Below are positions 1-64,000 of a stretch of 64,000 nucleotides of DNA, piece by piece (within the stretch, counting starts at the first letter, position 1; every line of letters starts with the position of its first letter). The notes under the pieces are model-generated. The model ran no database searches. It was given only the letters and a program-made list of their open reading frames with translations, and had not been told where the DNA came from. The stretch is from a virus, in the IMG/VR virus record IMGVR_UViG_3300024336_000009, positions 7,795 through 71,794 of that record. One strand, given 5' to 3'. A program made the translations under genes and the position numbers.

Positions 1-441
1 CTGTTCAATATATTCGTCAATTTCATCTGCACTGTCATGGTGATGAAATACATCTGGTTCCAATGGAAATAAAATATCACCCTCTTCGATTTCAATATCA
101 CCAAACGATGTACAAGCCTGAATGAAACAATTTATAGAATGTTGTTTTTCAGGATAATCCATTTTCTGTAAGATTATTTCCACATCTGGATATTCCAATT
201 TTGCCATGTTTATTATCCTTTGAGTTTCCTCAAAGTCAAAACCTCTCACTCCATCCAATGTAAATTTCTTTATAAATTCATCATCGACCTGAGTATTACT
301 TTCAGGACCGGCCGGAAACATTCCCTCGTTGTATATTATCACATCCGGTTTTATCGTATTTATCAAATTCGGAATTTGCAATTTAATCAAATGTGCCTCA
401 CAAAATGTTGGTATTATTACCACTCGTTTATTTTTTTTCAT
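1..441 (-). CDS. Partial (3'-truncated by window) glycosyltransferase-like protein
   Basis: ATG at 441 (MKKNKRVVIIPTFCEAHLIKLQIPN...) and open to the window edge; GT-A-like N-terminal strand; glycan-cluster context. Confidence 0.55.
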   Translation of the reverse strand, partial: MKKNKRVVIIPTFCEAHLIKLQIPNLINTIKPDVIIYNEGMFPAGPESNTQVDDEFIKKFTLDGVRGFDFEETQRIINMAKLEYPDVEIILQKMDYPEKQHSINCFIQACTSFGDIEIEEGDILFPLEPDVFHHHDSADEIDEYIEQ

Positions 442-442
442 A

Positions 443-1162
443 TTATATCAAGCTTTCAAATTTTAAATCCACATTAAATACTTCCCTGTCCAGATCAATC
501 ATAAACGACCACCATATCCTTTCAAAAGAATGTGCATACGTCCTTGTATTTAAATAGGCGTGAATAAATTTGTCATATTCAACTCCATACTTTTTGATAT
601 GATGAAATATATCTTCAGACCTAGCCCAAAACATGGCCGCCTGATGAAATTTCCTACTAAGGTGTCTTAATTCATATTTCCCCTTCAATTCATTCATATA
701 TTGTTCTCGTCAACCCCTATGTATTGATCCTGTATAACCTATCATTCCCACATTATCACTTTGCAAAAAATGGTTGTGAATATCTTTAGAATTTAATAAC
801 AACGAATCCAAATTTCTTTCCAGTAGATTTTCATTTTTAAGAGATTGCAATTTTATAATGAAATCATAAACCGGCCCATTTTCAATGATACTTTCCATCA
901 TCTTAAGCGTTCCATATCCATCTTGACCAACATTATTTTCATTGAAAGTATATGTTTTTTCAGCAATGGTTTCCAATGCCGATAAACATTCATCCTTTTT
1001 AGAAAAATCGGGAATTTTTGTCGGGGGGATGGTGTCCAATCCTTCTTCCTTTGGGAAATTTATGTATAAATCAAAATCCAATTCAAACTTTTCAAGCCTC
1101 TTAGCGAATAATGGGTACTGATCAACATACCACATGTGAATCAATATGGCTATCTTACTCAT
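443..1162 (-). CDS. Rhamnan synthesis F-like (RgpF-like) protein, one in-frame TGA (710-712) read as Trp
   Basis: ORFs 710..1162 and 443..697 are in frame across TGA; KIAILIHMWY, YDFIIKLQS and AHSFERIW resemble RgpF-family motifs; ends in TAA. Confidence 0.6.
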
Positions 1163-1592
1163 TTTCTTTTACCCCCTTATCAAATTTTTTGTCTATATTA
1201 TTTTTATTCATTGCCCTGCCCTCATTTGCCACTCGTAACCTCTTTTCATTCCTAATTAGTATATCAATGTCTGGAGTGTCCGATTTCACTTCTTCCAAGC
1301 GAGCTCTATCAGATTCCCCTATATTTACATCATTGAAAATCAAACTATCTAATTCTTCTATAATACCATGTTCATCAAATGTCCTATTTTCCGATATATA
1401 GTCATATTTACCTTTATTAAAAGTATCCACAAATAATTCATCCAATTTTTCTTTTATCAATCCTATCACCATTTCTTGATGTTCAATTTTGGGTGCATTC
1501 CCATCCTTTGTAAAAAAGAAATGCTTTATTCTTTCTGTAATTAATCTGTCCAATAAAGCGGACAATGTGTCTACATTACTAATATATTTCAT
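1155..1592 (-). CDS. DUF4254-like helical protein
   Basis: DTLSALLDRLITERIK resembles the DTIGDLIDKLSI motif of 11969..12274. Confidence 0.5.
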   Translation of the reverse strand: MKYISNVDTLSALLDRLITERIKHFFFTKDGNAPKIEHQEMVIGLIKEKLDELFVDTFNKGKYDYISENRTFDEHGIIEELDSLIFNDVNIGESDRARLEEVKSDTPDIDILIRNEKRLRVANEGRAMNKNNIDKKFDKGVKENE

Positions 1593-2582
1593 TTATACCT
1601 CCCAGTAACTATATAATCCCTTTGTTAATTCGTAACTTGACCAAACCTTTTGGTTCCTTTTTGGTTGAATTTTAGCCCATTCCCACATTTCTAGCAATCC
1701 ATCTTCAAATGAAATATTTTCATTGTAACCTAATATATCCATCGATTTCTGCCAAGTTGAAAACGCCTCATGTACTTCATATCTATTCTCCAAATAAATC
1801 TTTTCTCCAGACCCCATTATATTCAATAATTTTTCAGCAGCATCATTAATAGTTATATTATCCATTCCACCCAAATTTATTATTTGTTGTGATGCTTCTG
1901 GTTTAACTCCAGCATTCCACAATGGTTCCATGCAATTCCCGATATAACTAAATGCCCTCTTTTGGGTACCATCTCCAAACAAAGTTATTGGTTGACTATT
2001 CAAATGTTGATTCATCCATATGCCCAATACATTTCTATACTTATCCCATATATTTTGTTTTTTACCATAAACATTATGTGGCCTCACGATGCAATAATCC
2101 AGACCGTGTTGTTCACGTGCTACCCTTAAATCCATTTCACATGCATATTTGGCAATACCATACGGGTCTATTGGCATGGGAATGTCTTTTTCATCGAATG
2201 GAGCTTTCCCCCTACCGTATGTAGCCATCGACGATGTGAATACGAATCGTTTAATATCGTATTCAATGGCCATATTTATTAATTTCGTAGTAGATATCAA
2301 ATTGTTTTTATAATTATATGACCTCATAAATGGACTCAATCCTTCAGCGGCGTATGCCGCAAAATGGAATATCAAATCAATTTTATGATTTTTGAAAATA
2401 TAATTCAAATTATCATTTATCAAATCTTCCTTATAAAATATCACCGATGAGTTAATATTGTCCAAATACCCACCACTTAAATCGTCAATGCCTATTATAG
2501 CATGACCAGGATGATTATCAGTTATCCAATCCGCCAGATTTGATCCTAACAACCCAGCCACTCCAGTTATTAAAATATTCAT
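1593..2582 (-). CDS. NAD-dependent epimerase/dehydratase (GalE-like extended SDR)
   Basis: ITGVAGLLG Rossmann motif, FTSSMATYG, YGIAK (YxxxK), RPHNVYG. Confidence 0.9.
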   Translation of the reverse strand: MNILITGVAGLLGSNLADWITDNHPGHAIIGIDDLSGGYLDNINSSVIFYKEDLINDNLNYIFKNHKIDLIFHFAAYAAEGLSPFMRSYNYKNNLISTTKLINMAIEYDIKRFVFTSSMATYGRGKAPFDEKDIPMPIDPYGIAKYACEMDLRVAREQHGLDYCIVRPHNVYGKKQNIWDKYRNVLGIWMNQHLNSQPITLFGDGTQKRAFSYIGNCMEPLWNAGVKPEASQQIINLGGMDNITINDAAEKLLNIMGSGEKIYLENRYEVHEAFSTWQKSMDILGYNENISFEDGLLEMWEWAKIQPKRNQKVWSSYELTKGLYSYWEV

Positions 2583-3457
2583 TATTCTTTTCCTTTCTTT
2601 AAATAAATTTCACCATCTATAAAATTGCCACCCAATGGATATTGCCGTTGTACCGAATAAACATCCGTATATCTGGGTAATGTATCCAATACTCCACATT
2701 GATTTCCGATATTCAATTTGGCCTTAGATCGTATGTACAATTGAATTCTAATATCAACGTGCCTCAAATCCATAGCCGGATTTACATAATCGAAATTTCC
2801 GTCTTGTATATCCGTTGGAGCTAGATAAAAATATGGCATTTCATTATCCATTAACAATTTATCTATCAATTGTATATCGGCGTCATCGTGTCTATTGGAT
2901 ATCAGTAAACCGCCAAATTCGTTGTCCCCCACACCAGCTTGGATTATTTCATCACCAAGTTGTTTCTCCTGATCAGACCAATACATTTCTGGTTGAGCAT
3001 CAACCATCTCATCGCCCTCAAATTGCCAAAACTTTAACATCTGTTTAACCAATGGCGTATCAATTTGATTATAAATTCTATAATGATCATGGAATATATC
3101 ACCTTTGGTTGGGTATGCATACTCATCAACATATGGATTATTATCAAAAACCACATGACCCATATTATAAGGATCACTCCAGCTGGGCCAATTCCGTTTC
3201 ATGTCACCAAACACATCTTCAAACCAATCTTTTGTGGGCACTGTGACCTTGCAATTCGGGTACTTTTCTTTTAACAATCGGGGCATCGCTGATATTATCG
3301 ACCAGTCCCCAAATCCAAACGCCGTACGGCATACTACAAATTCCCCATTCTGTAAATATTCATCTGGGATATATGATGCATCATCCTCTGGGAATCCCAG
3401 TTGGTTTACTTCTCCAGCCGAGAATAATTTATTACCTATTATTCTGAAAAATATCAT
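2582..3457 (-). CDS. Glycosyltransferase family 9-like protein
   Basis: GFGDWSIISAMPRLLKEKYPNCKVTV and SKAKLNIGNQCG resemble GT9 motifs. Confidence 0.6.
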   Translation of the reverse strand: MIFFRIIGNKLFSAGEVNQLGFPEDDASYIPDEYLQNGEFVVCRTAFGFGDWSIISAMPRLLKEKYPNCKVTVPTKDWFEDVFGDMKRNWPSWSDPYNMGHVVFDNNPYVDEYAYPTKGDIFHDHYRIYNQIDTPLVKQMLKFWQFEGDEMVDAQPEMYWSDQEKQLGDEIIQAGVGDNEFGGLLISNRHDDADIQLIDKLLMDNEMPYFYLAPTDIQDGNFDYVNPAMDLRHVDIRIQLYIRSKAKLNIGNQCGVLDTLPRYTDVYSVQRQYPLGGNFIDGEIYLKKGKE

Positions 3458-4182
3458 TATTTACCACTATGCTTTCCAATGTTTACAAAATGATTATTAT
3501 GTCTAGAATCACCATCAATATAATTGAATTTCAAATTGTCTTTCCATGCAATATAATTGAAGCTTAACTGTTCCCGCTTGCTATTATACTTTAAAAATTT
3601 CCAATGGTTTTCCATACTGTGAACAATATCATCTTCATTGTGTTTTCTCAGTACTTCCATTTGTACAACCAACCCATTATTTTTAGGATATCCATCATTT
3701 CTAAATATGCCCATTTGTTTTTTGATTAGGTCTGGATTGTCTTTGTAATTACCCATTCCTTTTTCTGGAGTTTTCCCCATATTTATTTCTCCAAATTCCA
3801 AAATAACACGGGCTTCTTCATAAATACAATCTCTAGGATCAAGTGCATTTTGATTATGGTTATAAGTGGCATAATTACAATCATCAATATTGGGTAACAA
3901 TTCATTAACATCGCCGACTACTCTAATATTACCATCAATCCAAAAACTATATTCATATTCCGGCAAATATCTATGAGTTAATAATTTATGTTTGCGAGCC
4001 GTTCTTGTATTATCTGAATATAATGCTGGAGTATATCGTATATCCCAATTATCAGATTTCAAATCCCTGTCAGAAAAACACACAAAATCCCAACCTTCAG
4101 GCTTGAATGTTGGTTCTACCAATACATCATACCCACCTATAATAGCGGTATATATTACTTTATTATTTGTCACGTTTGCCAC
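3457..4182 (-). CDS. DUF616/TOD1-like glycosyltransferase
   Basis: VIYTAIIGGYD, YSFWIDGN, RDCIYEEA, REQLSFNY motifs. Confidence 0.8.
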   Translation of the reverse strand: MANVTNNKVIYTAIIGGYDVLVEPTFKPEGWDFVCFSDRDLKSDNWDIRYTPALYSDNTRTARKHKLLTHRYLPEYEYSFWIDGNIRVVGDVNELLPNIDDCNYATYNHNQNALDPRDCIYEEARVILEFGEINMGKTPEKGMGNYKDNPDLIKKQMGIFRNDGYPKNNGLVVQMEVLRKHNEDDIVHSMENHWKFLKYNSKREQLSFNYIAWKDNLKFNYIDGDSRHNNHFVNIGKHSGK

Positions 4183-4852
4183 TCCTTATTTCTCTCCATC
4201 CACCTTGTTTAATATGATGAACATAACAAGTCCCAACCACTATGGAATGACCAACTCGAGACTGTGATTCCACGTCTTGACCGCCCCAAGCCTTTTCCGG
4301 ATCAGTGCTAAAGAAATTGTCTTCATCATAATAATTGGATGTTATAGTTTCTCTGGTCATGCCCATGCAAAACCCATTTAATTCTTTTGTGGGAGTTCCT
4401 TCAACTTCAAAAATTTGTCCCGTTGGTGCTGAAGCTTTTTGGTGTTGATTATTCGGAGCGTTACTCACCGGACCATACATAGCATTATCATTTAATGGGT
4501 GTGATCGTATTACTTCAATAAAACTATTAATGGAATCGTCAATGATTTCATCGTCTTCGGTAATTATAACAATATCACATTCATCAGCCAATGCCAATTT
4601 TATTCCATCGTTCCAAGTCCCAGTGACACCCCTCACGTATTGATCATCAACTCTAATTATTTTCATATTTTCAACATCATTTTCAATTTCAAATTTGTCA
4701 GTCGATCCATTGTCAAACACATATAATATAAATGGATATTCACATGATAAAAATAGTGATTGCACAAAGTCATTAAATAATTCAAACCCATTTGGTCTGT
4801 GGGCATCACTCTGATGTATTGTACATACAAATCCTACTTTTTTACTTGTCAT
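4163..4852 (-). CDS. Glycosyltransferase family 2
   Basis: VFDNGSTD, TWNDGI, ITEDD, YVHH. Confidence 0.75.
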   Translation of the reverse strand: MTSKKVGFVCTIHQSDAHRPNGFELFNDFVQSLFLSCEYPFILYVFDNGSTDKFEIENDVENMKIIRVDDQYVRGVTGTWNDGIKLALADECDIVIITEDDEIIDDSINSFIEVIRSHPLNDNAMYGPVSNAPNNQHQKASAPTGQIFEVEGTPTKELNGFCMGMTRETITSNYYDEDNFFSTDPEKAWGGQDVESQSRVGHSIVVGTCYVHHIKQGGWREIRSGKRDK

Positions 4853-4867
4853 AAAACTTCCTCAATT

Positions 4868-5587
4868 TTAATTAATCTCATTGCGAATTCCCTTTTTACC
4901 AACCGCGGTGTATCAAGAATCCACATATCTGATACCTTTTTTCTCATCATATAATATATCTTTAAAATCATATCCCAATCTCAAAAAAATATTAGTAAAC
5001 TCAATTTCAGTATTAATAGCCACCATCTTATCAGGGAAGAATCCATCCAATCCACCAAAATCCCCATGTGGCAACTTACCTTCAACTGAATCAATTTCAT
5101 CTAAATATTTTTTATGAGTTAATCCACACCCATTAAAAACATGGGAATTTTCATGATCAGTATTGATGCCATTGGGAGTAATAAAAGCGACCTTATCAGT
5201 TGGATCATTTAACGATTTATTTAATTCATCGTAACAATCCTTATACCACAACGGCTTATTCAAAATAATATCATCTTCTGTAAAAAATCAATACTCATAT
5301 TCATTTTTAAATTTTTGATACGCGGCATTATATGCCCCATAAGAAATTCCCAGATTTTCTCTATTAATAACGCGAATTTTACCATTTTTTGAAGATTTAC
5401 CATCTATTGATTTTAAAAATTCATCACATTGTTGATTTCCATATTCATTATTAACTACAATGATATCAAATGGAATGCCACCATCCACCTTTTTATGAGT
5501 TTCATAAATATATTTTAATAATTTCATTGGATAATAATACCACGGCCGCATATCCTTTCGTCTGGGGCCGGCGTAAAATGCTATCAC
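4868..5587 (-). CDS. GT-A-like protein or domain with TGA=Trp at 5288 and 4913; possibly fused to the upstream reductase through TGA 5612
   Basis: Fragments join in frame giving YEY-W-FFTEDDIIL and RENLGISYGAYN; terminates at TAA 4868-4870. Confidence 0.65.
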
Positions 5588-5611
5588 GTGACAACATTTC
5601 GGGGATTTATC

Positions 5612-6319
5612 TCAATTGGAGTTTTCATCATCTCCCATAAATTTCCTTAATTTCGTTAAGTCCATGCTCACATCGGATGGCATAGTATAATGAAATTTCT
5701 CATTGATAGGCATAACGTCCGGTTTGGTTTTTTTGGCCAAATCGTACATAGTTTTCAATTTGGTCCCGACATTATATACTCCATCGGCTTCACCTTCAAT
5801 TAAATCTACCATAATTTTAGCTACTTCATTCACATAATCGAAATTTCCAATTTGATTTATATATGCACCATCATATTCAAATGGAGTTTCCTTATGAGTT
5901 CCCCTAATTAATAAATAATTGGGCATTTTCAATTGAATATACGCGTCTGATAATAATTTGGTGTATCCGTACCAATTTTCACAATGGACTGGAACGTCAC
6001 TTTCTGATGCATTTGATTCTGAATTGGAGTAGATATAATCAGTTGAAATATGTACTAATTTCTGATCCATATTCCGCATATAATCTACCAGATCAACAAC
6101 ACCCTTATAATTCACATCCCAGTGAGTACCGCGGGATTTGTCATATGTATTACAATACGCGATACAATTGACAACTGTACTATAATCCTTTACATATTTG
6201 GAATATGTATTGATATCAGCAAAATCAATTCCATCATTTTTTCGGCTCACATAATCCCAGCCAGTTATTCTCCTCAGTTCAGACCCTAACAACCCGTCAC
6301 CCAATATTAATGGTGCCAT
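5612..6319 (-). CDS. RmlD-like NDP-4-keto-6-deoxysugar reductase (domain)
   Basis: ILGDGLLG, HISTDYIY, YGYTK; ends at a TGA that is in frame with the next ORF. Confidence 0.8.
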   Translation of the reverse strand: MAPLILGDGLLGSELRRITGWDYVSRKNDGIDFADINTYSKYVKDYSTVVNCIAYCNTYDKSRGTHWDVNYKGVVDLVDYMRNMDQKLVHISTDYIYSNSESNASESDVPVHCENWYGYTKLLSDAYIQLKMPNYLLIRGTHKETPFEYDGAYINQIGNFDYVNEVAKIMVDLIEGEADGVYNVGTKLKTMYDLAKKTKPDVMPINEKFHYTMPSDVSMDLTKLRKFMGDDENSN

Positions 6320-6320
6320 T

Positions 6321-7469
6321 TTAATACTCCTCTTCTATAAATTTGTTCACCCAATATACAACATAATCTATATCGTCATCGGTCATACCGTTATGGCATG
6401 GAAGTGATATTAATTTCAACCATTCCGTATCGGCCACTGGATATTCTCTACTCGATTTTAATAATTCATATTGATGTAATGGTTTGAAATGTACCGATGT
6501 ATGAATTTTCTTATCCGCCAAGTAATTGATTAAATCGTCTCTATTGCTACCAGAGTACCCAGAACCATCTGGAGCGGTATTTCTTTTATCTTCCAATCGC
6601 ATACAATAATATTGAACTGTGTCACTATATGGCGGTTTGATGCCACTTGGGAGTATCTCAGTATTATACCGTTCCTGAATGTGTCTCCTAGTATCTAAGA
6701 ATTTTGGTAATTTTTTCATTTGAGACAATCCCAATGCCGCATACATATCGGTCATATAATATTTATACCCCAATGTATCGACATTATAATCCCAAGCGTA
6801 ACCGGGTCTTGTTCCAGCGGAATCGGCCGCTCTGCTCCAAGTTGAAGTTACACCAAACCATAACATTTGTCTAATCTTATTTGCCAGTTCGGTATCATTT
6901 AATGTAATCATTCCCCCATCACCAATTGGTAGGGTTTTAACCGCTTGAAATGACCACACCGCCACGTCGCCTTTCATCCCCGCACCGGGAGTATAACAGC
7001 TATGCGCACAGTCTTCAATTATAAATCCCCCAAATACCTTTCTGATGTCATCTATTGGTGCTGGAACTCCTGCCATATTTACAGCTATAACAACTTCCGT
7101 ATTTGGTTTTTTCCATTTTTCTACTTCTTCGGCGGTAATGTTTAAATTGATTCTATCGACATCTACAATATTTGATGTGCAGTTATTCCATAATGGTATC
7201 TCTGCCGTAGCCACAAATGAGATTGTAGGATTGATAATATCTATTCCATTAAACCCCATAGCTTTCATAATCAAGTCCTGACCATGTGAATTGCTTGTTA
7301 CAGCAATCGCGTGTTTAGCACCAACCATTTCTGCAAATGCACTTTCAAATTCATCAACTTTGGGACCCTTGCCCCACCAACCACTTAAAATAACTTCCCG
7401 TAGTGCCTGAACATCGTCTTCGTCACCGTACGGCCCGAGCACTTTCAATGGGGTTTCTCTAATATTCAT
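6321..7469 (-). CDS. DegT/DnrJ/EryC1/StrS PLP-dependent sugar aminotransferase
   Basis: IIEDCAHS, SFQAVKTL (PLP lysine), GDGGMI, ISLPCH. Confidence 0.92.
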   Translation of the reverse strand: MNIRETPLKVLGPYGDEDDVQALREVILSGWWGKGPKVDEFESAFAEMVGAKHAIAVTSNSHGQDLIMKAMGFNGIDIINPTISFVATAEIPLWNNCTSNIVDVDRINLNITAEEVEKWKKPNTEVVIAVNMAGVPAPIDDIRKVFGGFIIEDCAHSCYTPGAGMKGDVAVWSFQAVKTLPIGDGGMITLNDTELANKIRQMLWFGVTSTWSRAADSAGTRPGYAWDYNVDTLGYKYYMTDMYAALGLSQMKKLPKFLDTRRHIQERYNTEILPSGIKPPYSDTVQYYCMRLEDKRNTAPDGSGYSGSNRDDLINYLADKKIHTSVHFKPLHQYELLKSSREYPVADTEWLKLISLPCHNGMTDDDIDYVVYWVNKFIEEEY

Positions 7470-7471
7470 TT

Positions 7472-8317
7472 TTAATCCTTTTCCAATTCAAAATCTTTAT
7501 AATTTTCATTTTGCCTATTTTTTGATATTAACCAATTTCCAGCAACAACCGTATCCATATCTATCCATTCCTGTATCTTTGGATTTCCACATCCATTATA
7601 TTTCAAAAATATCTGGCAGTCTCCACGCTTCATATCGATTGGAACATCAGCGTATTCCCACTTGGGTTCTCCAGTTTTAGAACCTGGAGTATGGAAATGA
7701 TTATATTTTAATTCAGTTCTCCAATTTTCATATCCCAATTCCAATAATTGTAAATTAATACACGCGTTTGGAACTGTCATCATATGCTCATCATATCTCA
7801 AATTATGTTCTCTAATAATATCACCCGATATCAATGTAATTCCATCAGACCAATAAACTTCAAAAGTATCCCTGTCCACAATCTTTAACGATTCGATGGT
7901 GTGTGCTTTTTGAGGATTATACGACCGTTGTTTACCATGCAATCTTGTCCCAAGTGCACCACAATTATCTATATCTTTATATACTGAAATCATTTTCTCC
8001 AACCACAATTCCGTTGTAATAACCAAATCATCCTCTTGATACAAATACCAATCATGATCTTCGATATATTCCATCCCTACATTCATAGCATGTGAAATAT
8101 GACCCCCTGGAGAAGATTCCATTTTTATAACATTTGGATAATCAAAATCATACTCATAAAATTCACGACTTGGGAATGATCCATTTTTTACTAACACCGT
8201 AGTTATTTCTACATTTTCATTTGAATAAACAGAATCCAGTACCATTTTTAACAAATGCATTCTACCAGCCGTTGTTGGTATTACAATCAATACTTTATCC
8301 TTCAAATTAAACCTCAC
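7472..8317 (-). CDS. Glycosyltransferase family 2-like protein
   Basis: LIVIPT, AMNVG, YQEDD. Confidence 0.6.
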   Translation of the reverse strand: MRFNLKDKVLIVIPTTAGRMHLLKMVLDSVYSNENVEITTVLVKNGSFPSREFYEYDFDYPNVIKMESSPGGHISHAMNVGMEYIEDHDWYLYQEDDLVITTELWLEKMISVYKDIDNCGALGTRLHGKQRSYNPQKAHTIESLKIVDRDTFEVYWSDGITLISGDIIREHNLRYDEHMMTVPNACINLQLLELGYENWRTELKYNHFHTPGSKTGEPKWEYADVPIDMKRGDCQIFLKYNGCGNPKIQEWIDMDTVVAGNWLISKNRQNENYKDFELEKD

Positions 8318-9275
8318 TTTTTAATAAATTAATATCATTTTTAACCATTTTTTTAATCATTTCTTCCAATGATGTTTTTGGTTCCCATCCCATGATCCGC
8401 TTCGCCTTTGAATAATCTCCCACCAAATTAAATACGTCGGCCGGTCTCATAAATCTTTCATCCTGTTCAACGTATTTTTCCCAATCCGAAATTCCTATTT
8501 CATTAAATGCTATAGTTAGAAATTCCCGCAATGAATATACATTGCCAGTAGATATAACATAATCATCGGGTTTGTCTTGTTGTAACATTAACCACATAGC
8601 TTCAACGTAATCTGGCGCATAACCCCAATCCCGTTTTGTATCAAGATTGCCCAAATATATTTTATATTCCAATCCCAAATGTATGCGTGCAATACCATCT
8701 GTGATCTTACGAGTAACAAATTCTACCCCACGCCTCTCCGATTCGTGATTAAATAAAATGCCGGAAGCCGTAAACATATCATACGATTCTCGATAATTGG
8801 TAGTTATTCAATGACCATACAATTTTGCCACGCCGTATGGACTTCGTGGGTAAAACTGGGTTTTTTCATTTTGTGGAGTTTCCACATTTCCACCAAACAT
8901 TTCAGATGTAGACGCCTGATAAAATTTTATATTTTTATCATATTCCCTAATAACTTCTAACATCCTTAACACTCCTAAAGCGTTTATGTCTCCCGTATTT
9001 TCTGGAGTATTCCAGCTTTCACCAACAAATGACATTGCCCCCAGATTATATATTTCATCGGGATTGGATTCTCTAACACATCTATACAATGAATTTTGAT
9101 CAGATAAATCACCATTGATAAATGTTATTTTTCCTTCCAAATGATTTGTATTTAATCTATTTTTTCCCGAAGATCGGCGTTCCATTCCATACACCCCATA
9201 CCCTTTGGTTAAAAGGAAATCGGCCAAATAACTACCATCCTGACCATTTATTCCAGTAATTAATGCTCTTTTCAT
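8307..9275 (-). CDS. gmd: GDP-mannose 4,6-dehydratase, in-frame TGA (8808-8810) at a conserved Trp
   Basis: [55 protein letters not shown]. Confidence 0.95.
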
Positions 9276-9276
9276 T

Positions 9277-10503
9277 TTATCGTTTGCCCCCTATAACTTC
9301 AAATTTAGGACATGGAACTATAAACTTTCCACCGGCATTCAAATACTCACTTTCCCTTTTAACAAATTCATTAATGAAATGCCATGGTAAAACCAGCATA
9401 TAATCTGGATTTACTTTTCTCATTTCCTCTTCAGAATAAATTGGTATGTTTGTTCCAACCGTTTTTAATCCGAATTTATATGGGCTCCTCTCAGCTATTC
9501 CATCTATAAGGGTGTTGTCTAATCCACACCATTGCAATAAAGTATTCCCTTTAGTTGACGCCCCGTAGCCCCAAATTACTTTACCTTCGGATTTGGCCTT
9601 TTTGATAAATTCTACAGTTTGATCTCGCAATTCACAAATTTTATCATAAAATTCCAAATACGGTTCGGGTGTGGTTATTTTCAATTCAGATTCTTTTGCC
9701 AAAATACTTTCTATTCTATATCTTGCAACATCACGGTATGGAGCCGTTTTAAAATTCGATTCCGTAGCTTTATTTTTCCTAATATAAATTCTAAAGCTGC
9801 CCCCATTTATATCATTGAGCTTGCAATCCACTACACTCATGTCAACTTTATCTAGTAAATTAATTATAGATGTGAGATTGTAATAATAGACATGCTCATG
9901 ACATATATTATCAAACGCCAATTGTGTTATCATCAATGGAGTATAGCTCATTTGTAATACAAATAATCCTTCATCATCCATTATTTCATCAATATCTTTT
10001 AAAAATTTTATAGGATCATCCAGATCGTAAAACATGGCAATTGTTGTGATAATTTTTGCCTTTTTATCACCATATTTGCCATTTTTAAAAGATTCGGCTG
10101 TAAAATAATCTTGTATAATTAAATCGGCAAGTTGGGAAGATTCTCTATAATATGAATCGTCAACTGGATCAACCCCAACCGTGATCATATTTGGTGGAGT
10201 AAACTTAAACATTGTACCGTCATTACATGCTATATCAAGATATATATCCCCATCGTTTATTGGAATTAATGTGGGCAACTCTTCGGCCAGCCCTTTTAAT
10301 TCATTTGTCATCGTAGCATTAATTCCAGAACGATACCAATATTTGCCATACATTTTATCGGGATCAGTCGCTGATTCCAACCGAACCGCACCCGTTGATT
10401 CATCCAACATCAATTTTAAAGGTTCTTTCCCACCCCTAGGCTCCTGACCTTCGGTGATAAAATCGGAAACATATATATCTCCTAGTGTAAATAATTCTTG
10501 CAT
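9277..10503 (-). CDS. NDP-hexose C-methyltransferase-like (SAM-dependent)
   Basis: DIACNDGT, FDNICHEH, GGSFR, WGYGASTKGNTLL, LPWHF. Confidence 0.85.
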   Translation of the reverse strand: MQELFTLGDIYVSDFITEGQEPRGGKEPLKLMLDESTGAVRLESATDPDKMYGKYWYRSGINATMTNELKGLAEELPTLIPINDGDIYLDIACNDGTMFKFTPPNMITVGVDPVDDSYYRESSQLADLIIQDYFTAESFKNGKYGDKKAKIITTIAMFYDLDDPIKFLKDIDEIMDDEGLFVLQMSYTPLMITQLAFDNICHEHVYYYNLTSIINLLDKVDMSVVDCKLNDINGGSFRIYIRKNKATESNFKTAPYRDVARYRIESILAKESELKITTPEPYLEFYDKICELRDQTVEFIKKAKSEGKVIWGYGASTKGNTLLQWCGLDNTLIDGIAERSPYKFGLKTVGTNIPIYSEEEMRKVNPDYMLVLPWHFINEFVKRESEYLNAGGKFIVPCPKFEVIGGKR

Positions 10504-10505
10504 AA

Positions 10506-11189
10506 TTAATCTCCTATTGTATAAAAATCGTTTATTTTATAACGATTATTTTTTATGTATCCAATTGAATTCATGTACAATTCAATATTATCATCTTCAT
10601 AATTATTTTCAATTACAAACAATTTTACCCCATATCTATCAATATCAAATCCCCTGATAACATCCAATTCTGTACCTTCGGTGTCTATGGAAATAAAATC
10701 AATTTCTTTGATTTTATCAAATGACGTGCCAGACATTTCATTATCCAAAATTCACGACAATGTCCTCACATTTACATCAACCGTATATTTATCATTAATG
10801 AGATGACCATGATCACGAACAAGTCGTTTGTCTGGAACTAATGAAGTCAATGAAGACATTATATTATTATCACCAACATCAAATATTGTCAATTCTATAT
10901 CATCTTTATTGTCCGATCCACACGCGTAATAACGGATCAATTCCCTATTCCGTTCTAAAGATTCTTTATATTTAATATTAGGTTCTATGCATAGGGTGTT
11001 CCATCCAAGATTTTCAAAATATTTCGTATTCGATCCTCTAATTCCATCGGCGGCACCGACTTCAATGCAAAATCCGTTTGTTCGGTTGGGAAAATATGAT
11101 TCTATTATTTTATCAGTATTCCATTGCCCAAAATACCCACCGCCTTTATAATTTTGTAATTCTTCATTATTTTTATTTACATCATACAT
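10506..11189 (-). CDS. FkbM-family methyltransferase, TGA=Trp at 10752
   Basis: IEVGAADG..SNT, IEPN and IDFISIDTEGTE are joined in frame across the TGA. Confidence 0.85.
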
Positions 11190-11204
11190 ATCATTTATTC
11201 CTTA

Positions 11205-11969
11205 TTATTTGAACTGGCCCCAGTTATTATTAATTGCAATTTTTTGCATATCCCTGAAAATGTCAACATCTTCTTCCAATAAATTTTGAGCAAAATCTTG
11301 TTTATGCCCAGAACCATTTTTTTCATACCTATCTATCACCGACGAATTAAACGAATTTCTTCTAGCCGCATCCAAATTGGGATATACGGTCACATCCTTT
11401 GTAATTAATACATTACACCCCAATGGTGATGATGCATTATTTAATCTTTCAAATTGATGTGGGTCTTTGCCACCAAGCCTTTCTGAATTTTTCAATAACC
11501 TTACGAAAAAATCCCGATTCCATACAGATGGTAATAGAGATGTAGTATGGCATACCGATTGATTGTCCAAACATGAATACCAATTCCCACTATAATTACT
11601 GCCAGCTTTATTCGTATAATCTTTATGGAGATATAACTTATCAACACCCCCATTCTCAAGCAGATTAATTCCCTCGTTTAATCGTTCAATATTAACCTCA
11701 TCGATCAAATAATGATCTTCAAATGAAACCAAAAAATATTCATCGTCTATTGATTCGAAATAATCTATTAATGGATATGTCCATATCGGGTTGTCAACTT
11801 GTTTTCCCATACTATGAAAATCATAATTATCACCAAGAACAACATTTGGAGTATCAAATCCCAATATTGTAGTATGTATATTATCACCAGTCCAATATTT
11901 ATTAAAAAGTTTTATATATCCTTCCAATAAAAAATTGTACCTATCCGATGTTATCACAAAATTTCTCAT
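11205..11969 (-). CDS. Hypothetical protein, possible GT-A fold
   Basis: 254-aa ORF; SFEDHY, PSVWNR; glycan-cluster context. Confidence 0.5.
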   Translation of the reverse strand: MRNFVITSDRYNFLLEGYIKLFNKYWTGDNIHTTILGFDTPNVVLGDNYDFHSMGKQVDNPIWTYPLIDYFESIDDEYFLVSFEDHYLIDEVNIERLNEGINLLENGGVDKLYLHKDYTNKAGSNYSGNWYSCLDNQSVCHTTSLLPSVWNRDFFVRLLKNSERLGGKDPHQFERLNNASSPLGCNVLITKDVTVYPNLDAARRNSFNSSVIDRYEKNGSGHKQDFAQNLLEEDVDIFRDMQKIAINNNWGQFK

Positions 11970-12274
11970 TATTTGTCCTCTCCACTATAAAATTTATTTT
12001 TGGAATTTCCTAATAATTCTTCAGCTGTAAGATTAAATGTTGAATCTTCGTTTTTGATTTTGTCTATCAATACCCCAATCCCAGCGTTTATTTGATCAAT
12101 CAAGTCATTCCGTTCCCTATTAGTTAAACTTATTTTTTTTAAAAAAATCTTCATTTCATCTTCAGGCATTGATATTTCACCATCACAATAATCGCGTCTA
12201 GCGTCTTCCAAATTCCATAATCTTATATTGGAAATTGACAACTTATCAATTAAATCTCCTATTGTATCCGCCAT
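11969..12274 (-). CDS. DUF4254-like protein
   Basis: DTIGDLIDKLSISNIRLWNLED..R, NRERNDLIDQIN. Confidence 0.65.
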   Translation of the reverse strand: MADTIGDLIDKLSISNIRLWNLEDARRDYCDGEISMPEDEMKIFLKKISLTNRERNDLIDQINAGIGVLIDKIKNEDSTFNLTAEELLGNSKNKFYSGEDK

Positions 12275-12289
12275 TATTTTATCTCCATA

Positions 12290-13237
12290 TTAATTTAAAT
12301 TTTTCATAATATATTCAAATTGTTTATCACCCACATGATATTTCACGGTGTGATTATATCCCGCATTGCCTATTTCAATACATTCATCATTGTGATCCAA
12401 GTAGTATCTAATTTTTTCCTCAAATTCTTCTATGGTTGAATATTCCACAAAATTAACAGCGTCTGTAAATTTGTTTGGCATTAGTATGTTATATTTCTGT
12501 GAAAATAGACACGATTTATTAAATGTGGCTTCCCAAAATCTAGCACAAGTATCTCCTCCACCCCACGCATCTATAACTATATACGATTTCACTATCGCTT
12601 CCTTATATTTTTCATAAGACATTCCAGAGCCAATCAATACTCTATGACCTTCAGATTTCAACTTCGTACAAACTTCAACCACTTCTTTTCTAAGTCCATC
12701 GTTTACCTGACCAAACATACATAATATATCAATATCCTTTTCACCCGAATATTGACTTTTGTATCTATCTACCGCCACGAATGGAAGTGGTATTATGCCC
12801 ATATCGGCATCAATCTGATAACATTCCCTTTTAAAATACCATTGGCAATAATCATACATTTCTTGATTAATTCATGGTTCCCCTCTCCGCAATTTGGGAT
12901 TGGATTTGGAATCGCTCACTTGACCAACATTGGGATGACCGTTGAATGTCCACTCGCTTCCATCAATATATGCGGTTTTATGTGGGGCTCCAGTTTTGAT
13001 TACCATATCATAATCTATACCGGGATATCCACCATTCCGCTTGCCCCATATGGCAAAAACATAATCACAATCTTCGACATGAGATAATACACCCGATTCT
13101 GAATATACATCTTCTTCACGAATGCCATTACCCAGTTGAGATGATATTATTTCCACACCACATTTGTACATTCCTTCAATTACAGATTCCGCCAAATAAT
13201 CCAATTTTCTATCGGGTGGGATTACAACTATTTTCAT
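12290..13237 (-). CDS. CgeB-like/GT1_2 glycosyltransferase, TGA=Trp at 12872
   Basis: MKIVVIPP start; C-terminal RFWEA..KIRYYLDH..IGNAGY..H typical of CgeB-like proteins; fragments in frame. Confidence 0.7.
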
Positions 13238-13238
13238 T

Positions 13239-13868
13239 TTATATGGTCTCGTAGAATTCGTTTTGTTTTTCCTGCTTTGCAATGGATTTGACATGCATCA
13301 TCGCCCATTGTTCTTCGGCTGGTAGGCGGCCAATAATTTCGGCCCCGACTATAACCTCATGGACTTTATTTTCCCACTTGATATCTGGGGAGTTGCGATA
13401 AATTCTTGCCTGATAATCAGGCCAGTTGACCCAACCCCTATCATTAACTTTCCAACCCCATTTAGTGATGTGTTCTTGTCTGAGACCATTGACGATATTG
13501 ATGCGAGGCACCCAAATCATATCAACATTTTCATTATTATCTAAAACCCCATCGATATTTTCAATTAAATCTGGATGAAAGTATTCATCGGCATCCACAT
13601 TTACGATATAGGCACCCGTGCATTTTGAGTTAGCGAAGTTCTTTTGACTTGCAAAGTCTTTATTCAATTCCCGTTGAAAAATGTGTATGTCAGGCATTTG
13701 ATCATATTTTTTAAGTATTCCCATAGTGACTTCATCTGTGCTAAAATCGTCCACAATTATAATTTCAGATTCATAATCACCGGTGGATATCAATGTCACA
13801 ATTTGATTCAGTAATTTTTCCAATACAAGTCCTTCATTATGTACTAATATGCTAAATGACAAATCCAT
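13239..13868 (-). CDS. Glycosyltransferase family 2
   Basis: VDDFSTD, DFASQKN, VDADE, WENKVHE. Confidence 0.85.
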   Translation of the reverse strand: MDLSFSILVHNEGLVLEKLLNQIVTLISTGDYESEIIIVDDFSTDEVTMGILKKYDQMPDIHIFQRELNKDFASQKNFANSKCTGAYIVNVDADEYFHPDLIENIDGVLDNNENVDMIWVPRINIVNGLRQEHITKWGWKVNDRGWVNWPDYQARIYRNSPDIKWENKVHEVIVGAEIIGRLPAEEQWAMMHVKSIAKQEKQNEFYETI

Positions 13869-13870
13869 AA

Positions 13871-14323
13871 TTATCTCCCTATTTTCTTAATATCCCGCGG
13901 AAATTGATAGTCCAATAAATACAACGCCGTTGTTTTAAGTTTGTCTATTTCAAACATACGATAAACATCCGTGCCCTTCAAAATTGGACTCAGGTGGGAA
14001 TATGAATTTTTCATATCGCCAATTATCATTCTATTATATTTCATGCCCTCTTTTTCCTCACGAATTATCCCGTCGAAAAAATTCAATACACGTCGTAGAT
14101 GAGGTCCCCTGAGCTTTAATTTCTGCTGTTCTCTCAACTGTAAGGTGTGTACCACTTTTGTAATAGTTCCATCCTTGCGCTTGCTCCAAGTTTTAGAATC
14201 GAATATATCGGTCAGAACTAATACAGTTCGCCATTTCTTTTTAGCACCTTCACCATATACAAAGGTTAATACTTGTCCCGGTTCAATCTGGTTCCAATTG
14301 ATTTTAATTCTATTTTCATTCAT
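13871..14323 (-). CDS. Hypothetical protein
   Basis: 150-aa ORF in a tightly packed operon. Confidence 0.6.
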   Translation of the reverse strand: MNENRIKINWNQIEPGQVLTFVYGEGAKKKWRTVLVLTDIFDSKTWSKRKDGTITKVVHTLQLREQQKLKLRGPHLRRVLNFFDGIIREEKEGMKYNRMIIGDMKNSYSHLSPILKGTDVYRMFEIDKLKTTALYLLDYQFPRDIKKIGR

Positions 14324-14324
14324 T

Positions 14325-14798
14325 TTATTGGGTCTCTAAATCTACGGTAATTCCCATGCTTTTTACGGCACCTAGAAAATCAAATTTATTGTATATTTCG
14401 GCACCTTCGGTGTCCAAACGGCTCTCATAAAATTCTCCATCTTTTCCCGGTACTGGATATTCCTTTTGGCTTTCTTTATCTATTTCTACCACTTTGGCAT
14501 ATCTCCATACCCAATTATCTTCTTTACCCTCTGGGAATATGATGCCTTTTGGACCCATATTTAATACACTGGGATACCAGAACAGCTCTCGCTCGGTATC
14601 AAATACTTCAAGACTTCTAATCAATTCGGGAGTATTCTTTATATGTTTGGCTCTTTCTTTTGATTCTTTAGTGTAATGTGAATTACTGGTGTACCCACAT
14701 CTGAAGCACATATATGATTTAAAGTCATTTTCTTCCATTGTATCTTCAAAACAATGATCATCGCTGTCACATACTGGACATTTTACAATTATTTCCAT
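14325..14798 (-). CDS. Hypothetical Zn-ribbon protein
   Basis: CPVC...CFRC. Confidence 0.6.
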   Translation of the reverse strand: MEIIVKCPVCDSDDHCFEDTMEENDFKSYMCFRCGYTSNSHYTKESKERAKHIKNTPELIRSLEVFDTERELFWYPSVLNMGPKGIIFPEGKEDNWVWRYAKVVEIDKESQKEYPVPGKDGEFYESRLDTEGAEIYNKFDFLGAVKSMGITVDLETQ

Positions 14799-14802
14799 TT
14801 TA

Positions 14803-15087
14803 TTAATCCTCTACTATTTTTACTTTTTGGGTTTTTATATGCAAATTGATTTCTGGTATTTCACCGGCCGGAGTGGGAGTGTCGGTTACAACCAAATAAA
14901 ATAACATCTGATCCCAATCTTCAGACGGTTCGGTTTTCGCCATTTGATCTTCAAAAGTTAAATCCTTAGTCAATTCCCTATTTGGGTATTCTTCTTTACT
15001 TCTAGGATCGGACATTGGGATTATTTGCATGATATCATACCACCAATGTTTTAATTTATCATACGATCCATATAATATATCATCCAC
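14803..15087 (-). CDS. Hypothetical protein
   Basis: GTG start overlapping the upstream TAG. Confidence 0.5.
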   Translation of the reverse strand: MDDILYGSYDKLKHWWYDIMQIIPMSDPRSKEEYPNRELTKDLTFEDQMAKTEPSEDWDQMLFYLVVTDTPTPAGEIPEINLHIKTQKVKIVED

Positions 15088-15260
15088 TATTCAGTCCCTT
15101 TAGTGTCTCCGAATCGGTCGGGGTATAATTCTTCAATTTTACTTCTGATGGGATATTTTATGGCATATTCAAGTTGTTTGATATAACGATATACAGAATA
15201 TTCCACGTTAACTTTTTCTAATTCACCGTTGGTATTTTTTATAGATACTATATGATTCAT
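15087..15260 (-). CDS. Small hypothetical protein (57 aa, MNHIVSIKN...)
   Basis: Fills the gap with TAATG and TAGTG overlaps; not in the ORF track. Confidence 0.5.
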   Translation of the reverse strand: MNHIVSIKNTNGELEKVNVEYSVYRYIKQLEYAIKYPIRSKIEELYPDRFGDTKGTE

Positions 15261-16636
15261 TATTTTGTCACCTTTTTTAGTTTTGGCATTTTTGCGGTCA
15301 TTTTACTATCGGTTGTTTTCTTCAATGTAGGTAGCTTCATTTTTGGTGAGCCCCCACCCTTTTTCTTCAATTTGGGTAGTACCAAATTCGCTTCAGTTGT
15401 GAAAACGGGGAGATATTTATCAAGTACATTTTCAAATGCGATTGTCATTGCATCCATTGAAAATTTACCTTTGTTGATTAGAGAAAACACTTTAGCAGAT
15501 TTGGTATATTTGTTGTAACTATCAAACACATCTTTTAATATCTTGGATGCAAAACCATAATCTACTGTAAACCAGTGTGCCCCATCTACCACCAAACCAT
15601 TTTGGAGACCATCTTTGGGAACTTTCACCAGACCACCTGGTAATAATGTTGTATGTTTTTCATGCAAAAAATCTAAATGACCGGACCATTTGGGTGCAAT
15701 GATGGGTTTTTCACTAAACACAGCTTCAAGAAGTGGACGACCAAAACCCTCACCATGCGTAAATGTTACGTGTGCCTTAACCTTTGGGTGATTATACAAT
15801 TCATTCATTTCAACGTCAGTCAAATCGCCGTGCAACACATAGATATTTGGGAGCTTGTTATTACCCATTGAATCTTTAATTTGATCAATTTTGGCCAATA
15901 TCATTTCCCGATCCAATATAGAAAAACTGGACCCACTTGTTTTCAATATTAATGCCGGAGCTTTTGCTTTATTTTTAAATGTATCAAAAAATGTCCTAAT
16001 TAACATCCCCAAATCTTTTCTATCATTGCCCAATCCACCTTGTAACCAATGACCAACAAATAAAAATGCAAAGCTCTCCTTAACTACTGACATTTCAGCT
16101 TTCAATTCGGCTCCTACATTGTTAATCTTTTTGTATATATCAGTATCGGCACCTTCAAATAACACTTCAATTGGTTTTTGCATTTCAATTTCACGGGTAA
16201 CATTTCCATCCTTACCCTTTTCAGTAAATTTGAGACTATTGAACATACCCTTAACAAATTCCGATGGTACAATATTCAAGTCCATGCGATTCATCCCATC
16301 AATCCATTCGGGAGGACAAACAGTAGTTTCCACACCAGCCGTTATACCGATGTTATATTTCCCAGGATTCTGAAATTCGTTTGGCACGGTGCATTGCATA
16401 AATACTTCCGGCTGTCTGTTCATCCTAGGTTCATTCATTAACCTATCTATGATGATTTTATCATCTTTATTTAGATAATCCAAAGCATCTTGTGGAGTTT
16501 CCCCCCATTTTGTAGGTAAAATTTTGACATCAAATTTATCCATTTTTATTATTGATCTGATAATATCTCTCGAGTGTGAGCCGTACCCCGATCTAGTAGC
16601 CACCGGAGCCATAAAAACTAATACTGGTTTATTCAT
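15260..16636 (-). CDS. GT-B (family 4-like) glycosyltransferase
   Basis: SGYGSHSR, GEGFGRPLLEA, SGHLDF. Confidence 0.85.
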   Translation of the reverse strand: MNKPVLVFMAPVATRSGYGSHSRDIIRSIIKMDKFDVKILPTKWGETPQDALDYLNKDDKIIIDRLMNEPRMNRQPEVFMQCTVPNEFQNPGKYNIGITAGVETTVCPPEWIDGMNRMDLNIVPSEFVKGMFNSLKFTEKGKDGNVTREIEMQKPIEVLFEGADTDIYKKINNVGAELKAEMSVVKESFAFLFVGHWLQGGLGNDRKDLGMLIRTFFDTFKNKAKAPALILKTSGSSFSILDREMILAKIDQIKDSMGNNKLPNIYVLHGDLTDVEMNELYNHPKVKAHVTFTHGEGFGRPLLEAVFSEKPIIAPKWSGHLDFLHEKHTTLLPGGLVKVPKDGLQNGLVVDGAHWFTVDYGFASKILKDVFDSYNKYTKSAKVFSLINKGKFSMDAMTIAFENVLDKYLPVFTTEANLVLPKLKKKGGGSPKMKLPTLKKTTDSKMTAKMPKLKKVTK

Positions 16637-16662
16637 AACAATTCCTTTCGATGCGATATTTT

Positions 16663-18258
16663 TTAATTTTGACAGTCTGGAATGTATATATTTCCAGCTT
16701 CAATTTTTTTAGTAAGTCGCAATCCATTGTCTTTCATTTTCTTTTTTTGATTTTGAACTTTAAACATTGTGAATCTTTTTCTGGGCATCCATTCTTCAAA
16801 GGTTTCATCCATGTATTTGATAAATCCACCACACATTTCAGCCGCGGACATTTTGATCTTATCGTCCATAACATATTCCCGACCCTTAAGTCCAGCCTCT
16901 TTTCTATCTTCTTCTGGAGTATCGTACCATTCTAATATTCTGATAGCAATATCTTGCCAGTCACACCTATCGTCAGCGATATATGGAGTTGGAACCGACC
17001 CTACGATTGCCCTATTAGTAGGCCATATTGGTTTTGACCATTCACCATGCTTTGTATATCTACCGTCATGATTTGAGCCCCAACCATTTGAATAATCCTT
17101 CACGGATACATACGATCCGTCATCCTTTTTAAATCCAACCTGATCTTGAAGTCCCCCAGTCGTATTGACTATGATCGGTGTGCCGGCCATTAGTGATTCC
17201 GCCGTACCCAATCCGAATCCTTCATTTGAAGATACCAATGTGGTTACATCTCCAACATTATAAAGGAAATTTAGATGTTTAACGTCCAATTTATTATGTG
17301 AAAAGGTGATATTATACCCATCGGCAAGTTCACCAATAACAGCTGGCAAATCTGTACCATTTTCATCCACTGGTTGGGTATGCAATACCAATAAACACTT
17401 TTTGGCTTTATCTGGAGGTAAATTATCACAAAAGGTTTTAAACCCATAAATTAAATCCGTAGTCATTTTCCGGCGTATATTTCGGCTATTATATAATACA
17501 ACAAATTCAATATCCATCCCATTAACAACTTCTTTTCTAAATTGTTGAAATTCAACCCATTCTTCATGATCTTTATCAATTGGGTAAAAATCATGCTCAT
17601 TGATGCCATGGGGAACATAACTAATTCTAGTTTCCATATCATTGTCGTTATGGTTTTCATTCAGTACTTCATTAATTGACATATCAATAACTTTAGAATC
17701 TGTTTCCAATAATGCCGATTTGTGAATATAATGGGATTGTTTTGAAATGGCCATGATCAAATCGCAAGATTCATAGAATCGTTTATTGTACATAGGCACT
17801 GGCAAATCATCCCAAAGTGCATAATAAAAAATGGGTATATTTTGCCTAATTTCATGTTCCATTTGATACAACCAACCCCAAAATCTTGGGTCTGTAAAAT
17901 GTAGTATCGCGTCCGGCTTGTCAGTTGTCATTATTTGCCTAACCAAATCTTGATTGCCATACCCGTTAACTGGATATATTTTGCAATTTGGGTCTGGGAC
18001 TCCAGTTTCCAATTTCAATGAATCGGACATATCAATTATTTTATTGACATCTGGATGTTTTATTGCACCCCCGATTTGAATAATATTAAATCTGTGGATT
18101 ATCCCAAAAACTATTTCCTTTGTCATAGTCCCCACCCCAGACTGCATCCTTAAATCGTCTGATAATATCAATATTGTTTTTCGTTGATCAATTGGTAGAA
18201 CTTCACTACCGTTTCTCATATCACCAACACTTCAAATTCTTGTATCCTTATTGCTCAT
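16663..18258 (-). CDS. GT-B (family 4-like) glycosyltransferase; probable start 18258 with TGA=Trp at codon 9 (18232)
   Basis: GGAGG RBS precedes ATG 18258; NEGFGLGTAESLMAGTP, TGGLQDQ. Confidence 0.85.
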
Positions 18259-18272
18259 ATTGTAACCTCCGA

Positions 18273-18464
18273 TTAAAATTTACTGCCACTCAATGGCAGT
18301 TCATAATTTAATATTTCTTGTCTGTATTCGTCATCATTCACGTACTTGTATATAGATCGATTGACTAGCTTTTGCAATGTAAATTCATCCGTAATGGCGT
18401 GGTATTTAAATTGCTTGTATCAGTCTGTTATTATCTTTACTGTCGTTAATTTTGTATCTTCCAT
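18273..18464 (-). CDS. Small possible ribbon-helix-helix-type regulator, TGA=Trp at 18420
   Basis: GGAG RBS; MEDTKLTTVKIITD-W-YKQFK...FTLQKLVNRSIYKY; ends in TAA. Confidence 0.55.
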
Positions 18465-18522
18465 ATTTTTCTTCTCCATCCGTATATATATATGTACACC
18501 CTCTAATATATATATCAGGGGA

Positions 18523-18930
18523 CTAATTAAAAACGACGACTTTTTTTTCTAATTTTTTGGCATGTTTTATAGTATCATTCGTACCCTTGCTTTCCTTACC
18601 CTTTGGTATAAACGCAAAAATATAATCTGAATATTCCGCTATCTGTTTATTCCTAGCTGAGTAATTCCAGACCCTATATGGCTTGTCATATTCAGTTTGC
18701 TCAAGAATACAATGGGAATTATATGGATAGTGTGCAGGCGGGAACGATACATATTTCATGTCCAATTCAAGGGCTATTTTTTTAGCCATTCCATCGGCAC
18801 CCTGTTTCTGTTCTCCACTCACTATTTCTAAATCTTCCCCAAATCGTTCCTTAAGTTTAAAAATAACATCTTTTATTTTCCTCATGTTCACGTATTCACG
18901 ACTTCCGATCACGCCTATTTTAACTGTCAT
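18523..18930 (-). CDS. SLOG superfamily (YspA-like) protein
   Basis: IGVIGSR, IVSG..GAD, RNKQIAEYSD, SKGT. Confidence 0.75.
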   Translation of the reverse strand: MTVKIGVIGSREYVNMRKIKDVIFKLKERFGEDLEIVSGEQKQGADGMAKKIALELDMKYVSFPPAHYPYNSHCILEQTEYDKPYRVWNYSARNKQIAEYSDYIFAFIPKGKESKGTNDTIKHAKKLEKKVVVFN

Positions 18931-19660
18931 ATTTTGCTCCTTTTTTTAAATTTTCTTCCCATGGGATAAACCTCAGATTGTTAATATCCGCAATTTCAAT
19001 AGGATCAATGCCATTCATAAATCCATAGTGAATTGATATTATATGATCTAAGTGATATGCACCAACAGTTCCGGCCCGACCCCTGAGATCATAATTTTCC
19101 AATGTATCAAATTGTTGTTTTTCAGTCAAAAGTCTTACCCTTTTAAGATATAATTCTTTTTCTGGCATCTCACGTTCATATTGATCATAGGAATCGTACC
19201 CATATTTGATCATCAGCTGTTGTTTCGTATGTTCTGAATTTTGTTTGCTAATTCCCATTAATATATCATTGTTATGTTTTGTAAGACCTTTATTTCAAGG
19301 CGAATTATGACTGAAATATCCATTTTCACGTATATATTCACGAACCTCCATTGACCTTTTCTTCCCTTTATTTGATTTGCCTATTTTCATATTTCACTCG
19401 GGCGTTCTATCGTAACCACTGGATATGCAACTCCGGCATCTAGTATTTCTTTTTATAGACGTTCGTAAAGCAGTCCAAGAACTAAATTTTATCATATTAC
19501 CACATTTGGGGCACTTTTTTTCCATTTCTTTTGGATTTGTGTATATTTGATGTGAACAGCTTTTGCATGACAAATTATGTTCTACCGCGTATTTTAACCT
19601 ATATTTATTGCAATAATATTGATTTCTATTACATGTCGGGCATGTCTTTTTTCATTTCAT
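18920..19660 (-). CDS. Free-standing homing-endonuclease-like protein (Zn ribbons, NUMOD-type motif, HNH-like C-terminus); three TGA=Trp (19652, 19394, 19295)
   Basis: CPTC/CKSC/CPKC/CRSC, SP-W-NKGLTK, YHLDHIISI...NL....WEENLKK. Confidence 0.7.
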
Positions 19661-19796
19661 CCTTTTTCTCCTGATATTTCTTCTTAGCATCTTCAAGGAT
19701 TTTTTCACGGTGGCGCCAATAGTAATCCATACGGTGTTTCCGTTTGGCTTCCAATTGTTCTTCTTCAGTCTCATACTTCCTTTTTCTACCAGCCAT
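19629..19796 (-). CDS. Small basic helical protein (MAGRKRKYETEEEQLEAKRKHRMDYYWRHREKILE...), copy 1
   Basis: AAGGA RBS; paralogous to 23102..23248 and 36636..36815. Confidence 0.65.
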   Translation of the reverse strand: MAGRKRKYETEEEQLEAKRKHRMDYYWRHREKILEDAKKKYQEKKDEMKKDMPDM

Positions 19797-19856
19797 GATT
19801 ATTCCTTTCTAATAATAAATATCAACTTATCCCAAAAAACACACAAAAATATCCAA

Positions 19857-20306
19857 TTATTTTGACCATCTATCGTTCCTTTTTTGTTTTCTACCCTCTG
19901 GTTTTGGTTTTTCAAAAAACTTGGCAGTATCTATAAACGTGGATATCGCATTGCCCATATCTTCAATGCCCCCATATACATATTCAAATTTATAACTTTT
20001 ATGCAAATTTTTATACCGTTCCGGTGTGATATTAAACCACACATGATGTTCAAATGAAGCTACATCAAATCCGTGAGCTTCACTGGTATTTGGTTGCAAT
20101 GGTTTAAATGATACTCTACATGTCAATTCAGAAGAACATCTGTCTACAAATTTTCGTAATTTATCAAGTCGCAATTGACCTTCAATGTACCAAAATTCAG
20201 CCGTAAATCCAGTACTCAATTCGGTCTGGGCTTTATTTATACGCTTCATTATTATATTTTCCATCGGTGTGTCTATAAAATCCGTTAATAATAATCTTAT
20301 AATCAT
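19857..20306 (-). CDS. Hypothetical protein
   Basis: 149-aa ORF in operon. Confidence 0.55.
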   Translation of the reverse strand: MIIRLLLTDFIDTPMENIIMKRINKAQTELSTGFTAEFWYIEGQLRLDKLRKFVDRCSSELTCRVSFKPLQPNTSEAHGFDVASFEHHVWFNITPERYKNLHKSYKFEYVYGGIEDMGNAISTFIDTAKFFEKPKPEGRKQKRNDRWSK

Positions 20307-20311
20307 ATTCT

Positions 20312-21196
20312 TTAACCTTTCATTCTACTTTTAGGTTCACAGTACTCGGGGTGATCTTTGAATGGGCAATATGTACAATTCCTATTATTTTTACCAGACC
20401 GAGCCTGATATTTTCTATCAGTATTATATTCCCCATCTTCAGTAAATCCCTCGGTTACAAGAGCATCCAATTCAGCCATCGCTTTATTTACCGATGGAAC
20501 CCCATTAGCGGGAACAAATCTTTGAATTCGTTTCTGTGGGTAATCTATATTTTCATACAATTTGCGCTTCAATATCAAATATTCAATCTGAATATCGTTT
20601 ATCTTTACATTGTATTTTTCACCATAAAATTTCTTATAAAATAACAATTGGTTGGTTTTGATCTTGTCCATTTTTTGCCACTTATTCCAACCATTAGTGC
20701 TAGTCTTTAAATCAATAATTTTGATTTTTTGGGTTTTTTCATTCAATATGACAACATCCAAATATCCAACAAAATTGACCGGCCCGTATGGTAAATCCAA
20801 ATTAGATTCTATTCCCAATAATTTATGTTTGCGCTTTGGGAAAAATTCCTTTTGATGTGATACCATATACCTGAATATCTTTATACCATCGTAATAAAAT
20901 TCAATCATCTCAGCCTTAGTACATGGATTGGGATCACCCTTTTCCAATGACTTGGCAAATTCAGATTTCATTTCATCAATAAGCATCTGATCCAAATCCA
21001 TCTCATTGGCATTCTTAACACTTTCGTTATACAATGTCAACAAGTACTTCTGGATTACAGTATGCATTGATGTACCAAATATCAAATAAATATTTGTTTC
21101 GTATTCTCCAATTTTTTGAATATATTCTAGATTCCACCTGTGGGGGCATTGTGAATATATCGATACCTGAGAATTAGAAACATGCTGCTTAGCCAT
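20312..21196 (-). CDS. PD-(D/E)XK nuclease (RecB/Cas4-like)
   Basis: SNSQVS.Y.QCP, FGTSMH, GYLD..IIDLKT, QL.FY, C-terminal CTYCPF..C. Confidence 0.8.
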   Translation of the reverse strand: MAKQHVSNSQVSIYSQCPHRWNLEYIQKIGEYETNIYLIFGTSMHTVIQKYLLTLYNESVKNANEMDLDQMLIDEMKSEFAKSLEKGDPNPCTKAEMIEFYYDGIKIFRYMVSHQKEFFPKRKHKLLGIESNLDLPYGPVNFVGYLDVVILNEKTQKIKIIDLKTSTNGWNKWQKMDKIKTNQLLFYKKFYGEKYNVKINDIQIEYLILKRKLYENIDYPQKRIQRFVPANGVPSVNKAMAELDALVTEGFTEDGEYNTDRKYQARSGKNNRNCTYCPFKDHPEYCEPKSRMKG

Positions 21197-21812
21197 AAAA
21201 TCCCCCAATTCTGTCAGCTATACCAAAGGCGATGCATTGTTCAGCATCAAGATACAAGTCATTTTTGGTTTTGTCAATCCAAAAATCACGATTCATTGAA
21301 GTTTTTTCAACGAGCATATCCAATACCGTATCACTCATTTTTTCCATGTGATCCTTTTGGATTTTGATATCATCATATTTGCCACCCATTGTGATTTCAC
21401 CATCATGAAATAGGACTATAGAATTTTTTCCGACTACCCGTTGACCAGTGGTACATGCCAATAAAATGCCTGCAGACGATAACGCCTGTCCGATGACATA
21501 CACATTTACTTTGACCGGCAAGCTATCAATAAAATCAATTAACCCAAACAGTGCATATAAATCTCCACCATTAGAGCTAACCATTAAATTTATATCAGTT
21601 TCACTATTCACATTATACATGAACCCCATTCGATTAATAATATCAGCCACCGATTCTGGTGTGACTTCTCCCACGAAATGAACGGCATTATTTATTAAAT
21701 CAATTCCATTATCTAACTGAAATGCACCAACGTCAATTAAATTGTCATTATTTTCCACTGGTTCTGGTGCATCCACAATCGCCGCTTCAATCTCTTCTTT
21801 TGAATATTTCAT
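21189..21812 (-). CDS. ClpP-like protease
   Basis: SSNGGD, GQALSSAG (Ser), LFHD (His), DLYLDAEQC..FGIAD. Confidence 0.8.
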   Translation of the reverse strand: MKYSKEEIEAAIVDAPEPVENNDNLIDVGAFQLDNGIDLINNAVHFVGEVTPESVADIINRMGFMYNVNSETDINLMVSSNGGDLYALFGLIDFIDSLPVKVNVYVIGQALSSAGILLACTTGQRVVGKNSIVLFHDGEITMGGKYDDIKIQKDHMEKMSDTVLDMLVEKTSMNRDFWIDKTKNDLYLDAEQCIAFGIADRIGGFYG

Positions 21813-21819
21813 AATTCTC

Positions 21820-21999
21820 CTACAATCTCAACTCTATTAATTTTTCTCTTGGCACCCCACGTTTAATTAGGATAGCCTTTAATTCAACCCTGCCCTGTTC
21901 TGTGGCATTGTATGTCTCTGCATACTGTAATGCTTCTTCTTCAGTTACATTCCAGTATTTTTGTATTTCTTCTATTAACCATCTTTTATGTAATGACAT
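21820..21999 (-). CDS. Small protein resembling the C-terminal helices of the adjacent clamp-loader subunit
   Basis: WLIEEIQKYWNVTEEEALQY..ELKAILIKRG vs FIQLLSKHYEVSILEVTEY..DVTEILDLYG. Confidence 0.45.
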   Translation of the reverse strand: MSLHKRWLIEEIQKYWNVTEEEALQYAETYNATEQGRVELKAILIKRGVPREKLIELRL

Positions 22000-22000
22000 T

Positions 22001-22438
22001 TTATACTCCCTTTAAATATTTCCGTTTTGTCTTTTTGTCCAGACCATATAGGTCTAAAATTTCTGTGACATCAGTTGTGGACATCATGCCCACATATTCT
22101 GTGACCTCAAGGATACTAACCTCATAATGCTTAGATAACAATTGAATGAAATCGGTATCATATTTCGCGGCCTGTTTGTTTTTGACATATTTTAACCACC
22201 GTTTACCCTTTGGCAACACATCAATGTAGAACTTATACACCATCTCTGGATCAAGAGTATATTTCTGTAATTCGTTGATGATTTCAATGAATGCGGGTTC
22301 CATCGATAAAAATCTGTGGATCATATATGTGCTCCATGTCTTGCGATCTTCTTCGGACAATGTGTCCCAATAACCTTTAGTCTGTTTTTCATTAATGTGG
22401 TTCACATGATCGAACAGCGTCTTTTTCTTTATAACCAT
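22001..22438 (-). CDS. Clamp loader small subunit (T4 gp62-like)
   Basis: LFDHVNHI, YMIHRFLSM, LPKGKRWLKY. Confidence 0.7.
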   Translation of the reverse strand: MVIKKKTLFDHVNHINEKQTKGYWDTLSEEDRKTWSTYMIHRFLSMEPAFIEIINELQKYTLDPEMVYKFYIDVLPKGKRWLKYVKNKQAAKYDTDFIQLLSKHYEVSILEVTEYVGMMSTTDVTEILDLYGLDKKTKRKYLKGV

Positions 22439-23115
22439 TAATTTATGCGTCTCCATTTGATACCAACCAATTGTACATTATTATTTATATGCCGACGTAT
22501 AGTGCCTCTACTTATTGAAAAATAATCAGCGGCATCCAATATACAATCAAAAATCATGCCAGTTGGTATATGTTCCACAACTATAGCATTTTGAGATAAC
22601 CCGCGCTTATTATTTAATTTTAAAGCCGATTCTCTCATTTTTTGTATGGAATGTTGTGTGTGTTTTTTCCCAATTTGGGATTTCTTTATCTTTTCAATGC
22701 TCGATTGTGTATGCTTTTTTCCATACATGGGATTGTTTTTACCATCGTGTTGCCCGATCATGCTTAATTTTATTTTCATTTTTGTGGATTCATTCCGTTT
22801 TTTATTATGCCAATGACCAATGCTTCCATCCGTATGAAACCCTTCAGTTGGAATATAATAATTTTCATTTAATGGATTGTCTATATCTTTACCAATCAAT
22901 TCACTTTCATATTCTATAGCGTTATTCATTGTGGTGAATCCAATTTTAATTATATATTTTATTAAGCTATCACGATTGATTGGAACTCATTTTTTCATAG
23001 ACCCCATATATTTATCGTCATTTGGATCACAATGGCAACCACGACTCCCGTAATAAAATTGATTGGTTTTAGGATCAACCACTTTGTACACATAATAATT
23101 TTTATTTATTTTCAT
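22438..23115 (-). CDS. GIY-YIG (Seg-like) homing endonuclease with NUMOD3 repeats, TGA=Trp at 22987
   Basis: YYVYKVVD...FYYGSR, YMGS, AIEYE, NPMYGKKHTQSS, GKKHTQHS. Confidence 0.75.
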
Positions 23116-23248
23116 TCTTTTTATCCTGATACTTGCGTTTGGATTCTTCAAGAACTTTCTCGCGATTTCTCCAGTACCAATCCATGCGTTGTTTCCGCTT
23201 GGCGTCCTGAAGTTCTTCGTCGGTATTATACTTCTTTTTTCTGCCCAT
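23102..23248 (-). CDS. Small basic helical protein (MGRKKKYNTDEELQDAKRKQRMDWYWRNREKVLE...), copy 2
   Basis: Paralog of 19629..19796; overlaps the GIY-YIG start. Confidence 0.65.
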   Translation of the reverse strand: MGRKKKYNTDEELQDAKRKQRMDWYWRNREKVLEESKRKYQDKKNENK

Positions 23249-23321
23249 GTTCCCGTTCCTCTTTATATATAAGTATCATCCAATCCAATAAAAATCCAAT
23301 AAAATTCCAACTATTTTTGAT

Positions 23322-23576
23322 TTATTTTAATTCGTCTGGATTTAAATCGCCAAGCATATCGGCGTTTACAGCACCGCAATTTCCACATGACATTATTGGG
23401 ATTTGAAGTAATTCTTCTTTACCACTTGGACTCATTAAAGCCGATACCCTTTTCATCATAAATGACTGAATGAATAATACATTCTCGCATTCATCACATT
23501 TTAAGGTTTCGGCTTGTGCAAGGTCCAGTTTGACTGGAGCCTTTGGTAGGGGTTTTCTTGGATTTAATTGACTCAT
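23322..23576 (-). CDS. Small Zn-ribbon protein
   Basis: CDEC...CGNC; GAGG RBS. Confidence 0.65.
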   Translation of the reverse strand: MSQLNPRKPLPKAPVKLDLAQAETLKCDECENVLFIQSFMMKRVSALMSPSGKEELLQIPIMSCGNCGAVNADMLGDLNPDELK

Positions 23577-23609
23577 AACATTTTCCTCTCAAGTATAAAT
23601 ATATACTAA

Positions 23610-24377
23610 TTAAATAAACTTATTGATTTTCTTTTTTTTATCTGGAATTACTTCGATGACTTTCATCTCATAATCGTTGTCTTTTGGATATGGCAGGTTT
23701 GGATATTTGAACTTAGATTTCAACAATCTATTTTCCCGTTTGTTTCCCAACAAATACAAATACCTATATTTAGGAGACGATTTCTTAATGTAGAACGGCT
23801 TGTCCAATACACTTTTCAATCCATCCTTACCAGCAAATCCGAATTTGATATGCACCGACCTTGGGTGCATCCATTCATACGGGTCTTTCGTTAATGAAGT
23901 CCATATCGCTCCACCAGGTTCTGGACATTGAAACATCCAATTTGTAGATTGATAAACGTACCCAATATGACCCGCTTCGGGATCGGCATAACTGACCAAT
24001 ATTTTCACCTTAGGCCGGTTTTCCTTTAACCATTTGAACGACTGACCTATGACATAACTTTCAATATTCTTGCCATAACCATCATGTATAAACAACCGTA
24101 ACAATTCACATATATTGGTAGATTTGATATTTTCATCTTCTACAATGGAATTTATTACATGCCTACCAACTGGATATCCATACATTATACAACCTATCAA
24201 TTTTTCATCATCATCGAAAAACTTGCTTGTATCATCACCCCTATAATATACCCCCAGAGCATCTTGCAATGTCCCAGGTGCCTTATGGGTATAATGATAT
24301 TTTTTGATTATGTCAATAGCTGTCTTTTTGTCAATTGGTCTCAGACTAACTTTCGACGTGTCCGTATATTTTTCCAT
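23610..24377 (-). CDS. Mom-like GNAT-fold DNA modification enzyme, paralog 2
   Basis: HYTH, ELLRLFI, SYADPEAGHIGYVYQSTNW, KYRY. Confidence 0.75.
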   Translation of the reverse strand: MEKYTDTSKVSLRPIDKKTAIDIIKKYHYTHKAPGTLQDALGVYYRGDDTSKFFDDDEKLIGCIMYGYPVGRHVINSIVEDENIKSTNICELLRLFIHDGYGKNIESYVIGQSFKWLKENRPKVKILVSYADPEAGHIGYVYQSTNWMFQCPEPGGAIWTSLTKDPYEWMHPRSVHIKFGFAGKDGLKSVLDKPFYIKKSSPKYRYLYLLGNKRENRLLKSKFKYPNLPYPKDNDYEMKVIEVIPDKKKKINKFI

Positions 24378-25180
24378 TAAATGAACTTCCCGAATTTACC
24401 ACTTTCTTCGACCTCAATTTTCCTGATTTCTTCTTCTCCATCAGCTTCAGTTGGGTACGGGTGAAATGGATGTTTTAACAATTTCATTAACCGGCGCTTC
24501 TCTCGTTTATCGGTTAGGAATTGAATATACCTATGCTTGATGCATTCTCGTTTCATCCAAAATGTCTGGCCGACTGCCTTTTTCATTTTCTCTACAGCTA
24601 CTGGAGTTGGATATGGAGTGACCCCATATCTTGAAAATACAGTCCTGCTGTGAATCCAATCATACGGATCATCTGAAAGTGATATTGGATAATTATCCAT
24701 CAATTTCATATCTTCAGCTTTCTGATAACCCCAGTTGGTGGCTTTGTATATTCCACCAACATGACCCTGTGCTGGATCGGCATAACTGATTAATAGTTTG
24801 ATGTCTGGCATGTTTTCCTTTAGCCATTTGAATGACTGACCAATAACAAAGCTTTCAATATTTTTACCATAACCATCATGTATAAATAATCGAGTGAGTT
24901 CCAATACACTCTTGTGCGGGTCCATTGTATCATCATTCACTACTGATGCGGCGGCCCTGCGACCGACTGGATTTCCATATATGATACACCCAATCAACTT
25001 TTCATCTTCGGCATCTAGAAACTTATGACCCCCACCAGTTTTATAAAATACACCCAATGGTGCCTGAGTTGATGCCGGCCATGCATGGCTGTAATGGTAT
25101 TTTACAATCATTCGCTTGGCGAGAGCAATCGTAATCGGTCTCAGTTCCACCTTCGATGTATCTACATATTTTTCTTCCAT
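24377..25180 (-). CDS. Mom-like GNAT-fold DNA modification enzyme, paralog 1
   Basis: HYSH, ELTRLFI, SYADPAQGHVGGIYKATNW, KHRY. Confidence 0.75.
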   Translation of the reverse strand: MEEKYVDTSKVELRPITIALAKRMIVKYHYSHAWPASTQAPLGVFYKTGGGHKFLDAEDEKLIGCIIYGNPVGRRAAASVVNDDTMDPHKSVLELTRLFIHDGYGKNIESFVIGQSFKWLKENMPDIKLLISYADPAQGHVGGIYKATNWGYQKAEDMKLMDNYPISLSDDPYDWIHSRTVFSRYGVTPYPTPVAVEKMKKAVGQTFWMKRECIKHRYIQFLTDKREKRRLMKLLKHPFHPYPTEADGEEEIRKIEVEESGKFGKFI

Positions 25181-25315
25181 AATGTCCTATACCACGGCCT
25201 AATTCTAGGCCATATCGTTTTACTACATCCAATGCCATAATCTTTTAAATATTTTATATGAATTCCACCACTATCAGAAAATATTAAGATATAGTATTCT
25301 GTTCTTAACTGTTTT

Positions 25316-25504
25316 TTATTTTTCCAAATTGGGATTGTCAATTCCATTGTCTATTGTCCTCCACACAGTTCCATATACCAATATCTCTTTATCGTCATCA
25401 TATATATGCCTTGTGATTGTTTCATATGATCTATTTGAAGGGGGTTGCTCATAATCCCACGATGTCCATTCGCCCAAAATTCTTAATTGTTTCTTTTTTG
25501 GCAT
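25316..25504 (-). CDS. Small hypothetical protein
   Basis: 62-aa ORF directly after the clamp-loader gene. Confidence 0.4.
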   Translation of the reverse strand: MPKKKQLRILGEWTSWDYEQPPSNRSYETITRHIYDDDKEILVYGTVWRTIDNGIDNPNLEK

Positions 25505-25515
25505 TATTTATATTC

Positions 25516-26442
25516 CTATTTTATTTCATCCAATAATCTGATCATCATTGCCATGAAATTAATTTCCTTATCAGGCACCATATTGTCATACTTCATACCT
25601 TCCGCCAGTATTAGTATAGTTTGAGCGATATGACCTTTGGCGTAGCTATCAATTTCTGAATATAACATCGCATAAACCTCTGCGAAATCTCGAATTGAAT
25701 TGTTAGCTACCAATTGTCTAACATTGGTAAATGCGTTCTTTTTATCTTGATTCTTCAGAATGTCCACAATTTTGAGTTTGTAGTCATTCTCTACAATAGA
25801 CCGCCTATCCAGTCTCAATTGACCGTTGATAGATTGTTTTTGTAGTGCATTGATTGTACCCCTGATGTCTGGATATTTACTATTCACGATCATCGCGATA
25901 TCTTCGGCGGTATGTTTGATATTTTCCTTAACCAATATTCCACTGGAATGTATGGCTACTTCCTTTTTGGAAGGTGGATATACTTCAAACATTTGACATC
26001 GACTTTGAATCGCATCCAGAATTCTCTCTGGGAAATTACAAGTCAATATGAATCTAGTATTTAACGCGTATGTTTCCATCGCATTTCTTAATGATGCCTG
26101 AGCATTTATTGTTAGAAAATCACACTCATCCAATATGACCAATTTTAATTCGCTGAATCCAACACTACTGGCAAATGGGATGATATCATTTCTGATGTAA
26201 TCTACCCCACCTTTATCCGAAGCATTGATATACAAGTAATCGCATTCAATTGTATTATATATGATTTTAGCTAATGTGGTTTTACCAGTACCAGCCTTAC
26301 CATGAAATAACAGGTGTGGCGGATCATTGGTTTCAAGATACATATTGATCTTTTCCTTTAGATGTTCGTTGCCCACAAATGTGTCCATTGAATCTGGTCG
26401 ATATTTCTCCACGAAAATCGTGTGATCTTTATTTCTAACCAT
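25516..26442 (-). CDS. Clamp loader AAA+ subunit (RFC small/T4 gp44-like)
   Basis: VEKYRP, GKAGTGKT, LDECD, IQSRC. Confidence 0.92.
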   Translation of the reverse strand: MVRNKDHTIFVEKYRPDSMDTFVGNEHLKEKINMYLETNDPPHLLFHGKAGTGKTTLAKIIYNTIECDYLYINASDKGGVDYIRNDIIPFASSVGFSELKLVILDECDFLTINAQASLRNAMETYALNTRFILTCNFPERILDAIQSRCQMFEVYPPSKKEVAIHSSGILVKENIKHTAEDIAMIVNSKYPDIRGTINALQKQSINGQLRLDRRSIVENDYKLKIVDILKNQDKKNAFTNVRQLVANNSIRDFAEVYAMLYSEIDSYAKGHIAQTILILAEGMKYDNMVPDKEINFMAMMIRLLDEIK

Positions 26443-26448
26443 TACTTA

Positions 26449-27168
26449 TTATCCTACGTTTTCGGCTGCTGCCATGAAATATACAACTTCATAATCATCG
26501 ACATTGAATGTCATTTTAGCCAAGCCCTCTGAGCTGATTTCCATAAGACCGCTTTTACATTCACGGTTGTTAATCAGAATATCTCTGAATATATTAGCAT
26601 TGAATGACACCTTATCAATTGATTCAAATACTTCAGTATCCACTGGAACGATGACCCTATCGGTATTAATTGAAGCATATCCAATTACCAAATTAACAGA
26701 ATCGTTATCCGTAACTACTGTGAAATTATCAACTTCTGATAGAGCGCCCTTACCCTTAACAAACTTATTAATGAAGCTTGAATCCAGATTCAATTTAAGA
26801 TTGAATGGTGGAATATATTTAAGTGGTGGTACGGTCGGGATAACTGATAAGTCCGATAACATTAAATTTACCGTTGAACTGTTATCAGAAATCTTCAGCG
26901 TAATCGCTGTATCGGATGATTTCAACAATGACAATTTAACATCATTATCCAAAACTGCCAACAATTTTAAGAATTTTTCGGTATCTAAAATACCAATTTG
27001 AGATTTTTCAAAACCCCAATTTTTCATTTTGATCGTGCCCAATAGACCCCGATCCGCGGTGACGAATTCAGCCTTTAATGTTTCACCATCGCTGTTCATC
27101 GAAACTGATTGCACATTTCCATTCAAATGGTATTTTTGAATAAACCGTACTAATTTTGCTTTTTCCAT
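26449..27168 (-). CDS. Sliding clamp (gp45/PCNA-like)
   Basis: 239 aa, beta-rich, lies between PolB and the clamp loader; ISSEGLAKMTF. Confidence 0.7.
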   Translation of the reverse strand: MEKAKLVRFIQKYHLNGNVQSVSMNSDGETLKAEFVTADRGLLGTIKMKNWGFEKSQIGILDTEKFLKLLAVLDNDVKLSLLKSSDTAITLKISDNSSTVNLMLSDLSVIPTVPPLKYIPPFNLKLNLDSSFINKFVKGKGALSEVDNFTVVTDNDSVNLVIGYASINTDRVIVPVDTEVFESIDKVSFNANIFRDILINNRECKSGLMEISSEGLAKMTFNVDDYEVVYFMAAAENVG

Positions 27169-27218
27169 TATAACTCCTGTTTCTTTATATATACATATTA
27201 ATCAAATGTCTCAAACGA

Positions 27219-29720
27219 TTAAAAAAATCGATCCATTGAGAATTTTTTATCTATCGGCTGTTGCCAATCAATGGCATCATATATCGATACGATCTTATTC
27301 AAGAATATACTATCATACATCTTGTCCCGATCGACATATTCATAGATGAAATCCATGATCTCTTTGGGGTCCTCATGACCCTTATATGCCACACTGTTCA
27401 GCCCGAGGTTATTCTTTTTCAAATATACCCACTTGACTTTATCGCCAGCGCCTATTAATTGATATTTCTTTTGTTGGTTGAAATGCTTAACCAAATCATT
27501 GTAAATAATTGATGATTTCACATGAATTGGGCAACCAGTTCTCCAAGTAGAAAATCCATCTTTATGTGTAACCAAATACTTTTTGATATTCTTAACCCCA
27601 GTTGGCTTTGCCACGTCTTCCACTTTCAAATATTTCATATTGTTTTTATATTCAATAATACGTTCATCAATTTTTTCCTTTGGAACGTCCGCTAGAATGT
27701 CACTCAATACTTCACCCAACAATTTTCTATATGATTGTGGAAAATCACTGCGTACAACTGCCAATCCTTTGTACACCGTTTTGTCAACTTTTACCCCATT
27801 GTCATTGATTACACGCAATCCGTAATTCTTTTTGGCGTTGACAAATATAGCCGACTTTGCAATCAATTCCTGCTTAATCTCAAATCGATGCTCACCCGAT
27901 ATGTTACAAAATCGTTTGGCAAAATAATCATATGACTTATTAATAAATTTTTGTGTATCATCGGCAACCGTTAAAATGTATTGAGATAACATCACATCAC
28001 TAAACTTTTTATCGCCATATCTACCTTTCACCATAGGAATTGAAGATATAAAAAGTGAATCGGTGTCGATATATATTACATAATCTTTATCCGTGCCCAA
28101 TTCTGTATTGTAGTAATGATTAGCGATTTGTTTTGAGAATCCAATTAAGTCTCGCCCAGTCGCCGTAACAGCAAGTGCCGACTCAAAATCATGGAATCTC
28201 CAACCCTGTAACCCAATTACACCAAATAGACTATTAAGCAGAATTTTCTGAATATGTTGTCGCCTATTGAAATATGAATATTTTTCATTGTCACCAGCGT
28301 CTGCATACTTTTTAGCAAGTCCCCTATATTCAACACGTTCTTCAAACCACCTCTTTAATATAGTTGAAAATAGCCCATCCCTATCAGTACTATACATTAT
28401 ACCATTCGCGGATATCGAAACTCCCTTTTCGTCAAAGAATGCTTGCAACTCATCTTGATCCAGAGATTGTGCGGCAGATTTACCATATTTTACTGTGTAC
28501 GTTTTTGGTTTCTTCTTTACAAAATCTGGAGCATCCCACCCATCAATTTTACCCATTTTGGTCTCTGGAGAAATGTTTAGTGACATAATTATACTAGGAT
28601 ACATTGATGTCAAATCCAAATCGTAGACCCATGCATGGCGACCTTTTTTCGGCTTTTGAACGTGAGCACCCTCAAATTGAATTCCTTCTTTCCAACCTTC
28701 CCTCTCAGGTTTGTTTGGTGAAATGACTCCCAATTTCTTCAAGTGAACAAGGATTGCTGACTCAAGATACCTACTATCCAAATATATGTCGTCATACGGC
28801 ACGTGACCTTTATGACATATACCACGAGCGATTTCTATGAAATTCAACTTATCATCCATCATCTTGATTAGCCTAACATCATGGATGTTGTATTCAACAA
28901 ATTTTAATATATCATTTTCATATAATTCATTCAATGTACCGTCATATTCAATTTTACGCTCGCCCAATTCAAAATCGGCTATAGCATCCAATCGATATGA
29001 TGCCTGTTGTGTAAATGTAAACTTTTTATACAATTGTAAGTAGTCCAATGTAGCTACACCAGCTATCCTATACACACCCCTAAAATCACTCCAATGCACG
29101 TGGCCGATTGGAGATAAACAATTGGCTACATCTTCATCCAATACATTACATGCTCTGTTGTATAGATATGTTACATCAAATCGATCAACATTCCAACCAG
29201 TTATTATTGATGGATTTATTTCAAGATATATCTGAAAAAATCTATTCAATAAATAGACTTCAGTATCAAATACTTCTGTATTTATTTCCTTAGTAACCGA
29301 TGGTTTTACAATACCCTTGCCATTTTCCAATACCAAAGCATGATATTTATCGGCAACAAAATCGTATATCGATATAGCCGTAACCTTATTTTCAGCCAAT
29401 GTCGCTGTTGGAAATCCATCAGTAACTTCGACCTCAATATCAATAATAATGGTTCTGTGACCCTTTGAAGGTTCATCATCATTGGTGTATAAATCAATTA
29501 ATGTTCTAGTTTCTGGGTGCACATCACTTTCAAATAATCCAGTAGTAGTTTTGTCCCACTTGTGAATTTTCTTAAGTCTATCACCATATAATGATGTGTA
29601 CGCACCATTTCTATCTTTTATATATCCATAACGTCTGTATGGTGCGGTGAAATATCCACGTTGATCATCCCAGATGTGTAGTTTTCGCTTTTCAGCTTCG
29701 AAAAATATCCCTTGATACAT
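27219..29720 (-). CDS. Family B DNA polymerase (gp43-like)
   Basis: DIEV exo I, GWNV..FD, YNIHD, DLTSMYPS, KILLNSLFG, YIDTDS. Confidence 0.95.
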   Translation of the reverse strand: MYQGIFFEAEKRKLHIWDDQRGYFTAPYRRYGYIKDRNGAYTSLYGDRLKKIHKWDKTTTGLFESDVHPETRTLIDLYTNDDEPSKGHRTIIIDIEVEVTDGFPTATLAENKVTAISIYDFVADKYHALVLENGKGIVKPSVTKEINTEVFDTEVYLLNRFFQIYLEINPSIITGWNVDRFDVTYLYNRACNVLDEDVANCLSPIGHVHWSDFRGVYRIAGVATLDYLQLYKKFTFTQQASYRLDAIADFELGERKIEYDGTLNELYENDILKFVEYNIHDVRLIKMMDDKLNFIEIARGICHKGHVPYDDIYLDSRYLESAILVHLKKLGVISPNKPEREGWKEGIQFEGAHVQKPKKGRHAWVYDLDLTSMYPSIIMSLNISPETKMGKIDGWDAPDFVKKKPKTYTVKYGKSAAQSLDQDELQAFFDEKGVSISANGIMYSTDRDGLFSTILKRWFEERVEYRGLAKKYADAGDNEKYSYFNRRQHIQKILLNSLFGVIGLQGWRFHDFESALAVTATGRDLIGFSKQIANHYYNTELGTDKDYVIYIDTDSLFISSIPMVKGRYGDKKFSDVMLSQYILTVADDTQKFINKSYDYFAKRFCNISGEHRFEIKQELIAKSAIFVNAKKNYGLRVINDNGVKVDKTVYKGLAVVRSDFPQSYRKLLGEVLSDILADVPKEKIDERIIEYKNNMKYLKVEDVAKPTGVKNIKKYLVTHKDGFSTWRTGCPIHVKSSIIYNDLVKHFNQQKKYQLIGAGDKVKWVYLKKNNLGLNSVAYKGHEDPKEIMDFIYEYVDRDKMYDSIFLNKIVSIYDAIDWQQPIDKKFSMDRFF

Positions 29721-30059
29721 CTACTTAGATATCCCTGTAATTATAAGACCTACATTTGGATCACCAACACGACATTCAATCGCATTTATTTTGAAAAAAT
29801 TGGTATCATACATGATAACCTGACCAGATTTTACTGGATATTTATTGATATCTACCATGATGACCCGACCCCTGCCAACTATATGTGTATCAAGATCAAC
29901 ATCTTCGGTTAAAATTTCAACCGTTTTTGGTGGGGGTGTTAATCCAAGTGCATCACGCAACTGTTCCCACAACCTAATTTGTTCTGGCAAATCAATGTCA
30001 TTGGTTATCCAATGTGCCGATTCGTATATTTCCTTTGCGGCTTGTTCTAATTTATCCAT
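29721..30059 (-). CDS. Hypothetical protein
   Basis: 112-aa ORF in operon. Confidence 0.5.
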   Translation of the reverse strand: MDKLEQAAKEIYESAHWITNDIDLPEQIRLWEQLRDALGLTPPPKTVEILTEDVDLDTHIVGRGRVIMVDINKYPVKSGQVIMYDTNFFKINAIECRVGDPNVGLIITGISK

Positions 30060-30061
30060 TC

Positions 30062-31219
30062 TTATCTTCCCACTTCTTTTAAATACATTTCTTTACATTC
30101 ATCCCAAGTTACCCCTACGATATCACCATAAAATAATTTTTCGGGTTTGACTCTACCCTGTTCAACCACATTTCTATATCGTCTTATGGCTTTCTTTTTC
30201 CACCAACGATTGATATATTCATAATCCTGTTCGTATTTAAGCTTCATTTTCAACTCTGATTCTTCGATTTCATTCTTCAAGAATGGTATTGTATTATCAT
30301 ATATTGATGCAAAATATACACCCCTATGAAATCCATGCTCATAACCCCTGATCTTCAAATGACTGAATACTTTGTTTAACACATTCTGCTTGGGACCCGT
30401 TCCAGTGATAGCCTTTTCATATTGCTCTGGATGATTCTCTTTGAGCCATTTGTTCCATTTCATATATTCCGAATCGTCTGGCTTGATTCTGATCTTACCA
30501 GCTGATTCACCCATCGTTTTCCAATGGGGAATGCCATTATATTGTGAATGAATTCCGTACAATGATGTGGTAGTAACTCCGGCCAATACATCACCGTATA
30601 CTTCAAACCACTTATCCCTGATAGTTGATACCGTTGCCAATGTGGCTATCAATTTCCCACCAAGCATATTATACCCCAGCGGTTGAACCGATACAATTGT
30701 ACTGGCTATAGCTGTGTTATTCAACTTGTGTTCTACGAATTTATTATCTTTTGTCCAACCAATATAATCATCCCTGACCTTAATACTGGTGACATCAGAG
30801 CCCATTGATATTAGTCCTAACACTTTCCGAGTGACAGCATCCTTTACATAGAATTTCATATTTCTACCCGGATTAGCTGACCAATCCATTGTGTGAATTA
30901 ACATCCTGTACAATGACCAATCTGAAGCTTCATCACTTCCAGCATATTCTACTATCGGTTCGAGAGCTTCAATTTCCTTTACAGTCAATTCAACGTCATT
31001 AATGTCCGTTGGTGCCCATAACCTTTTTTCAAACACATCAAACAGATGTGCTTTTTCTCTGATTTTATACTCATTCTTATTGAACTCCTGCCATTTTTTG
31101 TATAGCGTTTGTTCTTCTACTGTCATAGAATGTAAAAAATCCAAGTTGTTTATTAAATTTTGTTTCTCTTCTTCAATATCAAATGGCTTGATATCAAAAA
31201 ACTTGTTTGAAAATGTCAT
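30062..31219 (-). CDS. DUF4338/Druantia DruA-like protein
   Basis: NPGRNMKF, RDDYIGW, PLGYNMLGGKL, TTTSLYG..SQYN, GESAG. Confidence 0.65.
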   Translation of the reverse strand: MTFSNKFFDIKPFDIEEEKQNLINNLDFLHSMTVEEQTLYKKWQEFNKNEYKIREKAHLFDVFEKRLWAPTDINDVELTVKEIEALEPIVEYAGSDEASDWSLYRMLIHTMDWSANPGRNMKFYVKDAVTRKVLGLISMGSDVTSIKVRDDYIGWTKDNKFVEHKLNNTAIASTIVSVQPLGYNMLGGKLIATLATVSTIRDKWFEVYGDVLAGVTTTSLYGIHSQYNGIPHWKTMGESAGKIRIKPDDSEYMKWNKWLKENHPEQYEKAITGTGPKQNVLNKVFSHLKIRGYEHGFHRGVYFASIYDNTIPFLKNEIEESELKMKLKYEQDYEYINRWWKKKAIRRYRNVVEQGRVKPEKLFYGDIVGVTWDECKEMYLKEVGR

Positions 31220-31244
31220 AACCTATTTTCCTTTGCATTAAAAG

Positions 31245-31316
31245 AGCGATTGGTAGGTCTCGAACCCACTCCTCTGATATGGAATACCAGCGTGCTACCT
31301 GTTACACTTCAATCGC
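31245..31316 (-). tRNA. tRNA-Gly(TCC), atypical (A8, A32/U38, A60; no encoded CCA)
   Basis: GCGATTG/CAATCGC acceptor, U73, D arm GTGT/GCAC, anticodon arm CTGGT-ATTCCAT-ATCAG, T arm GTGGG-TTCGAGA-CCTAC. Confidence 0.85.
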
Positions 31317-31327
31317 ATTTTATTTAG

Positions 31328-31399
31328 AGCGGCTGGAAGGTCTTGAACCAACTCCTTCAGCTGGAAAGCTGACATGCAATCCTGTTACACCTCAGCCGC
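31328..31399 (-). tRNA. tRNA-Gly-like RNA with 6-nt anticodon loop and two U-U mismatches in the T stem
   Basis: GCGGCTG/CAGCCGC acceptor, U73, TCAGC-TTTCCA-GCTGA, T arm GTTGG-TTCAAGA-CCTTC, A8. Confidence 0.75.
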
Positions 31400-31455
31400 A
31401 TATATAAATAGTATTAAATCTCCCAAAGACCCGATTTATTTTTCAAAATCATCAT

Positions 31456-31911
31456 TTATTTGCCTGTACTGCCGATCCCACCAGTTCCACGATCTGAATC
31501 TGATAACTCGTTTACTATCGACATATAAAATGATTGGAGCGTTGGAGCCACAATCTGTAATAACCTGTCTCCCGCAGAAATTAGATAATCACGATCACTG
31601 TGGTTATCAAATAGTGCCATAATTTCACCACGATACCCAGCATCTACTAATCCGATTGAATTTGATAATCGGAGTGGTGTTTTTGAAATGCTCGATCGTG
31701 GATAAATGTTAAATGATACCGCTTCATTCATACCATAAAACATTTCACAGGCAATTCCCATTTTTATTTGCCTACCCAAAGTTCCAGCTGGGATCATTAC
31801 ATCATCGGGGCAGAATAAATCCAACCCAGAATCTCCTTGGTGATAATGGGTATGATTTTTATATAGTTCTGCTACATCATCTCGTAGTGGTTTTATTCTT
31901 AATGTGTACAT
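31456..31911 (-). CDS. dut: Trimeric dUTPase
   Basis: DSGLDL, PRSS, GLVDAGYRGE, RLLQ, RGTGGIGSTG. Confidence 0.95.
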   Translation of the reverse strand: MYTLRIKPLRDDVAELYKNHTHYHQGDSGLDLFCPDDVMIPAGTLGRQIKMGIACEMFYGMNEAVSFNIYPRSSISKTPLRLSNSIGLVDAGYRGEIMALFDNHSDRDYLISAGDRLLQIVAPTLQSFYMSIVNELSDSDRGTGGIGSTGK

Positions 31912-31912
31912 A

Positions 31913-32092
31913 TTAATTTTCCGGCTTAAAATTAATGGTTAAATTTTTCAATTGACCATCATTTTGGCGTTCCCAACTAATCGAATCAACCGAGCACAGA
32001 TTTATTCCCATATTGTTGGGGATGGTTTCAAGTGGCAATGGACTTTTACCATTATGGATTAGTTCTTCGATTTTCATTGTAATTCTTTTCAT
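31913..32092 (-). CDS. Small hypothetical protein (MKRITMKIEEL...)
   Basis: ATG just after the RNR stop, AGGA RBS. Confidence 0.45.
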   Translation of the reverse strand: MKRITMKIEELIHNGKSPLPLETIPNNMGINLCSVDSISWERQNDGQLKNLTINFKPEN

Positions 32093-32093
32093 A

Positions 32094-35000
32094 TTATTTT
32101 TCCTTTTGTTCTTCTTCAATTTGTGCCCACTCGGCATCGATCTCGCATACGTCAGTTCCACAGTATTTGTCTGGATTTGCCATTTCACCGTCAACATGTA
32201 AAAAACTCAAATATTTCAATCCAGATAGGATTTCATCATATTTCTCTTCAGTAATTTCTTCGTATGGCATTTGTCTATATGCACCTTTTTCAACCTTAGG
32301 CAAGAATGATATACCTTTCAATTGATATTGGTAATAGTTTAACGCGTGTTTTAATTGAGGACCTTCAGTTTCAGGATCAAACGTGATCGTACAACTAACA
32401 GCATTGTCCGCCCAATGCCGTTGCATAAACGCCGCTAGAGCCAACTGCTCCCACATAGTTAAGTCCTGCTTTGTCCTAATTCCGTCTCCCTCATCGATTG
32501 GAATTTCCAATACTACTGTGCTTTCTTCACTACCATATGCGGGTTCGATCTTATAACCAGCGGCTTCAAGTGGTTTTATCAGTTTACTATTCTTAGATAA
32601 TCTAACACGCCTGATGTAAAATCGGCTCTCTGGATAATGTAATCCGGGAGTTGATCCAGCTAATAATGACACCGTGCCACTCGGTTTGACACTTGTAATT
32701 TTTATACTCTTATTGATGCATAACCAATCTGAATACATTGTGTCCCACTTTTTAATTTCAACATACCCATCTTCTAACCATTCCCTAAGTACCCCCAAGC
32801 CCCTATTTGTGATAAACTGTGCAATACCAGATACAGATGTTCCAATTCTACGATTCCTGAGCATGACTCTATTTGTATCAGGCCAATGAGTTTTCCCAAG
32901 TGTGACCGTTTTTGCATAGAGATATGCATATTTCAATGTCCGTAGATAATCTTCTTTTGACGTATGATTATTGGGGAATGTTTCTACAAGACAACACAAT
33001 TCATATGATTCGAGCGATTGTTCTAAGCAATTATGAATAAATATTCCAGACGATTCCATATATTTATCGTCAACATTTGACGTTATTATTCCAAAATTAT
33101 GGGTATTTTCAACTGTCATATCATAAACATCTTCATGTCCATAAAATTCAATGGACAATACTTTATGATTCCAAATGCCCCTATTTTCCATTCCCCGCTT
33201 AACATTGGAACAGGAGTAACTACAGGTTTTTCTAGTAGAAGCTTGATGTTCGGTTAATGTTTTTTGTTTATTACAAACTGGGCATTTCCAATCAACCCAA
33301 ATTGTTTTTTCTTTCATTTTATCGGATATATGATTTCTAACTTCGGCGGTCATTCCATTTTTAATAGATTCTGTCATGAAATCTTTTTGATTTTCCCAAT
33401 TTTCCTTCGATTTCTCACCTATGGATTTTAATGTGGATTTTTTATGATATTTGCCATACATTGGATTATTTTCCGATAAATTATATCCTCTTTCTTCCCT
33501 TGTATTTTTCATCTTTTCTACACATTCCGGATTGTGCATTGGATTGTCAATTAATCTATGCAAACTACTATGCTCAGATTGTGTAATAATATCCAAATTA
33601 TCCCATTCATCGTTTGTTTTATCAAAATCCACATGATGAATAGCATACTTTTTAGCGTCAGGCATATATCCAATTTTATTTTCCGTGATAAGTCTGTATT
33701 GCCTTATTCCACTCGCCTTTTTACCCGTTCCACTTATATTTCTATAACCTCTATTAAAACTATTAAATGGAAATATCGAATCCCCTTCTTGCAAATCTTT
33801 AAGTTCTTTATACACGCCAGACCTTAACATAATTTTATGATTGGGAGTTGCCAATAAAGTAGAACCATCGTCTAAAATTAATTTCCATATTTCAGCATTT
33901 TCTTGTGTTTTCCAAGTTTTAATTGACTGACTTATTATTACTTTCCCATCATCATTAACTGAATAAACTGGATATATCGTATTTACCAAATCTTTAATAG
34001 GGATGGCGTTTCTACCATCCGCCACCGCAATTAAAGTATCTCCGACAACACAAGGATTGCCACCCTTTACCTTATGATCAATATTATCTTTGCCATTTTT
34101 CATTCTGGAATACCCCTGCATATTTTCTAACCATGCAAATCCAGGTTCTCCATTTTTAACCACACGTTCGCACGCTTCCGTATAATCCATGCCCAGTTCG
34201 GCAAAGATTGAATTATTAGAAGTCCATCCAAATTCTTCACGTTGTGGGTTTACCTCATAATTTTTAAGGTCAAGATACTCGGTATCATTGGGATCACCGA
34301 ATACGATTTCAGCTGTACGCCTTACGTTTCCAGCAACCACACATTTGCCAATATGGTTCATAATGTCCACAATAGTTGTGATTGTAATTGGGGCACCGAT
34401 ATTATCTTGCAATGTATCCCTCACACGTTCAATGGCATCTTCCAATGGTTTATACCCACTAGACGTTCCACCAAATCCTTTGATTGGTTCTCCCTCACCC
34501 CTGATTAATGAATAATCAAATTCCATCACAGATGTTCCTTGAAAGTAGCTTTCGATTACAAGTTTCATTGCCTCTACCCAACCTTCACGAGAATCTGGAA
34601 CTTGGTATATTTCAACTGGTCTAGTCATATTGGGACCTTTGACAATAAGTGCCCCAGCTCCCTTTGTATCAAATCCAACGCCAACGCCCAGCATCGACGC
34701 ATCCATAAGAAATGTAAATGGCTTGGCCAAATCATCCTTAAGATTTTCAGTAGATACAAACGCACAATTATTAAGTGCGGCATACAATCCCTTTTCTTCG
34801 GTGATGGGAGTACCCATTGCCCACAATCCACGTCCGGGTGGTAAAAATTTCATTTCAAATATACGCTCGTACATTTCTTGTGCCGATCGCTGTGCTTGCC
34901 ATGCATTCCATCCCAGACCGTCATTTTCTATGGATTTCTTCTGCATACTATATGTACCTTCAACTACACGCTGGACAGTTTCCCACCATTGTTCGTTTGA

Positions 35001-35126
35001 ACCATCCTCTTTAATGCGTGAATATGTCCTCATATACACCAATGCCCCGAGACCGTTAAACCCAAAGGGTGCCCGTTTTCTCTTAAACCCATCTATAAAT
35101 TTATCCGATAATTTAAAATTTATCAT
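32094..35126 (-). CDS. nrdJ: Class II (B12-dependent, monomeric RTPR-type) ribonucleotide reductase with intein
   Basis: FLPPGRGLW, NNCAF, VVAGNVRRTAE, NP|C.EQ, CCLVE, VKPSGTVS, C-terminal CGTDVC. Confidence 0.92.
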   Translation of the reverse strand: MINFKLSDKFIDGFKRKRAPFGFNGLGALVYMRTYSRIKEDGSNEQWWETVQRVVEGTYSMQKKSIENDGLGWNAWQAQRSAQEMYERIFEMKFLPPGRGLWAMGTPITEEKGLYAALNNCAFVSTENLKDDLAKPFTFLMDASMLGVGVGFDTKGAGALIVKGPNMTRPVEIYQVPDSREGWVEAMKLVIESYFQGTSVMEFDYSLIRGEGEPIKGFGGTSSGYKPLEDAIERVRDTLQDNIGAPITITTIVDIMNHIGKCVVAGNVRRTAEIVFGDPNDTEYLDLKNYEVNPQREEFGWTSNNSIFAELGMDYTEACERVVKNGEPGFAWLENMQGYSRMKNGKDNIDHKVKGGNPCVVGDTLIAVADGRNAIPIKDLVNTIYPVYSVNDDGKVIISQSIKTWKTQENAEIWKLILDDGSTLLATPNHKIMLRSGVYKELKDLQEGDSIFPFNSFNRGYRNISGTGKKASGIRQYRLITENKIGYMPDAKKYAIHHVDFDKTNDEWDNLDIITQSEHSSLHRLIDNPMHNPECVEKMKNTREERGYNLSENNPMYGKYHKKSTLKSIGEKSKENWENQKDFMTESIKNGMTAEVRNHISDKMKEKTIWVDWKCPVCNKQKTLTEHQASTRKTCSYSCSNVKRGMENRGIWNHKVLSIEFYGHEDVYDMTVENTHNFGIITSNVDDKYMESSGIFIHNCLEQSLESYELCCLVETFPNNHTSKEDYLRTLKYAYLYAKTVTLGKTHWPDTNRVMLRNRRIGTSVSGIAQFITNRGLGVLREWLEDGYVEIKKWDTMYSDWLCINKSIKITSVKPSGTVSLLAGSTPGLHYPESRFYIRRVRLSKNSKLIKPLEAAGYKIEPAYGSEESTVVLEIPIDEGDGIRTKQDLTMWEQLALAAFMQRHWADNAVSCTITFDPETEGPQLKHALNYYQYQLKGISFLPKVEKGAYRQMPYEEITEEKYDEILSGLKYLSFLHVDGEMANPDKYCGTDVCEIDAEWAQIEEEQKEK
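33030..34052 (-). mobile_element. Intein (341 aa) with HNH endonuclease and NUMOD-type segments
   Basis: Starts CVVGDTLI, block B ATPNHKI, HHVDFDKTNDEWDNL, block F VYDMTVENTHNF, ends IHN before Cys. Confidence 0.9.
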
Positions 35127-35136
35127 TTATTTTCTC

Positions 35137-36528
35137 CTACTCGTACCCATCCAATTTTTTCTCTCCATCATCATTCATTAAATCTTTGTATCTATTTTTC
35201 AATTCCTTACGGACATATTCATCCCCGTTATTCATTTTTTTCTGTTGCTCTTTACCGCCAAAACTCTGACCTTCAAAGATTTCTATTTTTCCTACATTCG
35301 TGTTCATATTCATTGGCAGGGTTATTCCATCCTGACCAAATCTATTTTTAATCACATGACACCTAGCCGTATTTGCAATCTTATCAGACACCTGCCTGCT
35401 AATAGACATTACAAAATCTGCTGTCATTACTTTTGAATAATCTTCAGCGACTTTAGACGCATCAATTATTTCTTCTTCCAGTGCACTACGATTAGCTTGA
35501 GATGCAGTCCATACTGGAATATTGAATTCCCCAGCCATGCCCCTCAAATCTTCATAGATATTACCAAGTTGAAATCTTTTTTCTGTAGCACCCGACGCGT
35601 CTCTTAAAATATCAGCATAATCAACTACAACCAAATCTGGTATAATATTCTGAATTTCCATTTGTTTCAAGTGTGCCGCAATCGTTTGTACCGATGCCGA
35701 TCTTGTCGGCCAGTATTTGATTATCATTTTTCCCGGTAATGCATCAATTACAGCTTTCACTTCATCTTGATGATATTTAATGTTTGCGGTTGGTATTCCA
35801 CTAATGATAGTATCATATCTCAACCCAACATAATTTTGGTTTAATTCCAGTGTATAATGTACTACTGTTAAACCCTTTTTTACACCATGAGCGGCTACGG
35901 TTTGTAGCACCCAAGTTTTTCCAATTCCAGCCGGTGCAACCACAACTATCAATTCTCCAGCTCCAGCTCCCCCGTCCATTAATTCTGTGATAGAATCCCA
36001 AGGGGTTTCTACCGTATCTCTAACGCTTTTTGTCAATCGTTCCTCCAAGCCCACAATATAATCATGGCCTATATCTCGTTCTGATCCAGCTTTAAGGGCA
36101 CCATCAATTAACCCCTTAATCGAATCGTATTCTTTATTCTGTAATAGGTCAACCGATTTTATAATCGCATTTTTTAGGATTTGGTTTTTGCAAAATTCTA
36201 AGGACTCCTCTTTGATAAATTCCAAGTCCGTGGATTCCATTTGTTGCCACGCTTCTTTTAATTTAACAATGACCGATGCCTGTAGTATATCGTTCTGTAT
36301 ATCGTTTATTTTGATTTTTAATACATCCAGAGTTGGATTTGTTTTGTACTCAACATAATATTCTTTTATTATGTCCACTAGCCATTGATTGGCCTCACTA
36401 TCAAACATGACTGGTTCTAATATATCTCCAATTGTTTGAGAATACTTCGTATCAGCTAGTAATGAAGATATTACTTTTGTCTGAAATGAAGACCCATAAC
36501 CTGTGAATTTTGATTGCTCATCTGACAT
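35137..36528 (-). CDS. Replicative DnaB/gp41-like helicase
   Basis: APAGIGKT, YTLEL, VVDYAD, WTASQANR, KNRFG. Confidence 0.9.
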   Translation of the reverse strand: MSDEQSKFTGYGSSFQTKVISSLLADTKYSQTIGDILEPVMFDSEANQWLVDIIKEYYVEYKTNPTLDVLKIKINDIQNDILQASVIVKLKEAWQQMESTDLEFIKEESLEFCKNQILKNAIIKSVDLLQNKEYDSIKGLIDGALKAGSERDIGHDYIVGLEERLTKSVRDTVETPWDSITELMDGGAGAGELIVVVAPAGIGKTWVLQTVAAHGVKKGLTVVHYTLELNQNYVGLRYDTIISGIPTANIKYHQDEVKAVIDALPGKMIIKYWPTRSASVQTIAAHLKQMEIQNIIPDLVVVDYADILRDASGATEKRFQLGNIYEDLRGMAGEFNIPVWTASQANRSALEEEIIDASKVAEDYSKVMTADFVMSISRQVSDKIANTARCHVIKNRFGQDGITLPMNMNTNVGKIEIFEGQSFGGKEQQKKMNNGDEYVRKELKNRYKDLMNDDGEKKLDGYE

Positions 36529-36635
36529 AAAAATTTGTTCCTTTAATCCCGTGACCTATGTTCTTTTCCGTGTATATAGATATCGTATATATGGCAAAAA
36601 ACGCTGATATATTTTCAATTATATTCATTTATTTT

Positions 36636-36815
36636 TTACTCATCGTATAATTTTTTCATTCGGTCACGTTTGGCCTTTTCTATTTTTTTAGCGCGATAAC
36701 GCTCTCTAGCCTTTTTCAATATTTCTTTTTTATTGCGTTCATAATGATCGGCCTGCCATTTCTTTTGGGCCTCTTTGCGTTCTTCTACGGTATTATACTT
36801 CTTGTTTCTTCCCAT
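36636..36815 (-). CDS. Small basic helical protein (MGRNKKYNTVEERKEAQKKW...), copy 3
   Basis: Paralog of copies at 19629 and 23102. Confidence 0.6.
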   Translation of the reverse strand: MGRNKKYNTVEERKEAQKKWQADHYERNKKEILKKARERYRAKKIEKAKRDRMKKLYDE

Positions 36816-37863
36816 TATGCTCTCTTGCAAATTTATCCAATGTTAAAAATGATTGGTTCAACCAAGTGTCCACATTTGGAATTGATTGTTGCAATTGATC
36901 TTGGATAAATCTTTTCTCAAATTTTAGCTTATTCAGTTGCTGATGTTCACCGTCAATGGCGGATAGAATTTTGAATTTGGAAGCATTACTAATGTCCACT
37001 TCATTCAATTGCATCAGCTTCCAATTCAAATGTAATATATTTTCATTGTCTATCACATTTTCATATACTTTCAATTTGTTCTCTTGTGACTTGGCATGCT
37101 GTATTAAATCTTCGATTTTCATATTTACATTTTCATCCAGAATATCCGGAAATCTTTTTATAATTGTTTTGATTTTTGCTCCACCTACCCCAGGAATATT
37201 ATCCGATACGTCACCTTCCATGATTCTATATGCTAAGAAATTATTAGGTGGAATTTGGTATTCTTCCTTTATTCTCTCTGGTGTATATAATATTTTTTTG
37301 GTAGGAGACCAAACTGAAATCCTGTCACTAACCAACTGCAAGAAATCTTTGTCGGTGCTCATAAATGTGATTTTACTATCGGTCAAAACCTGCTTCGCGA
37401 TGTACGCCATTGTATCGTCCGCTTCAATATTCTCTATAACTACCAATGACAATGGGAGTGTTCCCAGATAATCTATCGTCTTGCGTAATTGCATCATCAT
37501 TGATTCGTGTTCATCTTCAGCGGTACTATACACGTCACCCCTATTTAATTTGGAGATTTTCCGTTTGCCTTTGTATTCAGGAAATAATTTTCTCCTGCGC
37601 ACTGATCCACCCTTACCGTCAAATGTAACTATCAGTCGGGTAGGATTTAATGTTTTTACTGTGAATGCTAGAGACCTCAAGAATCCAACTATACCCCCGA
37701 CATGAGCACCATTGGTGTTAGTCATTGGTACGGCACTGAATGCTCGGATGAATGTGTTCAATCCATCTACTATTAATACCCTGCTATTAAATTCTAAATC
37801 TTCTATTTCATCATGTTCCTTTTGAATCTGATCAAATATTCTTTGCAACGTCTGTTTATTCAT
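36793..37863 (-). CDS. 5'-3' exonuclease/flap endonuclease (T4 RNase H-like)
   Basis: IVDGLN, FDG, YKGKR, EADD, STDKDFLQL, GDVSDNIPGV. Confidence 0.9.
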   Translation of the reverse strand: MNKQTLQRIFDQIQKEHDEIEDLEFNSRVLIVDGLNTFIRAFSAVPMTNTNGAHVGGIVGFLRSLAFTVKTLNPTRLIVTFDGKGGSVRRRKLFPEYKGKRKISKLNRGDVYSTAEDEHESMMMQLRKTIDYLGTLPLSLVVIENIEADDTMAYIAKQVLTDSKITFMSTDKDFLQLVSDRISVWSPTKKILYTPERIKEEYQIPPNNFLAYRIMEGDVSDNIPGVGGAKIKTIIKRFPDILDENVNMKIEDLIQHAKSQENKLKVYENVIDNENILHLNWKLMQLNEVDISNASKFKILSAIDGEHQQLNKLKFEKRFIQDQLQQSIPNVDTWLNQSFLTLDKFAREHNGKKQEV

Positions 37864-37967
37864 AATTCCTTTCGTAAAAAGGGGCATTTTCAAGTTTTAT
37901 ATATTTATGTATGTATTATTGGAGTTCATAACCCAAAACAAAAACACCCCTAATTTGATAGAAGATT

Positions 37968-39092
37968 CTATTCTTCTTCTAAAACCTCGTCATCCGGTTC
38001 TTCTGGAACCGTTTCTACTACGATTTCTTCATCGTCATTTGCGACATTTCTATACTTCAATATAACATTTTCGCATATTTGTTGATATAGATATTCTTTC
38101 AATTTGGGATTCTTTTCAAGAACTTCCTCAAATTTCTTAGCTTGGAATTTTATCGATTTATCTTCATACTCAATTGTGTACCAAGCTCCAGCTTGTTTTA
38201 TAATCTTATATGCGGCCAATATCCTGATCCAACTTCCCAAGTCGTCAATGCCAGAGGCAAAATCGAGCTGAAATTCGGCTTTTCTCAATGGTGGTCCCAT
38301 TCTATTTTTGATTACTTGGGCTCCAATTTTCATCCCAATTATCCGTTCCTTTGTACCAGTACCAACTTTTATTCTGCCCATATTCTTCAATCGTATTCTA
38401 ACTGAAGCGTGGAATGGCAGAGCCTTACCACCAGAAGTAGTCCATGGATCACCAAATCCCACTCCCAATTTTTGCCTTAATTGATTTGTAAATACTAACG
38501 CCACACGTTGTTTGCCAATCGTCTGGGTAATTTTTCTCATGGCTTTTGAAATCACAATAGCTTTGGTCGTTGCCCAACCATCCTTATCATAATCGGCTTC
38601 CATCTCAACTTTTGTACTAGCAGCGGCAATACTGTCAACTAATATAGTAACCAATCGACCTTTTTCCGTTTCTCTAGTTTTGAGTATAATACTTTCGATG
38701 TGTTCGAAAATTTCTTCAACGGTTTCAACATGATCATAAATCATATTTCTAACATCAACGCCAATCGCTGTTAAAAACTGTGGACTAACAGATGTTTCCG
38801 TATCAATGTAAATGGCCACCCCACCCTTTTTTTGAGTATTGGCTAGGATATGGGCACCGATAAGACTTTTACCGGTTCCTTCAAGTCCATTAAATTCTGT
38901 GATTCTACCTACTGGTATTCCTCCATGTGGAATATTAGATATTGCTAAATCTAATTCAGACGATCCCGTTGAAATTCAATCGGATACGTCCGTAGGTGTT
39001 GATTCTCCATCCAGAAAATATGCAACTGTATCATCAGCGGCACTATTCAATGAATCGGCAATTACTGAGGCTAATTCGTCTCGATCTCTCAT
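37968..39092 (-). CDS. recA: RecA/UvsX recombinase, TGA=Trp at 38976 (codon 39)
   Basis: GGAG RBS, ATG 39092; DVSD-W-ISTGSSELDLAI, GRITEFNGLEGTGKS, IDTE, VDSIAA, FTNQLR, GGKALPFHASVR. Confidence 0.9.
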
Positions 39093-39109
39093 ATGCGTCT
39101 CCTAAATTA

Positions 39110-39129
39110 AGGGGGACCGAAGTCCCCCT
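39110..39129 (-). terminator. Intercistronic C(UUCG)G hairpin between ssb and recA
   Basis: AGGGGGAC-TTCG-GTCCCCCT on the minus strand; short U tail, so a terminator or stabilising hairpin. Confidence 0.6.
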
Positions 39130-39142
39130 ATTATTATTTATC

Positions 39143-39904
39143 TTATTTCTTTTCCGCGAAAATTTCATCAAAATTATCAATTGATGAAGCTTCGATGGAT
39201 TCTTGCATTTGAGATTTCGTAACACCCTCACCATCATCGGACGCTTCTTCGTCGTCTGGGCTAAGGTATGCGTTTAGAGCTTCAGCTAGTTCATCATAAG
39301 TGAGCTCCTGATAAATTTCACGAATATCCTTCTGTTCATTCAAGAATTTATCTAACTGTGCTTTGTTATCTGTTAATGGAGTGACATTCGGCTTTACGCG
39401 AATGGTCGTTTTTGGGAAGTTTGCATTCAGCTCTTCTGCTGATTTGTATTCCACGAGGACATCACGACCACTTGTTGGGTCGACAATATCACCGTAATCT
39501 GGATCAGACATGAATCCTAAAAGTTCTTGGTAAACGGTTTTACCAAAACCCCAGAACTTAACGCCCTGATCTTCTTCACCACGTACTATAATAGGAACAT
39601 AAGTTCTCATTTTTGCACTCAGTTTCTTGGACAATTTCCAACCTTCGGAGTCGCCTGAAGCACGGAGCTTCTTAGCGAAATCTTCAATTGGGTCTGGTCT
39701 TTGAAATGATGTTGGGGATAGGTAGTTTTTTCCACCTAGATCATAGTGAAAGTACAGCTCAATAAATGGATTATCCATATCCATTTTATAAGGTACTAAT
39801 CTGATTAGGTTTCTACCTGGGGAAGGTTTCCACAGGTTGTTTACACGGTGGTTTGATGATTCAAGTTGTTCTAGTCGCTTCTTCAATGCATTAATATCGG
39901 TCAT
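39143..39904 (-). CDS. Single-stranded DNA-binding protein (gp32-like)
   Basis: LWKP..G...IRLVP, NPFIELYFHY, FWGFGKTVY, YGDI.DP..GRD, acidic C-terminus. Confidence 0.8.
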   Translation of the reverse strand: MTDINALKKRLEQLESSNHRVNNLWKPSPGRNLIRLVPYKMDMDNPFIELYFHYDLGGKNYLSPTSFQRPDPIEDFAKKLRASGDSEGWKLSKKLSAKMRTYVPIIVRGEEDQGVKFWGFGKTVYQELLGFMSDPDYGDIVDPTSGRDVLVEYKSAEELNANFPKTTIRVKPNVTPLTDNKAQLDKFLNEQKDIREIYQELTYDELAEALNAYLSPDDEEASDDGEGVTKSQMQESIEASSIDNFDEIFAEKK

Positions 39905-40066
39905 TATTTTTCTCCTAATTTTTCAATGCTTATTTGTTAATGTTTTACTTGTTACTATTTAATTATTCATTAAATAAAACCCTTTTCACATTAATATATA
40001 GTAAGCATGCGGAGAAAAACGCCGCTTTATTTCGCTATTTTTTAAAATAATCTTATGAAGTTTTTA

Positions 40067-40249
40067 TTATCTCAGATTCAAATTCCCCTCAATATCTACC
40101 ACTAAAAATTGTGCATTGGTTTGAATTTCCACTTCAAGCTTGACCGATTCTCCGGATTCAATGCGTTCCATTACTTGAGTATGGAGTGGAGCATTTTGAT
40201 ATATCAAATGATAATCATTTACATTTTTTGGAGTTAATACGACTTCCAT
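40067..40249 (-). CDS. Small early hypothetical protein
   Basis: 60-aa ORF. Confidence 0.45.
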   Translation of the reverse strand: MEVVLTPKNVNDYHLIYQNAPLHTQVMERIESGESVKLEVEIQTNAQFLVVDIEGNLNLR

Positions 40250-40360
40250 TATCCATTTTCCCTTGTATTATCGTTGGGATATGATGGCAATGTTTCAATC
40301 AATTTCATAAATCCCAATGCTACTGTTATTGACGCCAAAGCGCCCGATAGTAATACCATC

Positions 40361-40531
40361 TTAAATTTCCTCTACTCCCGATTCAAGTGCCCAGTTATAG
40401 AGACCTTCATCGTTCATAATCCACAATCTACGTTCGTCATCATCCAAATCGAAATTTGGTTGGTCGATAGCCGTTCGAATCATTAAATCCAATTCGGCTC
40501 TGTTGTCGTCAATAAATTCTTGTAATGTCAT
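40361..40531 (-). CDS. Small acidic early protein (MTLQEFIDDNRAELD...NDEGLYNWA)
   Basis: GAGGA RBS; not in the ORF track. Confidence 0.55.
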   Translation of the reverse strand: MTLQEFIDDNRAELDLMIRTAIDQPNFDLDDDERRLWIMNDEGLYNWALESGVEEI

Positions 40532-40532
40532 T

Positions 40533-40748
40533 TTAATTTTCCTCTTGTTCCATTTCTTCTATTAATACTGGAATAGTTTGGTCGTATGGATTTCCACCAT
40601 TTGCCCAGTTATCCAAGTGTGCCACTAAATACGCATCGACTGACATTTGATTATCAGTACCCGATACGGCTTCTTCGATTAATTCGATAGCCTCATTAAT
40701 TTTCATTTGAGCGTTTTCTAGCAATTCAATCTGATCACTTTTTGTCAT
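40533..40748 (-). CDS. Small acidic early protein
   Basis: 71-aa ORF with RBS. Confidence 0.55.
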   Translation of the reverse strand: MTKSDQIELLENAQMKINEAIELIEEAVSGTDNQMSVDAYLVAHLDNWANGGNPYDQTIPVLIEEMEQEEN

Positions 40749-40752
40749 TATA

Positions 40753-41028
40753 TTATCCTTTATAATTCTTAGCTATTAATGAACCGTCCCACGCCTTTTC
40801 AGCAGGGAAATCATATTTGTTAAATCCAGAGAAGTAACCAAAGGTGTTACCACCTAAAGCGACCACTGCTTTGTTTAGAAAATCAATGTACTGAAAAGCA
40901 ATACTCTTGCTCATTCGTACACCCTTTAACCGAGTGATTTCCTCACCAACTTTAACGAAAAAACCCTCTTCGTCTTTCATTAGTTCGTACTCAGTTTCAT
41001 ACCAAAATATTCCAGTTATTTTTCTCAT
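40753..41028 (-). CDS. Early hypothetical protein
   Basis: Start moved to the ATG after the GAGGA RBS, downstream of promoter copy 1. Confidence 0.55.
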   Translation of the reverse strand: MRKITGIFWYETEYELMKDEEGFFVKVGEEITRLKGVRMSKSIAFQYIDFLNKAVVALGGNTFGYFSGFNKYDFPAEKAWDGSLIAKNYKG

Positions 41029-41040
41029 TTGATTGTCCTC

Positions 41041-41086
41041 TCTTATCATACCTGAAGATACAAGAAAAAAATGACAATGTCAAGCG
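41041..41086 (-). promoter_or_regulatory. Sigma70-type early promoter, copy 1
   Basis: TTGACA-17 nt-TATCTT followed by CAGGTATGATAAGA. Confidence 0.8.
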
Positions 41087-41103
41087 TTATTTTGCTTTTT
41101 CGC

Positions 41104-41130
41104 AAAAAAAAAGCACCATTTCTGATGCTT
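41104..41130 (-). terminator. Rho-independent terminator
   Basis: GCATCA-GAAA-TGGTGC then T9. Confidence 0.75.
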
Positions 41131-41151
41131 TCTTCGGTGTACAAGTGTATC

Positions 41152-41520
41152 TTAACGACTCAATGCCATTTTGACATTCTCTGAGCGGAATTTGTAACTC
41201 CGCCCATTAACCACATTTTCAGCGATGATGGGCATCTTACGATTCCGAGTTTTCAAACCAGTGATACGGAATGTCTTGCCGTTTGACATGAATTCACGAC
41301 CCAAATCGGTTGGTTCCAAACCGTAGTAATGTGCCTCAGATTTAAAATCCAACGCCTCACGGGATTCCACACCGACCTCGCGGAACTCAAATTTGGGAGC
41401 GAATGAAAGTGAATCAAACTTCCCACCCTTATTCTCTACTTCCAAACCGTTCTTTGCAGCAAATTCTGCCAATACGGTTTCTAATTCTGTTCCTAATACA
41501 CGTGCGCGTCTTCTATCCAT
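41152..41520 (-). CDS. Early hypothetical protein
   Basis: GGAG RBS; YGL..DLGREF..GKTFRITGL..R..KMPI. Confidence 0.6.
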   Translation of the reverse strand: MDRRRARVLGTELETVLAEFAAKNGLEVENKGGKFDSLSFAPKFEFREVGVESREALDFKSEAHYYGLEPTDLGREFMSNGKTFRITGLKTRNRKMPIIAENVVNGRSYKFRSENVKMALSR

Positions 41521-41551
41521 TTTTTTCTCCAATTGTGTTTTGTTTTGACTT

Positions 41552-41613
41552 TCTTATCATACCTGAAGATACAAGATAAAAATGACAAAGTCAAGCGTTT
41601 TCTGCTATTATTT
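41552..41613 (-). promoter_or_regulatory. Sigma70-type early promoter, copy 2 (about 60 bp identical to copy 3)
   Basis: TTGACT-17 nt-TATCTT with AT-rich upstream element. Confidence 0.8.
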
Positions 41614-41623
41614 TAATTTATTT

Positions 41624-41977
41624 TTAAACACTTTCCAAAAATTTGGCTGTTACATCAACCACATTTTCCCGTAGAGCGTCATTAAATATAATCTGATGTT
41701 CCATTTCGATGGTTTCTTCACAATCAAATTCAATCATTATAAATCCATTGTCAACCATTTCTTGAACGTCCCGTTTAGAAAACCAATAAGACATATCAGC
41801 CATGCTACCAACTGCAGTTTTCCAAATCTTACCGTCTGTCCTATGAATATCATCATGGGGCATGGGCATTTCGGCCAGTCTCCTATCGGTTAGTTTTTCA
41901 AGTACTAACTCACCATCAAATTTAACTGTCCACATTCCATCAGTTGTTGCTTTGTGCTCGATTCTGTAAAGCTTCAT
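41624..41977 (-). CDS. Early hypothetical protein
   Basis: AGGAG RBS, 117 aa. Confidence 0.6.
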   Translation of the reverse strand: MKLYRIEHKATTDGMWTVKFDGELVLEKLTDRRLAEMPMPHDDIHRTDGKIWKTAVGSMADMSYWFSKRDVQEMVDNGFIMIEFDCEETIEMEHQIIFNDALRENVVDVTAKFLESV

Positions 41978-41992
41978 AACTTTCTCCTTTAT

Positions 41993-42952
41993 TTAAAAAT
42001 CACCCTCGGCCACTTGAAAACATGGTATTCCGACCACTTCTCTCCAGTGTTCAACCATTTGATCACGGTCATCCAATACGAATAACACGTTGTATTTGCC
42101 CTTGATTTCAGCCTCATATAATTCATCTTTAATGATTGAATCTCGGCGTATATCATCTGGTGCTCTCATGAATAGGTTGTCCCCGTATGTTACTGGGAAC
42201 CAAGTCTTATCAGCGAACCATCGGATTGTTTCATCGCGAGCGTGTCCATCACGGCCTGATAAGAATATGATTTTAACCATATCCTCTTCAGGAATACAAT
42301 GTTCCATATCAGTCCAATTGCAATGTTGGATGAATTTCAACAACTCATGTACTGGTTCATTTACATCATCCTTATATACAGCAGACCAATCGAATGGTCC
42401 CCTGTTGGTCATCTTTGCAATAGTACCATCAATGTCAACCAAGATACATTTTTGTAATGACTCATCCTGTTTGATATAGAACGACCCATTTGTGCTTGGT
42501 GGATAATAGCTCTTAGGAACTATGTTTAAATTCTTGTTGATGAATTTCGTGAAGAATTTTTTAACCACACCCTCTGGAACTTGATCAATTACAGGACGGC
42601 CAGCATTTCTCTTCAAAGCGGTCTTTAAATCTACATCGATATATTTTTCAATTACTTCAACATCACCGACTTTTTCGGCAATTTTGTGCCATTGTTTACG
42701 CACTTTCCCCTTTAAGTTGGTATCATCTGAAATAACATTCAGACCCTTTTTCAATGCCTTTTTGGCCATATCGAATGCAGTCTTAGCTACAACCATTTCT
42801 AGTTCATCCGAATATGCTCCGCCGTTCATCATCATTCTGAGATCGTCGCGGTTAATCCTAACCCAATTTGATGGGTCTTTACGCACTATTTCTTTGGCGA
42901 TAGTGGACTTGCCAGCCCCTGGTACTGCCACCATTATAATTAATTTATTCAT
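41993..42952 (-). CDS. pseT: Polynucleotide 5'-kinase/3'-phosphatase (T4 PseT-like)
   Basis: AVPGAGKST, INRDDLR, DDTN, HAD motif DIDGT, LSGR, LDDR.Q. Confidence 0.88.
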   Translation of the reverse strand: MNKLIIMVAVPGAGKSTIAKEIVRKDPSNWVRINRDDLRMMMNGGAYSDELEMVVAKTAFDMAKKALKKGLNVISDDTNLKGKVRKQWHKIAEKVGDVEVIEKYIDVDLKTALKRNAGRPVIDQVPEGVVKKFFTKFINKNLNIVPKSYYPPSTNGSFYIKQDESLQKCILVDIDGTIAKMTNRGPFDWSAVYKDDVNEPVHELLKFIQHCNWTDMEHCIPEEDMVKIIFLSGRDGHARDETIRWFADKTWFPVTYGDNLFMRAPDDIRRDSIIKDELYEAEIKGKYNVLFVLDDRDQMVEHWREVVGIPCFQVAEGDF

Positions 42953-43185
42953 TATCTAAATCCTCTAGTTTCCGTTGGATATTGCGCGCTTCGAACGCTG
43001 TCCAATTCTTTTCGTAAATATTTGATACAATTGGCCAAATCTCCGTGTTGTTCTTTTGTCGCTTCCCAATCACTAGGGAAGTGACCCATGTCATCCAATT
43101 TAATCAGTTGTTTAATACGCCGTAATTCCTGACCGCATAATTCACAACATACCGATTCGTCATATTCGTATGTTTGATTAGTCAT
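42952..43185 (-). CDS. Small hypothetical protein
   Basis: 77 aa, CELC. Confidence 0.45.
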   Translation of the reverse strand: MTNQTYEYDESVCCELCGQELRRIKQLIKLDDMGHFPSDWEATKEQHGDLANCIKYLRKELDSVRSAQYPTETRGFR

Positions 43186-43187
43186 TT

Positions 43188-43388
43188 TTAATATCCCGAT
43201 TCGTTGTCTTCAATGATTTCATCGATGTTATCCTCGGTGACTTCATCGGAATGCATCTCGTATATGTCAATGTCCACATTTTCCCCACGGATTTCAATCA
43301 ATGGTTGTAAACTTGTCCCGTCGGGAGACGCCATAGCATCCCTTACCGTAATGGTTCCATAATATTCAGTTTCAATTGTCTTGGTCAT
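43188..43388 (-). CDS. Small acidic hypothetical protein
   Basis: 66 aa with GAGGA RBS. Confidence 0.5.
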   Translation of the reverse strand: MTKTIETEYYGTITVRDAMASPDGTSLQPLIEIRGENVDIDIYEMHSDEVTEDNIDEIIEDNESGY

Positions 43389-43390
43389 TT

Positions 43391-43912
43391 TTAATCTTCC
43401 TCATATCCATATAGTTCATCGAGATGTGCCCACATATCTGCAAAGAGTACCCCACGCTTTAGAGCGTATCTGAATGTTGGGTATTCCTTAGTGTATGCTT
43501 TAAACATGCGATGCCCGTTCCTCTTTGACCGGCGGGTGTTTGCAATCCTGTCCGATAATTTTAGAAACGTGGCTCCGTGGCTTTCTCTTGTTTTGGGGTA
43601 AGTTTTCATTCCCCGTTCAATTCTGTTTTTTCCCAATTCGTTGGTAACTCTATATACCAAATCAGCAACTACCGTTCCAACCACCTTTTCCAAATCTCCA
43701 TAGCTGGTATCTGTATCTTCCAATACGTCATGGTTCCATGCCGCTGAAATCAGTTGTTCGTAGTTTTCGGAGAATCCCCGAATTAGATGCTTAAATTCTT
43801 CAACCACGTTTACCACTTCGCTCAAGTGGGTTTCATATGGTTTTCCATCATAGGTTTGATTTGCTATGCTGTGTCTATGTACTGCGTACGATTTTGCTTT
43901 CTCAATCATCAT
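43391..43912 (-). CDS. HD-domain hydrolase of the RelA/SpoT hydrolase (MESH1-like) type
   Basis: H..Q...KPY..H, AAWNHDVLEDT, LKLSDRIAN. Confidence 0.8.
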   Translation of the reverse strand: MMIEKAKSYAVHRHSIANQTYDGKPYETHLSEVVNVVEEFKHLIRGFSENYEQLISAAWNHDVLEDTDTSYGDLEKVVGTVVADLVYRVTNELGKNRIERGMKTYPKTRESHGATFLKLSDRIANTRRSKRNGHRMFKAYTKEYPTFRYALKRGVLFADMWAHLDELYGYEED

Positions 43913-44621
43913 CTTCCTCCAAATAGTCGGTCATGTGTTCGTTTTCAAACATAACTTTTTCTAAAAATTCTGCCAGTTCCTTGATGTGATGGGCCTTAAA
44001 TTCAAATTTGTCCCATTCTCTAATCATTCCAGAGCCTGAATCGATTGAATACTGACCATCGGGCTGAGCTGATAATGTCAATAAAGGTAATGGAACCGTT
44101 GTTGTCTCTTGCCCATAATAGGAACGTTTTTCCATTTCACGGGTTTTACTAGCTATATCAATAGTTCTAGTCCCACGAGTTGTGACATTAAAATTTCCAT
44201 CATCGAATTCTGAAATTGCGTTGTATTTGAAATCTTCAACTTTGTTTTTCTCATCGATTAATTGCCGAATATGTTGCTCATATTGTTTCATCGCGTCGTT
44301 GGCCAATGTGAATATTTTCTTAAATTTACCCAATTTCTTTTCACGACGATCTCTGTGGTACAGAAAAGAAGCGTATCCCGGTTCATATACAAATCTACCT
44401 GGAGACACATTTGAATAAATTTCAGTATGGGTAATCGAAATTCTGAATTCGTTTTCGTTTTCAATTTTACCAGAAGTGTTTTTACCCCAAATTCTGATAT
44501 ATTGGTCTCTTACCCGTTCAATTTCAATCGAAATATACGGACTTTTCTTAAACAATTGAACCAAATTTAGGTTCAAAAATGCTTCTAATTTATCAAATTC
44601 TTGTTTGGTTACTATAGCCAT
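43902..44621 (-). CDS. Early hypothetical protein ending at TGA
   Basis: 239 aa; TGA overlaps the start of the next gene. Confidence 0.6.
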   Translation of the reverse strand: MAIVTKQEFDKLEAFLNLNLVQLFKKSPYISIEIERVRDQYIRIWGKNTSGKIENENEFRISITHTEIYSNVSPGRFVYEPGYASFLYHRDRREKKLGKFKKIFTLANDAMKQYEQHIRQLIDEKNKVEDFKYNAISEFDDGNFNVTTRGTRTIDIASKTREMEKRSYYGQETTTVPLPLLTLSAQPDGQYSIDSGSGMIREWDKFEFKAHHIKELAEFLEKVMFENEHMTDYLEEDDD

Positions 44622-44622
44622 T

Positions 44623-44877
44623 TTATATACTAATTCCTTTAAATGTGGGGAATGCCCGTTTTAATACCAATTTATCCCAATCACTAAATTTTACTTCGGG
44701 TATTAAAACCTTAGGCTTTAATTCCGATGTCATTGGGTTGTGATTCATACCACTTAAAAATATAGTTGCACCCACGGGATATTCAACAAAATCACCCATT
44801 TCGGCGAGACGCAAAAAATCACTCCTAAAAATATCAGTTAATAGTCGTAATTCATTTTTCGTAATATTTGTAAACAT
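44623..44877 (-). CDS. Early hypothetical protein
   Basis: Start moved to the ATG after the GAGGA RBS of promoter copy 3. Confidence 0.5.
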   Translation of the reverse strand: MFTNITKNELRLLTDIFRSDFLRLAEMGDFVEYPVGATIFLSGMNHNPMTSELKPKVLIPEVKFSDWDKLVLKRAFPTFKGISI

Positions 44878-44889
44878 TGGTATTTCCTC

Positions 44890-44951
44890 TCTTATCATAC
44901 CTGAAGATACAAGATAAAAATGACAAAGTCAAGCGTTTTCTGCTATTATTT
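44890..44951 (-). promoter_or_regulatory. Sigma70-type early promoter, copy 3
   Basis: TTGACT-17 nt-TATCTT; identical to copy 2. Confidence 0.8.
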
Positions 44952-45890
44952 TAATTTATTTACCATTTTTTCATTCCATTTGGACATCCAATGATCATCA
45001 GTTGCCCCGACATGACCAGCACGGACACATTTTCCAACCGAATCAGCGAAGTCGTCATAGTGAAATCTGTCAGCCAGACGAACTACATAACCTTCAACCT
45101 CATCACCATCCAACCCATTTATCATCAAATCGTCTCCAATTTCACGAATTATCGATTCGTCATATATTCCTTCATATATTGTAGCGACCGGTGTTAATCC
45201 CAAATCTTCAATATAATGAAGTGTAGATTTCCATGATAAACAAATATTGTCAGCTTGCCATATTGAAAATGCTTGGAAATAACTGTCCAGATATTTATAT
45301 TTGATAGCGTGTTCTGCATATAAATTTTCACCACACACGCGCCACCCTGCAGGGAGACGGTGCCTGATAGAACCATGGATTCCCTTTACATAATTGCGAC
45401 TATTGTGATGTCTACTATCCAATGATCGAGCATGGAAATGGTCGTTGTACATTGTCGTATTCTCACCATCCATTTTCACAGTTACAACAACTTCTTTGCC
45501 AATAAATTGATCAGGATTTTCCATCATCTTGTCATCATTCTGAAGTCCTTCCGACCAAGGAAAATGATACGTTCGTGGGTACTTGAAATATTTTTGTGTT
45601 TTACCCCACTTGTCATAATCCAATCTTGGATCGTATGTCCCATCGGGGAGAATCACTTCTTCAATGCCAATAATTTCCCTCAGATCGGCTGGAGTAATAT
45701 CACCATTTTCCGCTTCCAAGTGATGTTTGGAGCACAATGAGGCCCCATTGTCCAAGTAGTACCCACCATCTTTAAACAGTTTCCTGTCCATTATATGATG
45801 TGCATCGACCGCCTCTTCACCACATATTACGCATAGTGAAATATCACGTTCAAATACCTGCATCCCAAATTCTTTTCTAGTTAGTAACAT
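44946..45890 (-). CDS. HNH-like domain fused to an RNA ligase-family nucleotidyltransferase
   Basis: CVICG..DAHHI..NGASLC..HH; KYPRTYH, KMDGEN (motif I), GENLYA.H, EGYVVR, K.VR. Confidence 0.78.
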   Translation of the reverse strand: MLLTRKEFGMQVFERDISLCVICGEEAVDAHHIMDRKLFKDGGYYLDNGASLCSKHHLEAENGDITPADLREIIGIEEVILPDGTYDPRLDYDKWGKTQKYFKYPRTYHFPWSEGLQNDDKMMENPDQFIGKEVVVTVKMDGENTTMYNDHFHARSLDSRHHNSRNYVKGIHGSIRHRLPAGWRVCGENLYAEHAIKYKYLDSYFQAFSIWQADNICLSWKSTLHYIEDLGLTPVATIYEGIYDESIIREIGDDLMINGLDGDEVEGYVVRLADRFHYDDFADSVGKCVRAGHVGATDDHWMSKWNEKMVNKLK

Positions 45891-46086
45891 TATGTAACCT
45901 CTTATAATCCTCGTCCTCAAATATGATTTTACCATCACGTTCCACACGGACAATATCAAATTTTATGTTTTTCTTAGACGTGAAGTCTTCATTATGTGTG
46001 CCCCAAATGCTTCCAGCATAAGTTAGATACACCCTGTTATTTCTGAATGTCAATGAATCGTATGGTTGTAAATCTTTTAATTTCAT
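45877..46086 (-). CDS. Small hypothetical protein
   Basis: ATGA overlap with the upstream gene. Confidence 0.5.
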   Translation of the reverse strand: MKLKDLQPYDSLTFRNNRVYLTYAGSIWGTHNEDFTSKKNIKFDIVRVERDGKIIFEDEDYKRLHNVTN

Positions 46087-46442
46087 TTTTTTACCCTTAT
46101 TTCTATCTCATATAAATAATCCCAATGGCCACTTGGTTGATATTTTATGACCTTTGGATGATATTTTAATTTGTGCAATGTATCTTCAATCCCGAAGATT
46201 GTATCCATCGCCTGTTTTACACTATCTTTGCGAGTACCCATATTTCCACGAAATGATACCGAAATATTCACAGCCTTTCGTGATCTTCGGATTTCCACCG
46301 ATCCCAATCCAGAATGATATGTTCCATTATCAGCCTGTCTGGCCACCTCTGCAACATCTGTTAAATTATCTGAATTTATTACATCCGATATTGTCCCATC
46401 CATATCTTCTGGTAGTTCAAATAGTGTGTGTTCGTCAGTCAT
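46083..46442 (-). CDS. Early hypothetical protein ending at TGA
   Basis: GAGGA RBS, first gene after promoter copy 4. Confidence 0.55.
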   Translation of the reverse strand: MTDEHTLFELPEDMDGTISDVINSDNLTDVAEVARQADNGTYHSGLGSVEIRRSRKAVNISVSFRGNMGTRKDSVKQAMDTIFGIEDTLHKLKYHPKVIKYQPSGHWDYLYEIEIRVKK

Positions 46443-46462
46443 TTTGTCCTCTTTTCCTTAGA

Positions 46463-46495
46463 TGAAGATACAAGATTATCCGCACAAAGTCAAGC
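46463..46495 (-). promoter_or_regulatory. Sigma70-type early promoter, copy 4
   Basis: TTGACT-17 nt-TATCTT. Confidence 0.75.
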
Positions 46496-46513
46496 TTTAT
46501 TTTGCAATGCCGC

Positions 46514-46536
46514 AAAAAAAACCCCCAATCGGGGGC
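46514..46536 (-). terminator. Rho-independent terminator
   Basis: CCCCC-GATT-GGGGG then T8. Confidence 0.8.
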
Positions 46537-46540
46537 AGTT

Positions 46541-46957
46541 TTAGTTTTCTTTAGATTCTCATTCGGTTACATTAATGATTGTATATATCCGGGTGGGTAT
46601 TTTAACAAACCCAGAGGAGTTCGTAAGCAATAAATTATTTCTGAATTCGTCTCAATCTATTGGAAATGTCTTATCCAGTACCCCATTGTTCTTACGCCTA
46701 ATCACTTCATTAAGAGCGTTAATGGTATATAGTGTATTGGATTGTTTTTTTCTATGCAAGGAAATGGTATCCTTATTTGTAAGGTAATTTTCAGTATCCT
46801 GTTCTATATTGTATGTGCATATCAACTGGTGGAAATTGTCTTCATTTTGAAACACGTATATTTTATTGAATAGTATTTCATGGTAATCAATGATTAAATC
46901 TATCGTATCGTGCAACTGATTCCGTTTTGTGAATGAGCAAAGTAATTGCGTGTGCAT
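46541..46957 (-). CDS. Hypothetical phage protein, TGA=Trp at 46652 and 46559
   Basis: TISLHRKKQSNTLYTINALN; reads through to TAA immediately before the terminator. Confidence 0.65.
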
Positions 46958-46983
46958 ATTGCATTTCCTTTCGTAGCGGGGGA

Positions 46984-48891
46984 TTATTTATTTCCGATTT
47001 CCACCAATTTCTGTTTAAGTTCCGATATCTTTTCTTTAATATATGGAGCATTAGCTGGTGCCGCGTCTTTTAATTCTTCTTTATATTCAGCAATGGATTT
47101 TTTTAGAAAATTCTTTTCTTGAAGTGGTGGCCACTGATCAATATCCATACCATATTGTAGAGCGTTAGCCATAAATGTGGTTTGCACTATTTCCATTGTA
47201 GGTGAAGCTCCTATACCCCTTGATCTGGCCGACATTTTGAATAATGGATATTCAGTTCCATCTTCGTGTTTTATTTTTATAGACCCATCCCTTGAACCGT
47301 CTTTATAATCAATTACCAATTTCGATTCAATTTCATCCATTAACATTTTTTTATATTTATCTTTTTCATTATCTGGAGCATCTCTGAATTTTTCGAGTAT
47401 ATTTTTGGATTTGTTACCAAATATCGTCATCAATGTCTTTTCACTCAATTTCGACCCATCTGGTGGAATACCATAAACAGTAATAAACTTATCCAAACTC
47501 TTATTGGGAGTAATGCCCAATGTTTCATCAATATGAATTCCATGCAAAATATGTTTTTTAAATCCATCTTCAATCTGTGGATTGTCCTTAACGGATTCCA
47601 AAAATCTAGATAGAAGTCTAGCATCAGCATTTCTCATATTATTATATACTTCCGGATTGGTTTCTCTAAAAGATGAAGATTGTGCAATCTTAGCAAACGT
47701 CCTAACATCAAGTCCATTCATTTTCCCAGATTTCCCAGAAATTCTATTTACAAATTCCGAGTCGATCCGTTTTCTATATTTTTCAAAATTTGGGCCCAAT
47801 GTGTCTCGGGCATATTTGTCGTCTTTTAATAATTTTTTCAAAATTTCATTTGAATTTGCACTTTCCGCAAATGCACTGGCACCTTCATTAACCTGTTTTT
47901 TCAAATCGGCAACATATGACTTTTTACCAGCCTTTTTCTTAAATTCTTCAAGATCGGATTTGCTCACCCCACCTTTGGTTAATTCTACCGATATTGTGTC
48001 AAATACTTTTCCATATCCACCATTGCTCAGAAATACCTGTCCGCTCTTTTTAAGGCTTATCCCAACTCTAGTTCCATCTTTTAATTTAACAAACATATCC
48101 GAAGAAGTCCCATGACCAGTAGTATTTATAGCGGAATTTCCTTCTGGAGTATCCCACATAATTTCATCTATATTATCCATTCCAAACATGCTTTCAATAG
48201 ATTTGCCAGACGCGATAGCTGCCGTTACCCATTCTTTAGTTAAAACGGATTCCTTTTTATTAGCAATATCCATTAATTCAGATTCGATTTCATCCATGGA
48301 TTTTCCACTCTTAAGCAATCTCAATGTTTTGTGAACCGCGGCTTCTCCTGCTCTCGATTCCGCTGTTCCGGCACCGACACCCTTTATTCCCGTTTGTTTC
48401 GCCTGAGCTTTAGCACCTTCTTTTGTCATCATTAGAGCGGAGTCGGTTTTTTGATGATCAGTACTAGTCAATTCTTCATGCTTTTTATCAGTGCCTTGAT
48501 CCCCATTGTCCCGACTATCAGATTTTGGCTCATCTTTTCCTCCAGATTCACCATCAGATTTTGCCGGTTCTCCAGTTTTAGGATCACCCTTGTAATAATG
48601 GCCACCCTTTGGTCCAGTTTCGATTTCCGCTCCGGCCGGTGCATCCTTATCATTCTGAACATACACCTTCCCTATTTTTTCATTCAATGTTTTTACATTT
48701 TTCAAATTTGTAATAAATTCATTGATCGTGGGTATATCCCAATCCCATTCGGTTAATATATCCCTAAGTGCCATTTGATGACCAAAATCATTGGGATTTG
48801 GCATTCCATCGTGGACTCTGTAGCCCCACTCTATTAATAGTGCGTCCAAATATTCATCGGTGTTAAAGTCAAAACTCATTTTTTTCTCCAT
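46984..48891 (-). CDS. Large hypothetical protein, possibly virion-internal
   Basis: 635 aa; EWGYRV..GMP, TLNEK, TGPKGGHYY, GISLKK. Confidence 0.6.
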   Translation of the reverse strand: MEKKMSFDFNTDEYLDALLIEWGYRVHDGMPNPNDFGHQMALRDILTEWDWDIPTINEFITNLKNVKTLNEKIGKVYVQNDKDAPAGAEIETGPKGGHYYKGDPKTGEPAKSDGESGGKDEPKSDSRDNGDQGTDKKHEELTSTDHQKTDSALMMTKEGAKAQAKQTGIKGVGAGTAESRAGEAAVHKTLRLLKSGKSMDEIESELMDIANKKESVLTKEWVTAAIASGKSIESMFGMDNIDEIMWDTPEGNSAINTTGHGTSSDMFVKLKDGTRVGISLKKSGQVFLSNGGYGKVFDTISVELTKGGVSKSDLEEFKKKAGKKSYVADLKKQVNEGASAFAESANSNEILKKLLKDDKYARDTLGPNFEKYRKRIDSEFVNRISGKSGKMNGLDVRTFAKIAQSSSFRETNPEVYNNMRNADARLLSRFLESVKDNPQIEDGFKKHILHGIHIDETLGITPNKSLDKFITVYGIPPDGSKLSEKTLMTIFGNKSKNILEKFRDAPDNEKDKYKKMLMDEIESKLVIDYKDGSRDGSIKIKHEDGTEYPLFKMSARSRGIGASPTMEIVQTTFMANALQYGMDIDQWPPLQEKNFLKKSIAEYKEELKDAAPANAPYIKEKISELKQKLVEIGNK

Positions 48892-48907
48892 TCTTTATAT
48901 ATAAATA

Positions 48908-50197
48908 TTACACAAAATAATTATCGATACTTTTCATATCATAATAATTTACGCCCATATCTACAGTTACCAATTTGCCTTGGCTTTCCATAATTCTCTT
49001 AATTCCAATCAGTAATTCCTTACCGTCAGTTCCGTTAAAATCGAATAGTAACGAATCATAAGTGTAAAGTATAAGCTTAGTTTCTGATCTATCCAATATA
49101 ATTTTAATTTGATTCAAGTATTCATGTACATCTTCGAACTCCAGTAATTGTAACATATAATTAAACAATTTTTGTGGATTCATATTTTTTAAATTTGATT
49201 TGTATATGGTTTTCCCACTTATGGGAGACACTACGCTATGCATTTTATACTTATTCCACAACTTCTGTATATACATATTAACTTGTGCAAAAAAGTCGAT
49301 TTTTTCAAATTCCCTATCAATTCCCCCATATAATAATTGAAACGTGATCCCTTTGCCCTCTTTATATTGCTCTGGGGTTAGCTTGTCAGTATCAAAATAA
49401 ATTTTTCCAAGGTAATCGTGGGGAGATTCTGTAAATTTGAATCCTATTAAATCAGCAATGATATACAAGTGATTACCGCTGAAATCATATTCAATCAAGT
49501 ATCCATCCTTGCCAAATCTACTGATATATTTTTTTCTAGTCTCATCCGATTTATTCAATGCCGCGTAATTAGTACCACCATACGCATTTGAAGGTCTCCC
49601 CGTACTAGTGTACATATTGTAATTCGTATATGCCATGCCGTCTAATGTCCGCAATCCCGCCGATTCTATGTATTCCATATTGTCCATATACTGATTATTA
49701 TATAAATCATTTGGTGGTATGAATGTCCATATTCCCAACTCGCCAGCCAAATTTCTGCAATATTCCAAGTGCTTCATTATAGGGATGACCGAGTTCAAAT
49801 TCGATTTTCTATAATGCCTAACGTGAAAAAACTGGTGTGCTGGAGTCGTGATATTATCGATCAACAGCGGCTTGTTGTTCATCTGATAGTGGAGCATATT
49901 AACATCGATTACATTGTCAAATTTGTATATATGATTCATTTCCTTTTTATCGTACACATATTTTTTCTGACCAGTCTCTAATTTGGCCAGAGCGTCATAT
50001 GGAAGATTCAATGATTCTGTATGATCGAATGCCAAAATAGCGTCGGTATCACTTTCTATGGGTTTGACGTATAGGACACATAATTTGTTCTGTAATGGGT
50101 GTACTTTGGTGTCGGACATAATGGGCACTACAATCCACTCATGGGAACCCCATAGTGCCATAAAATCATCCAATTGTGATATTGTTTCAATAACCAT
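48908..50197 (-). CDS. Compact, divergent family A DNA polymerase-like protein
   Basis: TSTGRPS, motif A-like IEYDFSGNH, K.ITFQLLYG, FNYMLQ, motif C-like YTYDSLLFD. Confidence 0.72.
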   Translation of the reverse strand: MVIETISQLDDFMALWGSHEWIVVPIMSDTKVHPLQNKLCVLYVKPIESDTDAILAFDHTESLNLPYDALAKLETGQKKYVYDKKEMNHIYKFDNVIDVNMLHYQMNNKPLLIDNITTPAHQFFHVRHYRKSNLNSVIPIMKHLEYCRNLAGELGIWTFIPPNDLYNNQYMDNMEYIESAGLRTLDGMAYTNYNMYTSTGRPSNAYGGTNYAALNKSDETRKKYISRFGKDGYLIEYDFSGNHLYIIADLIGFKFTESPHDYLGKIYFDTDKLTPEQYKEGKGITFQLLYGGIDREFEKIDFFAQVNMYIQKLWNKYKMHSVVSPISGKTIYKSNLKNMNPQKLFNYMLQLLEFEDVHEYLNQIKIILDRSETKLILYTYDSLLFDFNGTDGKELLIGIKRIMESQGKLVTVDMGVNYYDMKSIDNYFV

Positions 50198-50233
50198 TTA
50201 TACAACCTTTATTATAAGTATCAGCGTATATGT

Positions 50234-50821
50234 TTAAAACCCCAGTTTTTTTTCGATTGCTTCCTTTTTTGTTGGGACATCCTGCCAGTATTCTGTGAAG
50301 CTAATTGATATGAATGTCTCTGGAAATATGTCTCTCAGCAAGTCCAATGCTTTTATATTTGATTCTACCACATCATTCAATTTTCCAGATATGACCCAGC
50401 GTATTTGACCTTTTGTATAATATGGTAATGGATTTCCAAATTGGGATTTATTGATCTCGATTAGTGGAGAATGATTGTCGTTTAATCGTTGAACAAAATA
50501 CCTGTCCAAATATCCATTTTTGATATCTTTTTTCTTCACTTCCACGGCGTATGGTGTTACAAACCAGGTGGATGCTATATTGCCATTTCTGGACTTTTTA
50601 TATTTGGCGAAATCGGTACTACCCTTTTTTAGTGTAATTATTTCTGGAACAATTGTGTCCGTAATATAATATTCAATTTTATCCTTTGTGTAATATATAG
50701 AATATGGCAAGTCGGCTCTAACCCAGTTACCATTGTCATAGGTAAATTCATTTATCCCAGTGATACGACCAGTCAATTTACGATCCATTTTATCTCTTAT
50801 ATTTTTAATTTTTTTTATCAT
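50234..50821 (-). CDS. Hypothetical protein in the tail module
   Basis: GYLDRYFVQ, IRWVISG. Confidence 0.55.
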   Translation of the reverse strand: MIKKIKNIRDKMDRKLTGRITGINEFTYDNGNWVRADLPYSIYYTKDKIEYYITDTIVPEIITLKKGSTDFAKYKKSRNGNIASTWFVTPYAVEVKKKDIKNGYLDRYFVQRLNDNHSPLIEINKSQFGNPLPYYTKGQIRWVISGKLNDVVESNIKALDLLRDIFPETFISISFTEYWQDVPTKKEAIEKKLGF

Positions 50822-50824
50822 TTT

Positions 50825-53272
50825 TTATAATGCATCCGGAATAATATAACCCAATCGTCTCATTAATTCAGCTTTCGTTTCCGAGTTCTCAGTCCTTTCA
50901 ATTTGTTCTTCATTTTCGGCCTTTTCATCTTTTAGGAAATTTCGGTCGGATTTTTCCGTGTCAAGTTGATCCCTTACGGATATTCTCATTTTTCCCACAA
51001 TGGAAGTTTTTCAGCTGGACGCGTCCAGCTCTTGTGTAGAACTCATAACCTGAAATAATACCCGATCTTTATATTGGGAAGGCAGATAATTGCTTGTAAA
51101 ACAATTTCCTGGGAAAATCCCAGATATACCATCCAATGTTAATGAGATTTCCAACGCGACCATGGGATCAAAATCAATAGAAACCGATTCTTTTTCATCG
51201 TATGTAATTAAATATTTCATGACATCCAATCATGGAGTGTCCTTGGTATTTAATAAATTCCCCCAATATCCATAAACACTGCCAGTCAATGTGTCTTTAT
51301 CTTCCGATTTGAAATTAAAATCAAAAAATTGTTTTTCGGTAAATTTCAACGTATGTATGCTTTTGACAGTTTCGGCGGTTTCATCATCGTGATTTTCTGA
51401 ATCTGACCCTTTTTTATCAATGGCCTCAATACCAACATCGGGACCACTTTCCGTATCAAATTTGGAATTTACCCCAGCGGATTTATTACCAAATTTATCA
51501 AAATTTCAACCGGGTTTAATATCATGAATCAGCCCGTCTTTATCACCAGGAGCACTACCCAATTTACTAGCAGCGACAATTTTAATGCCTCCCATTTGGG
51601 AAGGTGACGTAATTTCCTCAGCATTATCCCACATCATCGCCATAGCCATTTCATTTGTAATTTTAGCATTTAATGATTGTGCAGTAACAATACTATCCTT
51701 ACCCATAACTGGGAAATGGAATAAACCACCAGTAACAGTTTCTCAATATTTATCCAATTCACTCGGAATTTTAAGCAACGATTTTACAGATTGTTTGGTA
51801 AGATTCATGTCTACAATCTTTAATGTACCGGGTCTATCTGGTGCAGATACCAATTGCAAATCTCATATTCCAACATTTTCATTCATTCTCTCAAACAATT
51901 TTTTAAGTGCACTGGTGATATCAGACGCGTCATTGAATACATTTGTTATCAAATAATTCCAATTGAACATTATATTTCGCATGTATCCTATCTTTAAATT
52001 TTTATATTCAGCTGGATCATCAGTTACTTGGAACGTTGGGAAATCCTTATTAAAATCCCGCAATATCGGATGAACATCAGTAAGATCATCCACATTTCTA
52101 TGCGATTGTCCAGGTAAAATAAAAAATTTATAATCTGGAGAAATCAATTTATCATGACTTGATATTTTAGTTGATTGTCATGCCAGCTGATCTGGGGGCA
52201 ATCCTTCAGTTTCAGCCAATCCAGCCGTTTCGATTGTGTGTTGATCCCCGTTGTCTTTTAATATAGGTTCTATACTTCGAATTGAACTTATTACTACACC
52301 GTGAGCGTCCACTTTGCTTAAATATTTATTTAATATATTATCTTCTATTCATCCCCATGATATATATAATTCATGTGATCTCGGATCGGCACCGGTAGAT
52401 GGTTCAAATCTATTCTTAATTCATTGTAATGGCATTCCTTCATTGCCAATTCCACCATCATCCACATGTTTAAATTTTTCAAGTTTGGTTGAAATGTCCC
52501 TTAGAAATGTTTGGAAATTTTGTTTAAGTTCAACTTTTCGGTTATCATTTTTATCCGTTTTTGCGACATTTATATTGTCCACTGGAGTAATTCGTTGTTT
52601 TAATATGTCTAATCCCATTGAAGAAATATTGGTAGTGCAATCGATTCCCCCATCGTCTCTAGTCGATCATTCAAAATTGGTTACGAGACCAATCATACCA
52701 TCATAAGTTCCATTGGAATTAAATGAATTTTCCATCATTTTTTTATGTGCCAATATCATATCTGGGCTTTTTTCATTTATATCATGTAATACCATATCAT
52801 TGTCCGAATATGAATATCCCCATTCTAAAATAACAGTTCTACCCGGTTTTAAAAAATATGGAGTATATTTGGTAACATCGTCAAATGACCAACAAGTCCA
52901 ATTAATAGTAGCAGTACGCAATGTCGCCAATGTATTTTTATATTCAACACTAATACTTTTTACTCCAGGCATTGGTCTGTACTGATTATCACCAGTATTT
53001 CTAGGAGAATTATACATATCCTCAAAACCATAATATGCTTCTTGATTTTCTTTTAACAATCCCCCACCTATTATTACAGGTTTATCATCTTTGATAAGCC
53101 CAACCATCCGGATTCAAGTCGATTTTGCAAAAATGTTATTTGCGTCGGCTTTCTTTTTCCCAGTACCATCGGTCTGCGGACCTTCAAATAGTATGCCTTC
53201 TCTATTTAACAACTTTTGTCGTCTGTGCAATTCCGCCCTAATTTTACTATGTATGGGTTGTAGATTAATCAT
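50825..53272 (-). CDS. Baseplate/tail-hub-associated protein (815 aa) with 10 TGA=Trp
   Basis: Single frame from ATG 53272 to TAA 50825; ST-W-IRMV, RPMPGVKSI, ATINWTCWS, LEWG, ISWG-W-IEDNIL, LTLDGISGI.PG. Confidence 0.75.
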
Positions 53273-53274
53273 TA

Positions 53275-53577
53275 TTAAAACCCCCTATTTAATTCTTCCA
53301 AATCACTAAATATTTGTGCAGTGTCGGTGGGTATTCTGATATCCAGTCCAGATTTTAATGTAAAATTTGCATCATCTATATCATTGGCAAGTGCTATTAT
53401 CCACCACAACGATGTGTCTCCATAATATTTAAATGCAAGCAAATCTAGCCTGTCACCTTTTTTGGACATTGTGAAAATATCAGAATCCAATATTGGAATC
53501 TTGGGATACAATGTAGTCTTAAATACACGGTTTTTTAAAGAATTTCTTTTTATATTGGTGTGTGTATATCTACCCAT
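53275..53577 (-). CDS. LysM-like baseplate wedge protein (gp53-like)
   Basis: GDRLDLLAFKYYGDTSLWWIIALAN...IRIP. Confidence 0.8.
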   Translation of the reverse strand: MGRYTHTNIKRNSLKNRVFKTTLYPKIPILDSDIFTMSKKGDRLDLLAFKYYGDTSLWWIIALANDIDDANFTLKSGLDIRIPTDTAQIFSDLEELNRGF

Positions 53578-53580
53578 TTT

Positions 53581-56500
53581 TTAATCCTCCCACGATGGAT
53601 CAGACCATGAAAATGGTCCATCGCCCTTTCCAGATTGCCCCATTTCCGCGAACAATTCCCTTAAATCCATCCCATCGGAATGCCTATCGGGATAATTGCC
53701 ATTTGGATTATCCAAATATGCAGTGGAACTTTTATTATTGTTATTTTTATAATCCAGCCAATCCAAATCATAATGCTTACCCTTTTGAGCCGGCTTGTGT
53801 TTTCCAATGTATTTATACCCAACACTAACACTTAAATGCTTGGGCAATTTGAAATGATCATCCAATTCCCAAGTGGTGTTATCTTCTACCGTTATTGATA
53901 AGCTGGTTAAAAATCCTGGAGCCCCCGTTCACATATTACCAATGGTCAATTCGGCAAATGGAGATACCATTCGTTCCATATCACTATTGGAAAAATCTTT
54001 TCAGCTGGGGTAACACATTCCAATTAAATAATTCATTTTTTCTCATAAAATTGGCAGTTCCTGTTTCGTCTTTGGATATACATTGAAATTGAAACTTATT
54101 TCCCTGTCCACTCCAGCGTATGTATATACTTTATCGGGGCGGCCTATGTATTTTTCTTCTGATCAATCTGGTGTAACACTATCCGATATCCCAGACAGAA
54201 TGGCTCTGAAAATGATTCATTTATTATTGACCACATCTTTAAATTTAAATGGAATGAAATCTCGTACTTCTAAATTGTTAATTTCCTTTGGCTCTTTTCC
54301 ATTAACACTCCCGTATGGTAGGGCATTAACTTTGTCAACCTTACTTGTCATAAGCTTACTCGATCCCAAATCGGCCTTAATATGACTAAAACCAGCCTTT
54401 TTCAAACCGGCATTAAATGTCTCGGGCCTAAAGAAAAATCCATCTCCGGTTGTTTCAGACCCATCTGTAAATTGTCTAAGAATTCCAGCATTACTTTGAT
54501 CTCCAACATCAATTACAGCAAATTTTTCATCATCACCAAATTGATCTTTTCGAATTCTATCTATCTCTCTACTTGCTTCCGCATTATTGCCCAGTAGACT
54601 TCCCAGTTTTGATAATAACGGATTTGTTCCCGGATTATCTATAATTGCTTCTTCTTTTCTGAAATGATAATTCAATGAATTTTCACCCCAATCAACAAGT
54701 TTTGTATCTAAAGGATTGGCCGCTTCGAATTCCAAAACGGTAGATGATACAAGTGGTGATCCAGTATTCCAATGTCGGTTGATATGAACTGTAGGCGTTA
54801 TAGAACCCAATGACAATGGATTCCATGTTCTAGTTTCTTCCTTAGTATTAAGGGTCTGCAATGCCACTTGTTTTATTCCAAATAGAACACCTTTAGTCGA
54901 AAGTATAAATTTGCCGATTCTGAATACATCGGCAATAGTTCTTGATATGGATGTAATTAATCCACCACGTACTATGCCCTCATCAAAAGCGCCTGTATTA
55001 CCCAATCCATATTTATCTCCTATATCATGAAGGTAAAATGGTTGGTTAAATCCTATATCATTATGTCCATCTCCAATTCTATAATTGAGTTCATCACCGT
55101 CTTTAAATCCACGGCCGTAATAATTATCCAAATTTGTAGCATCATCATTTCCCCACGAATCTTTATGCAAATCTTTTAAGCGTGATTGATCACCACGTGT
55201 GTTATTTGTTATTGAGCTGCCCTCTCCAATTTTGGCCACGGAAGGAGAATAAGCCTCCCCCCTATAAAAACCAGTATTCAGAAATTTTGGTGAATTTTCA
55301 TTCTGTTTGCCCAATTGAAAATTTCTAGTATATGGTTCCATTGTCAATGTGGTACTGGTATCAAAATATTGAATTCTAGATCGTCGTTTGTATGTTTTTG
55401 TATATGACTTGCCTATACTGAATGTTTTAAACCACGAATCCGTAGGACTTGGAGTATCTTCTTTTGTAGGTAAAGCGATATTGGAATTCAATGACGACAA
55501 TGCTTCATATGCATGCCCAAATATATCCGTAAATGTCATGTTTATTGCATCGCCGGTTTTAAATCTACTGTCTTTAATTGGTCCAAATAAGCTGGCAAAT
55601 TGTAATGTTGATGTAGGTTTAGTAGACGCTTTATTTGGTAGGTATGTTCCAGCCCAATCAATGTTTTCATCCGAATCGGTCAGTATTCTAGTCTGTAATC
55701 CATAATTACCAACAAAACTATATTGTTTTGGAATATGAAATGTAGGTTGTTTTCCATCCACAAATGATGTATTGATAGCATCTTTAGTTGTGGATCATAC
55801 TGGAGCAGTCGCTATTCTAGATAATTGTCTAGCTCTAATAGTAGTTGGATTGTGTGCGGCCAAATTGACATCACCCTCAATCCAATGCAATGAATCTTCA
55901 AAATCTACCTCTGGATAATGATCAAAAAATGTTCGGTCTGTTTTCTCATATGATATTGGAACACCAGTATCAGCTATGTCTCCTGTCATATATTGAACAG
56001 AATCTGCAAATGGAATCGCCGTGTGATGATTAAATGCCGCTCTAGTTTTAGCGTATGAAATTGGCAATGTTATCGCCGGAGTGTCATAAACAATATCAGG
56101 ATTAGTTACCGATGTTTCAATTGGAGGAGCATATCTACTAATATAACTGGCAATTGGAGTAGTCATAAAATCACTCCCATGTGCGCCCAATGTACTGGGT
56201 GTCGTATTTATTGCCGTTTGATATGTTTCACCAGCGGTTGGTCCAGTTAATGTAATCATACTTACATTATGAGTTAATGAATCTGAAAATCCCTGCAGAT
56301 TACTTATGTTATTAGCAATTGGAGTAGTCATAAAATCGCTGTCATATGCATTAGGTGCCGCAAAGATGATAGGTTCCAATGTATCTAACCCCACAGTATG
56401 TCTGGTTGTACTTAGTGCCATTGTGTCATTTGGTGCCAGTTTTGAGTCCCCGTATGCCATATTAAAAGTAAATCCAGCGGGCAATGTCCCAGGTCCCCAT

Positions 56501-56835
56501 TCTCCAGTAACCCCACTAAAATAATTAACAGGACCAGTTTGAATACCTTCACCAGTTGGGTGTACCTGACTGCCCACCGCTTCCAGCATATTAGCTAATG
56601 CACTTTCATTGGGTCTATCAAATTCTTTATTTCCAGTAACAGTATATCCATGACCATCATTAAATGATTGTGCATTACTTGAATTACCAACTCCAGTATC
56701 AAGTTGAGAATGCTCAATTGAATGTGCAGGCATGGATGGAGTTTCATTTGATAATCCACCATGGCGTCCACCATGTTGACTTAAATTGTCTCCAGCACCA
56801 GCTGATAAATCACTTGTTAAATCTATAATACTCAT
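53581..56835 (-). CDS. Large tail/baseplate protein (1084 aa) with a C-terminal tube-like domain; 6 TGA=Trp
   Basis: In frame across TGAs at 55795, 54217, 54163, 54043, 54001, 53929; DFIPFKF, FRAILSGISD..PD-W-...YIGRPDKVYTY.G..REISFNF. Confidence 0.75.
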
Positions 56836-59537
56836 TAGTCCGATACTCCCAGTTCTCCAACTTTACCAGTCAGTTTGTTCATCAAATCCTTATTTTGTTT
56901 TAATAATTCCCTATTTACACCCACTATTTGAGTTAATAATTTATTCGTTTCGGCCATATCAGTCGCTTGATTAACAGTATTTCCATCTCCAGAAACAGTC
57001 ACATCCGACGATCCACCTATTCCAGTCAATTTGTCCAATACAGGCAAAAATGGAGACAATAATAATGCCCCGCCAGCCAGTTTTGCCATACCTCAACCAA
57101 GTTTACCAAATGCTTCTCCCAAGCTTATTATGGAAGATGTCATTGGGGCCAATTTTGTAAGTATAGGTTCAAAACTAAGAAATCCAGCAGATAACATAGT
57201 AAATCCAGTTCCTATCGCCTGAATAGCATATCCCAATACCAATAATCCGCCAGCCATTATTACCATTGCTGCCGCACCAGCCAAAATTGCCACAGTTCCA
57301 ACACCACTAGACATTATTGCCCCCAATGCTAATACCGCTACTACCAATCCACCCAATGCTAAAGCGGCCTTACCCAAACTGGGCCAATCCACTTTATTAA
57401 ATACCACCAATGCCTGTGCGGTTATGTATAATGCACCAGCCACAATTACCATTGCTGCAGCACCAGCCAACATCTTTTTGGGATTAATTCGTTCCACGAA
57501 TCCAAGTCCAGCCTTACCCTTTGGCTTTGGAGCTTTTGCAAATCTTCCTTTAGCATCTCTTAATCTGCCAGCCTTATCTGTTGATAATCCACCCTTTGAA
57601 GAGGCCATTCCAGATATCAAACCTTTCATTTTGCCCAACTTTGTGAGCATTCCATTGCCAATAATTCGTTTTCTGAATAATAAAGCAACCGCAGCGAGAG
57701 CTGTCAGGCTCGCCAATAATCCTGGAGAATATTCATACAGTTTTTTAATACCAGTGACCAATAAACCAACGGAGGCCACCATCAATGCAAATTTTGCCGC
57801 TATCGCAATAACTGGTAGTAAAAGTACGCCGACTGTTATAGCTATTATTTTTCAATTTTTAACCATTCATTCTAATGCTGGAGCTATATAGTCAGTTATC
57901 CACCCACTCATCGTTTCCAATATTGCAGGTATTTTTTCACCAATGGACTCTAACATTGGTTGAAATCTTTTCTTTAAAGCCCCAGTAATGTCGTTCCACG
58001 CGGTCCCGATATTCTTTACCATTGCAGCGTGTTTTTCTGCAGCGGCAGTTTGATCGGTTGACATATGATTTAAATGCTCTTGATTCAATACCATTTTTGT
58101 TAATTCTTCAACTCCCACACCAAATGCTGCAGCTAATTTTTTCCTTTGGAAATACTGCATATTTTCCAGTTCCGCTTGACTACCAACTTGTTTTAATACC
58201 TCTCGTTGCATTCCTGCCAAGTCACCTGTAAATGCCAATTGTCTAGCTTTATCCGTATTGATATTTCTGCCTAATAGAATTGATGCTTCCATTGAAGATT
58301 CGATTGAACTTTCAAAATCCAATAGACTTTCAGCCATTTTTGCAGTCGTTGCAATACTCAATCCCAATTTACGAGCTTCGATTGCCGCTGTAAATAAATT
58401 GTCCCCACCGTCTTTTGCGTATGTGGCGAACATTTCGGTGTCCCCAGCCAAATCTTCCATAACTGCCGCTGGAGCAACTTTGTTTGCTCGAGCCAATTCA
58501 CCTACCATTGCCAAACTATGCATTGATGCTGAAAAGGATGAACCTGATACAGCCATCATCATTTCAGCCAATTTAGCTGTAGATTCGGCGGATACCCCAT
58601 ATTGGAATCCCAATAATTTCATTTTCATTAAATTTTGACTTGTCGCTATATCAAGTGAACCAAACTCAGCCAATAGTGCTTTCGCTTCCTCTCGCGCAAA
58701 CAATATGGCCGGTCCAAATTGAATTAATTGACCATATGAAAATCCAGTTTCATTACCGAAATCAACCATTTTCTTACCCAATGCTACTAACCCCACCCCT
58801 ATAGCCAAAATGCCAACTTTAAGGGCCGTTATTGGATTGGTGACAATGGATATCAATTTGGCCTTTATATCACCCCATTTTTCCTTTTGAGCTTCAATTT
58901 TTGAATTTAATTCTGTATTTTTTTTGTTTATCAAATCATGCATTTTTGACTGTGCTTGCATACTTTTAACATTTTTGATTTGAGCGTTTATCAGTTTAAT
59001 ATTATTTTCAACACCTTGTTCCGTAATATCATATTCACCGTCGGCCAGAGATTTTCTAGTTTTCATCAGATCGGATAAATGTGAAGATAAATCAACCGTT
59101 TCAAATTCTTCAGAATTTAAATTCTTCCGGTTGTGTACCATAGCCAAACCCAAATCCATAGTTTCACTAGATAAATCTCGTATTTTTTGCAGTGATTCCG
59201 ATTCCTTTAGGGTAATTCCTTGCAGAGTTGCCATATTGTCAGTTCAATTGACTGTATTTTGTAGAATCTTTTGTTGTGACTTGCTAAGATTGGCAAATTT
59301 TTTCCCGAGATTTTCTATTTGAGTTTCGTTTGTAGCGGTGTTTTTTATTTTTCTCTTTAATTCGGCATTTTGCTTTTTTATATTTTGATATGTTACTTCT
59401 TCGGCCGCACTACGTTTTTTACCCTTTTCTGCCAAAGTATCGGCCTTTTCAATTTGCTCATCAAGCTTCGTGATTTGAGCTCGCATTAAATCAAGTGTTT
59501 CTTTGGCCTCAATATTTCTAGAAGTTCGTTTTGCCAT
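56835..59537 (-). CDS. Tape measure protein (900 aa); 4 TGA=Trp (59244, 57867, 57852, 57093)
   Basis: Helical Ala/Gly-rich with hydrophobic repeats; LLDFESSIE..MEAS.L.GR.IN..KARQLA; four fragments in one frame. Confidence 0.8.
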
Positions 59538-59560
59538 TTTATTTAATCCTTACCAATCCA

Positions 59561-59800
59561 TTACCGTTTGAAATATTCAGACATGAATTCTTTTTTTGTA
59601 ATAACCCTTTCAAGTTTATCAATATCCACTTCTGCCCAAGCAGCATTTGCCGATTTTATTCGTCGATCCAATTCTTTTCTATGTTTTTTTATTTCTGGAT
59701 GATTCTTTATATACTTCTTGGCACCTTTCGTGTCATTTCTAAGTAGAAATGTTAAAAAGTTATCCAATATATCCATGATGCCCTCATTTAATTTACTCAT
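59561..59800 (-). CDS. Small hypothetical protein
   Basis: MSKLNEG; GGAG RBS. Confidence 0.55.
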   Translation of the reverse strand: MSKLNEGIMDILDNFLTFLLRNDTKGAKKYIKNHPEIKKHRKELDRRIKSANAAWAEVDIDKLERVITKKEFMSEYFKR

Positions 59801-60068
59801 AATTTTCTCCGATTAATTTGGCAATAATATCCGCGACGATATCTGATTGTTCGTCATTTATAGCATGTAAATCTGATAAATAATGCCCAAATAAATGTCT
59901 AGCCTGATATATGGAATCGCATGATTGTTCTTTTATTCTTATAAAATATGGAGGATTGGTAGTATCACATTTATCATCAACCAGTGCCGGCACAATGTCC
60001 GGCACTTCGATTAAATATTTACTACATAACCGTTCAAATTCATTCTTAATTGTTTTGTATGAACTCAT
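59793..60068 (-). CDS. Small hypothetical protein
   Basis: First ORF after a TATTTATA motif. Confidence 0.5.
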   Translation of the reverse strand: MSSYKTIKNEFERLCSKYLIEVPDIVPALVDDKCDTTNPPYFIRIKEQSCDSIYQARHLFGHYLSDLHAINDEQSDIVADIIAKLIGENYE

Positions 60069-60106
60069 AGTTCAATCCTATCTATTTACATATAAATATC
60101 AAATTC

Positions 60107-60340
60107 CTAAGTTTTCAGTTGTGGACCACGCGCAATACCCGAATTCTTATTTTGGGCTTTATCGTGTGCATCTTGTTCATCTTTGATAGATTTTTGAATC
60201 ATTTTTATATAGAAGCGGCGGAGCCATACGGGCATGTGATACACCTCAGTATGATTGAATCCGCCGTTCCCATGATAACACAAAGTATAGATTTCTTCGT
60301 GTACGGTTACTCTATACTCTGGCGGAAGGCCAAAAAAACT
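60107..60340 (-). CDS. Start-less ORF in the +1/-2 frame; putative frameshift extension of the upstream chaperone
   Basis: FFGLPPEYRVTVHEEIYTLCYHGNGGFNHTEVYHMPVWLRRFYI...; begins at a T7 run. Confidence 0.6.
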   Translation of the reverse strand, partial: SFFGLPPEYRVTVHEEIYTLCYHGNGGFNHTEVYHMPVWLRRFYIKMIQKSIKDEQDAHDKAQNKNSGIARGPQLKT

Positions 60341-61085
60341 GGACCGTCATAGGGACAGTCACCTCCTCGTCATGAGCACACAATGAACATTCAAAGTTGT
60401 ATGACATATCAACATCTGGTGTGATATTTCTAAGGTGCTCTCTGAATGGCATTGAATCTACTGCCAATAGGCTGGTATCTACAAAGTTATTAATGAAAGC
60501 TTGTTCTGAATTTCCATTGACACTTGTAATGACCTTTTTCAGTCTAGTAGTGACATCACTTTCAACGTCATCTTTGCTAATTTTCTTTAGACCCTTGAGT
60601 TCGGCATCAATTTCACGTTCATCCTTTTGGGTGAGCATTTTGAATTTAATATCAATTTTCGACTTTGGCAGTGTTCAACTGAATTCATTTACTCCTTTTT
60701 CAAGACCATCAAAACTGACATCCTTTTCAACTAATAGGGTTAGATCGACACTATCCTTATTATGTTCTGAACATGCAGGACAATCGACTTCAAAGTTATA
60801 ATCTTTGCCATATCCTAATACGCGGGCCGCTACCATCAATGCATTTTTGTCTCCAATAAGCATTGAATCTAAATCAATAGATTTGTCAACTACGAGGGAC
60901 TTTAATAACTTGTCAATAACCACCCCCCTTCTTATTAAGTTTTGTGATGTTAAAATATCTTCATCTTTTGCGGTCATATACCGCATCTCTAATTCGCCTG
61001 AGCTCAACGGATTATCTTCTGCATAGAAGAATCCTTTACTCGGAAGCGAAACAATTTCGCTAGGAAATTTCATTTCTTCGCTCAT
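60312..61085 (-). CDS. Baseplate hub/tail assembly chaperone (T4 gp26-like), TGA=Trp at 60675
   Basis: LPSKG, YMTAKDEDIL, GDKNALMVAARVLGYG, CPAC, CSLC, FFWP. Confidence 0.75.
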
Positions 61086-61135
61086 AGTAACTCCTTTTGT
61101 TTTTGTTTGTTTTTGTTTGTTCTATTTAGAACCTC

Positions 61136-61624
61136 TTATTTAAATTTCTTTGCATATTTAGACCAATTTTTCTTGGCGTGTTTCACAACTTTATCAAATC
61201 TTTTAGCATCTTCTTTTTGACGTTTTTTATTATCGTCGTGCCAATAATCACCCCACTCAATCCCATCATAATTTAATTTAAATGGAACTTTATCTACCGT
61301 ATAACTTCTTTCTTTGCCATCCCACTCACTCATTGAAATTTCACATTTGCCATTAAGTTCAACTCCAAATTGAAGAAATTTCTTTTCACCCATTTGAAAG
61401 CTTTTCCATAAATATATTCTAGTATTTCCTACTGAACCATATTGTTCATTTTGCATGTGCCAACCAAGCCCAGCCCCATGTGTTTGTTGGTATCTAAGTT
61501 GCATTTCATTGTCATTGTATGATTGAATAAGATCATCTGGAAGTGGTTTGGATTTTTTTGGAGCGTCCTTAATACTTGTAAATTTCGGACCTTCCATTAA
61601 AGATGTGAGCTTGATGTGCTTCAT
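61136..61624 (-). CDS. Hypothetical protein, possibly head-internal
   Basis: MKHIKLTSLMEG N-terminus. Confidence 0.55.
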   Translation of the reverse strand: MKHIKLTSLMEGPKFTSIKDAPKKSKPLPDDLIQSYNDNEMQLRYQQTHGAGLGWHMQNEQYGSVGNTRIYLWKSFQMGEKKFLQFGVELNGKCEISMSEWDGKERSYTVDKVPFKLNYDGIEWGDYWHDDNKKRQKEDAKRFDKVVKHAKKNWSKYAKKFK

Positions 61625-62052
61625 TATCTAATCCATTTGGGGATAGATGGTCAGCGACTTATACGTGCATTATCTTTATTTTGCCAAAGAACGTCATCAA
61701 CATCCCTTTTATCAAACCCAGTCAATTTCTTATATATTTTTTTCCACTCTTTAGTTTTGGGTTTAAGTTCTTCACCATTAGGACCTATTAAATATCCTTC
61801 CAATGATTCAAGCTCTCAACCAGGTAATCCTCTCATTTGTATATGATCGGATGAAACCATCGGTTTCTTTTTCTTGCCTGAAGCTTTCCCAGCCGTAGTA
61901 TCTTTTCCACCTACCCTGACTTTTGTAGAATCACGCATTTTATGCTTCTCTTTATATGCATCAAATTCGGCTTGATCTTTGAAATCGATTTCATCCAATT
62001 CAACAAAATTTTCTCATTGTTTAGCTATTGATTCATATAATCCCTTTTTCAT
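61624..62052 (-). CDS. Hypothetical protein sharing its N-terminus with 62246..63370; 3 TGA=Trp (62014, 61816, 61651)
   Basis: LYESIAKQ-W-ENFVELDEIDFK..FDAYKEKHKMRDSTKVRVGGKDTTAG. Confidence 0.7.
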
Positions 62053-62054
62053 TG

Positions 62055-62243
62055 TTATTCCCCAGCTTTTGCTTTATATGCTCCAGCGGCATGTTCAAAA
62101 CCATTACCACCTGCAAATGTGATTAAAATCCATTTGGTTAGTTCAACCCATAATGTTGCGGTCAGTGCGCCAATACCTAACAGTCCTGTTGCGGTGGCGA
62201 ATACCACTGCTGCTATTAATACTTTTCTATTTTTTAATTCCAT
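62055..62243 (-). CDS. Small two-TM membrane protein, holin-like
   Basis: NRKVLIAAVVFATATGLLGIG..WVELTKWILITFAGGN; AAGGA RBS. Confidence 0.5.
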   Translation of the reverse strand: MELKNRKVLIAAVVFATATGLLGIGALTATLWVELTKWILITFAGGNGFEHAAGAYKAKAGE

Positions 62244-62245
62244 GA

Positions 62246-63370
62246 TTATTTCCTTTGTATAAATGATTCTCATCTTTTGGAGATTGATTCGTATTTTTCT
62301 TTGCCACCTCTGGTTAATGTTGTAAATGGTTTCCCCTTTTCAGCGGCTTTCATAGATTTCATACCAATGGCCTTTTCATTTCGCGCGTGATAGTCTGGAT
62401 ATGGTTCGTGATTTATAGTAGATTGTACTTTATCTCCTGGTTTCCAATCCAATAAATCTTGAAGATAATTATCGGGATTATTTTTATTGGCATGTTTTAT
62501 CAAGTCTGGGTCCTTTTTCAGAAGTCCTTTTAATTCATCTTGATAATGTTTAATTTCTTCTGGGTGATCTGCCTGATACATGTTTGAATAATGATATACC
62601 CCAGACCCATGATCTGTCATTCTACCACCGAATGGGTGTATTCCCTGCCTAATAAATTGCATTTTTCTCTCATCAGTAGTCCGTCTGTCTTCTTCCGGTC
62701 TCCGAACACCCTTATTAAAATCACTCTCACTAGCAAAACTACTATCAGTATCCCACTGCTTTTTATTAGATACCTTTTGACTTATAACTTTGGGATGAAT
62801 ATGTTTAAAATCTTCATCACTTGTACCAATGTGATCTTCCCAGCCATATTGTGCAGCTTTTTTCCAATGCATTTTCAAGGCCGCTTTTACTTCAGGGCTT
62901 TGGGTTCTGGAATCGTGATCGTATTTTGGTTTAAATTTTTGCTTTTCTTTATCAGACATTTTTGAGCCGGATTTGGTTGCAGATTTTTCTTGTGCTTTAG
63001 ATTCTGGATCGAGGCCCGCATCTTTAAGCATATCCCGTTCCCGCTTTTCCAATTCTTTCCAAGGAGTATTCTCAATTTCATCTTTTTCTTCTTGGTCTAA
63101 GTCGTCCCATCTATCTTCTGAACTATATCCAATGTCGTCGTCTTCACCACCACTTTCACCACCCCTATTAAAATCATCATTTGGGTCTTCGGACGCGTCG
63201 CCGGCAGTAGTATCTTTGCCACCCACACGAACTTTTGTGGTATCACGCATTTTGTGTTTTTCTTTATATGCGTCGAAATCAGCTTTAGTTTTGAAATCTA
63301 TTTCATCCAGTTCAACATAATTTTCCCATTGTTTATCTATGGATTCGTATAATTTTCTATCATAGCCCAT
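62246..63370 (-). CDS. Highly charged hypothetical protein; TGA at 62270 read as Trp
   Basis: C-terminal YESISKR-W-ESFIQRK repeats the N-terminal YESIDKQWENYV. Confidence 0.7.
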
Positions 63371-63395
63371 GATTTATATCTCCTATTATTTTATT

Positions 63396-63887
63396 CTAGA
63401 ATTGTAAAATTGCGTAGTCATATCTTAAAGAAAGACTAATTTCCATTGCATCTGCTCCGGATGTCCAGTCTAAATCATTGCCATTGAAACTGGTAATCCA
63501 TGCACCTTTCAATGTCCATTCTTCAACTTTGTCGCCGACTGGACCGAGTACGTTAATTGTAATATCCTTTTTATAGAAATCTGAGTATCCATCACGACCG
63601 GTAACTGATTCATGTCCTAAACGAACCCATTCCATAGCTGCTTGTGCAGCGGAAGGAACAACTGGGTCATAAAGTGTGATATCGAGTGGTTCCCATGAAC
63701 CCTTACCCTTTACATATCGTTTGACATTGATGTGATTCAATTCAATCTCTTCGAAAGTAATTGAAGGTCTTGCCGCGGTTTTAATAAGATATGCGGGGAT
63801 TCCCTCTATATACATTATATATCTATTTTTGACCTTTGGTTCGAATGGTGTGAAAAAAATCTCAGAAGCATCAATTAGGTTAGCCAT
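63396..63887 (-). CDS. Tail tube protein (T4 gp19-like)
   Basis: FEPKVKNRY, WEPLDITLYDP, WVR, YKKDI, LGPVGD.VEEWTL.GAW, LRYDYA. Confidence 0.88.
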   Translation of the reverse strand: MANLIDASEIFFTPFEPKVKNRYIMYIEGIPAYLIKTAARPSITFEEIELNHINVKRYVKGKGSWEPLDITLYDPVVPSAAQAAMEWVRLGHESVTGRDGYSDFYKKDITINVLGPVGDKVEEWTLKGAWITSFNGNDLDWTSGADAMEISLSLRYDYAILQF

Positions 63888-63925
63888 CTGTATTCTCCTT
63901 TTTTAAGTTTAAAATATCTTTGTTC

Positions 63926-63952
63926 ACATATAAATATCACAAAGTCAAAAAA
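63926..63952 (-). promoter_or_regulatory. Putative phage-specific promoter motif TGATATTTATA (representative copy)
   Basis: The same TA(T/C)TTAT core lies in intergenic DNA upstream of genes at 19814, 23268, 23594, 31403, 48900, 50213, 60091 and 63929. Confidence 0.6.
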
Positions 63953-64000
63953 TGGCCCATTTCAGGTGTTTTTATCTTAGAAGTTTTTTCATAGTTTTAT

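Follow-up and report, generated by a model that had tools for sequence, protein, structure and literature searches.

Phages in which TGA is read as tryptophan (code 4), with the same bias concerning the affected genes as described below, have already been published (10.1101/2021.08.26.457843); that code-4-like recoding is known in some phages had been pointed out in the initial annotation of the sequence studied here. In that work, a suppressor tRNA was reported for only 35% of the code-4 phage genomes (10.1101/2021.08.26.457843), and a further report detected one in 11 of 73 (PMC11210395). For another reassignment, TAG to glutamine (table 15), proteomic validation was described (PMC9523058). 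The TGA-to-Trp recoding found in the present phage is real, and its kind is already known.

The analyzed IMG/VR virus record, a fragment of a large seawater phage, is linear, 71,794 bp long and 37% complete according to CheckV, with a genome G+C content of 36%. The window, i.e., the whole stretch of 64,000 nucleotides that was analyzed, represents bases 7795–71794 of the record. Nearly all genes are carried on the minus strand, as are all genes given with coordinates below. A greedy minus-strand ORF set, generated by reading TGA as sense, comprised 77 ORFs, 27 of which contained in-frame TGAs (58 in total). Curation removed five ORFs overlapping better frames (3034–3222, 13349–13534, 13601–13756, 40053–40298, and 41043–41426), TGAs preceding the likely start codon (450, 2612, 13300, 43418, and 43403), and two ambiguous C-terminal TGAs (43904 and 46085). 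The curated total of 41 in-frame TGAs in 17 genes, all on the minus strand, is identical to the approximate count of the initial annotation, and the positions it listed (8808–8810 in Gmd, 19295–19297, 38976–38978, 62014–62016, and 62270–62272) all contain a TGA in frame; the presence of in-frame TGAs in 17 genes is confirmed. The pattern exceeds chance: at 37 of the 41 sites, the frame that scored best for coding did not change across the 40 codons that follow, compared to 13 of 61 real TAA/TAG stops, and the four misses are all located no more than 37 codons from the gene end. Gene calls under code 11 and with TGA as sense corroborated the claim that the standard code shreds the tail genes, the ORFs of 815, 1084, and 900 codons containing 10, 6, and 4 TGAs, respectively, and no TAA or TAG. 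The comparison of coding density proposed in the initial annotation yielded a gain for the whole record, but a small one of approximately 0.03 (0.902 under code 11 vs. 0.931 with TGA as sense).

Genes of the recoded phage terminate in TAA or TAG only, as had been stated for the full-length proteins, and TAG remains a stop, being used by 10 of the 71 genes whose ends were retained. One gene reads ...KK-TGA-AAT-TAA, and the corresponding gene of a syntenic 140-kb relative (G001) terminates in TAA at the TGA column. Among homologous gene ends, TGA was the first stop in 52 out of 303 cases in non-recoded relatives vs. 0 out of 20 in the recoded clade.

TGA frequently occurs in genes for sugar modification, homing endonucleases, and low-copy virion and tail proteins. 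The RgpF-like sugar-polymer synthesis protein (443..1162, 239 aa) features one sense TGA (710–712, residue 151), past which the frame goes on, and which is spanned by a weak Pfam RgpF match (residues 2–217, E 3.4e-5; 23.2 bits at a curated cut-off of 25). Three sense TGAs (5612–5614, 5288–5290, and 4913–4915) were identified in an RmlD-like epimerase/reductase fused to a glycosyltransferase-like half (4868..6319, 483 aa; Pfam and PHROG matches). No start codon is present between TGA 5614 and the conserved beta-strand of this protein, and G001 features TGG at 4915 and TGA at 5290. For GDP-mannose 4,6-dehydratase (Gmd; 8307..9275, 322 aa; TGA at 8808–8810), the proposed conserved Trp site was supported, the column being W in all three solved GMD structures among the matches listed (best E 2.2e-114). 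In the FkbM-type methyltransferase (10506..11189, 227 aa; TGA at 10752–10754), Pfam Methyltransf_21 (residues 43–212) spans the TGA and the frame goes on beyond it, while TGA 12872–12874 joins two code-11 ORFs into a glycosyltransferase-like protein (12290..13294, 334 aa). The group-1 glycosyltransferase-like protein (16663..18258, 531 aa; weak Pfam matches) contains its TGA near the N-terminus (18232–18234), with a TGA at the same column of G001 within the aligned N-terminal stretch. A small protein (18273..18479, 68 aa) shares its TGA (18420–18422) with G001, and the frame goes on beyond it. Finally, a protein of unknown function (46541..46957, 138 aa) carries TGAs at 46652–46654 and 46559–46561, opposite which G001 has TGA (46654) and TGG (46561) in an alignment of 92% identity.

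A homing-endonuclease-like protein (phrog_5104; 18920..19774, 284 aa) contains three TGAs (19652–19654, 19394–19396, and 19295–19297). The column at 19297 is W in 12 of 28 homologues (context PPWNKGLT), the one at 19396 (position 127) is variable, and the one at 19654 is W in the only match covering it. In the NUMOD1/NUMOD3 homing endonuclease (22438..23151, 237 aa; TGA at 22987–22989), phrog_314 (residues 5–236) spans the TGA and the frame goes on beyond it. The RecA/UvsX-like recombinase (37968..39092, 374 aa) carries one sense TGA (38976–38978) upstream of the Walker A motif; this TGA is kept in G001. The assumption of a conserved Trp holds here in part: among the 129 sequences aligned at this column from the best 150 representatives, W is the commonest residue (74), but it is not universal (F 29, Y 25, and V 1), and the E. 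coli RecA residue is T.

Within the tail module, the highest number of TGAs (ten) was found in a conserved tail/baseplate-module protein of 815 aa (50825..53272), which is already stored in a public protein collection at this length with W at all ten sites. Informative columns among homologues showed W in 64/64, 37/44, and 37/53 cases, and W 42, Y 14, and F 13 of 69; W53, W202, and W754 do not vary across 11 aligned sequences, and the codons at the TGA columns are mostly TGG in 80 related loci. Columns at positions 284, 365, 510, and 681 are uninformative or variable. The second conserved tail/baseplate-module protein (53581..56835, 1084 aa) contains six sense TGAs, five of them within approximately 100 C-terminal residues. 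In 120 homologues, these five columns are occupied by aromatic residues or M; one column of the protein is mostly F/Y, with just 2 of the 120 having W. Related loci encode TGG in 72/77, 47/77, and 42/77 cases, and G001 features TGG at four of the six sites and TGA at one. Four TGAs are located in the tail length tape-measure protein (56835..59537, 900 aa; PHROG 167 and 4372), the columns of which are weakly informative among homologues, with TGG in G001 at 57095 and 59246. In the T4 gp26-like baseplate hub protein (60312..61085, 257 aa), Pfam T4_baseplate (residues 27–252) spans the single TGA (60675–60677), the column of which comprises TTT 42, TAT 10, TAC 4, TGA 3, TTC 1, and TTG 1 in 61 loci. 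A protein of 142 aa (61624..62052, three TGAs) has an N-terminus paralogous to that of a 374-aa protein (62246..63370), which contains one TGA (62270–62272), eight codons before the TAA, inside the third copy of a YESIxKxWE motif. YESIAKQ-TGA-ENF of the former aligns with YESIDKQ-TGG-ENY of the latter (TGG at 63326–63328), in agreement with the annotated pattern of one TGG and two TGA copies.

Taken together, the TGA columns are mainly W or aromatic among homologues, and neither Gly nor Cys, although protein-collection homologues were possibly called under a code with TGA as W, which would inflate the W counts for the closest relatives; this effect does not concern counts from the PDB or of TGG at codon level. 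Summed BLOSUM62 scores over 18 TGA columns were +58.8 for W, 26.8 for Y, 19.3 for F, −36.3 for C, and −39.1 for G, and the window's own TGG columns behave alike (W best in 11 of 19). At codon level, the 80 related phage loci have TGG 70 and TGA 4 of 74, TGG 66 and TGA 4 of 77, and TGG 72 of 77 at window TGA columns. Comparison of window TGAs with G001 (n = 33 pairs) revealed TGA 13 times, TGG 12 times, TAT three times, and five singletons, and TGAs of G001 stand opposite window TGG eight times. Because four independent lines, namely homologue columns, codons in related loci, interchange with the relative, and the internal paralogue motif, converge on the initially proposed reading, we consider it practically certain that TGA is a tryptophan sense codon in this phage.

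TGA is, however, the minority Trp codon (41 vs. approximately 281 TGG, i.e., about 13% of Trp codons), and its placement is uneven. The TGA:TGG ratio is 21:24 in four tail genes vs. 1:65 in eight genes (PolB, RNR, DnaB, exonuclease, SSB, PNK, RNA ligase, and RecA; Fisher p = 2.7e-9). The replication block at 27219..37893, encoding a family-B DNA polymerase, a DruA-like gene, class II RNR with an intein, DnaB helicase, and an exonuclease (PHROG, Pfam), is free of in-frame TGA and served as a contrast. Within the tail module, TGA-free genes also exist (635, 429, 195, 100, and 162 aa), and the tail tube gp19-like gene contains five TGG and no TGA. In G001, three TGAs are present in the terminase gene, five in the portal gene, and none in the major head protein gene (7 TGG). 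Recoding was found in 4 out of 80 related loci, including that of G001, and the other 76 are without in-frame TGA in the same genes; it is, thus, a trait of a small clade nested among relatives excluding TGA from these genes.

A search for a tRNA-Trp(TCA), a release factor, or TrpRS had been suggested, but neither a UCA-anticodon tRNA nor the two proteins were detected in the whole 71.8-kb record or in the 140-kb relative, and RF-1, TrpRS-class, and cytidine-deaminase domains were likewise absent from both records. The sole canonical tRNA of the record is a tRNA-Gly(UCC) (31245..31316; ARAGORN and Rfam, 51.6 bits), which is no UGA decoder. Next to it, a tRNA-like gene (31328..31399; Rfam tRNA 36 bits, without an ARAGORN call) carries the UCC anticodon in a loop of 6 nt, one loop position being deleted, and its acceptor stem is of Gly type; its acceptor and anticodon stems show compensated changes relative to G001. 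In the latter, which is 71% complete, this odd tRNA is accompanied by tRNA-Gly(UCC) and tRNA-Gly(ACC) only, and a permissive Rfam scan of 120 kb (E up to 1) revealed no further tRNA. Records of five non-recoded relatives (67–106 kb) hold no tRNA; these are fragments, 33–56% complete, with 23–32% identity in the tail protein.

That errors in sequencing or assembly produced the in-frame TGAs, or that the genes are pseudogenes, is hardly conceivable, and no evidence in its favor was found, as frames are interrupted by TGA only, never by TAA or TAG, and go on at 37 of the 41 sites. Moreover, the same TGAs are present in four separately assembled IMG/VR contigs, and contigs from two DNA and two RNA-library seawater runs cover TGA sites with zero differences. 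None of the variant places listed is inside a TGA codon, and TGG at these positions, named in the initial annotation as a refutation, was not encountered in these contigs. Translation of TGA as glycine (table 25), selenocysteine, or cysteine, or low-level natural read-through, could be suspected from the record's exclusively Gly-type tRNAs and from one column of the 815-aa protein in which G is a joint commonest residue (6/53). These readings are nevertheless very improbable: the summed column scores for G and C are strongly negative; predominance of Gly/Cys, named beforehand as part of the other refutation, was not observed; the 12 and 8 TGA/TGG exchanges with the relative compare to a single TGA/GGA exchange, located outside a gene; and the Gly tRNAs have UCC and ACC anticodons instead of UCA. 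Furthermore, tRNAs were the sole Rfam matches in the window (E up to 0.1), the weak matches obtained for the relative did not include a SECIS-type family, and ten TGAs in one gene would exceed leaky read-through.

Since no decoder was found, we infer how TGA is decoded. A standard-code host, presumably a marine bacterium, with decoding imposed by the phage is probable. UGA would be made readable during infection, most probably by a suppressor tRNA with a UCA anticodon, which the host TrpRS would charge and the gene of which would be located in the unsequenced part of the genome, although the chance that a conventional suppressor tRNA resides on the missing DNA is about even. TGA would be kept out of genes needed before decoding switches on and out of the most abundant structural proteins, so that recoding might gate late, low-copy proteins with respect to timing or dosage, a role already proposed for gut code-4 phages. 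This gate is imperfect, given the conserved TGA in the RecA/UvsX-like gene and the TGA-free tail-module genes. A canonical sigma-70-type promoter (TTGACT, 17 nt, TATCTT), present in three copies, points to an ordinary bacterial host and to nothing more specific. Alternatively, the host might natively read UGA as Trp, as Mycoplasma and Spiroplasma do (table 4), and the phage would need no decoder; consistent with this, none was found in the 72 kb of the record or in the 140 kb available for the relative, and 22 of 27 cultured table-4 phages are reported to infect these genera (PMC11210395). Sharing of a host code is, however, unlikely considering the low proportion of TGA despite 36% G+C and its absence from seven replication and nucleotide-metabolism genes over 61 Trp codons (0.873^61, approximately 2.5e-4 under even use). 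The 76 loci without in-frame TGA and the use of TGA as first stop by their genes also argue against it, as does the occurrence of the stretch in 20 seawater/marine runs from 20 studies. Free-living marine bacteria are not known to use table 4, which was also counted against a native table-4 host. Even more doubtful is decoding without a phage suppressor tRNA gene, by an altered host tRNA-Trp, a disabled RF2, or the conserved 6-nt-loop tRNA-like gene. Phage modification of host tRNAs was raised as a possibility (10.1101/2021.08.26.457843), 140 kb (71%) of the relative lack a UCA tRNA, and the odd gene is kept with compensated stem changes in both recoded phages, while the five non-recoded relatives hold no tRNA. 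Against this, 29% of the genome is missing from the relative's record and suppressors frequently escape detection, a Gly-type acceptor with a UCC anticodon (Rfam alignment) is unable to pair with UGA, no deaminase domain was found in either record, and the five relatives compared are distant fragments. As a whole, a standard-code host, phage-imposed UGA decoding, and a timing or dosage gate together form the best explanation, which we favor to a slightly lesser degree than its host component.

Compared to described systems, the present phage resembles gut table-4 phages (Agate and Jade clades, and some crAss-like phages; 10.1101/2021.08.26.457843) in having in-frame TGA at Trp columns, gathered in structural and not in replication genes, with standard-code close relatives and a suppressor tRNA that is often undetectable. 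Unlike them, it occurs in seawater/marine metagenome runs, its family-B polymerase shows 41% identity to that of Microcystis phage Mel-JY01 and approximately 33% to those of T4-like cyanophages and pelagimyophage HTVC008M, RF1, TrpRS, and a Sup-TCA tRNA are missing from 140 kb of its relative, and its recoding is light, with about 13% of Trp codons and a density gain of 0.03. Phages of Mycoplasma and Spiroplasma, the hosts of which natively use table 4 and make a phage decoder unneeded, also read TGA as Trp, whereas here TGA is a minor Trp codon excluded from replication genes, in an open-seawater phage with relatives using TGA as a stop. TGA is likewise a sense codon in table 25 phages of Absconditabacteria/Gracilibacteria, as described for TGA as Gly (PMC10746230); in contrast, W or aromatic residues occupy the columns in the present phage, Gly scores −39.1, and only UCC/ACC anticodons, with no tRNA-Gly(UCA), were found. 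Finally, the bias of stop-codon reassignment towards late genes is shared with table 15 crAss-like and Lak phages, in which, however, another codon and another amino acid are concerned, TAG still being a stop in the phage described here.

The window spans bases 7795-71794 of its source record, which is linear, 71,794 bp long, and was rated as 37% complete by CheckV; it has a G+C content of 35.8%, and nearly every gene is located on the minus strand. The family-B DNA polymerase showed 41% identity to its counterpart in Microcystis phage Mel-JY01 (190 kb) and approximately 33% identity to the enzymes of T4-like cyanophages and the pelagimyophage HTVC008M. Genes annotated in the record encode tail proteins (tape measure, T4 gp26-like baseplate hub, and gp19-like tail tube), recombination and replication proteins (RecA/UvsX-like recombinase, DnaB helicase, SSB, and exonuclease), an intein-containing class II ribonucleotide reductase, a polynucleotide kinase and an RNA ligase, and a block of sugar-modification functions. 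A 6-kb stretch of the tail region was present (at least 84% of sampled words) in 20 sequencing runs from 20 studies, all labelled as seawater or marine metagenome, six of these runs being metatranscriptomic libraries.

When TGA was read as sense, long open reading frames (ORFs) of 815, 1084, and 900 codons were obtained for two tail/baseplate-module proteins (50825-53272 and 53581-56835, minus strand) and the tape measure (56835-59537, minus strand), featuring ten, six, and four TGAs, respectively, and no TAA or TAG. Gene calls with table 11 fragmented this region, as had been anticipated in the initial annotation. In a greedy, uncurated minus-strand set of 77 ORFs, 27 contained in-frame TGAs, 58 in total. 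Removal of five ORFs overlapping better frames, of TGAs located 5' of likely starts, and of two ambiguous C-terminal TGAs left 41 in-frame TGAs distributed over 17 genes, none of which is interrupted by TAA or TAG; the same figures had been obtained previously by manual counting. At 37 of these 41 sites, the same frame was also the best coding frame over the 40 codons past the TGA, compared to 13 of 61 genuine TAA or TAG stops, the four misses being TGAs near gene ends. Pfam and PHROG domains extended across TGA sites, and conserved genes were broken by TGA alone and intact on read-through. In the proposed comparison of coding densities, the highest value was obtained for TGA as sense (0.931 for the whole record, compared to 0.902 for table 11, 0.901 for TAG as sense, and 0.896 for TAA as sense), yet the gain over table 11 was modest (approximately 0.03).

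All curated genes reached TAA or TAG, and the retained set terminated with 61 TAA and 10 TAG codons; the C-terminal TGAs at 43904 and 46085 could still serve as stops. The gene at 46077-46442 ends with KK-TGA-AAT-TAA, and its counterpart in a syntenic, likewise recoded 140-kb IMG/VR record (hereafter the relative) stops with TAA at the TGA column, so that this TGA looks like a former stop that is now read through by two codons. At homologous gene ends, TGA was the first stop in 52 of 303 cases for non-recoded relatives vs. 0 of 20 for the recoded clade.

To keep the homologue columns free of query bias, X was placed at each TGA in the queries. The Gmd column (KLYGH-W-IT), proposed earlier as a conserved Trp site, was occupied by W in all three solved GMD structures among the matches listed, and the column of an endonuclease-like gene (context PPWNKGLT), also named in the initial annotation, by W in 12 of 28 homologues. 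For the 815-aa protein (69 homologues), the best TGA columns contained W in 64 of 64, 37 of 44, and 37 of 53 sequences; another column held 42 W, 14 Y, and 13 F residues among 69, a further one 12 F and 9 W among 26, and the remaining five were variable. W53, W202, and W754 of this protein were invariant in an 11-sequence alignment. In the 1084-aa protein (120 homologues), five C-terminal TGA columns were aromatic or Met (pooled: Y 30%, F 29%, W 23.5%, and M 11%). The six commonest entries did not include Gly, and each remaining entry accounted for less than 2.2%. The supposed conserved Trp of the RecA-like recombinase (D-W-ISTG) held within the subfamily, as represented by the 150 nearest representatives (W 74, F 29, Y 25, and V 1 of 129 aligned), and did not hold for E. 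coli RecA, which has T at this column, was uninformative as a Trp test, and was replaced by these representatives.

Over the 18 TGA columns with at least ten residues, W obtained the highest summed mean BLOSUM62 score (58.8), followed by Y (26.8) and F (19.3), and a predominance of Gly or Cys was not seen (G −39.1; C −36.3). The window's own TGG columns gave the same scoring picture, and its own G columns contained G in 122 of 155 cases. TGA columns thus correspond to Trp in standard-code homologues, as table 4 implies. Table 25, in which TGA encodes Gly, is contradicted by the strongly negative G score and by the near-zero Gly content of the TGA columns in the 1084-aa protein; moreover, the Gly tRNAs found carry UCC and ACC anticodons, not UCA. 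Selenocysteine insertion, which would call for UGA at Cys or Sec columns and for a SECIS element, disagrees with the C score, and an Rfam scan of the window at E-values up to 0.1 returned two tRNA matches only.

Codon-level comparison was based on 80 related loci from an alignment-based IMG/VR scan seeded by the 815-aa protein alignment; the search seeded by the 1084-aa protein alone yielded zero matches. At window TGA columns, the related loci featured TGG 70 and TGA 4 of 74, TGG 66 and TGA 4 of 77, TGG 47 and TGA 4 of 62, and TGG in 72 of 77, and TGG predominated at these columns in the 76 non-recoded loci. In-frame TGAs in tail genes were confined to four of the 80 loci (L002-L005, 40-45% identity), largely at shared columns. 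One of these four is contained in the relative (G001; 140,003 bp, completeness rated 71%), which is syntenic with the entire source record; amino-acid identities ranged from 47 to 97%, apart from five matches that were short or off-synteny. Among 16,292 codon pairs from a best-frame, non-overlapping set, in which a few pairs still derive from non-coding DNA, window TGAs were opposite TGA 13 times, TGG 12 times, TAT three times, and five singletons; conversely, eight TGAs of the relative were opposite window TGG, and TGG was paired with TGG 206 times. An example of such an exchange is the window segment QELPIL-TGA-EKMNYL, which aligned with QELPILWEKMNYL in the relative. An earlier tally was discarded, since off-frame ORFs contaminated it (108 TGA-TGA pairs). 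Non-coding TGA-TGA pairs, absent from the 41 sites, were located at 44931 and 41082 (in a promoter −35 box) and at 15093 and 43933 (5' of starts). The internal motif argument put forward earlier was also borne out, as the similar N-termini of the adjacent genes at 61624-62052 and 62246-63370 differ by TGG in one and TGA in the other.

These two minus-strand genes share approximately 55 closely similar N-terminal residues, the second gene carries the motif YESIxKxWE once more at its C-terminus, and homologues of either were absent from the 80 related loci. Comparison with the relative also revealed an island of approximately 5.7 kb (7472-13240) without a counterpart at the syntenic place, comprising Gmd, FkbM methyltransferase, and glycosyltransferase-like genes, among others, and likewise carrying sense TGAs, including the one in Gmd. 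Homing-endonuclease genes at 18920-19774 and 22438-23151 (minus strand) were also without syntenic counterparts. In turn, the DNA polymerase gene of the relative contains an additional 1.1 kb (85057-86142) splitting two aligned halves, which could represent an intron, intein, or endonuclease insert. The ribonucleotide reductase (B12-type; 32094-35126, minus strand) harbors an HNH-bearing intein (Pfam Intein_splicing 367-678 and HNH_3 478-520), part of which showed weak similarity (23% identity, 39.6 bits) to an HNH-bearing insert of the portal gene of the relative (8373-8915); judged by sequence, this intein-type element may move between genes. An intergenic element of 45-60 nt occurs in three minus-strand copies (about 44950-44890, 41610-41555, and 41100-41040), of which at least two are kept in the relative; it resembles a sigma-70-type promoter (TTGACT/A, 17 nt, TATCTT) followed by the Shine-Dalgarno-like AGAGAGGA. 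A gene for a 385-aa protein at 30062-31219 (minus strand), matching the Druantia defence protein DruA (PF14236, E-value 6.5e-23), adjoins the tRNA genes and is conserved with 90% identity in the relative.

Sequencing error at the TGA sites found no support. Identical sites were present in four other assemblies, and contigs from four runs, two of DNA and two of RNA libraries, covered the TGA sites with zero differences, the TGG codons that would have contradicted the recoding being absent from them; none of the variant places among those listed was inside a TGA codon. Run coverage refers to Logan contigs, not to depth, strand, or expression, and an RNA library may hold DNA.

TGA is the minor Trp codon (approximately 13%), with 41 curated TGAs compared to 281 TGGs, the latter counted over 72 retained ORFs containing 48 uncurated TGAs. 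The genes for the DNA polymerase, ribonucleotide reductase, DnaB, exonuclease, SSB, polynucleotide kinase, and RNA ligase together contain 61 TGGs and no TGA. Including the RecA-like gene, the TGA:TGG ratio was 1:65, vs. 21:24 for the tape measure, the hub, and both large tail proteins (Fisher p = 2.7e-9). In the relative, three TGAs were found in the terminase gene and five in the portal gene, and none in either the major head protein gene or the DNA ligase gene. Enrichment in structural or lysis genes and absence from replication genes, as predicted by the model of Borges et al., in which recoding acts as a gate on late or lytic genes, was therefore observed with exceptions, namely the single TGA of the RecA-like gene and the TGA-free tail tube gene of the window and major head gene. 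The same gene bias has been described for gut code-4 phages (10.1101/2021.08.26.457843); the avoidance of TGA also by the most abundant structural proteins is hinted at by our data as an addition to that pattern. The base 3' of sense TGA was A in 20, G in 11, T in 7, and C in 3 cases, and that 3' of TGG was A in 97, G in 95, T in 60, and C in 29. Three genes adjoining the tail module (46984-48891, 48908-50197, and 50234-50821, minus strand; 635, 429, and 195 aa) contain no TGA and had no PHROG match and no Pfam match above the cut-off; the 429-aa gene was conserved in 54 and the 195-aa gene in 71 of the 80 related loci.

The search for a decoder, suggested in the initial annotation, yielded no tRNA with a UCA anticodon, RF1, or TrpRS in the 71.8-kb record (37% complete) or the relative (71% complete). 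Likewise, an Rfam scan at E-values up to 1 over 120 kb of the relative detected no UCA tRNA, and RF-1, TrpRS-class, and cytidine-deaminase domains were absent from both records. Suppressor tRNAs were reported as detectable in 35% of code-4 phages in one study (10.1101/2021.08.26.457843) and in 11 of 73 in another (PMC11210395); because most published code-4 phages thus lack a detectable decoder, its absence here is compatible with table 4. Extension from the left-end protein of the relative retrieved five loci. Besides the relative, these were one near-identical contig of 10.9 kb and three contigs of greater distance; none of the four scanned contained a tRNA. The record encodes tRNA-Gly(UCC) and, beside it, an odd tRNA-like gene (31328-31399, minus strand; also L082, 1333-1405), and the relative both of these plus an unusual tRNA-Gly(ACC). 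The odd tRNA has an acceptor stem of Gly type, its UCC anticodon lies in a 6-nt loop (UUUCCA), and its T stem includes two U-U pairs; it matched the Rfam tRNA model with 36 bits and one anticodon-loop position deleted, escaped ARAGORN, and is kept in the relative with compensated acceptor- and anticodon-stem changes. A pattern search for it gave no more than two matches, the relative and a near-identical contig of 30.6 kb, and is therefore uninformative on co-occurrence with recoding. Since GGT (490) and GGA (426) are the chief Gly codons, codon supply accounts for the Gly tRNAs.

We favour the explanation that a suppressor or other decoder encoded on missing phage DNA would read UGA in a standard-code host, because published suppressors often go undetected and 29% of the genome of the relative is unseen. 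The main rival is a native table-4 host whose code the phage simply shares; it is weakened by the skewed codon usage, the standard-code relatives, and the habitat. A GTDB genome scan gave three distant matches (23-28% identity), from which a host of the recoded clade could not be deduced; the contigs of metagenome-assembled genomes with these homologues, labelled Gammaproteobacteria, Nisaea, and Ca. Pelagibacter, fall outside this clade and may be binning artefacts. A bolder proposal is that a widespread marine myovirus clade reads UGA as Trp without a phage UCA tRNA, RF1, or TrpRS by reprogramming host translation, e.g., by changing the host tRNA-Trp or disabling RF2, with the odd tRNA beside tRNA-Gly(UCC) possibly belonging to the machinery; we regard this as quite unlikely.

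For annotation, the recoding has practical consequences, as table 11 breaks four tail proteins (tape measure, baseplate hub, and the two large ones) and also cuts Gmd and the RecA-like recombinase. One public protein collection stores the 815-aa gene product with W at all ten TGAs, indicating that an automated caller has already applied TGA = W to this record. Recoding as light as observed here (approximately 13% of Trp codons, density gain of 0.03) would go unnoticed where surveys apply 10% coding-density rules, as some do (PMC13037316, PMC10746230). Positioned amid 76 standard-code relatives and with a 140-kb syntenic partner, the clade represents a system for studying how a code change starts and for asking what decodes UGA without a visible suppressor tRNA. 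TGA-to-Trp recoding and its gene bias are already in print; new here are the lineage, the absence of a visible decoder in 140 kb, the syntenic recoded and non-recoded neighbourhood, and the habitat. A literature search of limited scope found no paper on a marine T4-like code-4 phage. Gut phages have been the main focus of earlier publications, and for jumbo phages from outside guts, one survey gives a share of just 0-0.65% with alternative codes (PMC13037316); our results place TGA-to-Trp recoding in a phage detected in 20 seawater or marine runs.

What the first reader, a model, noticed from the sequence alone, without database searches (positions are those of the whole stretch)
23610..59537. 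Recoded codons are partitioned by gene class, consistent with a code switch during infection
Seen: PolB (12 Trp) and RNR (21 Trp) use only TGG. I found no internal TGA in genes between 23610-37863 or 39143-46442. By contrast the baseplate gene 50825-53272 has 10 TGA vs 7 TGG, 53581-56835 has 6 TGA and the tape measure has 4. Early promoters are sigma70-like. Inference: the host reads TGA as stop, early and replication genes stay code-11 compatible, and virion genes become translatable only after phage-driven suppression. Caveat: the tail tube gene has 5 TGG and no TGA, so the gate is not universal.
Basis: partly seen in the sequence, partly recalled or inferred. Interest (0 to 1): 0.8.

Follow-up and report, generated by a model that had tools for sequence, protein, structure and literature searches.

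The report
Phage reads TGA as tryptophan
This is part of a large tailed phage that reads the stop codon TGA as tryptophan, mostly in low-copy tail and baseplate genes and almost never in its DNA-replication genes, a pattern already described in gut phages and seen here in a different phage lineage.

Summary
The counts are right. Under code 4 three minus-strand ORFs open up: 815 aa with 10 TGA, 1084 aa with 6, and the 900-aa tape measure with 4. PolB, RNR and the tail tube have none. TGA means Trp: it aligns to Trp or aromatic residues in homologues and swaps with TGG in orthologues.

The class bias is real. TGA/TGG is 27/64 in tail genes against 4/125 in replication genes (p=3e-8). GC3 does not explain it. 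It survives stratifying by conservation and recurs in a 140-kb relative (p=0.01).

It is a gradient, not a clean gate. UvsX, GDP-mannose dehydratase, a methyltransferase and homing endonucleases also carry TGA. High-copy virion proteins carry almost none: tail tube 0, and in the relative the capsid protein 0 and the sheath 1.

A standard-code host is inferred, not shown. TGA is 12% of Trp codons here, against 77-87% in Mycoplasma phages. Early ORFs of the relative appear to end on TGA.

No UCA tRNA, release factor or TrpRS lies on either incomplete contig.

This is the late-gene recoding model of Borges et al., here in a new lineage with a T4-like replication module.

The parts
50825..53272 (-). 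815-aa protein of the baseplate region, next to the gp25-like gene. 10 in-frame TGA, 7 TGG. No Pfam, PHROG or PDB sequence match.
   Evidence: counts. TGA sites align to Trp or aromatic residues in homologues (site 754 Trp 137/137, site 308 113/139, site 470 104/135). TGA and TGG interchange among orthologues; no family match.
53581..56835 (-). 1084-aa protein directly downstream of the tape measure. 6 TGA, 12 TGG. Unannotated.
   Evidence: no match; orthologue in G001 at 48% identity.
56835..59537 (-). Tail length tape measure protein, 900 aa. 4 TGA, 4 TGG.
   Evidence: phrog_4372, phrog_167..
60312..61085 (-). Baseplate hub-like protein, 257 aa, TGA at codon 137.
   Evidence: the phrog_150 match covers residues 6-252 and spans the TGA; the G001 orthologue has TGA at the same codon 137.
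61624..62052 (-). 142-aa protein with 3 TGA and 3 TGG. Its N-terminal motif YESIxKxWE also occurs in 62246-63370. The Trp of that motif is TGA here and TGG at the N-terminus of the neighbour.
63396..63887 (-). Tail tube protein. 0 TGA, 5 TGG. 97% identical to the G001 orthologue.
53275..53577 (-). gp25-like baseplate wedge protein. 0 TGA, 2 TGG.
46541..46957 (-). 138-aa protein, last gene before the terminator. 2 TGA, 0 TGG. In the G001 orthologue (93% identical) the aligned stretch holds 1 TGA and 1 TGG.
46521..46536 (-). Strong intrinsic terminator (GCCCCC-GATT-GGGGG followed by T8) immediately after the TAA of 46541-46957. It separates the tail module from the next transcription unit.
46465..46493 (-). 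Sigma70-like early promoter motif TTGACT-N17-TATCTT. Further copies at 44904-44932, 41566-41594 and 41055-41083.
   Evidence: 4 copies here and 15 on the gene strand of G001.
46077..46442 (-). Early 121-aa gene whose only TGA (codon 120 of 121) forms an ATGA overlap with the start of a conserved 69-codon gene (45877-46086). It probably acts as a stop.
   Evidence: the downstream ORF is 91% identical over 68 residues in G001.
37968..39092 (-). UvsX/RecA-like recombinase with TGA at codon 39, upstream of Walker A. The G001 orthologue has TGA at the same codon.
   Evidence: phrog_97, residues 11-237. (G001 gene 72446-73564, TGA at codon 39).
27219..29720 (-). T4 gp43-type family B DNA polymerase. 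0 TGA, 12 TGG.
32094..35126 (-). Ribonucleotide reductase with an HNH-containing insert (intein-like). 0 TGA, 22 TGG.
8307..9275 (-). GDP-mannose 4,6-dehydratase with TGA at codon 156, which falls on the conserved Trp of the KLYGHW motif.
   Evidence: in the two best-matching solved GMD chains (1rpn, 2z1m), shown residue by residue, the TGA position aligns to Trp.
31328..31399 (-). tRNA-like gene with a 6-nt anticodon loop UUUCCA, next to tRNA-Gly(UCC) at 31244-31316. It is not a canonical UCA suppressor.
   Evidence: Rfam tRNA, 36 bits. (ARAGORN finds it only at a lowered threshold, with a 2-base anticodon); conserved in G001 with compensatory stem changes.
22438..23151 (-). Homing endonuclease with TGA at codon 55. 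Other accessory genes with sense TGA: 18920-19774 (3), 10506-11189 (1), 4868-6319 (3), 12290-13294 (1), 443-1162 (1).

Best explanation
The window is about a third of the genome of a tailed phage with a contractile tail and a T4-like replication module. The genome is roughly 195 kb by CheckV's estimate. The phage uses TGA in two ways.

In a subset of genes TGA encodes tryptophan. These are mainly low-copy virion and assembly proteins: the tape measure, two large proteins of the baseplate region and the hub. In the relative they also include the large terminase and the portal. Homing endonucleases and accessory sugar-modification genes belong to the subset too.

Replication genes and the most abundant virion proteins avoid TGA almost entirely. 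Small early genes, seen best in the relative, appear still to end on TGA.

The most likely mechanism is the one proposed for recoded gut phages. The host terminates at TGA. Early and replication genes are written so that they read the same under either code. Later in infection TGA comes to be decoded as Trp, and only then can full-length tape measure, baseplate, terminase and portal proteins be made.

Shown: TGA means Trp, the class bias is real, TGA is depleted as a stop, and the pattern is conserved in a relative. Inferred: the host's code, the timing, and the existence of a phage-borne suppressor, which is not on the sequence available.
For: TGA means Trp:
- In GMD, codon 156 aligns to the conserved Trp in the two best-matching solved GMD chains shown residue by residue.
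- In the 815-aa protein, 8 of the 10 TGA sites have Trp, Phe or Tyr as both of the two commonest residues among the best 150 homologues (site 754 Trp 137/137, site 308 113/139, site 470 104/135). At a ninth site (284) Trp is commonest. Site 510 is variable (T, G, N, S).
- 7 of the 10 TGA columns carry TGG in at least one of 4 orthologues, and 2 columns are TGA in all five.
- Profile matches span the TGA in the hub, UvsX, the methyltransferase and the endonucleases.
- Counting TGA as Trp gives similar Trp densities in the three classes: 16.2, 15.9 and 19.9 per 1000 codons.

Class bias:
- 27/64 against 4/125, p=3.3e-8. The A-ending share of Lys/Glu/Gln codons is 0.74-0.80 in all classes.
- It persists in both conservation strata: 24/49 against 2/27 (p=0.006) in poorly conserved genes, and 3/15 against 2/98 (p=0.025) in well conserved ones.
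- It recurs in orthologues of G001: 9/54 against 3/103, p=0.0099.

The host probably reads TGA as stop:
- TGA is 49 of 395 Trp codons here (12.4%). It is 77% and 87% in Mycoplasma phages MAV1 and phiMFV1, where it tracks the A-ending share of 87-91%.
- In the early-promoter regions of G001, TGA is enriched in the last 12 codons of ORFs: 18 TGA/22 TGG there against 43/228 in the ORF bodies, p=7e-5. That is 17 of 119 ORFs, against 1 of 103 elsewhere.
- 5 of those 17 are NTGA overlaps that open ORFs of at least 40 codons.
- Only 10 of 43 body TGAs in those regions have coding-like flanks on both sides, against 35 of 41 elsewhere.
- In this window, the TGA of 46077-46442 forms an ATGA overlap with a conserved downstream gene.

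The model itself is in print for TGA-recoded gut phages (Borges et al. preprint, passages read).
Against: - No tRNA with anticodon UCA, no release factor (PF00472) and no TrpRS (PF00579) was found on the 72-kb contig or on the 140-kb relative. Both contigs are incomplete (37% and 71%).
- The host is unknown. A PolB scan of 185,579 species genomes found no relative, and GMD hits are 57-63% identical across many phyla.
- UvsX carries a conserved TGA ahead of its ATPase motif in both phages. UvsX is not a late gene in T4 (recalled).
- Within the tail module, 9 genes with 30 Trp codons have no TGA. In G001 the capsid protein has 0/7 and the sheath 1/9. This also fits selection on expression level.
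- TGA share falls with conservation (rho -0.38, p=0.004, 57 genes).
- In this contig alone, TGA is not enriched in the last 15 codons (7/31 against 42/315, p=0.30).
- The base following sense TGA shows no preference for a leaky context (p=0.089).
- The T4 late promoter TATAAATA is not enriched (14 matches against 11.6 expected), so 'late' rests on gene function and synteny, not on mapped promoters.
Confidence: 0.6

Rival explanations
1. The host itself reads UGA as Trp (code 4). There is no switch. The uneven distribution of TGA reflects mutation pressure (TGG to TGA) resisted by selection in conserved and highly expressed genes.
For: - No suppressor tRNA, RF or TrpRS on 72 kb plus 140 kb.
- All 84 curated genes end on TAA or TAG under code 4.
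- UvsX has a conserved TGA.
- TGA share is higher in poorly conserved genes.
Against: - The TGA share is 12%, against 77-87% in phages of true code-4 hosts with a similar AT bias.
- TGA is enriched at the ends of early ORFs in G001, some as ATGA overlaps.
- The class effect survives stratifying by conservation.
- One preprint abstract (search listing) says UGA-to-Trp was previously known in only three bacterial phyla and reports a fourth. From recall, mostly small-genome symbionts and Mollicutes; no phage with a T4-like replication module is known from such hosts.
Confidence: 0.17
2. TGA is decoded as Trp throughout infection, but inefficiently, by a phage or host factor. It behaves as a costly rare codon. 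Selection purges it from genes that need high or fast expression (replication enzymes, capsid, sheath, tube) and tolerates it in low-copy and accessory genes. The pattern is a by-product, not a timing device.
For: - High-copy virion proteins lack TGA while low-copy ones carry it.
- TGA share correlates negatively with conservation.
- Accessory sugar genes and homing endonucleases carry TGA.
- There is strong heterogeneity within the tail module: 0 of 30 Trp codons are TGA in 9 genes, against 27 of 61 in the other 7.
Against: - The tail-versus-replication contrast remains in the well-conserved stratum.
- Early ORFs that appear to end on TGA need efficient termination at TGA at that stage.
- This rival does not exclude a temporal switch. 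The two explanations can both hold.
Confidence: 0.2
3. The TGA-interrupted ORFs are pseudogenes or assembly or sequencing errors.
For: None beyond the bare presence of in-frame stops under code 11.
Against: - 20 TGAs in three adjacent essential tail genes, with no TAA or TAG and no frameshift.
- Trp or aromatic residues at those sites in homologues.
- The same sites are TGA or TGG in four orthologues from other contigs.
- A code-11 gene call in the protein database covers exactly the stretch between two TGAs (P0004, residues 56-201).
Confidence: 0.01

Closest known systems
TGA-recoded (code 4) gut phages such as the Agate, Jade and Sapphire clades (Borges et al., preprint 10.1101/2021.08.26.457843; passages read)
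   Same: - In-frame TGA read as Trp.
- Recoding concentrated in structural genes, with DNA replication genes left in standard-compatible code.
- TGA depleted as a stop.
- Homing endonucleases preferentially recoded.
- Suppressor tRNA detectable in only about a third of code-4 genomes.
   Different: - A different lineage: T4 gp43-type PolB, UvsX, gp32-like SSB and clamp loader. The nearest isolate is Microcystis phage Mel-JY01, at 41% PolB identity.
- Its relatives come from IMG/VR and metagenome contigs whose origin I did not look up. The host is unknown.
- No lysis genes were identified, so lysis-gene recoding could not be tested.
- High-copy virion proteins are spared.
- No canonical recoding machinery lies on the available sequence.
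TAG-recoded crAss-like and Lak phages (code 15). Seen as search listings only: Yutin et al. 2021 PMC7886860 and Peters et al. 2022 PMC9523058.
   Same: Blockwise use of a reassigned stop in late genes of a phage whose host is thought to use the standard code.
   Different: A different codon and amino acid (TAG to Gln), different phage orders, and gut Bacteroidota or Prevotella hosts.
Phages of true code-4 hosts (Mycoplasma phages MAV1 and phiMFV1)
   Same: TGA encodes Trp, and all genes end on TAA or TAG.
   Different: There TGA is the dominant Trp codon in all genes (77% and 87%) and tracks AT bias. Here it is 12% overall and 3% in replication genes.

Membership tests
Stop-codon-recoded phage, TGA to Trp (code 4), with late-biased recoding | In-frame TGA in conserved genes at positions that are Trp in homologues | tested here: met
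   Profile matches span the TGA.
Stop-codon-recoded phage, TGA to Trp (code 4), with late-biased recoding | The recoded codon is depleted as a stop | tested here: met
   All 84 curated genes reach TAA (73) or TAG (11). At most 7 of 84 could end on TGA. Standard-code PolB relatives end on TGA in 37 of 144 ORFs; those loci are not deduplicated. Binomial P=5e-5. Early ORFs of G001 do seem to keep TGA stops.
Stop-codon-recoded phage, TGA to Trp (code 4), with late-biased recoding | Recoded codons enriched in structural or lysis genes relative to replication genes | tested here: met
   Structural genes. Lysis genes were not identified, so that half is untested.
Stop-codon-recoded phage, TGA to Trp (code 4), with late-biased recoding | Phage-encoded suppressor tRNA (anticodon UCA) or other recoding machinery (RF1, TrpRS) | tested here: inconclusive
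   None found in G000 (37% complete) or G001 (71% complete). Borges et al. found a suppressor in only 35% of code-4 genomes, so this feature is common but not defining.
Stop-codon-recoded phage, TGA to Trp (code 4), with late-biased recoding | The host uses the standard code | not testable with these tools
   No host link was found. Only indirect evidence is available.
Phage with a T4-like replication and virion module | gp43-type PolB, UvsX, gp32-like SSB, clamp loader, sheath, tube and gp25-like wedge | tested here: met
   The sheath, capsid, portal and terminase are seen only in the relative G001.
Phage with a T4-like replication and virion module | T4-type late promoter TATAAATA upstream of late genes | tested here: not met
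   14 matches against 11.6 expected, and none placed upstream of tail genes on the gene strand. A different motif, GATAYTTATA, sits upstream of four genes.

The most novel reading that the evidence does not exclude
The clade has no canonical opal suppressor. Instead it decodes UGA with the conserved, non-canonical tRNA at 31328-31399. Its 6-nt anticodon loop, UUUCCA, contains the Trp anticodon CCA. The loop is kept unchanged, with compensatory stem changes, in a relative whose PolB is about 83% identical (best aligned segment). That would make this RNA the switch that turns an otherwise standard-code infection into a TGA=Trp one.
Probability: 0.07. Interest if true: 0.85.

Novelty: new member of a known kind. 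Interest (0 to 1): 0.45.

Why it matters
It extends late-biased TGA-to-Trp recoding, described so far mainly in gut phages, to a lineage with a T4-like replication module known only from metagenomic contigs.

It also shows how standard gene calling fails here. The public protein collection holds code-11 fragments of the baseplate-region protein that stop at the TGAs.

Two details sharpen the published model:
- The most abundant virion proteins are spared. A pure timing gate therefore cannot be told apart from selection on translation efficiency without experiments.
- Small early genes of the relative seem to keep TGA as a stop, which would make the genome truly dual-coded.

The missing suppressor and the odd conserved tRNA give a concrete experimental lead.

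Tried and rejected
- The megablast of window 40000-64000 against isolate phages found nothing.
- A MAFFT run of 61 long proteins timed out. A first parse of the phmmer alignment used the wrong columns, and one search replaced it.
- Generic sigma70 and terminator scans were not enriched over shuffles: 91 against 86.4, and 78 against 82.5. Only the specific repeated motif is informative.
- TATAAATA is not enriched.
- GATAYTTATA with up to 1 mismatch is weakly enriched: 32 against 23.9, reached by 8 of 100 shuffles.
- The comparison of ORF lengths under code 4 and code 11 across loci is too noisy to call recoding. It only suggests that the relatives at 55-57% PolB identity are not recoded. ORF coverage by region is likewise uninformative.
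- The +4 nucleotide context of sense TGA is not significant.
- Host search: PolB found no relative in genome contigs. GMD gave 80 loci at 57-63% identity across many phyla, which is no host signal.
- Low-threshold ARAGORN runs give many false tRNAs. A tRNA-Cys(GCA) candidate in G001 has a poor cloverleaf and lies inside a small hydrophobic ORF, so I rejected it.
- A loose pattern for the odd tRNA hit 35 IMG/VR loci. Only G001 is a homologue; the other 34 look like chance matches with no tRNA features.
- The 815-aa and 1084-aa proteins have no Pfam, PHROG or PDB sequence match.
- I used no structure prediction, complex prediction or sequencing-run look-up.
- The supplementary tables of Borges et al. 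were not seen. They may list recoded phages related to this one.

Full report
**What the sequence is.** The window is bases 7795-71794 of a single linear viral contig of 71,794 bp. CheckV rates the contig 37% complete. GC is 33-40% and every long ORF is on the minus strand. PHROG scans give three blocks in the direction of transcription.
- A tail module (63887 to about 46540): tail tube, baseplate hub, tape measure, gp25-like wedge and several large unannotated proteins.
- A replication and nucleotide block (46442 to about 19850): RNA ligase, polynucleotide kinase, SSB, UvsX, exonuclease, DnaB-like helicase, RNR with an HNH insert, dUTPase, PolB, clamp loader, two Mom-like genes and a ClpP-like protease.
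- A block of glycosyltransferases and sugar-nucleotide enzymes, including GDP-mannose 4,6-dehydratase.

PolB is of the T4 gp43 type. The nearest isolate is Microcystis phage Mel-JY01, at 41% identity.

Under code 4 three ORFs appear that code 11 breaks into pieces: 50825-53272 (815 aa, 10 TGA), 53581-56835 (1084 aa, 6 TGA) and 56835-59537 (900 aa, 4 TGA). That gene is UvsX, with a TGA at codon 39 ahead of its Walker A motif.

**TGA is tryptophan.**
- In GMD the TGA falls on the Trp of the KLYGHW motif in the two best-matching solved GMD chains, shown residue by residue.
- For the 815-aa protein an exhaustive HMMER search found 3,356 relatives. In the best 150, 8 of the 10 TGA sites have Trp, Phe or Tyr as both of the two commonest residues: site 754 is Trp in 137 of 137, site 308 in 113 of 139, site 470 in 104 of 135. 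At a ninth site (284) Trp is commonest, and site 510 is variable. Gly is rare at the nine Trp/aromatic sites, and of those nine it outnumbers Trp only at site 365 (Gly 6, Trp 4), so code 25 is excluded.
- Among five orthologues from different contigs, 7 of this gene's 10 TGA columns carry TGG in at least one other sequence, and two columns are TGA in all five.
- Short proteins in the public collection cover exactly the stretches between TGAs. P0004, for example, covers residues 56-201 at 99% identity. Standard gene calling has therefore already fragmented this gene.

**The class bias is real, but it is a gradient.** Over 84 curated genes of the whole contig, TGA/TGG is 27/64 in the tail module, 4/125 in replication and 18/157 in the sugar block. 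Tail against replication gives p=3.3e-8. The A-ending share of Lys/Glu/Gln codons is 0.74-0.80 in all three classes. Two of the four replication-class TGAs are near-terminal. The other two are in UvsX and a homing endonuclease.

Inside the tail module, nine genes with 30 Trp codons have no TGA, including the tail tube. The other seven have 27 TGA and 34 TGG.

TGA-bearing genes are less conserved. Their median identity fraction to the relative is 0.27, against 0.69 for genes without TGA, and rho is -0.38 (p=0.004) over 57 genes. The tail-versus-replication contrast nevertheless survives in both conservation strata (p=0.006 and 0.025).

**A relative repeats the pattern and supplies the missing modules.** G001 is a 140-kb IMG/VR contig, 71% complete, whose PolB is 82.5% identical over its best aligned segment. 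It is syntenic with this contig. In orthologous stretches, TGA/TGG is 9/54 in tail genes, 3/103 in replication genes and 8/80 in sugar genes. Tail against replication gives p=0.0099. Its head and packaging genes show:
- large terminase 3/12
- portal, with an HNH insert, 5/7
- major capsid protein 0/7
- sheath 1/9
- tail tube 0/5

The essential low-copy assembly proteins therefore need TGA decoding, and the high-copy ones do not. The TGA at UvsX codon 39 and at hub codon 137 is shared by both phages. The tape measure and the two large proteins are the least conserved tail genes (45-53% identity, against 97% for the tube).

**What the host probably reads.** TGA makes up 12.4% of Trp codons here. 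In two phages of Mycoplasma, a true code-4 host, it makes up 77% and 87% and follows AT bias. TGA is also purged as a stop. All 84 genes reach TAA or TAG, and at most 7 could end on TGA. Standard-code PolB relatives end on TGA in 37 of 144 ORFs (binomial P=5e-5).

The replication genes thus read the same under either code. In this contig alone, terminal TGAs are not enriched (p=0.30).

G001 is more informative. It has long regions of small ORFs behind 15 copies of the same sigma70-like promoter found four times here. In those regions TGA is enriched in the last 12 codons: 18/22 against 43/228, p=7e-5. That is 17 of 119 ORFs, against 1 of 103 elsewhere. Five of the 17 are NTGA overlaps that open ORFs of at least 40 codons. 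Only 10 of 43 internal TGAs there have coding-like flanks, against 35 of 41 elsewhere.

In the window itself, the TGA of 46077-46442 forms an ATGA overlap with a 69-codon gene that is 91% identical in G001. Early genes therefore appear to use TGA as a stop, which argues for a standard-code host. The gene calls behind this are crude, and the host was not identified.

**No recoding machinery was found.** ARAGORN and Rfam find no tRNA(UCA) in either contig. Neither contig has an RF-1 domain or a class Ib synthetase. Both contigs are incomplete. Borges et al. found suppressors in only 35% of code-4 phage genomes.

**Transcription signals.** A strong terminator follows the last tail-module gene (46536-46521). 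The conserved promoter TTGAC(T/A)-17-TATCTT then starts the next unit. Generic promoter scans and the T4 late motif are not enriched. A candidate late motif, GATAYTTATA, lies just upstream of the tail tube, 59793-60068, 48908-50197 and the homing endonuclease. All four exact gene-strand matches in the window are intergenic.

**Comparison with what is known.** There, TGA or TAG sense codons accumulate in structural and lysis genes, replication genes stay standard, the recoded stop is depleted beforehand, and homing endonucleases are preferentially recoded (Borges et al. preprint, passages read). TAG-recoded crAss-like and Lak phages and the Mgcod tool appeared in search listings only. One marine-sediment study reports mostly TAA and TAG recoding and only 3 TGA events (passages). 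A five-term search ('TGA', 'recoded', 'T4-like', 'metagenome', 'genetic code') returned only the Borges preprint, and a wider search listed no report of a TGA-recoded phage with a T4-like replication module among its 15 listed papers (of 583 that held the terms). Absence from these searches is weak evidence, and I could not see supplements.

**Verdict.** This is a new member of a known kind. Confidence in TGA=Trp is about 0.97, in the class bias about 0.9, and in the standard-code host with a temporal switch about 0.6.

Noticed in passing
window 31328-31399 (-), next to tRNA-Gly(UCC) at 31244-31316 (-): A tRNA-like gene (Rfam tRNA, 36 bits) with a 6-nt anticodon loop UUUCCA, two U:U mismatches in the T stem and glycine-like acceptor features (G1-C72, C2-G71, G3-C70, U73; these identity rules are recalled). 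In G001 the loop is identical. Two stem pairs change on both sides (C5:G68 to U:A, A29:U41 to G:C) and one pair changes to a wobble. With only two independent sequences this is suggestive, not proof, of function. It could be a decoy or a nuclease-resistant tRNA (van den Berg et al. 2023, PMC10264068, listing only), or it could relate to recoding.
   Followed up: partly
G001 81985-82058 (L062): The relative carries a third tandem tRNA, tRNA-Gly with anticodon ACC. From recall this anticodon is unusual for bacteria. The clade seems to diversify a small tRNA-Gly family.
   Followed up: no
window 62246-63370, 61624-62052 and 61136-61624 (-): Three genes between the tail tube and the hub have no counterpart in G001. 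Two of them share a roughly 55-residue N-terminal motif (LYESIxKQWENxVELDEIDFK...), and a partial copy lies at the C-terminal end of 62246-63370. This looks like an inserted or duplicated element.
   Followed up: partly
window 44946-45959 and 41993-42952 (-): An RNA ligase (with an HNH-like N-terminal part) and a polynucleotide kinase lie here. This is the T4-type tRNA repair pair, which suggests pressure from host anticodon nucleases.
   Followed up: no
window 30062-31219 (-): A 385-aa protein matches Pfam DruA (Druantia protein A, E=6.5e-23, above the family cut-off) inside the replication block. It is 90% identical in G001.
   Followed up: no
window 23610-25180 (-): Two tandem Mom-like DNA modification genes. 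G001 has three ORFs of this size in a row.
   Followed up: no
window 32094-35126 (-); G001 8088-11264: RNR here carries an HNH-containing insert of about 350 residues (intein-like) with no TGA. In G001 the portal gene carries an HNH insert that holds 4 of its 5 TGAs, and PolB there is interrupted by about 1 kb.
   Followed up: no
window 1-19800 and contig bases 1-7794: A block of about 27 kb holds glycosyltransferases, GMD, an epimerase-glycosyltransferase fusion and a methyltransferase. This is an unusually large sugar-modification cluster for a phage. Its function, whether DNA, virion or host-surface glycosylation, is unknown.
   Followed up: no
window 48908-50197 (-): A 429-aa protein that I placed in the tail module has weak, sub-threshold similarity to family A DNA polymerase (Pfam E=2e-4, PHROG E=2.8e-4). 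Its class assignment, and that of 46984-48891, is uncertain. Both have no TGA.
   Followed up: no
window 63929-63938, 60091-60100, 50213-50222 and 23268-23277 (-): The motif GATAYTTATA sits 15-40 nt upstream of four genes. G001 has seven copies, all on the gene strand. It is a candidate middle or late promoter.
   Followed up: partly
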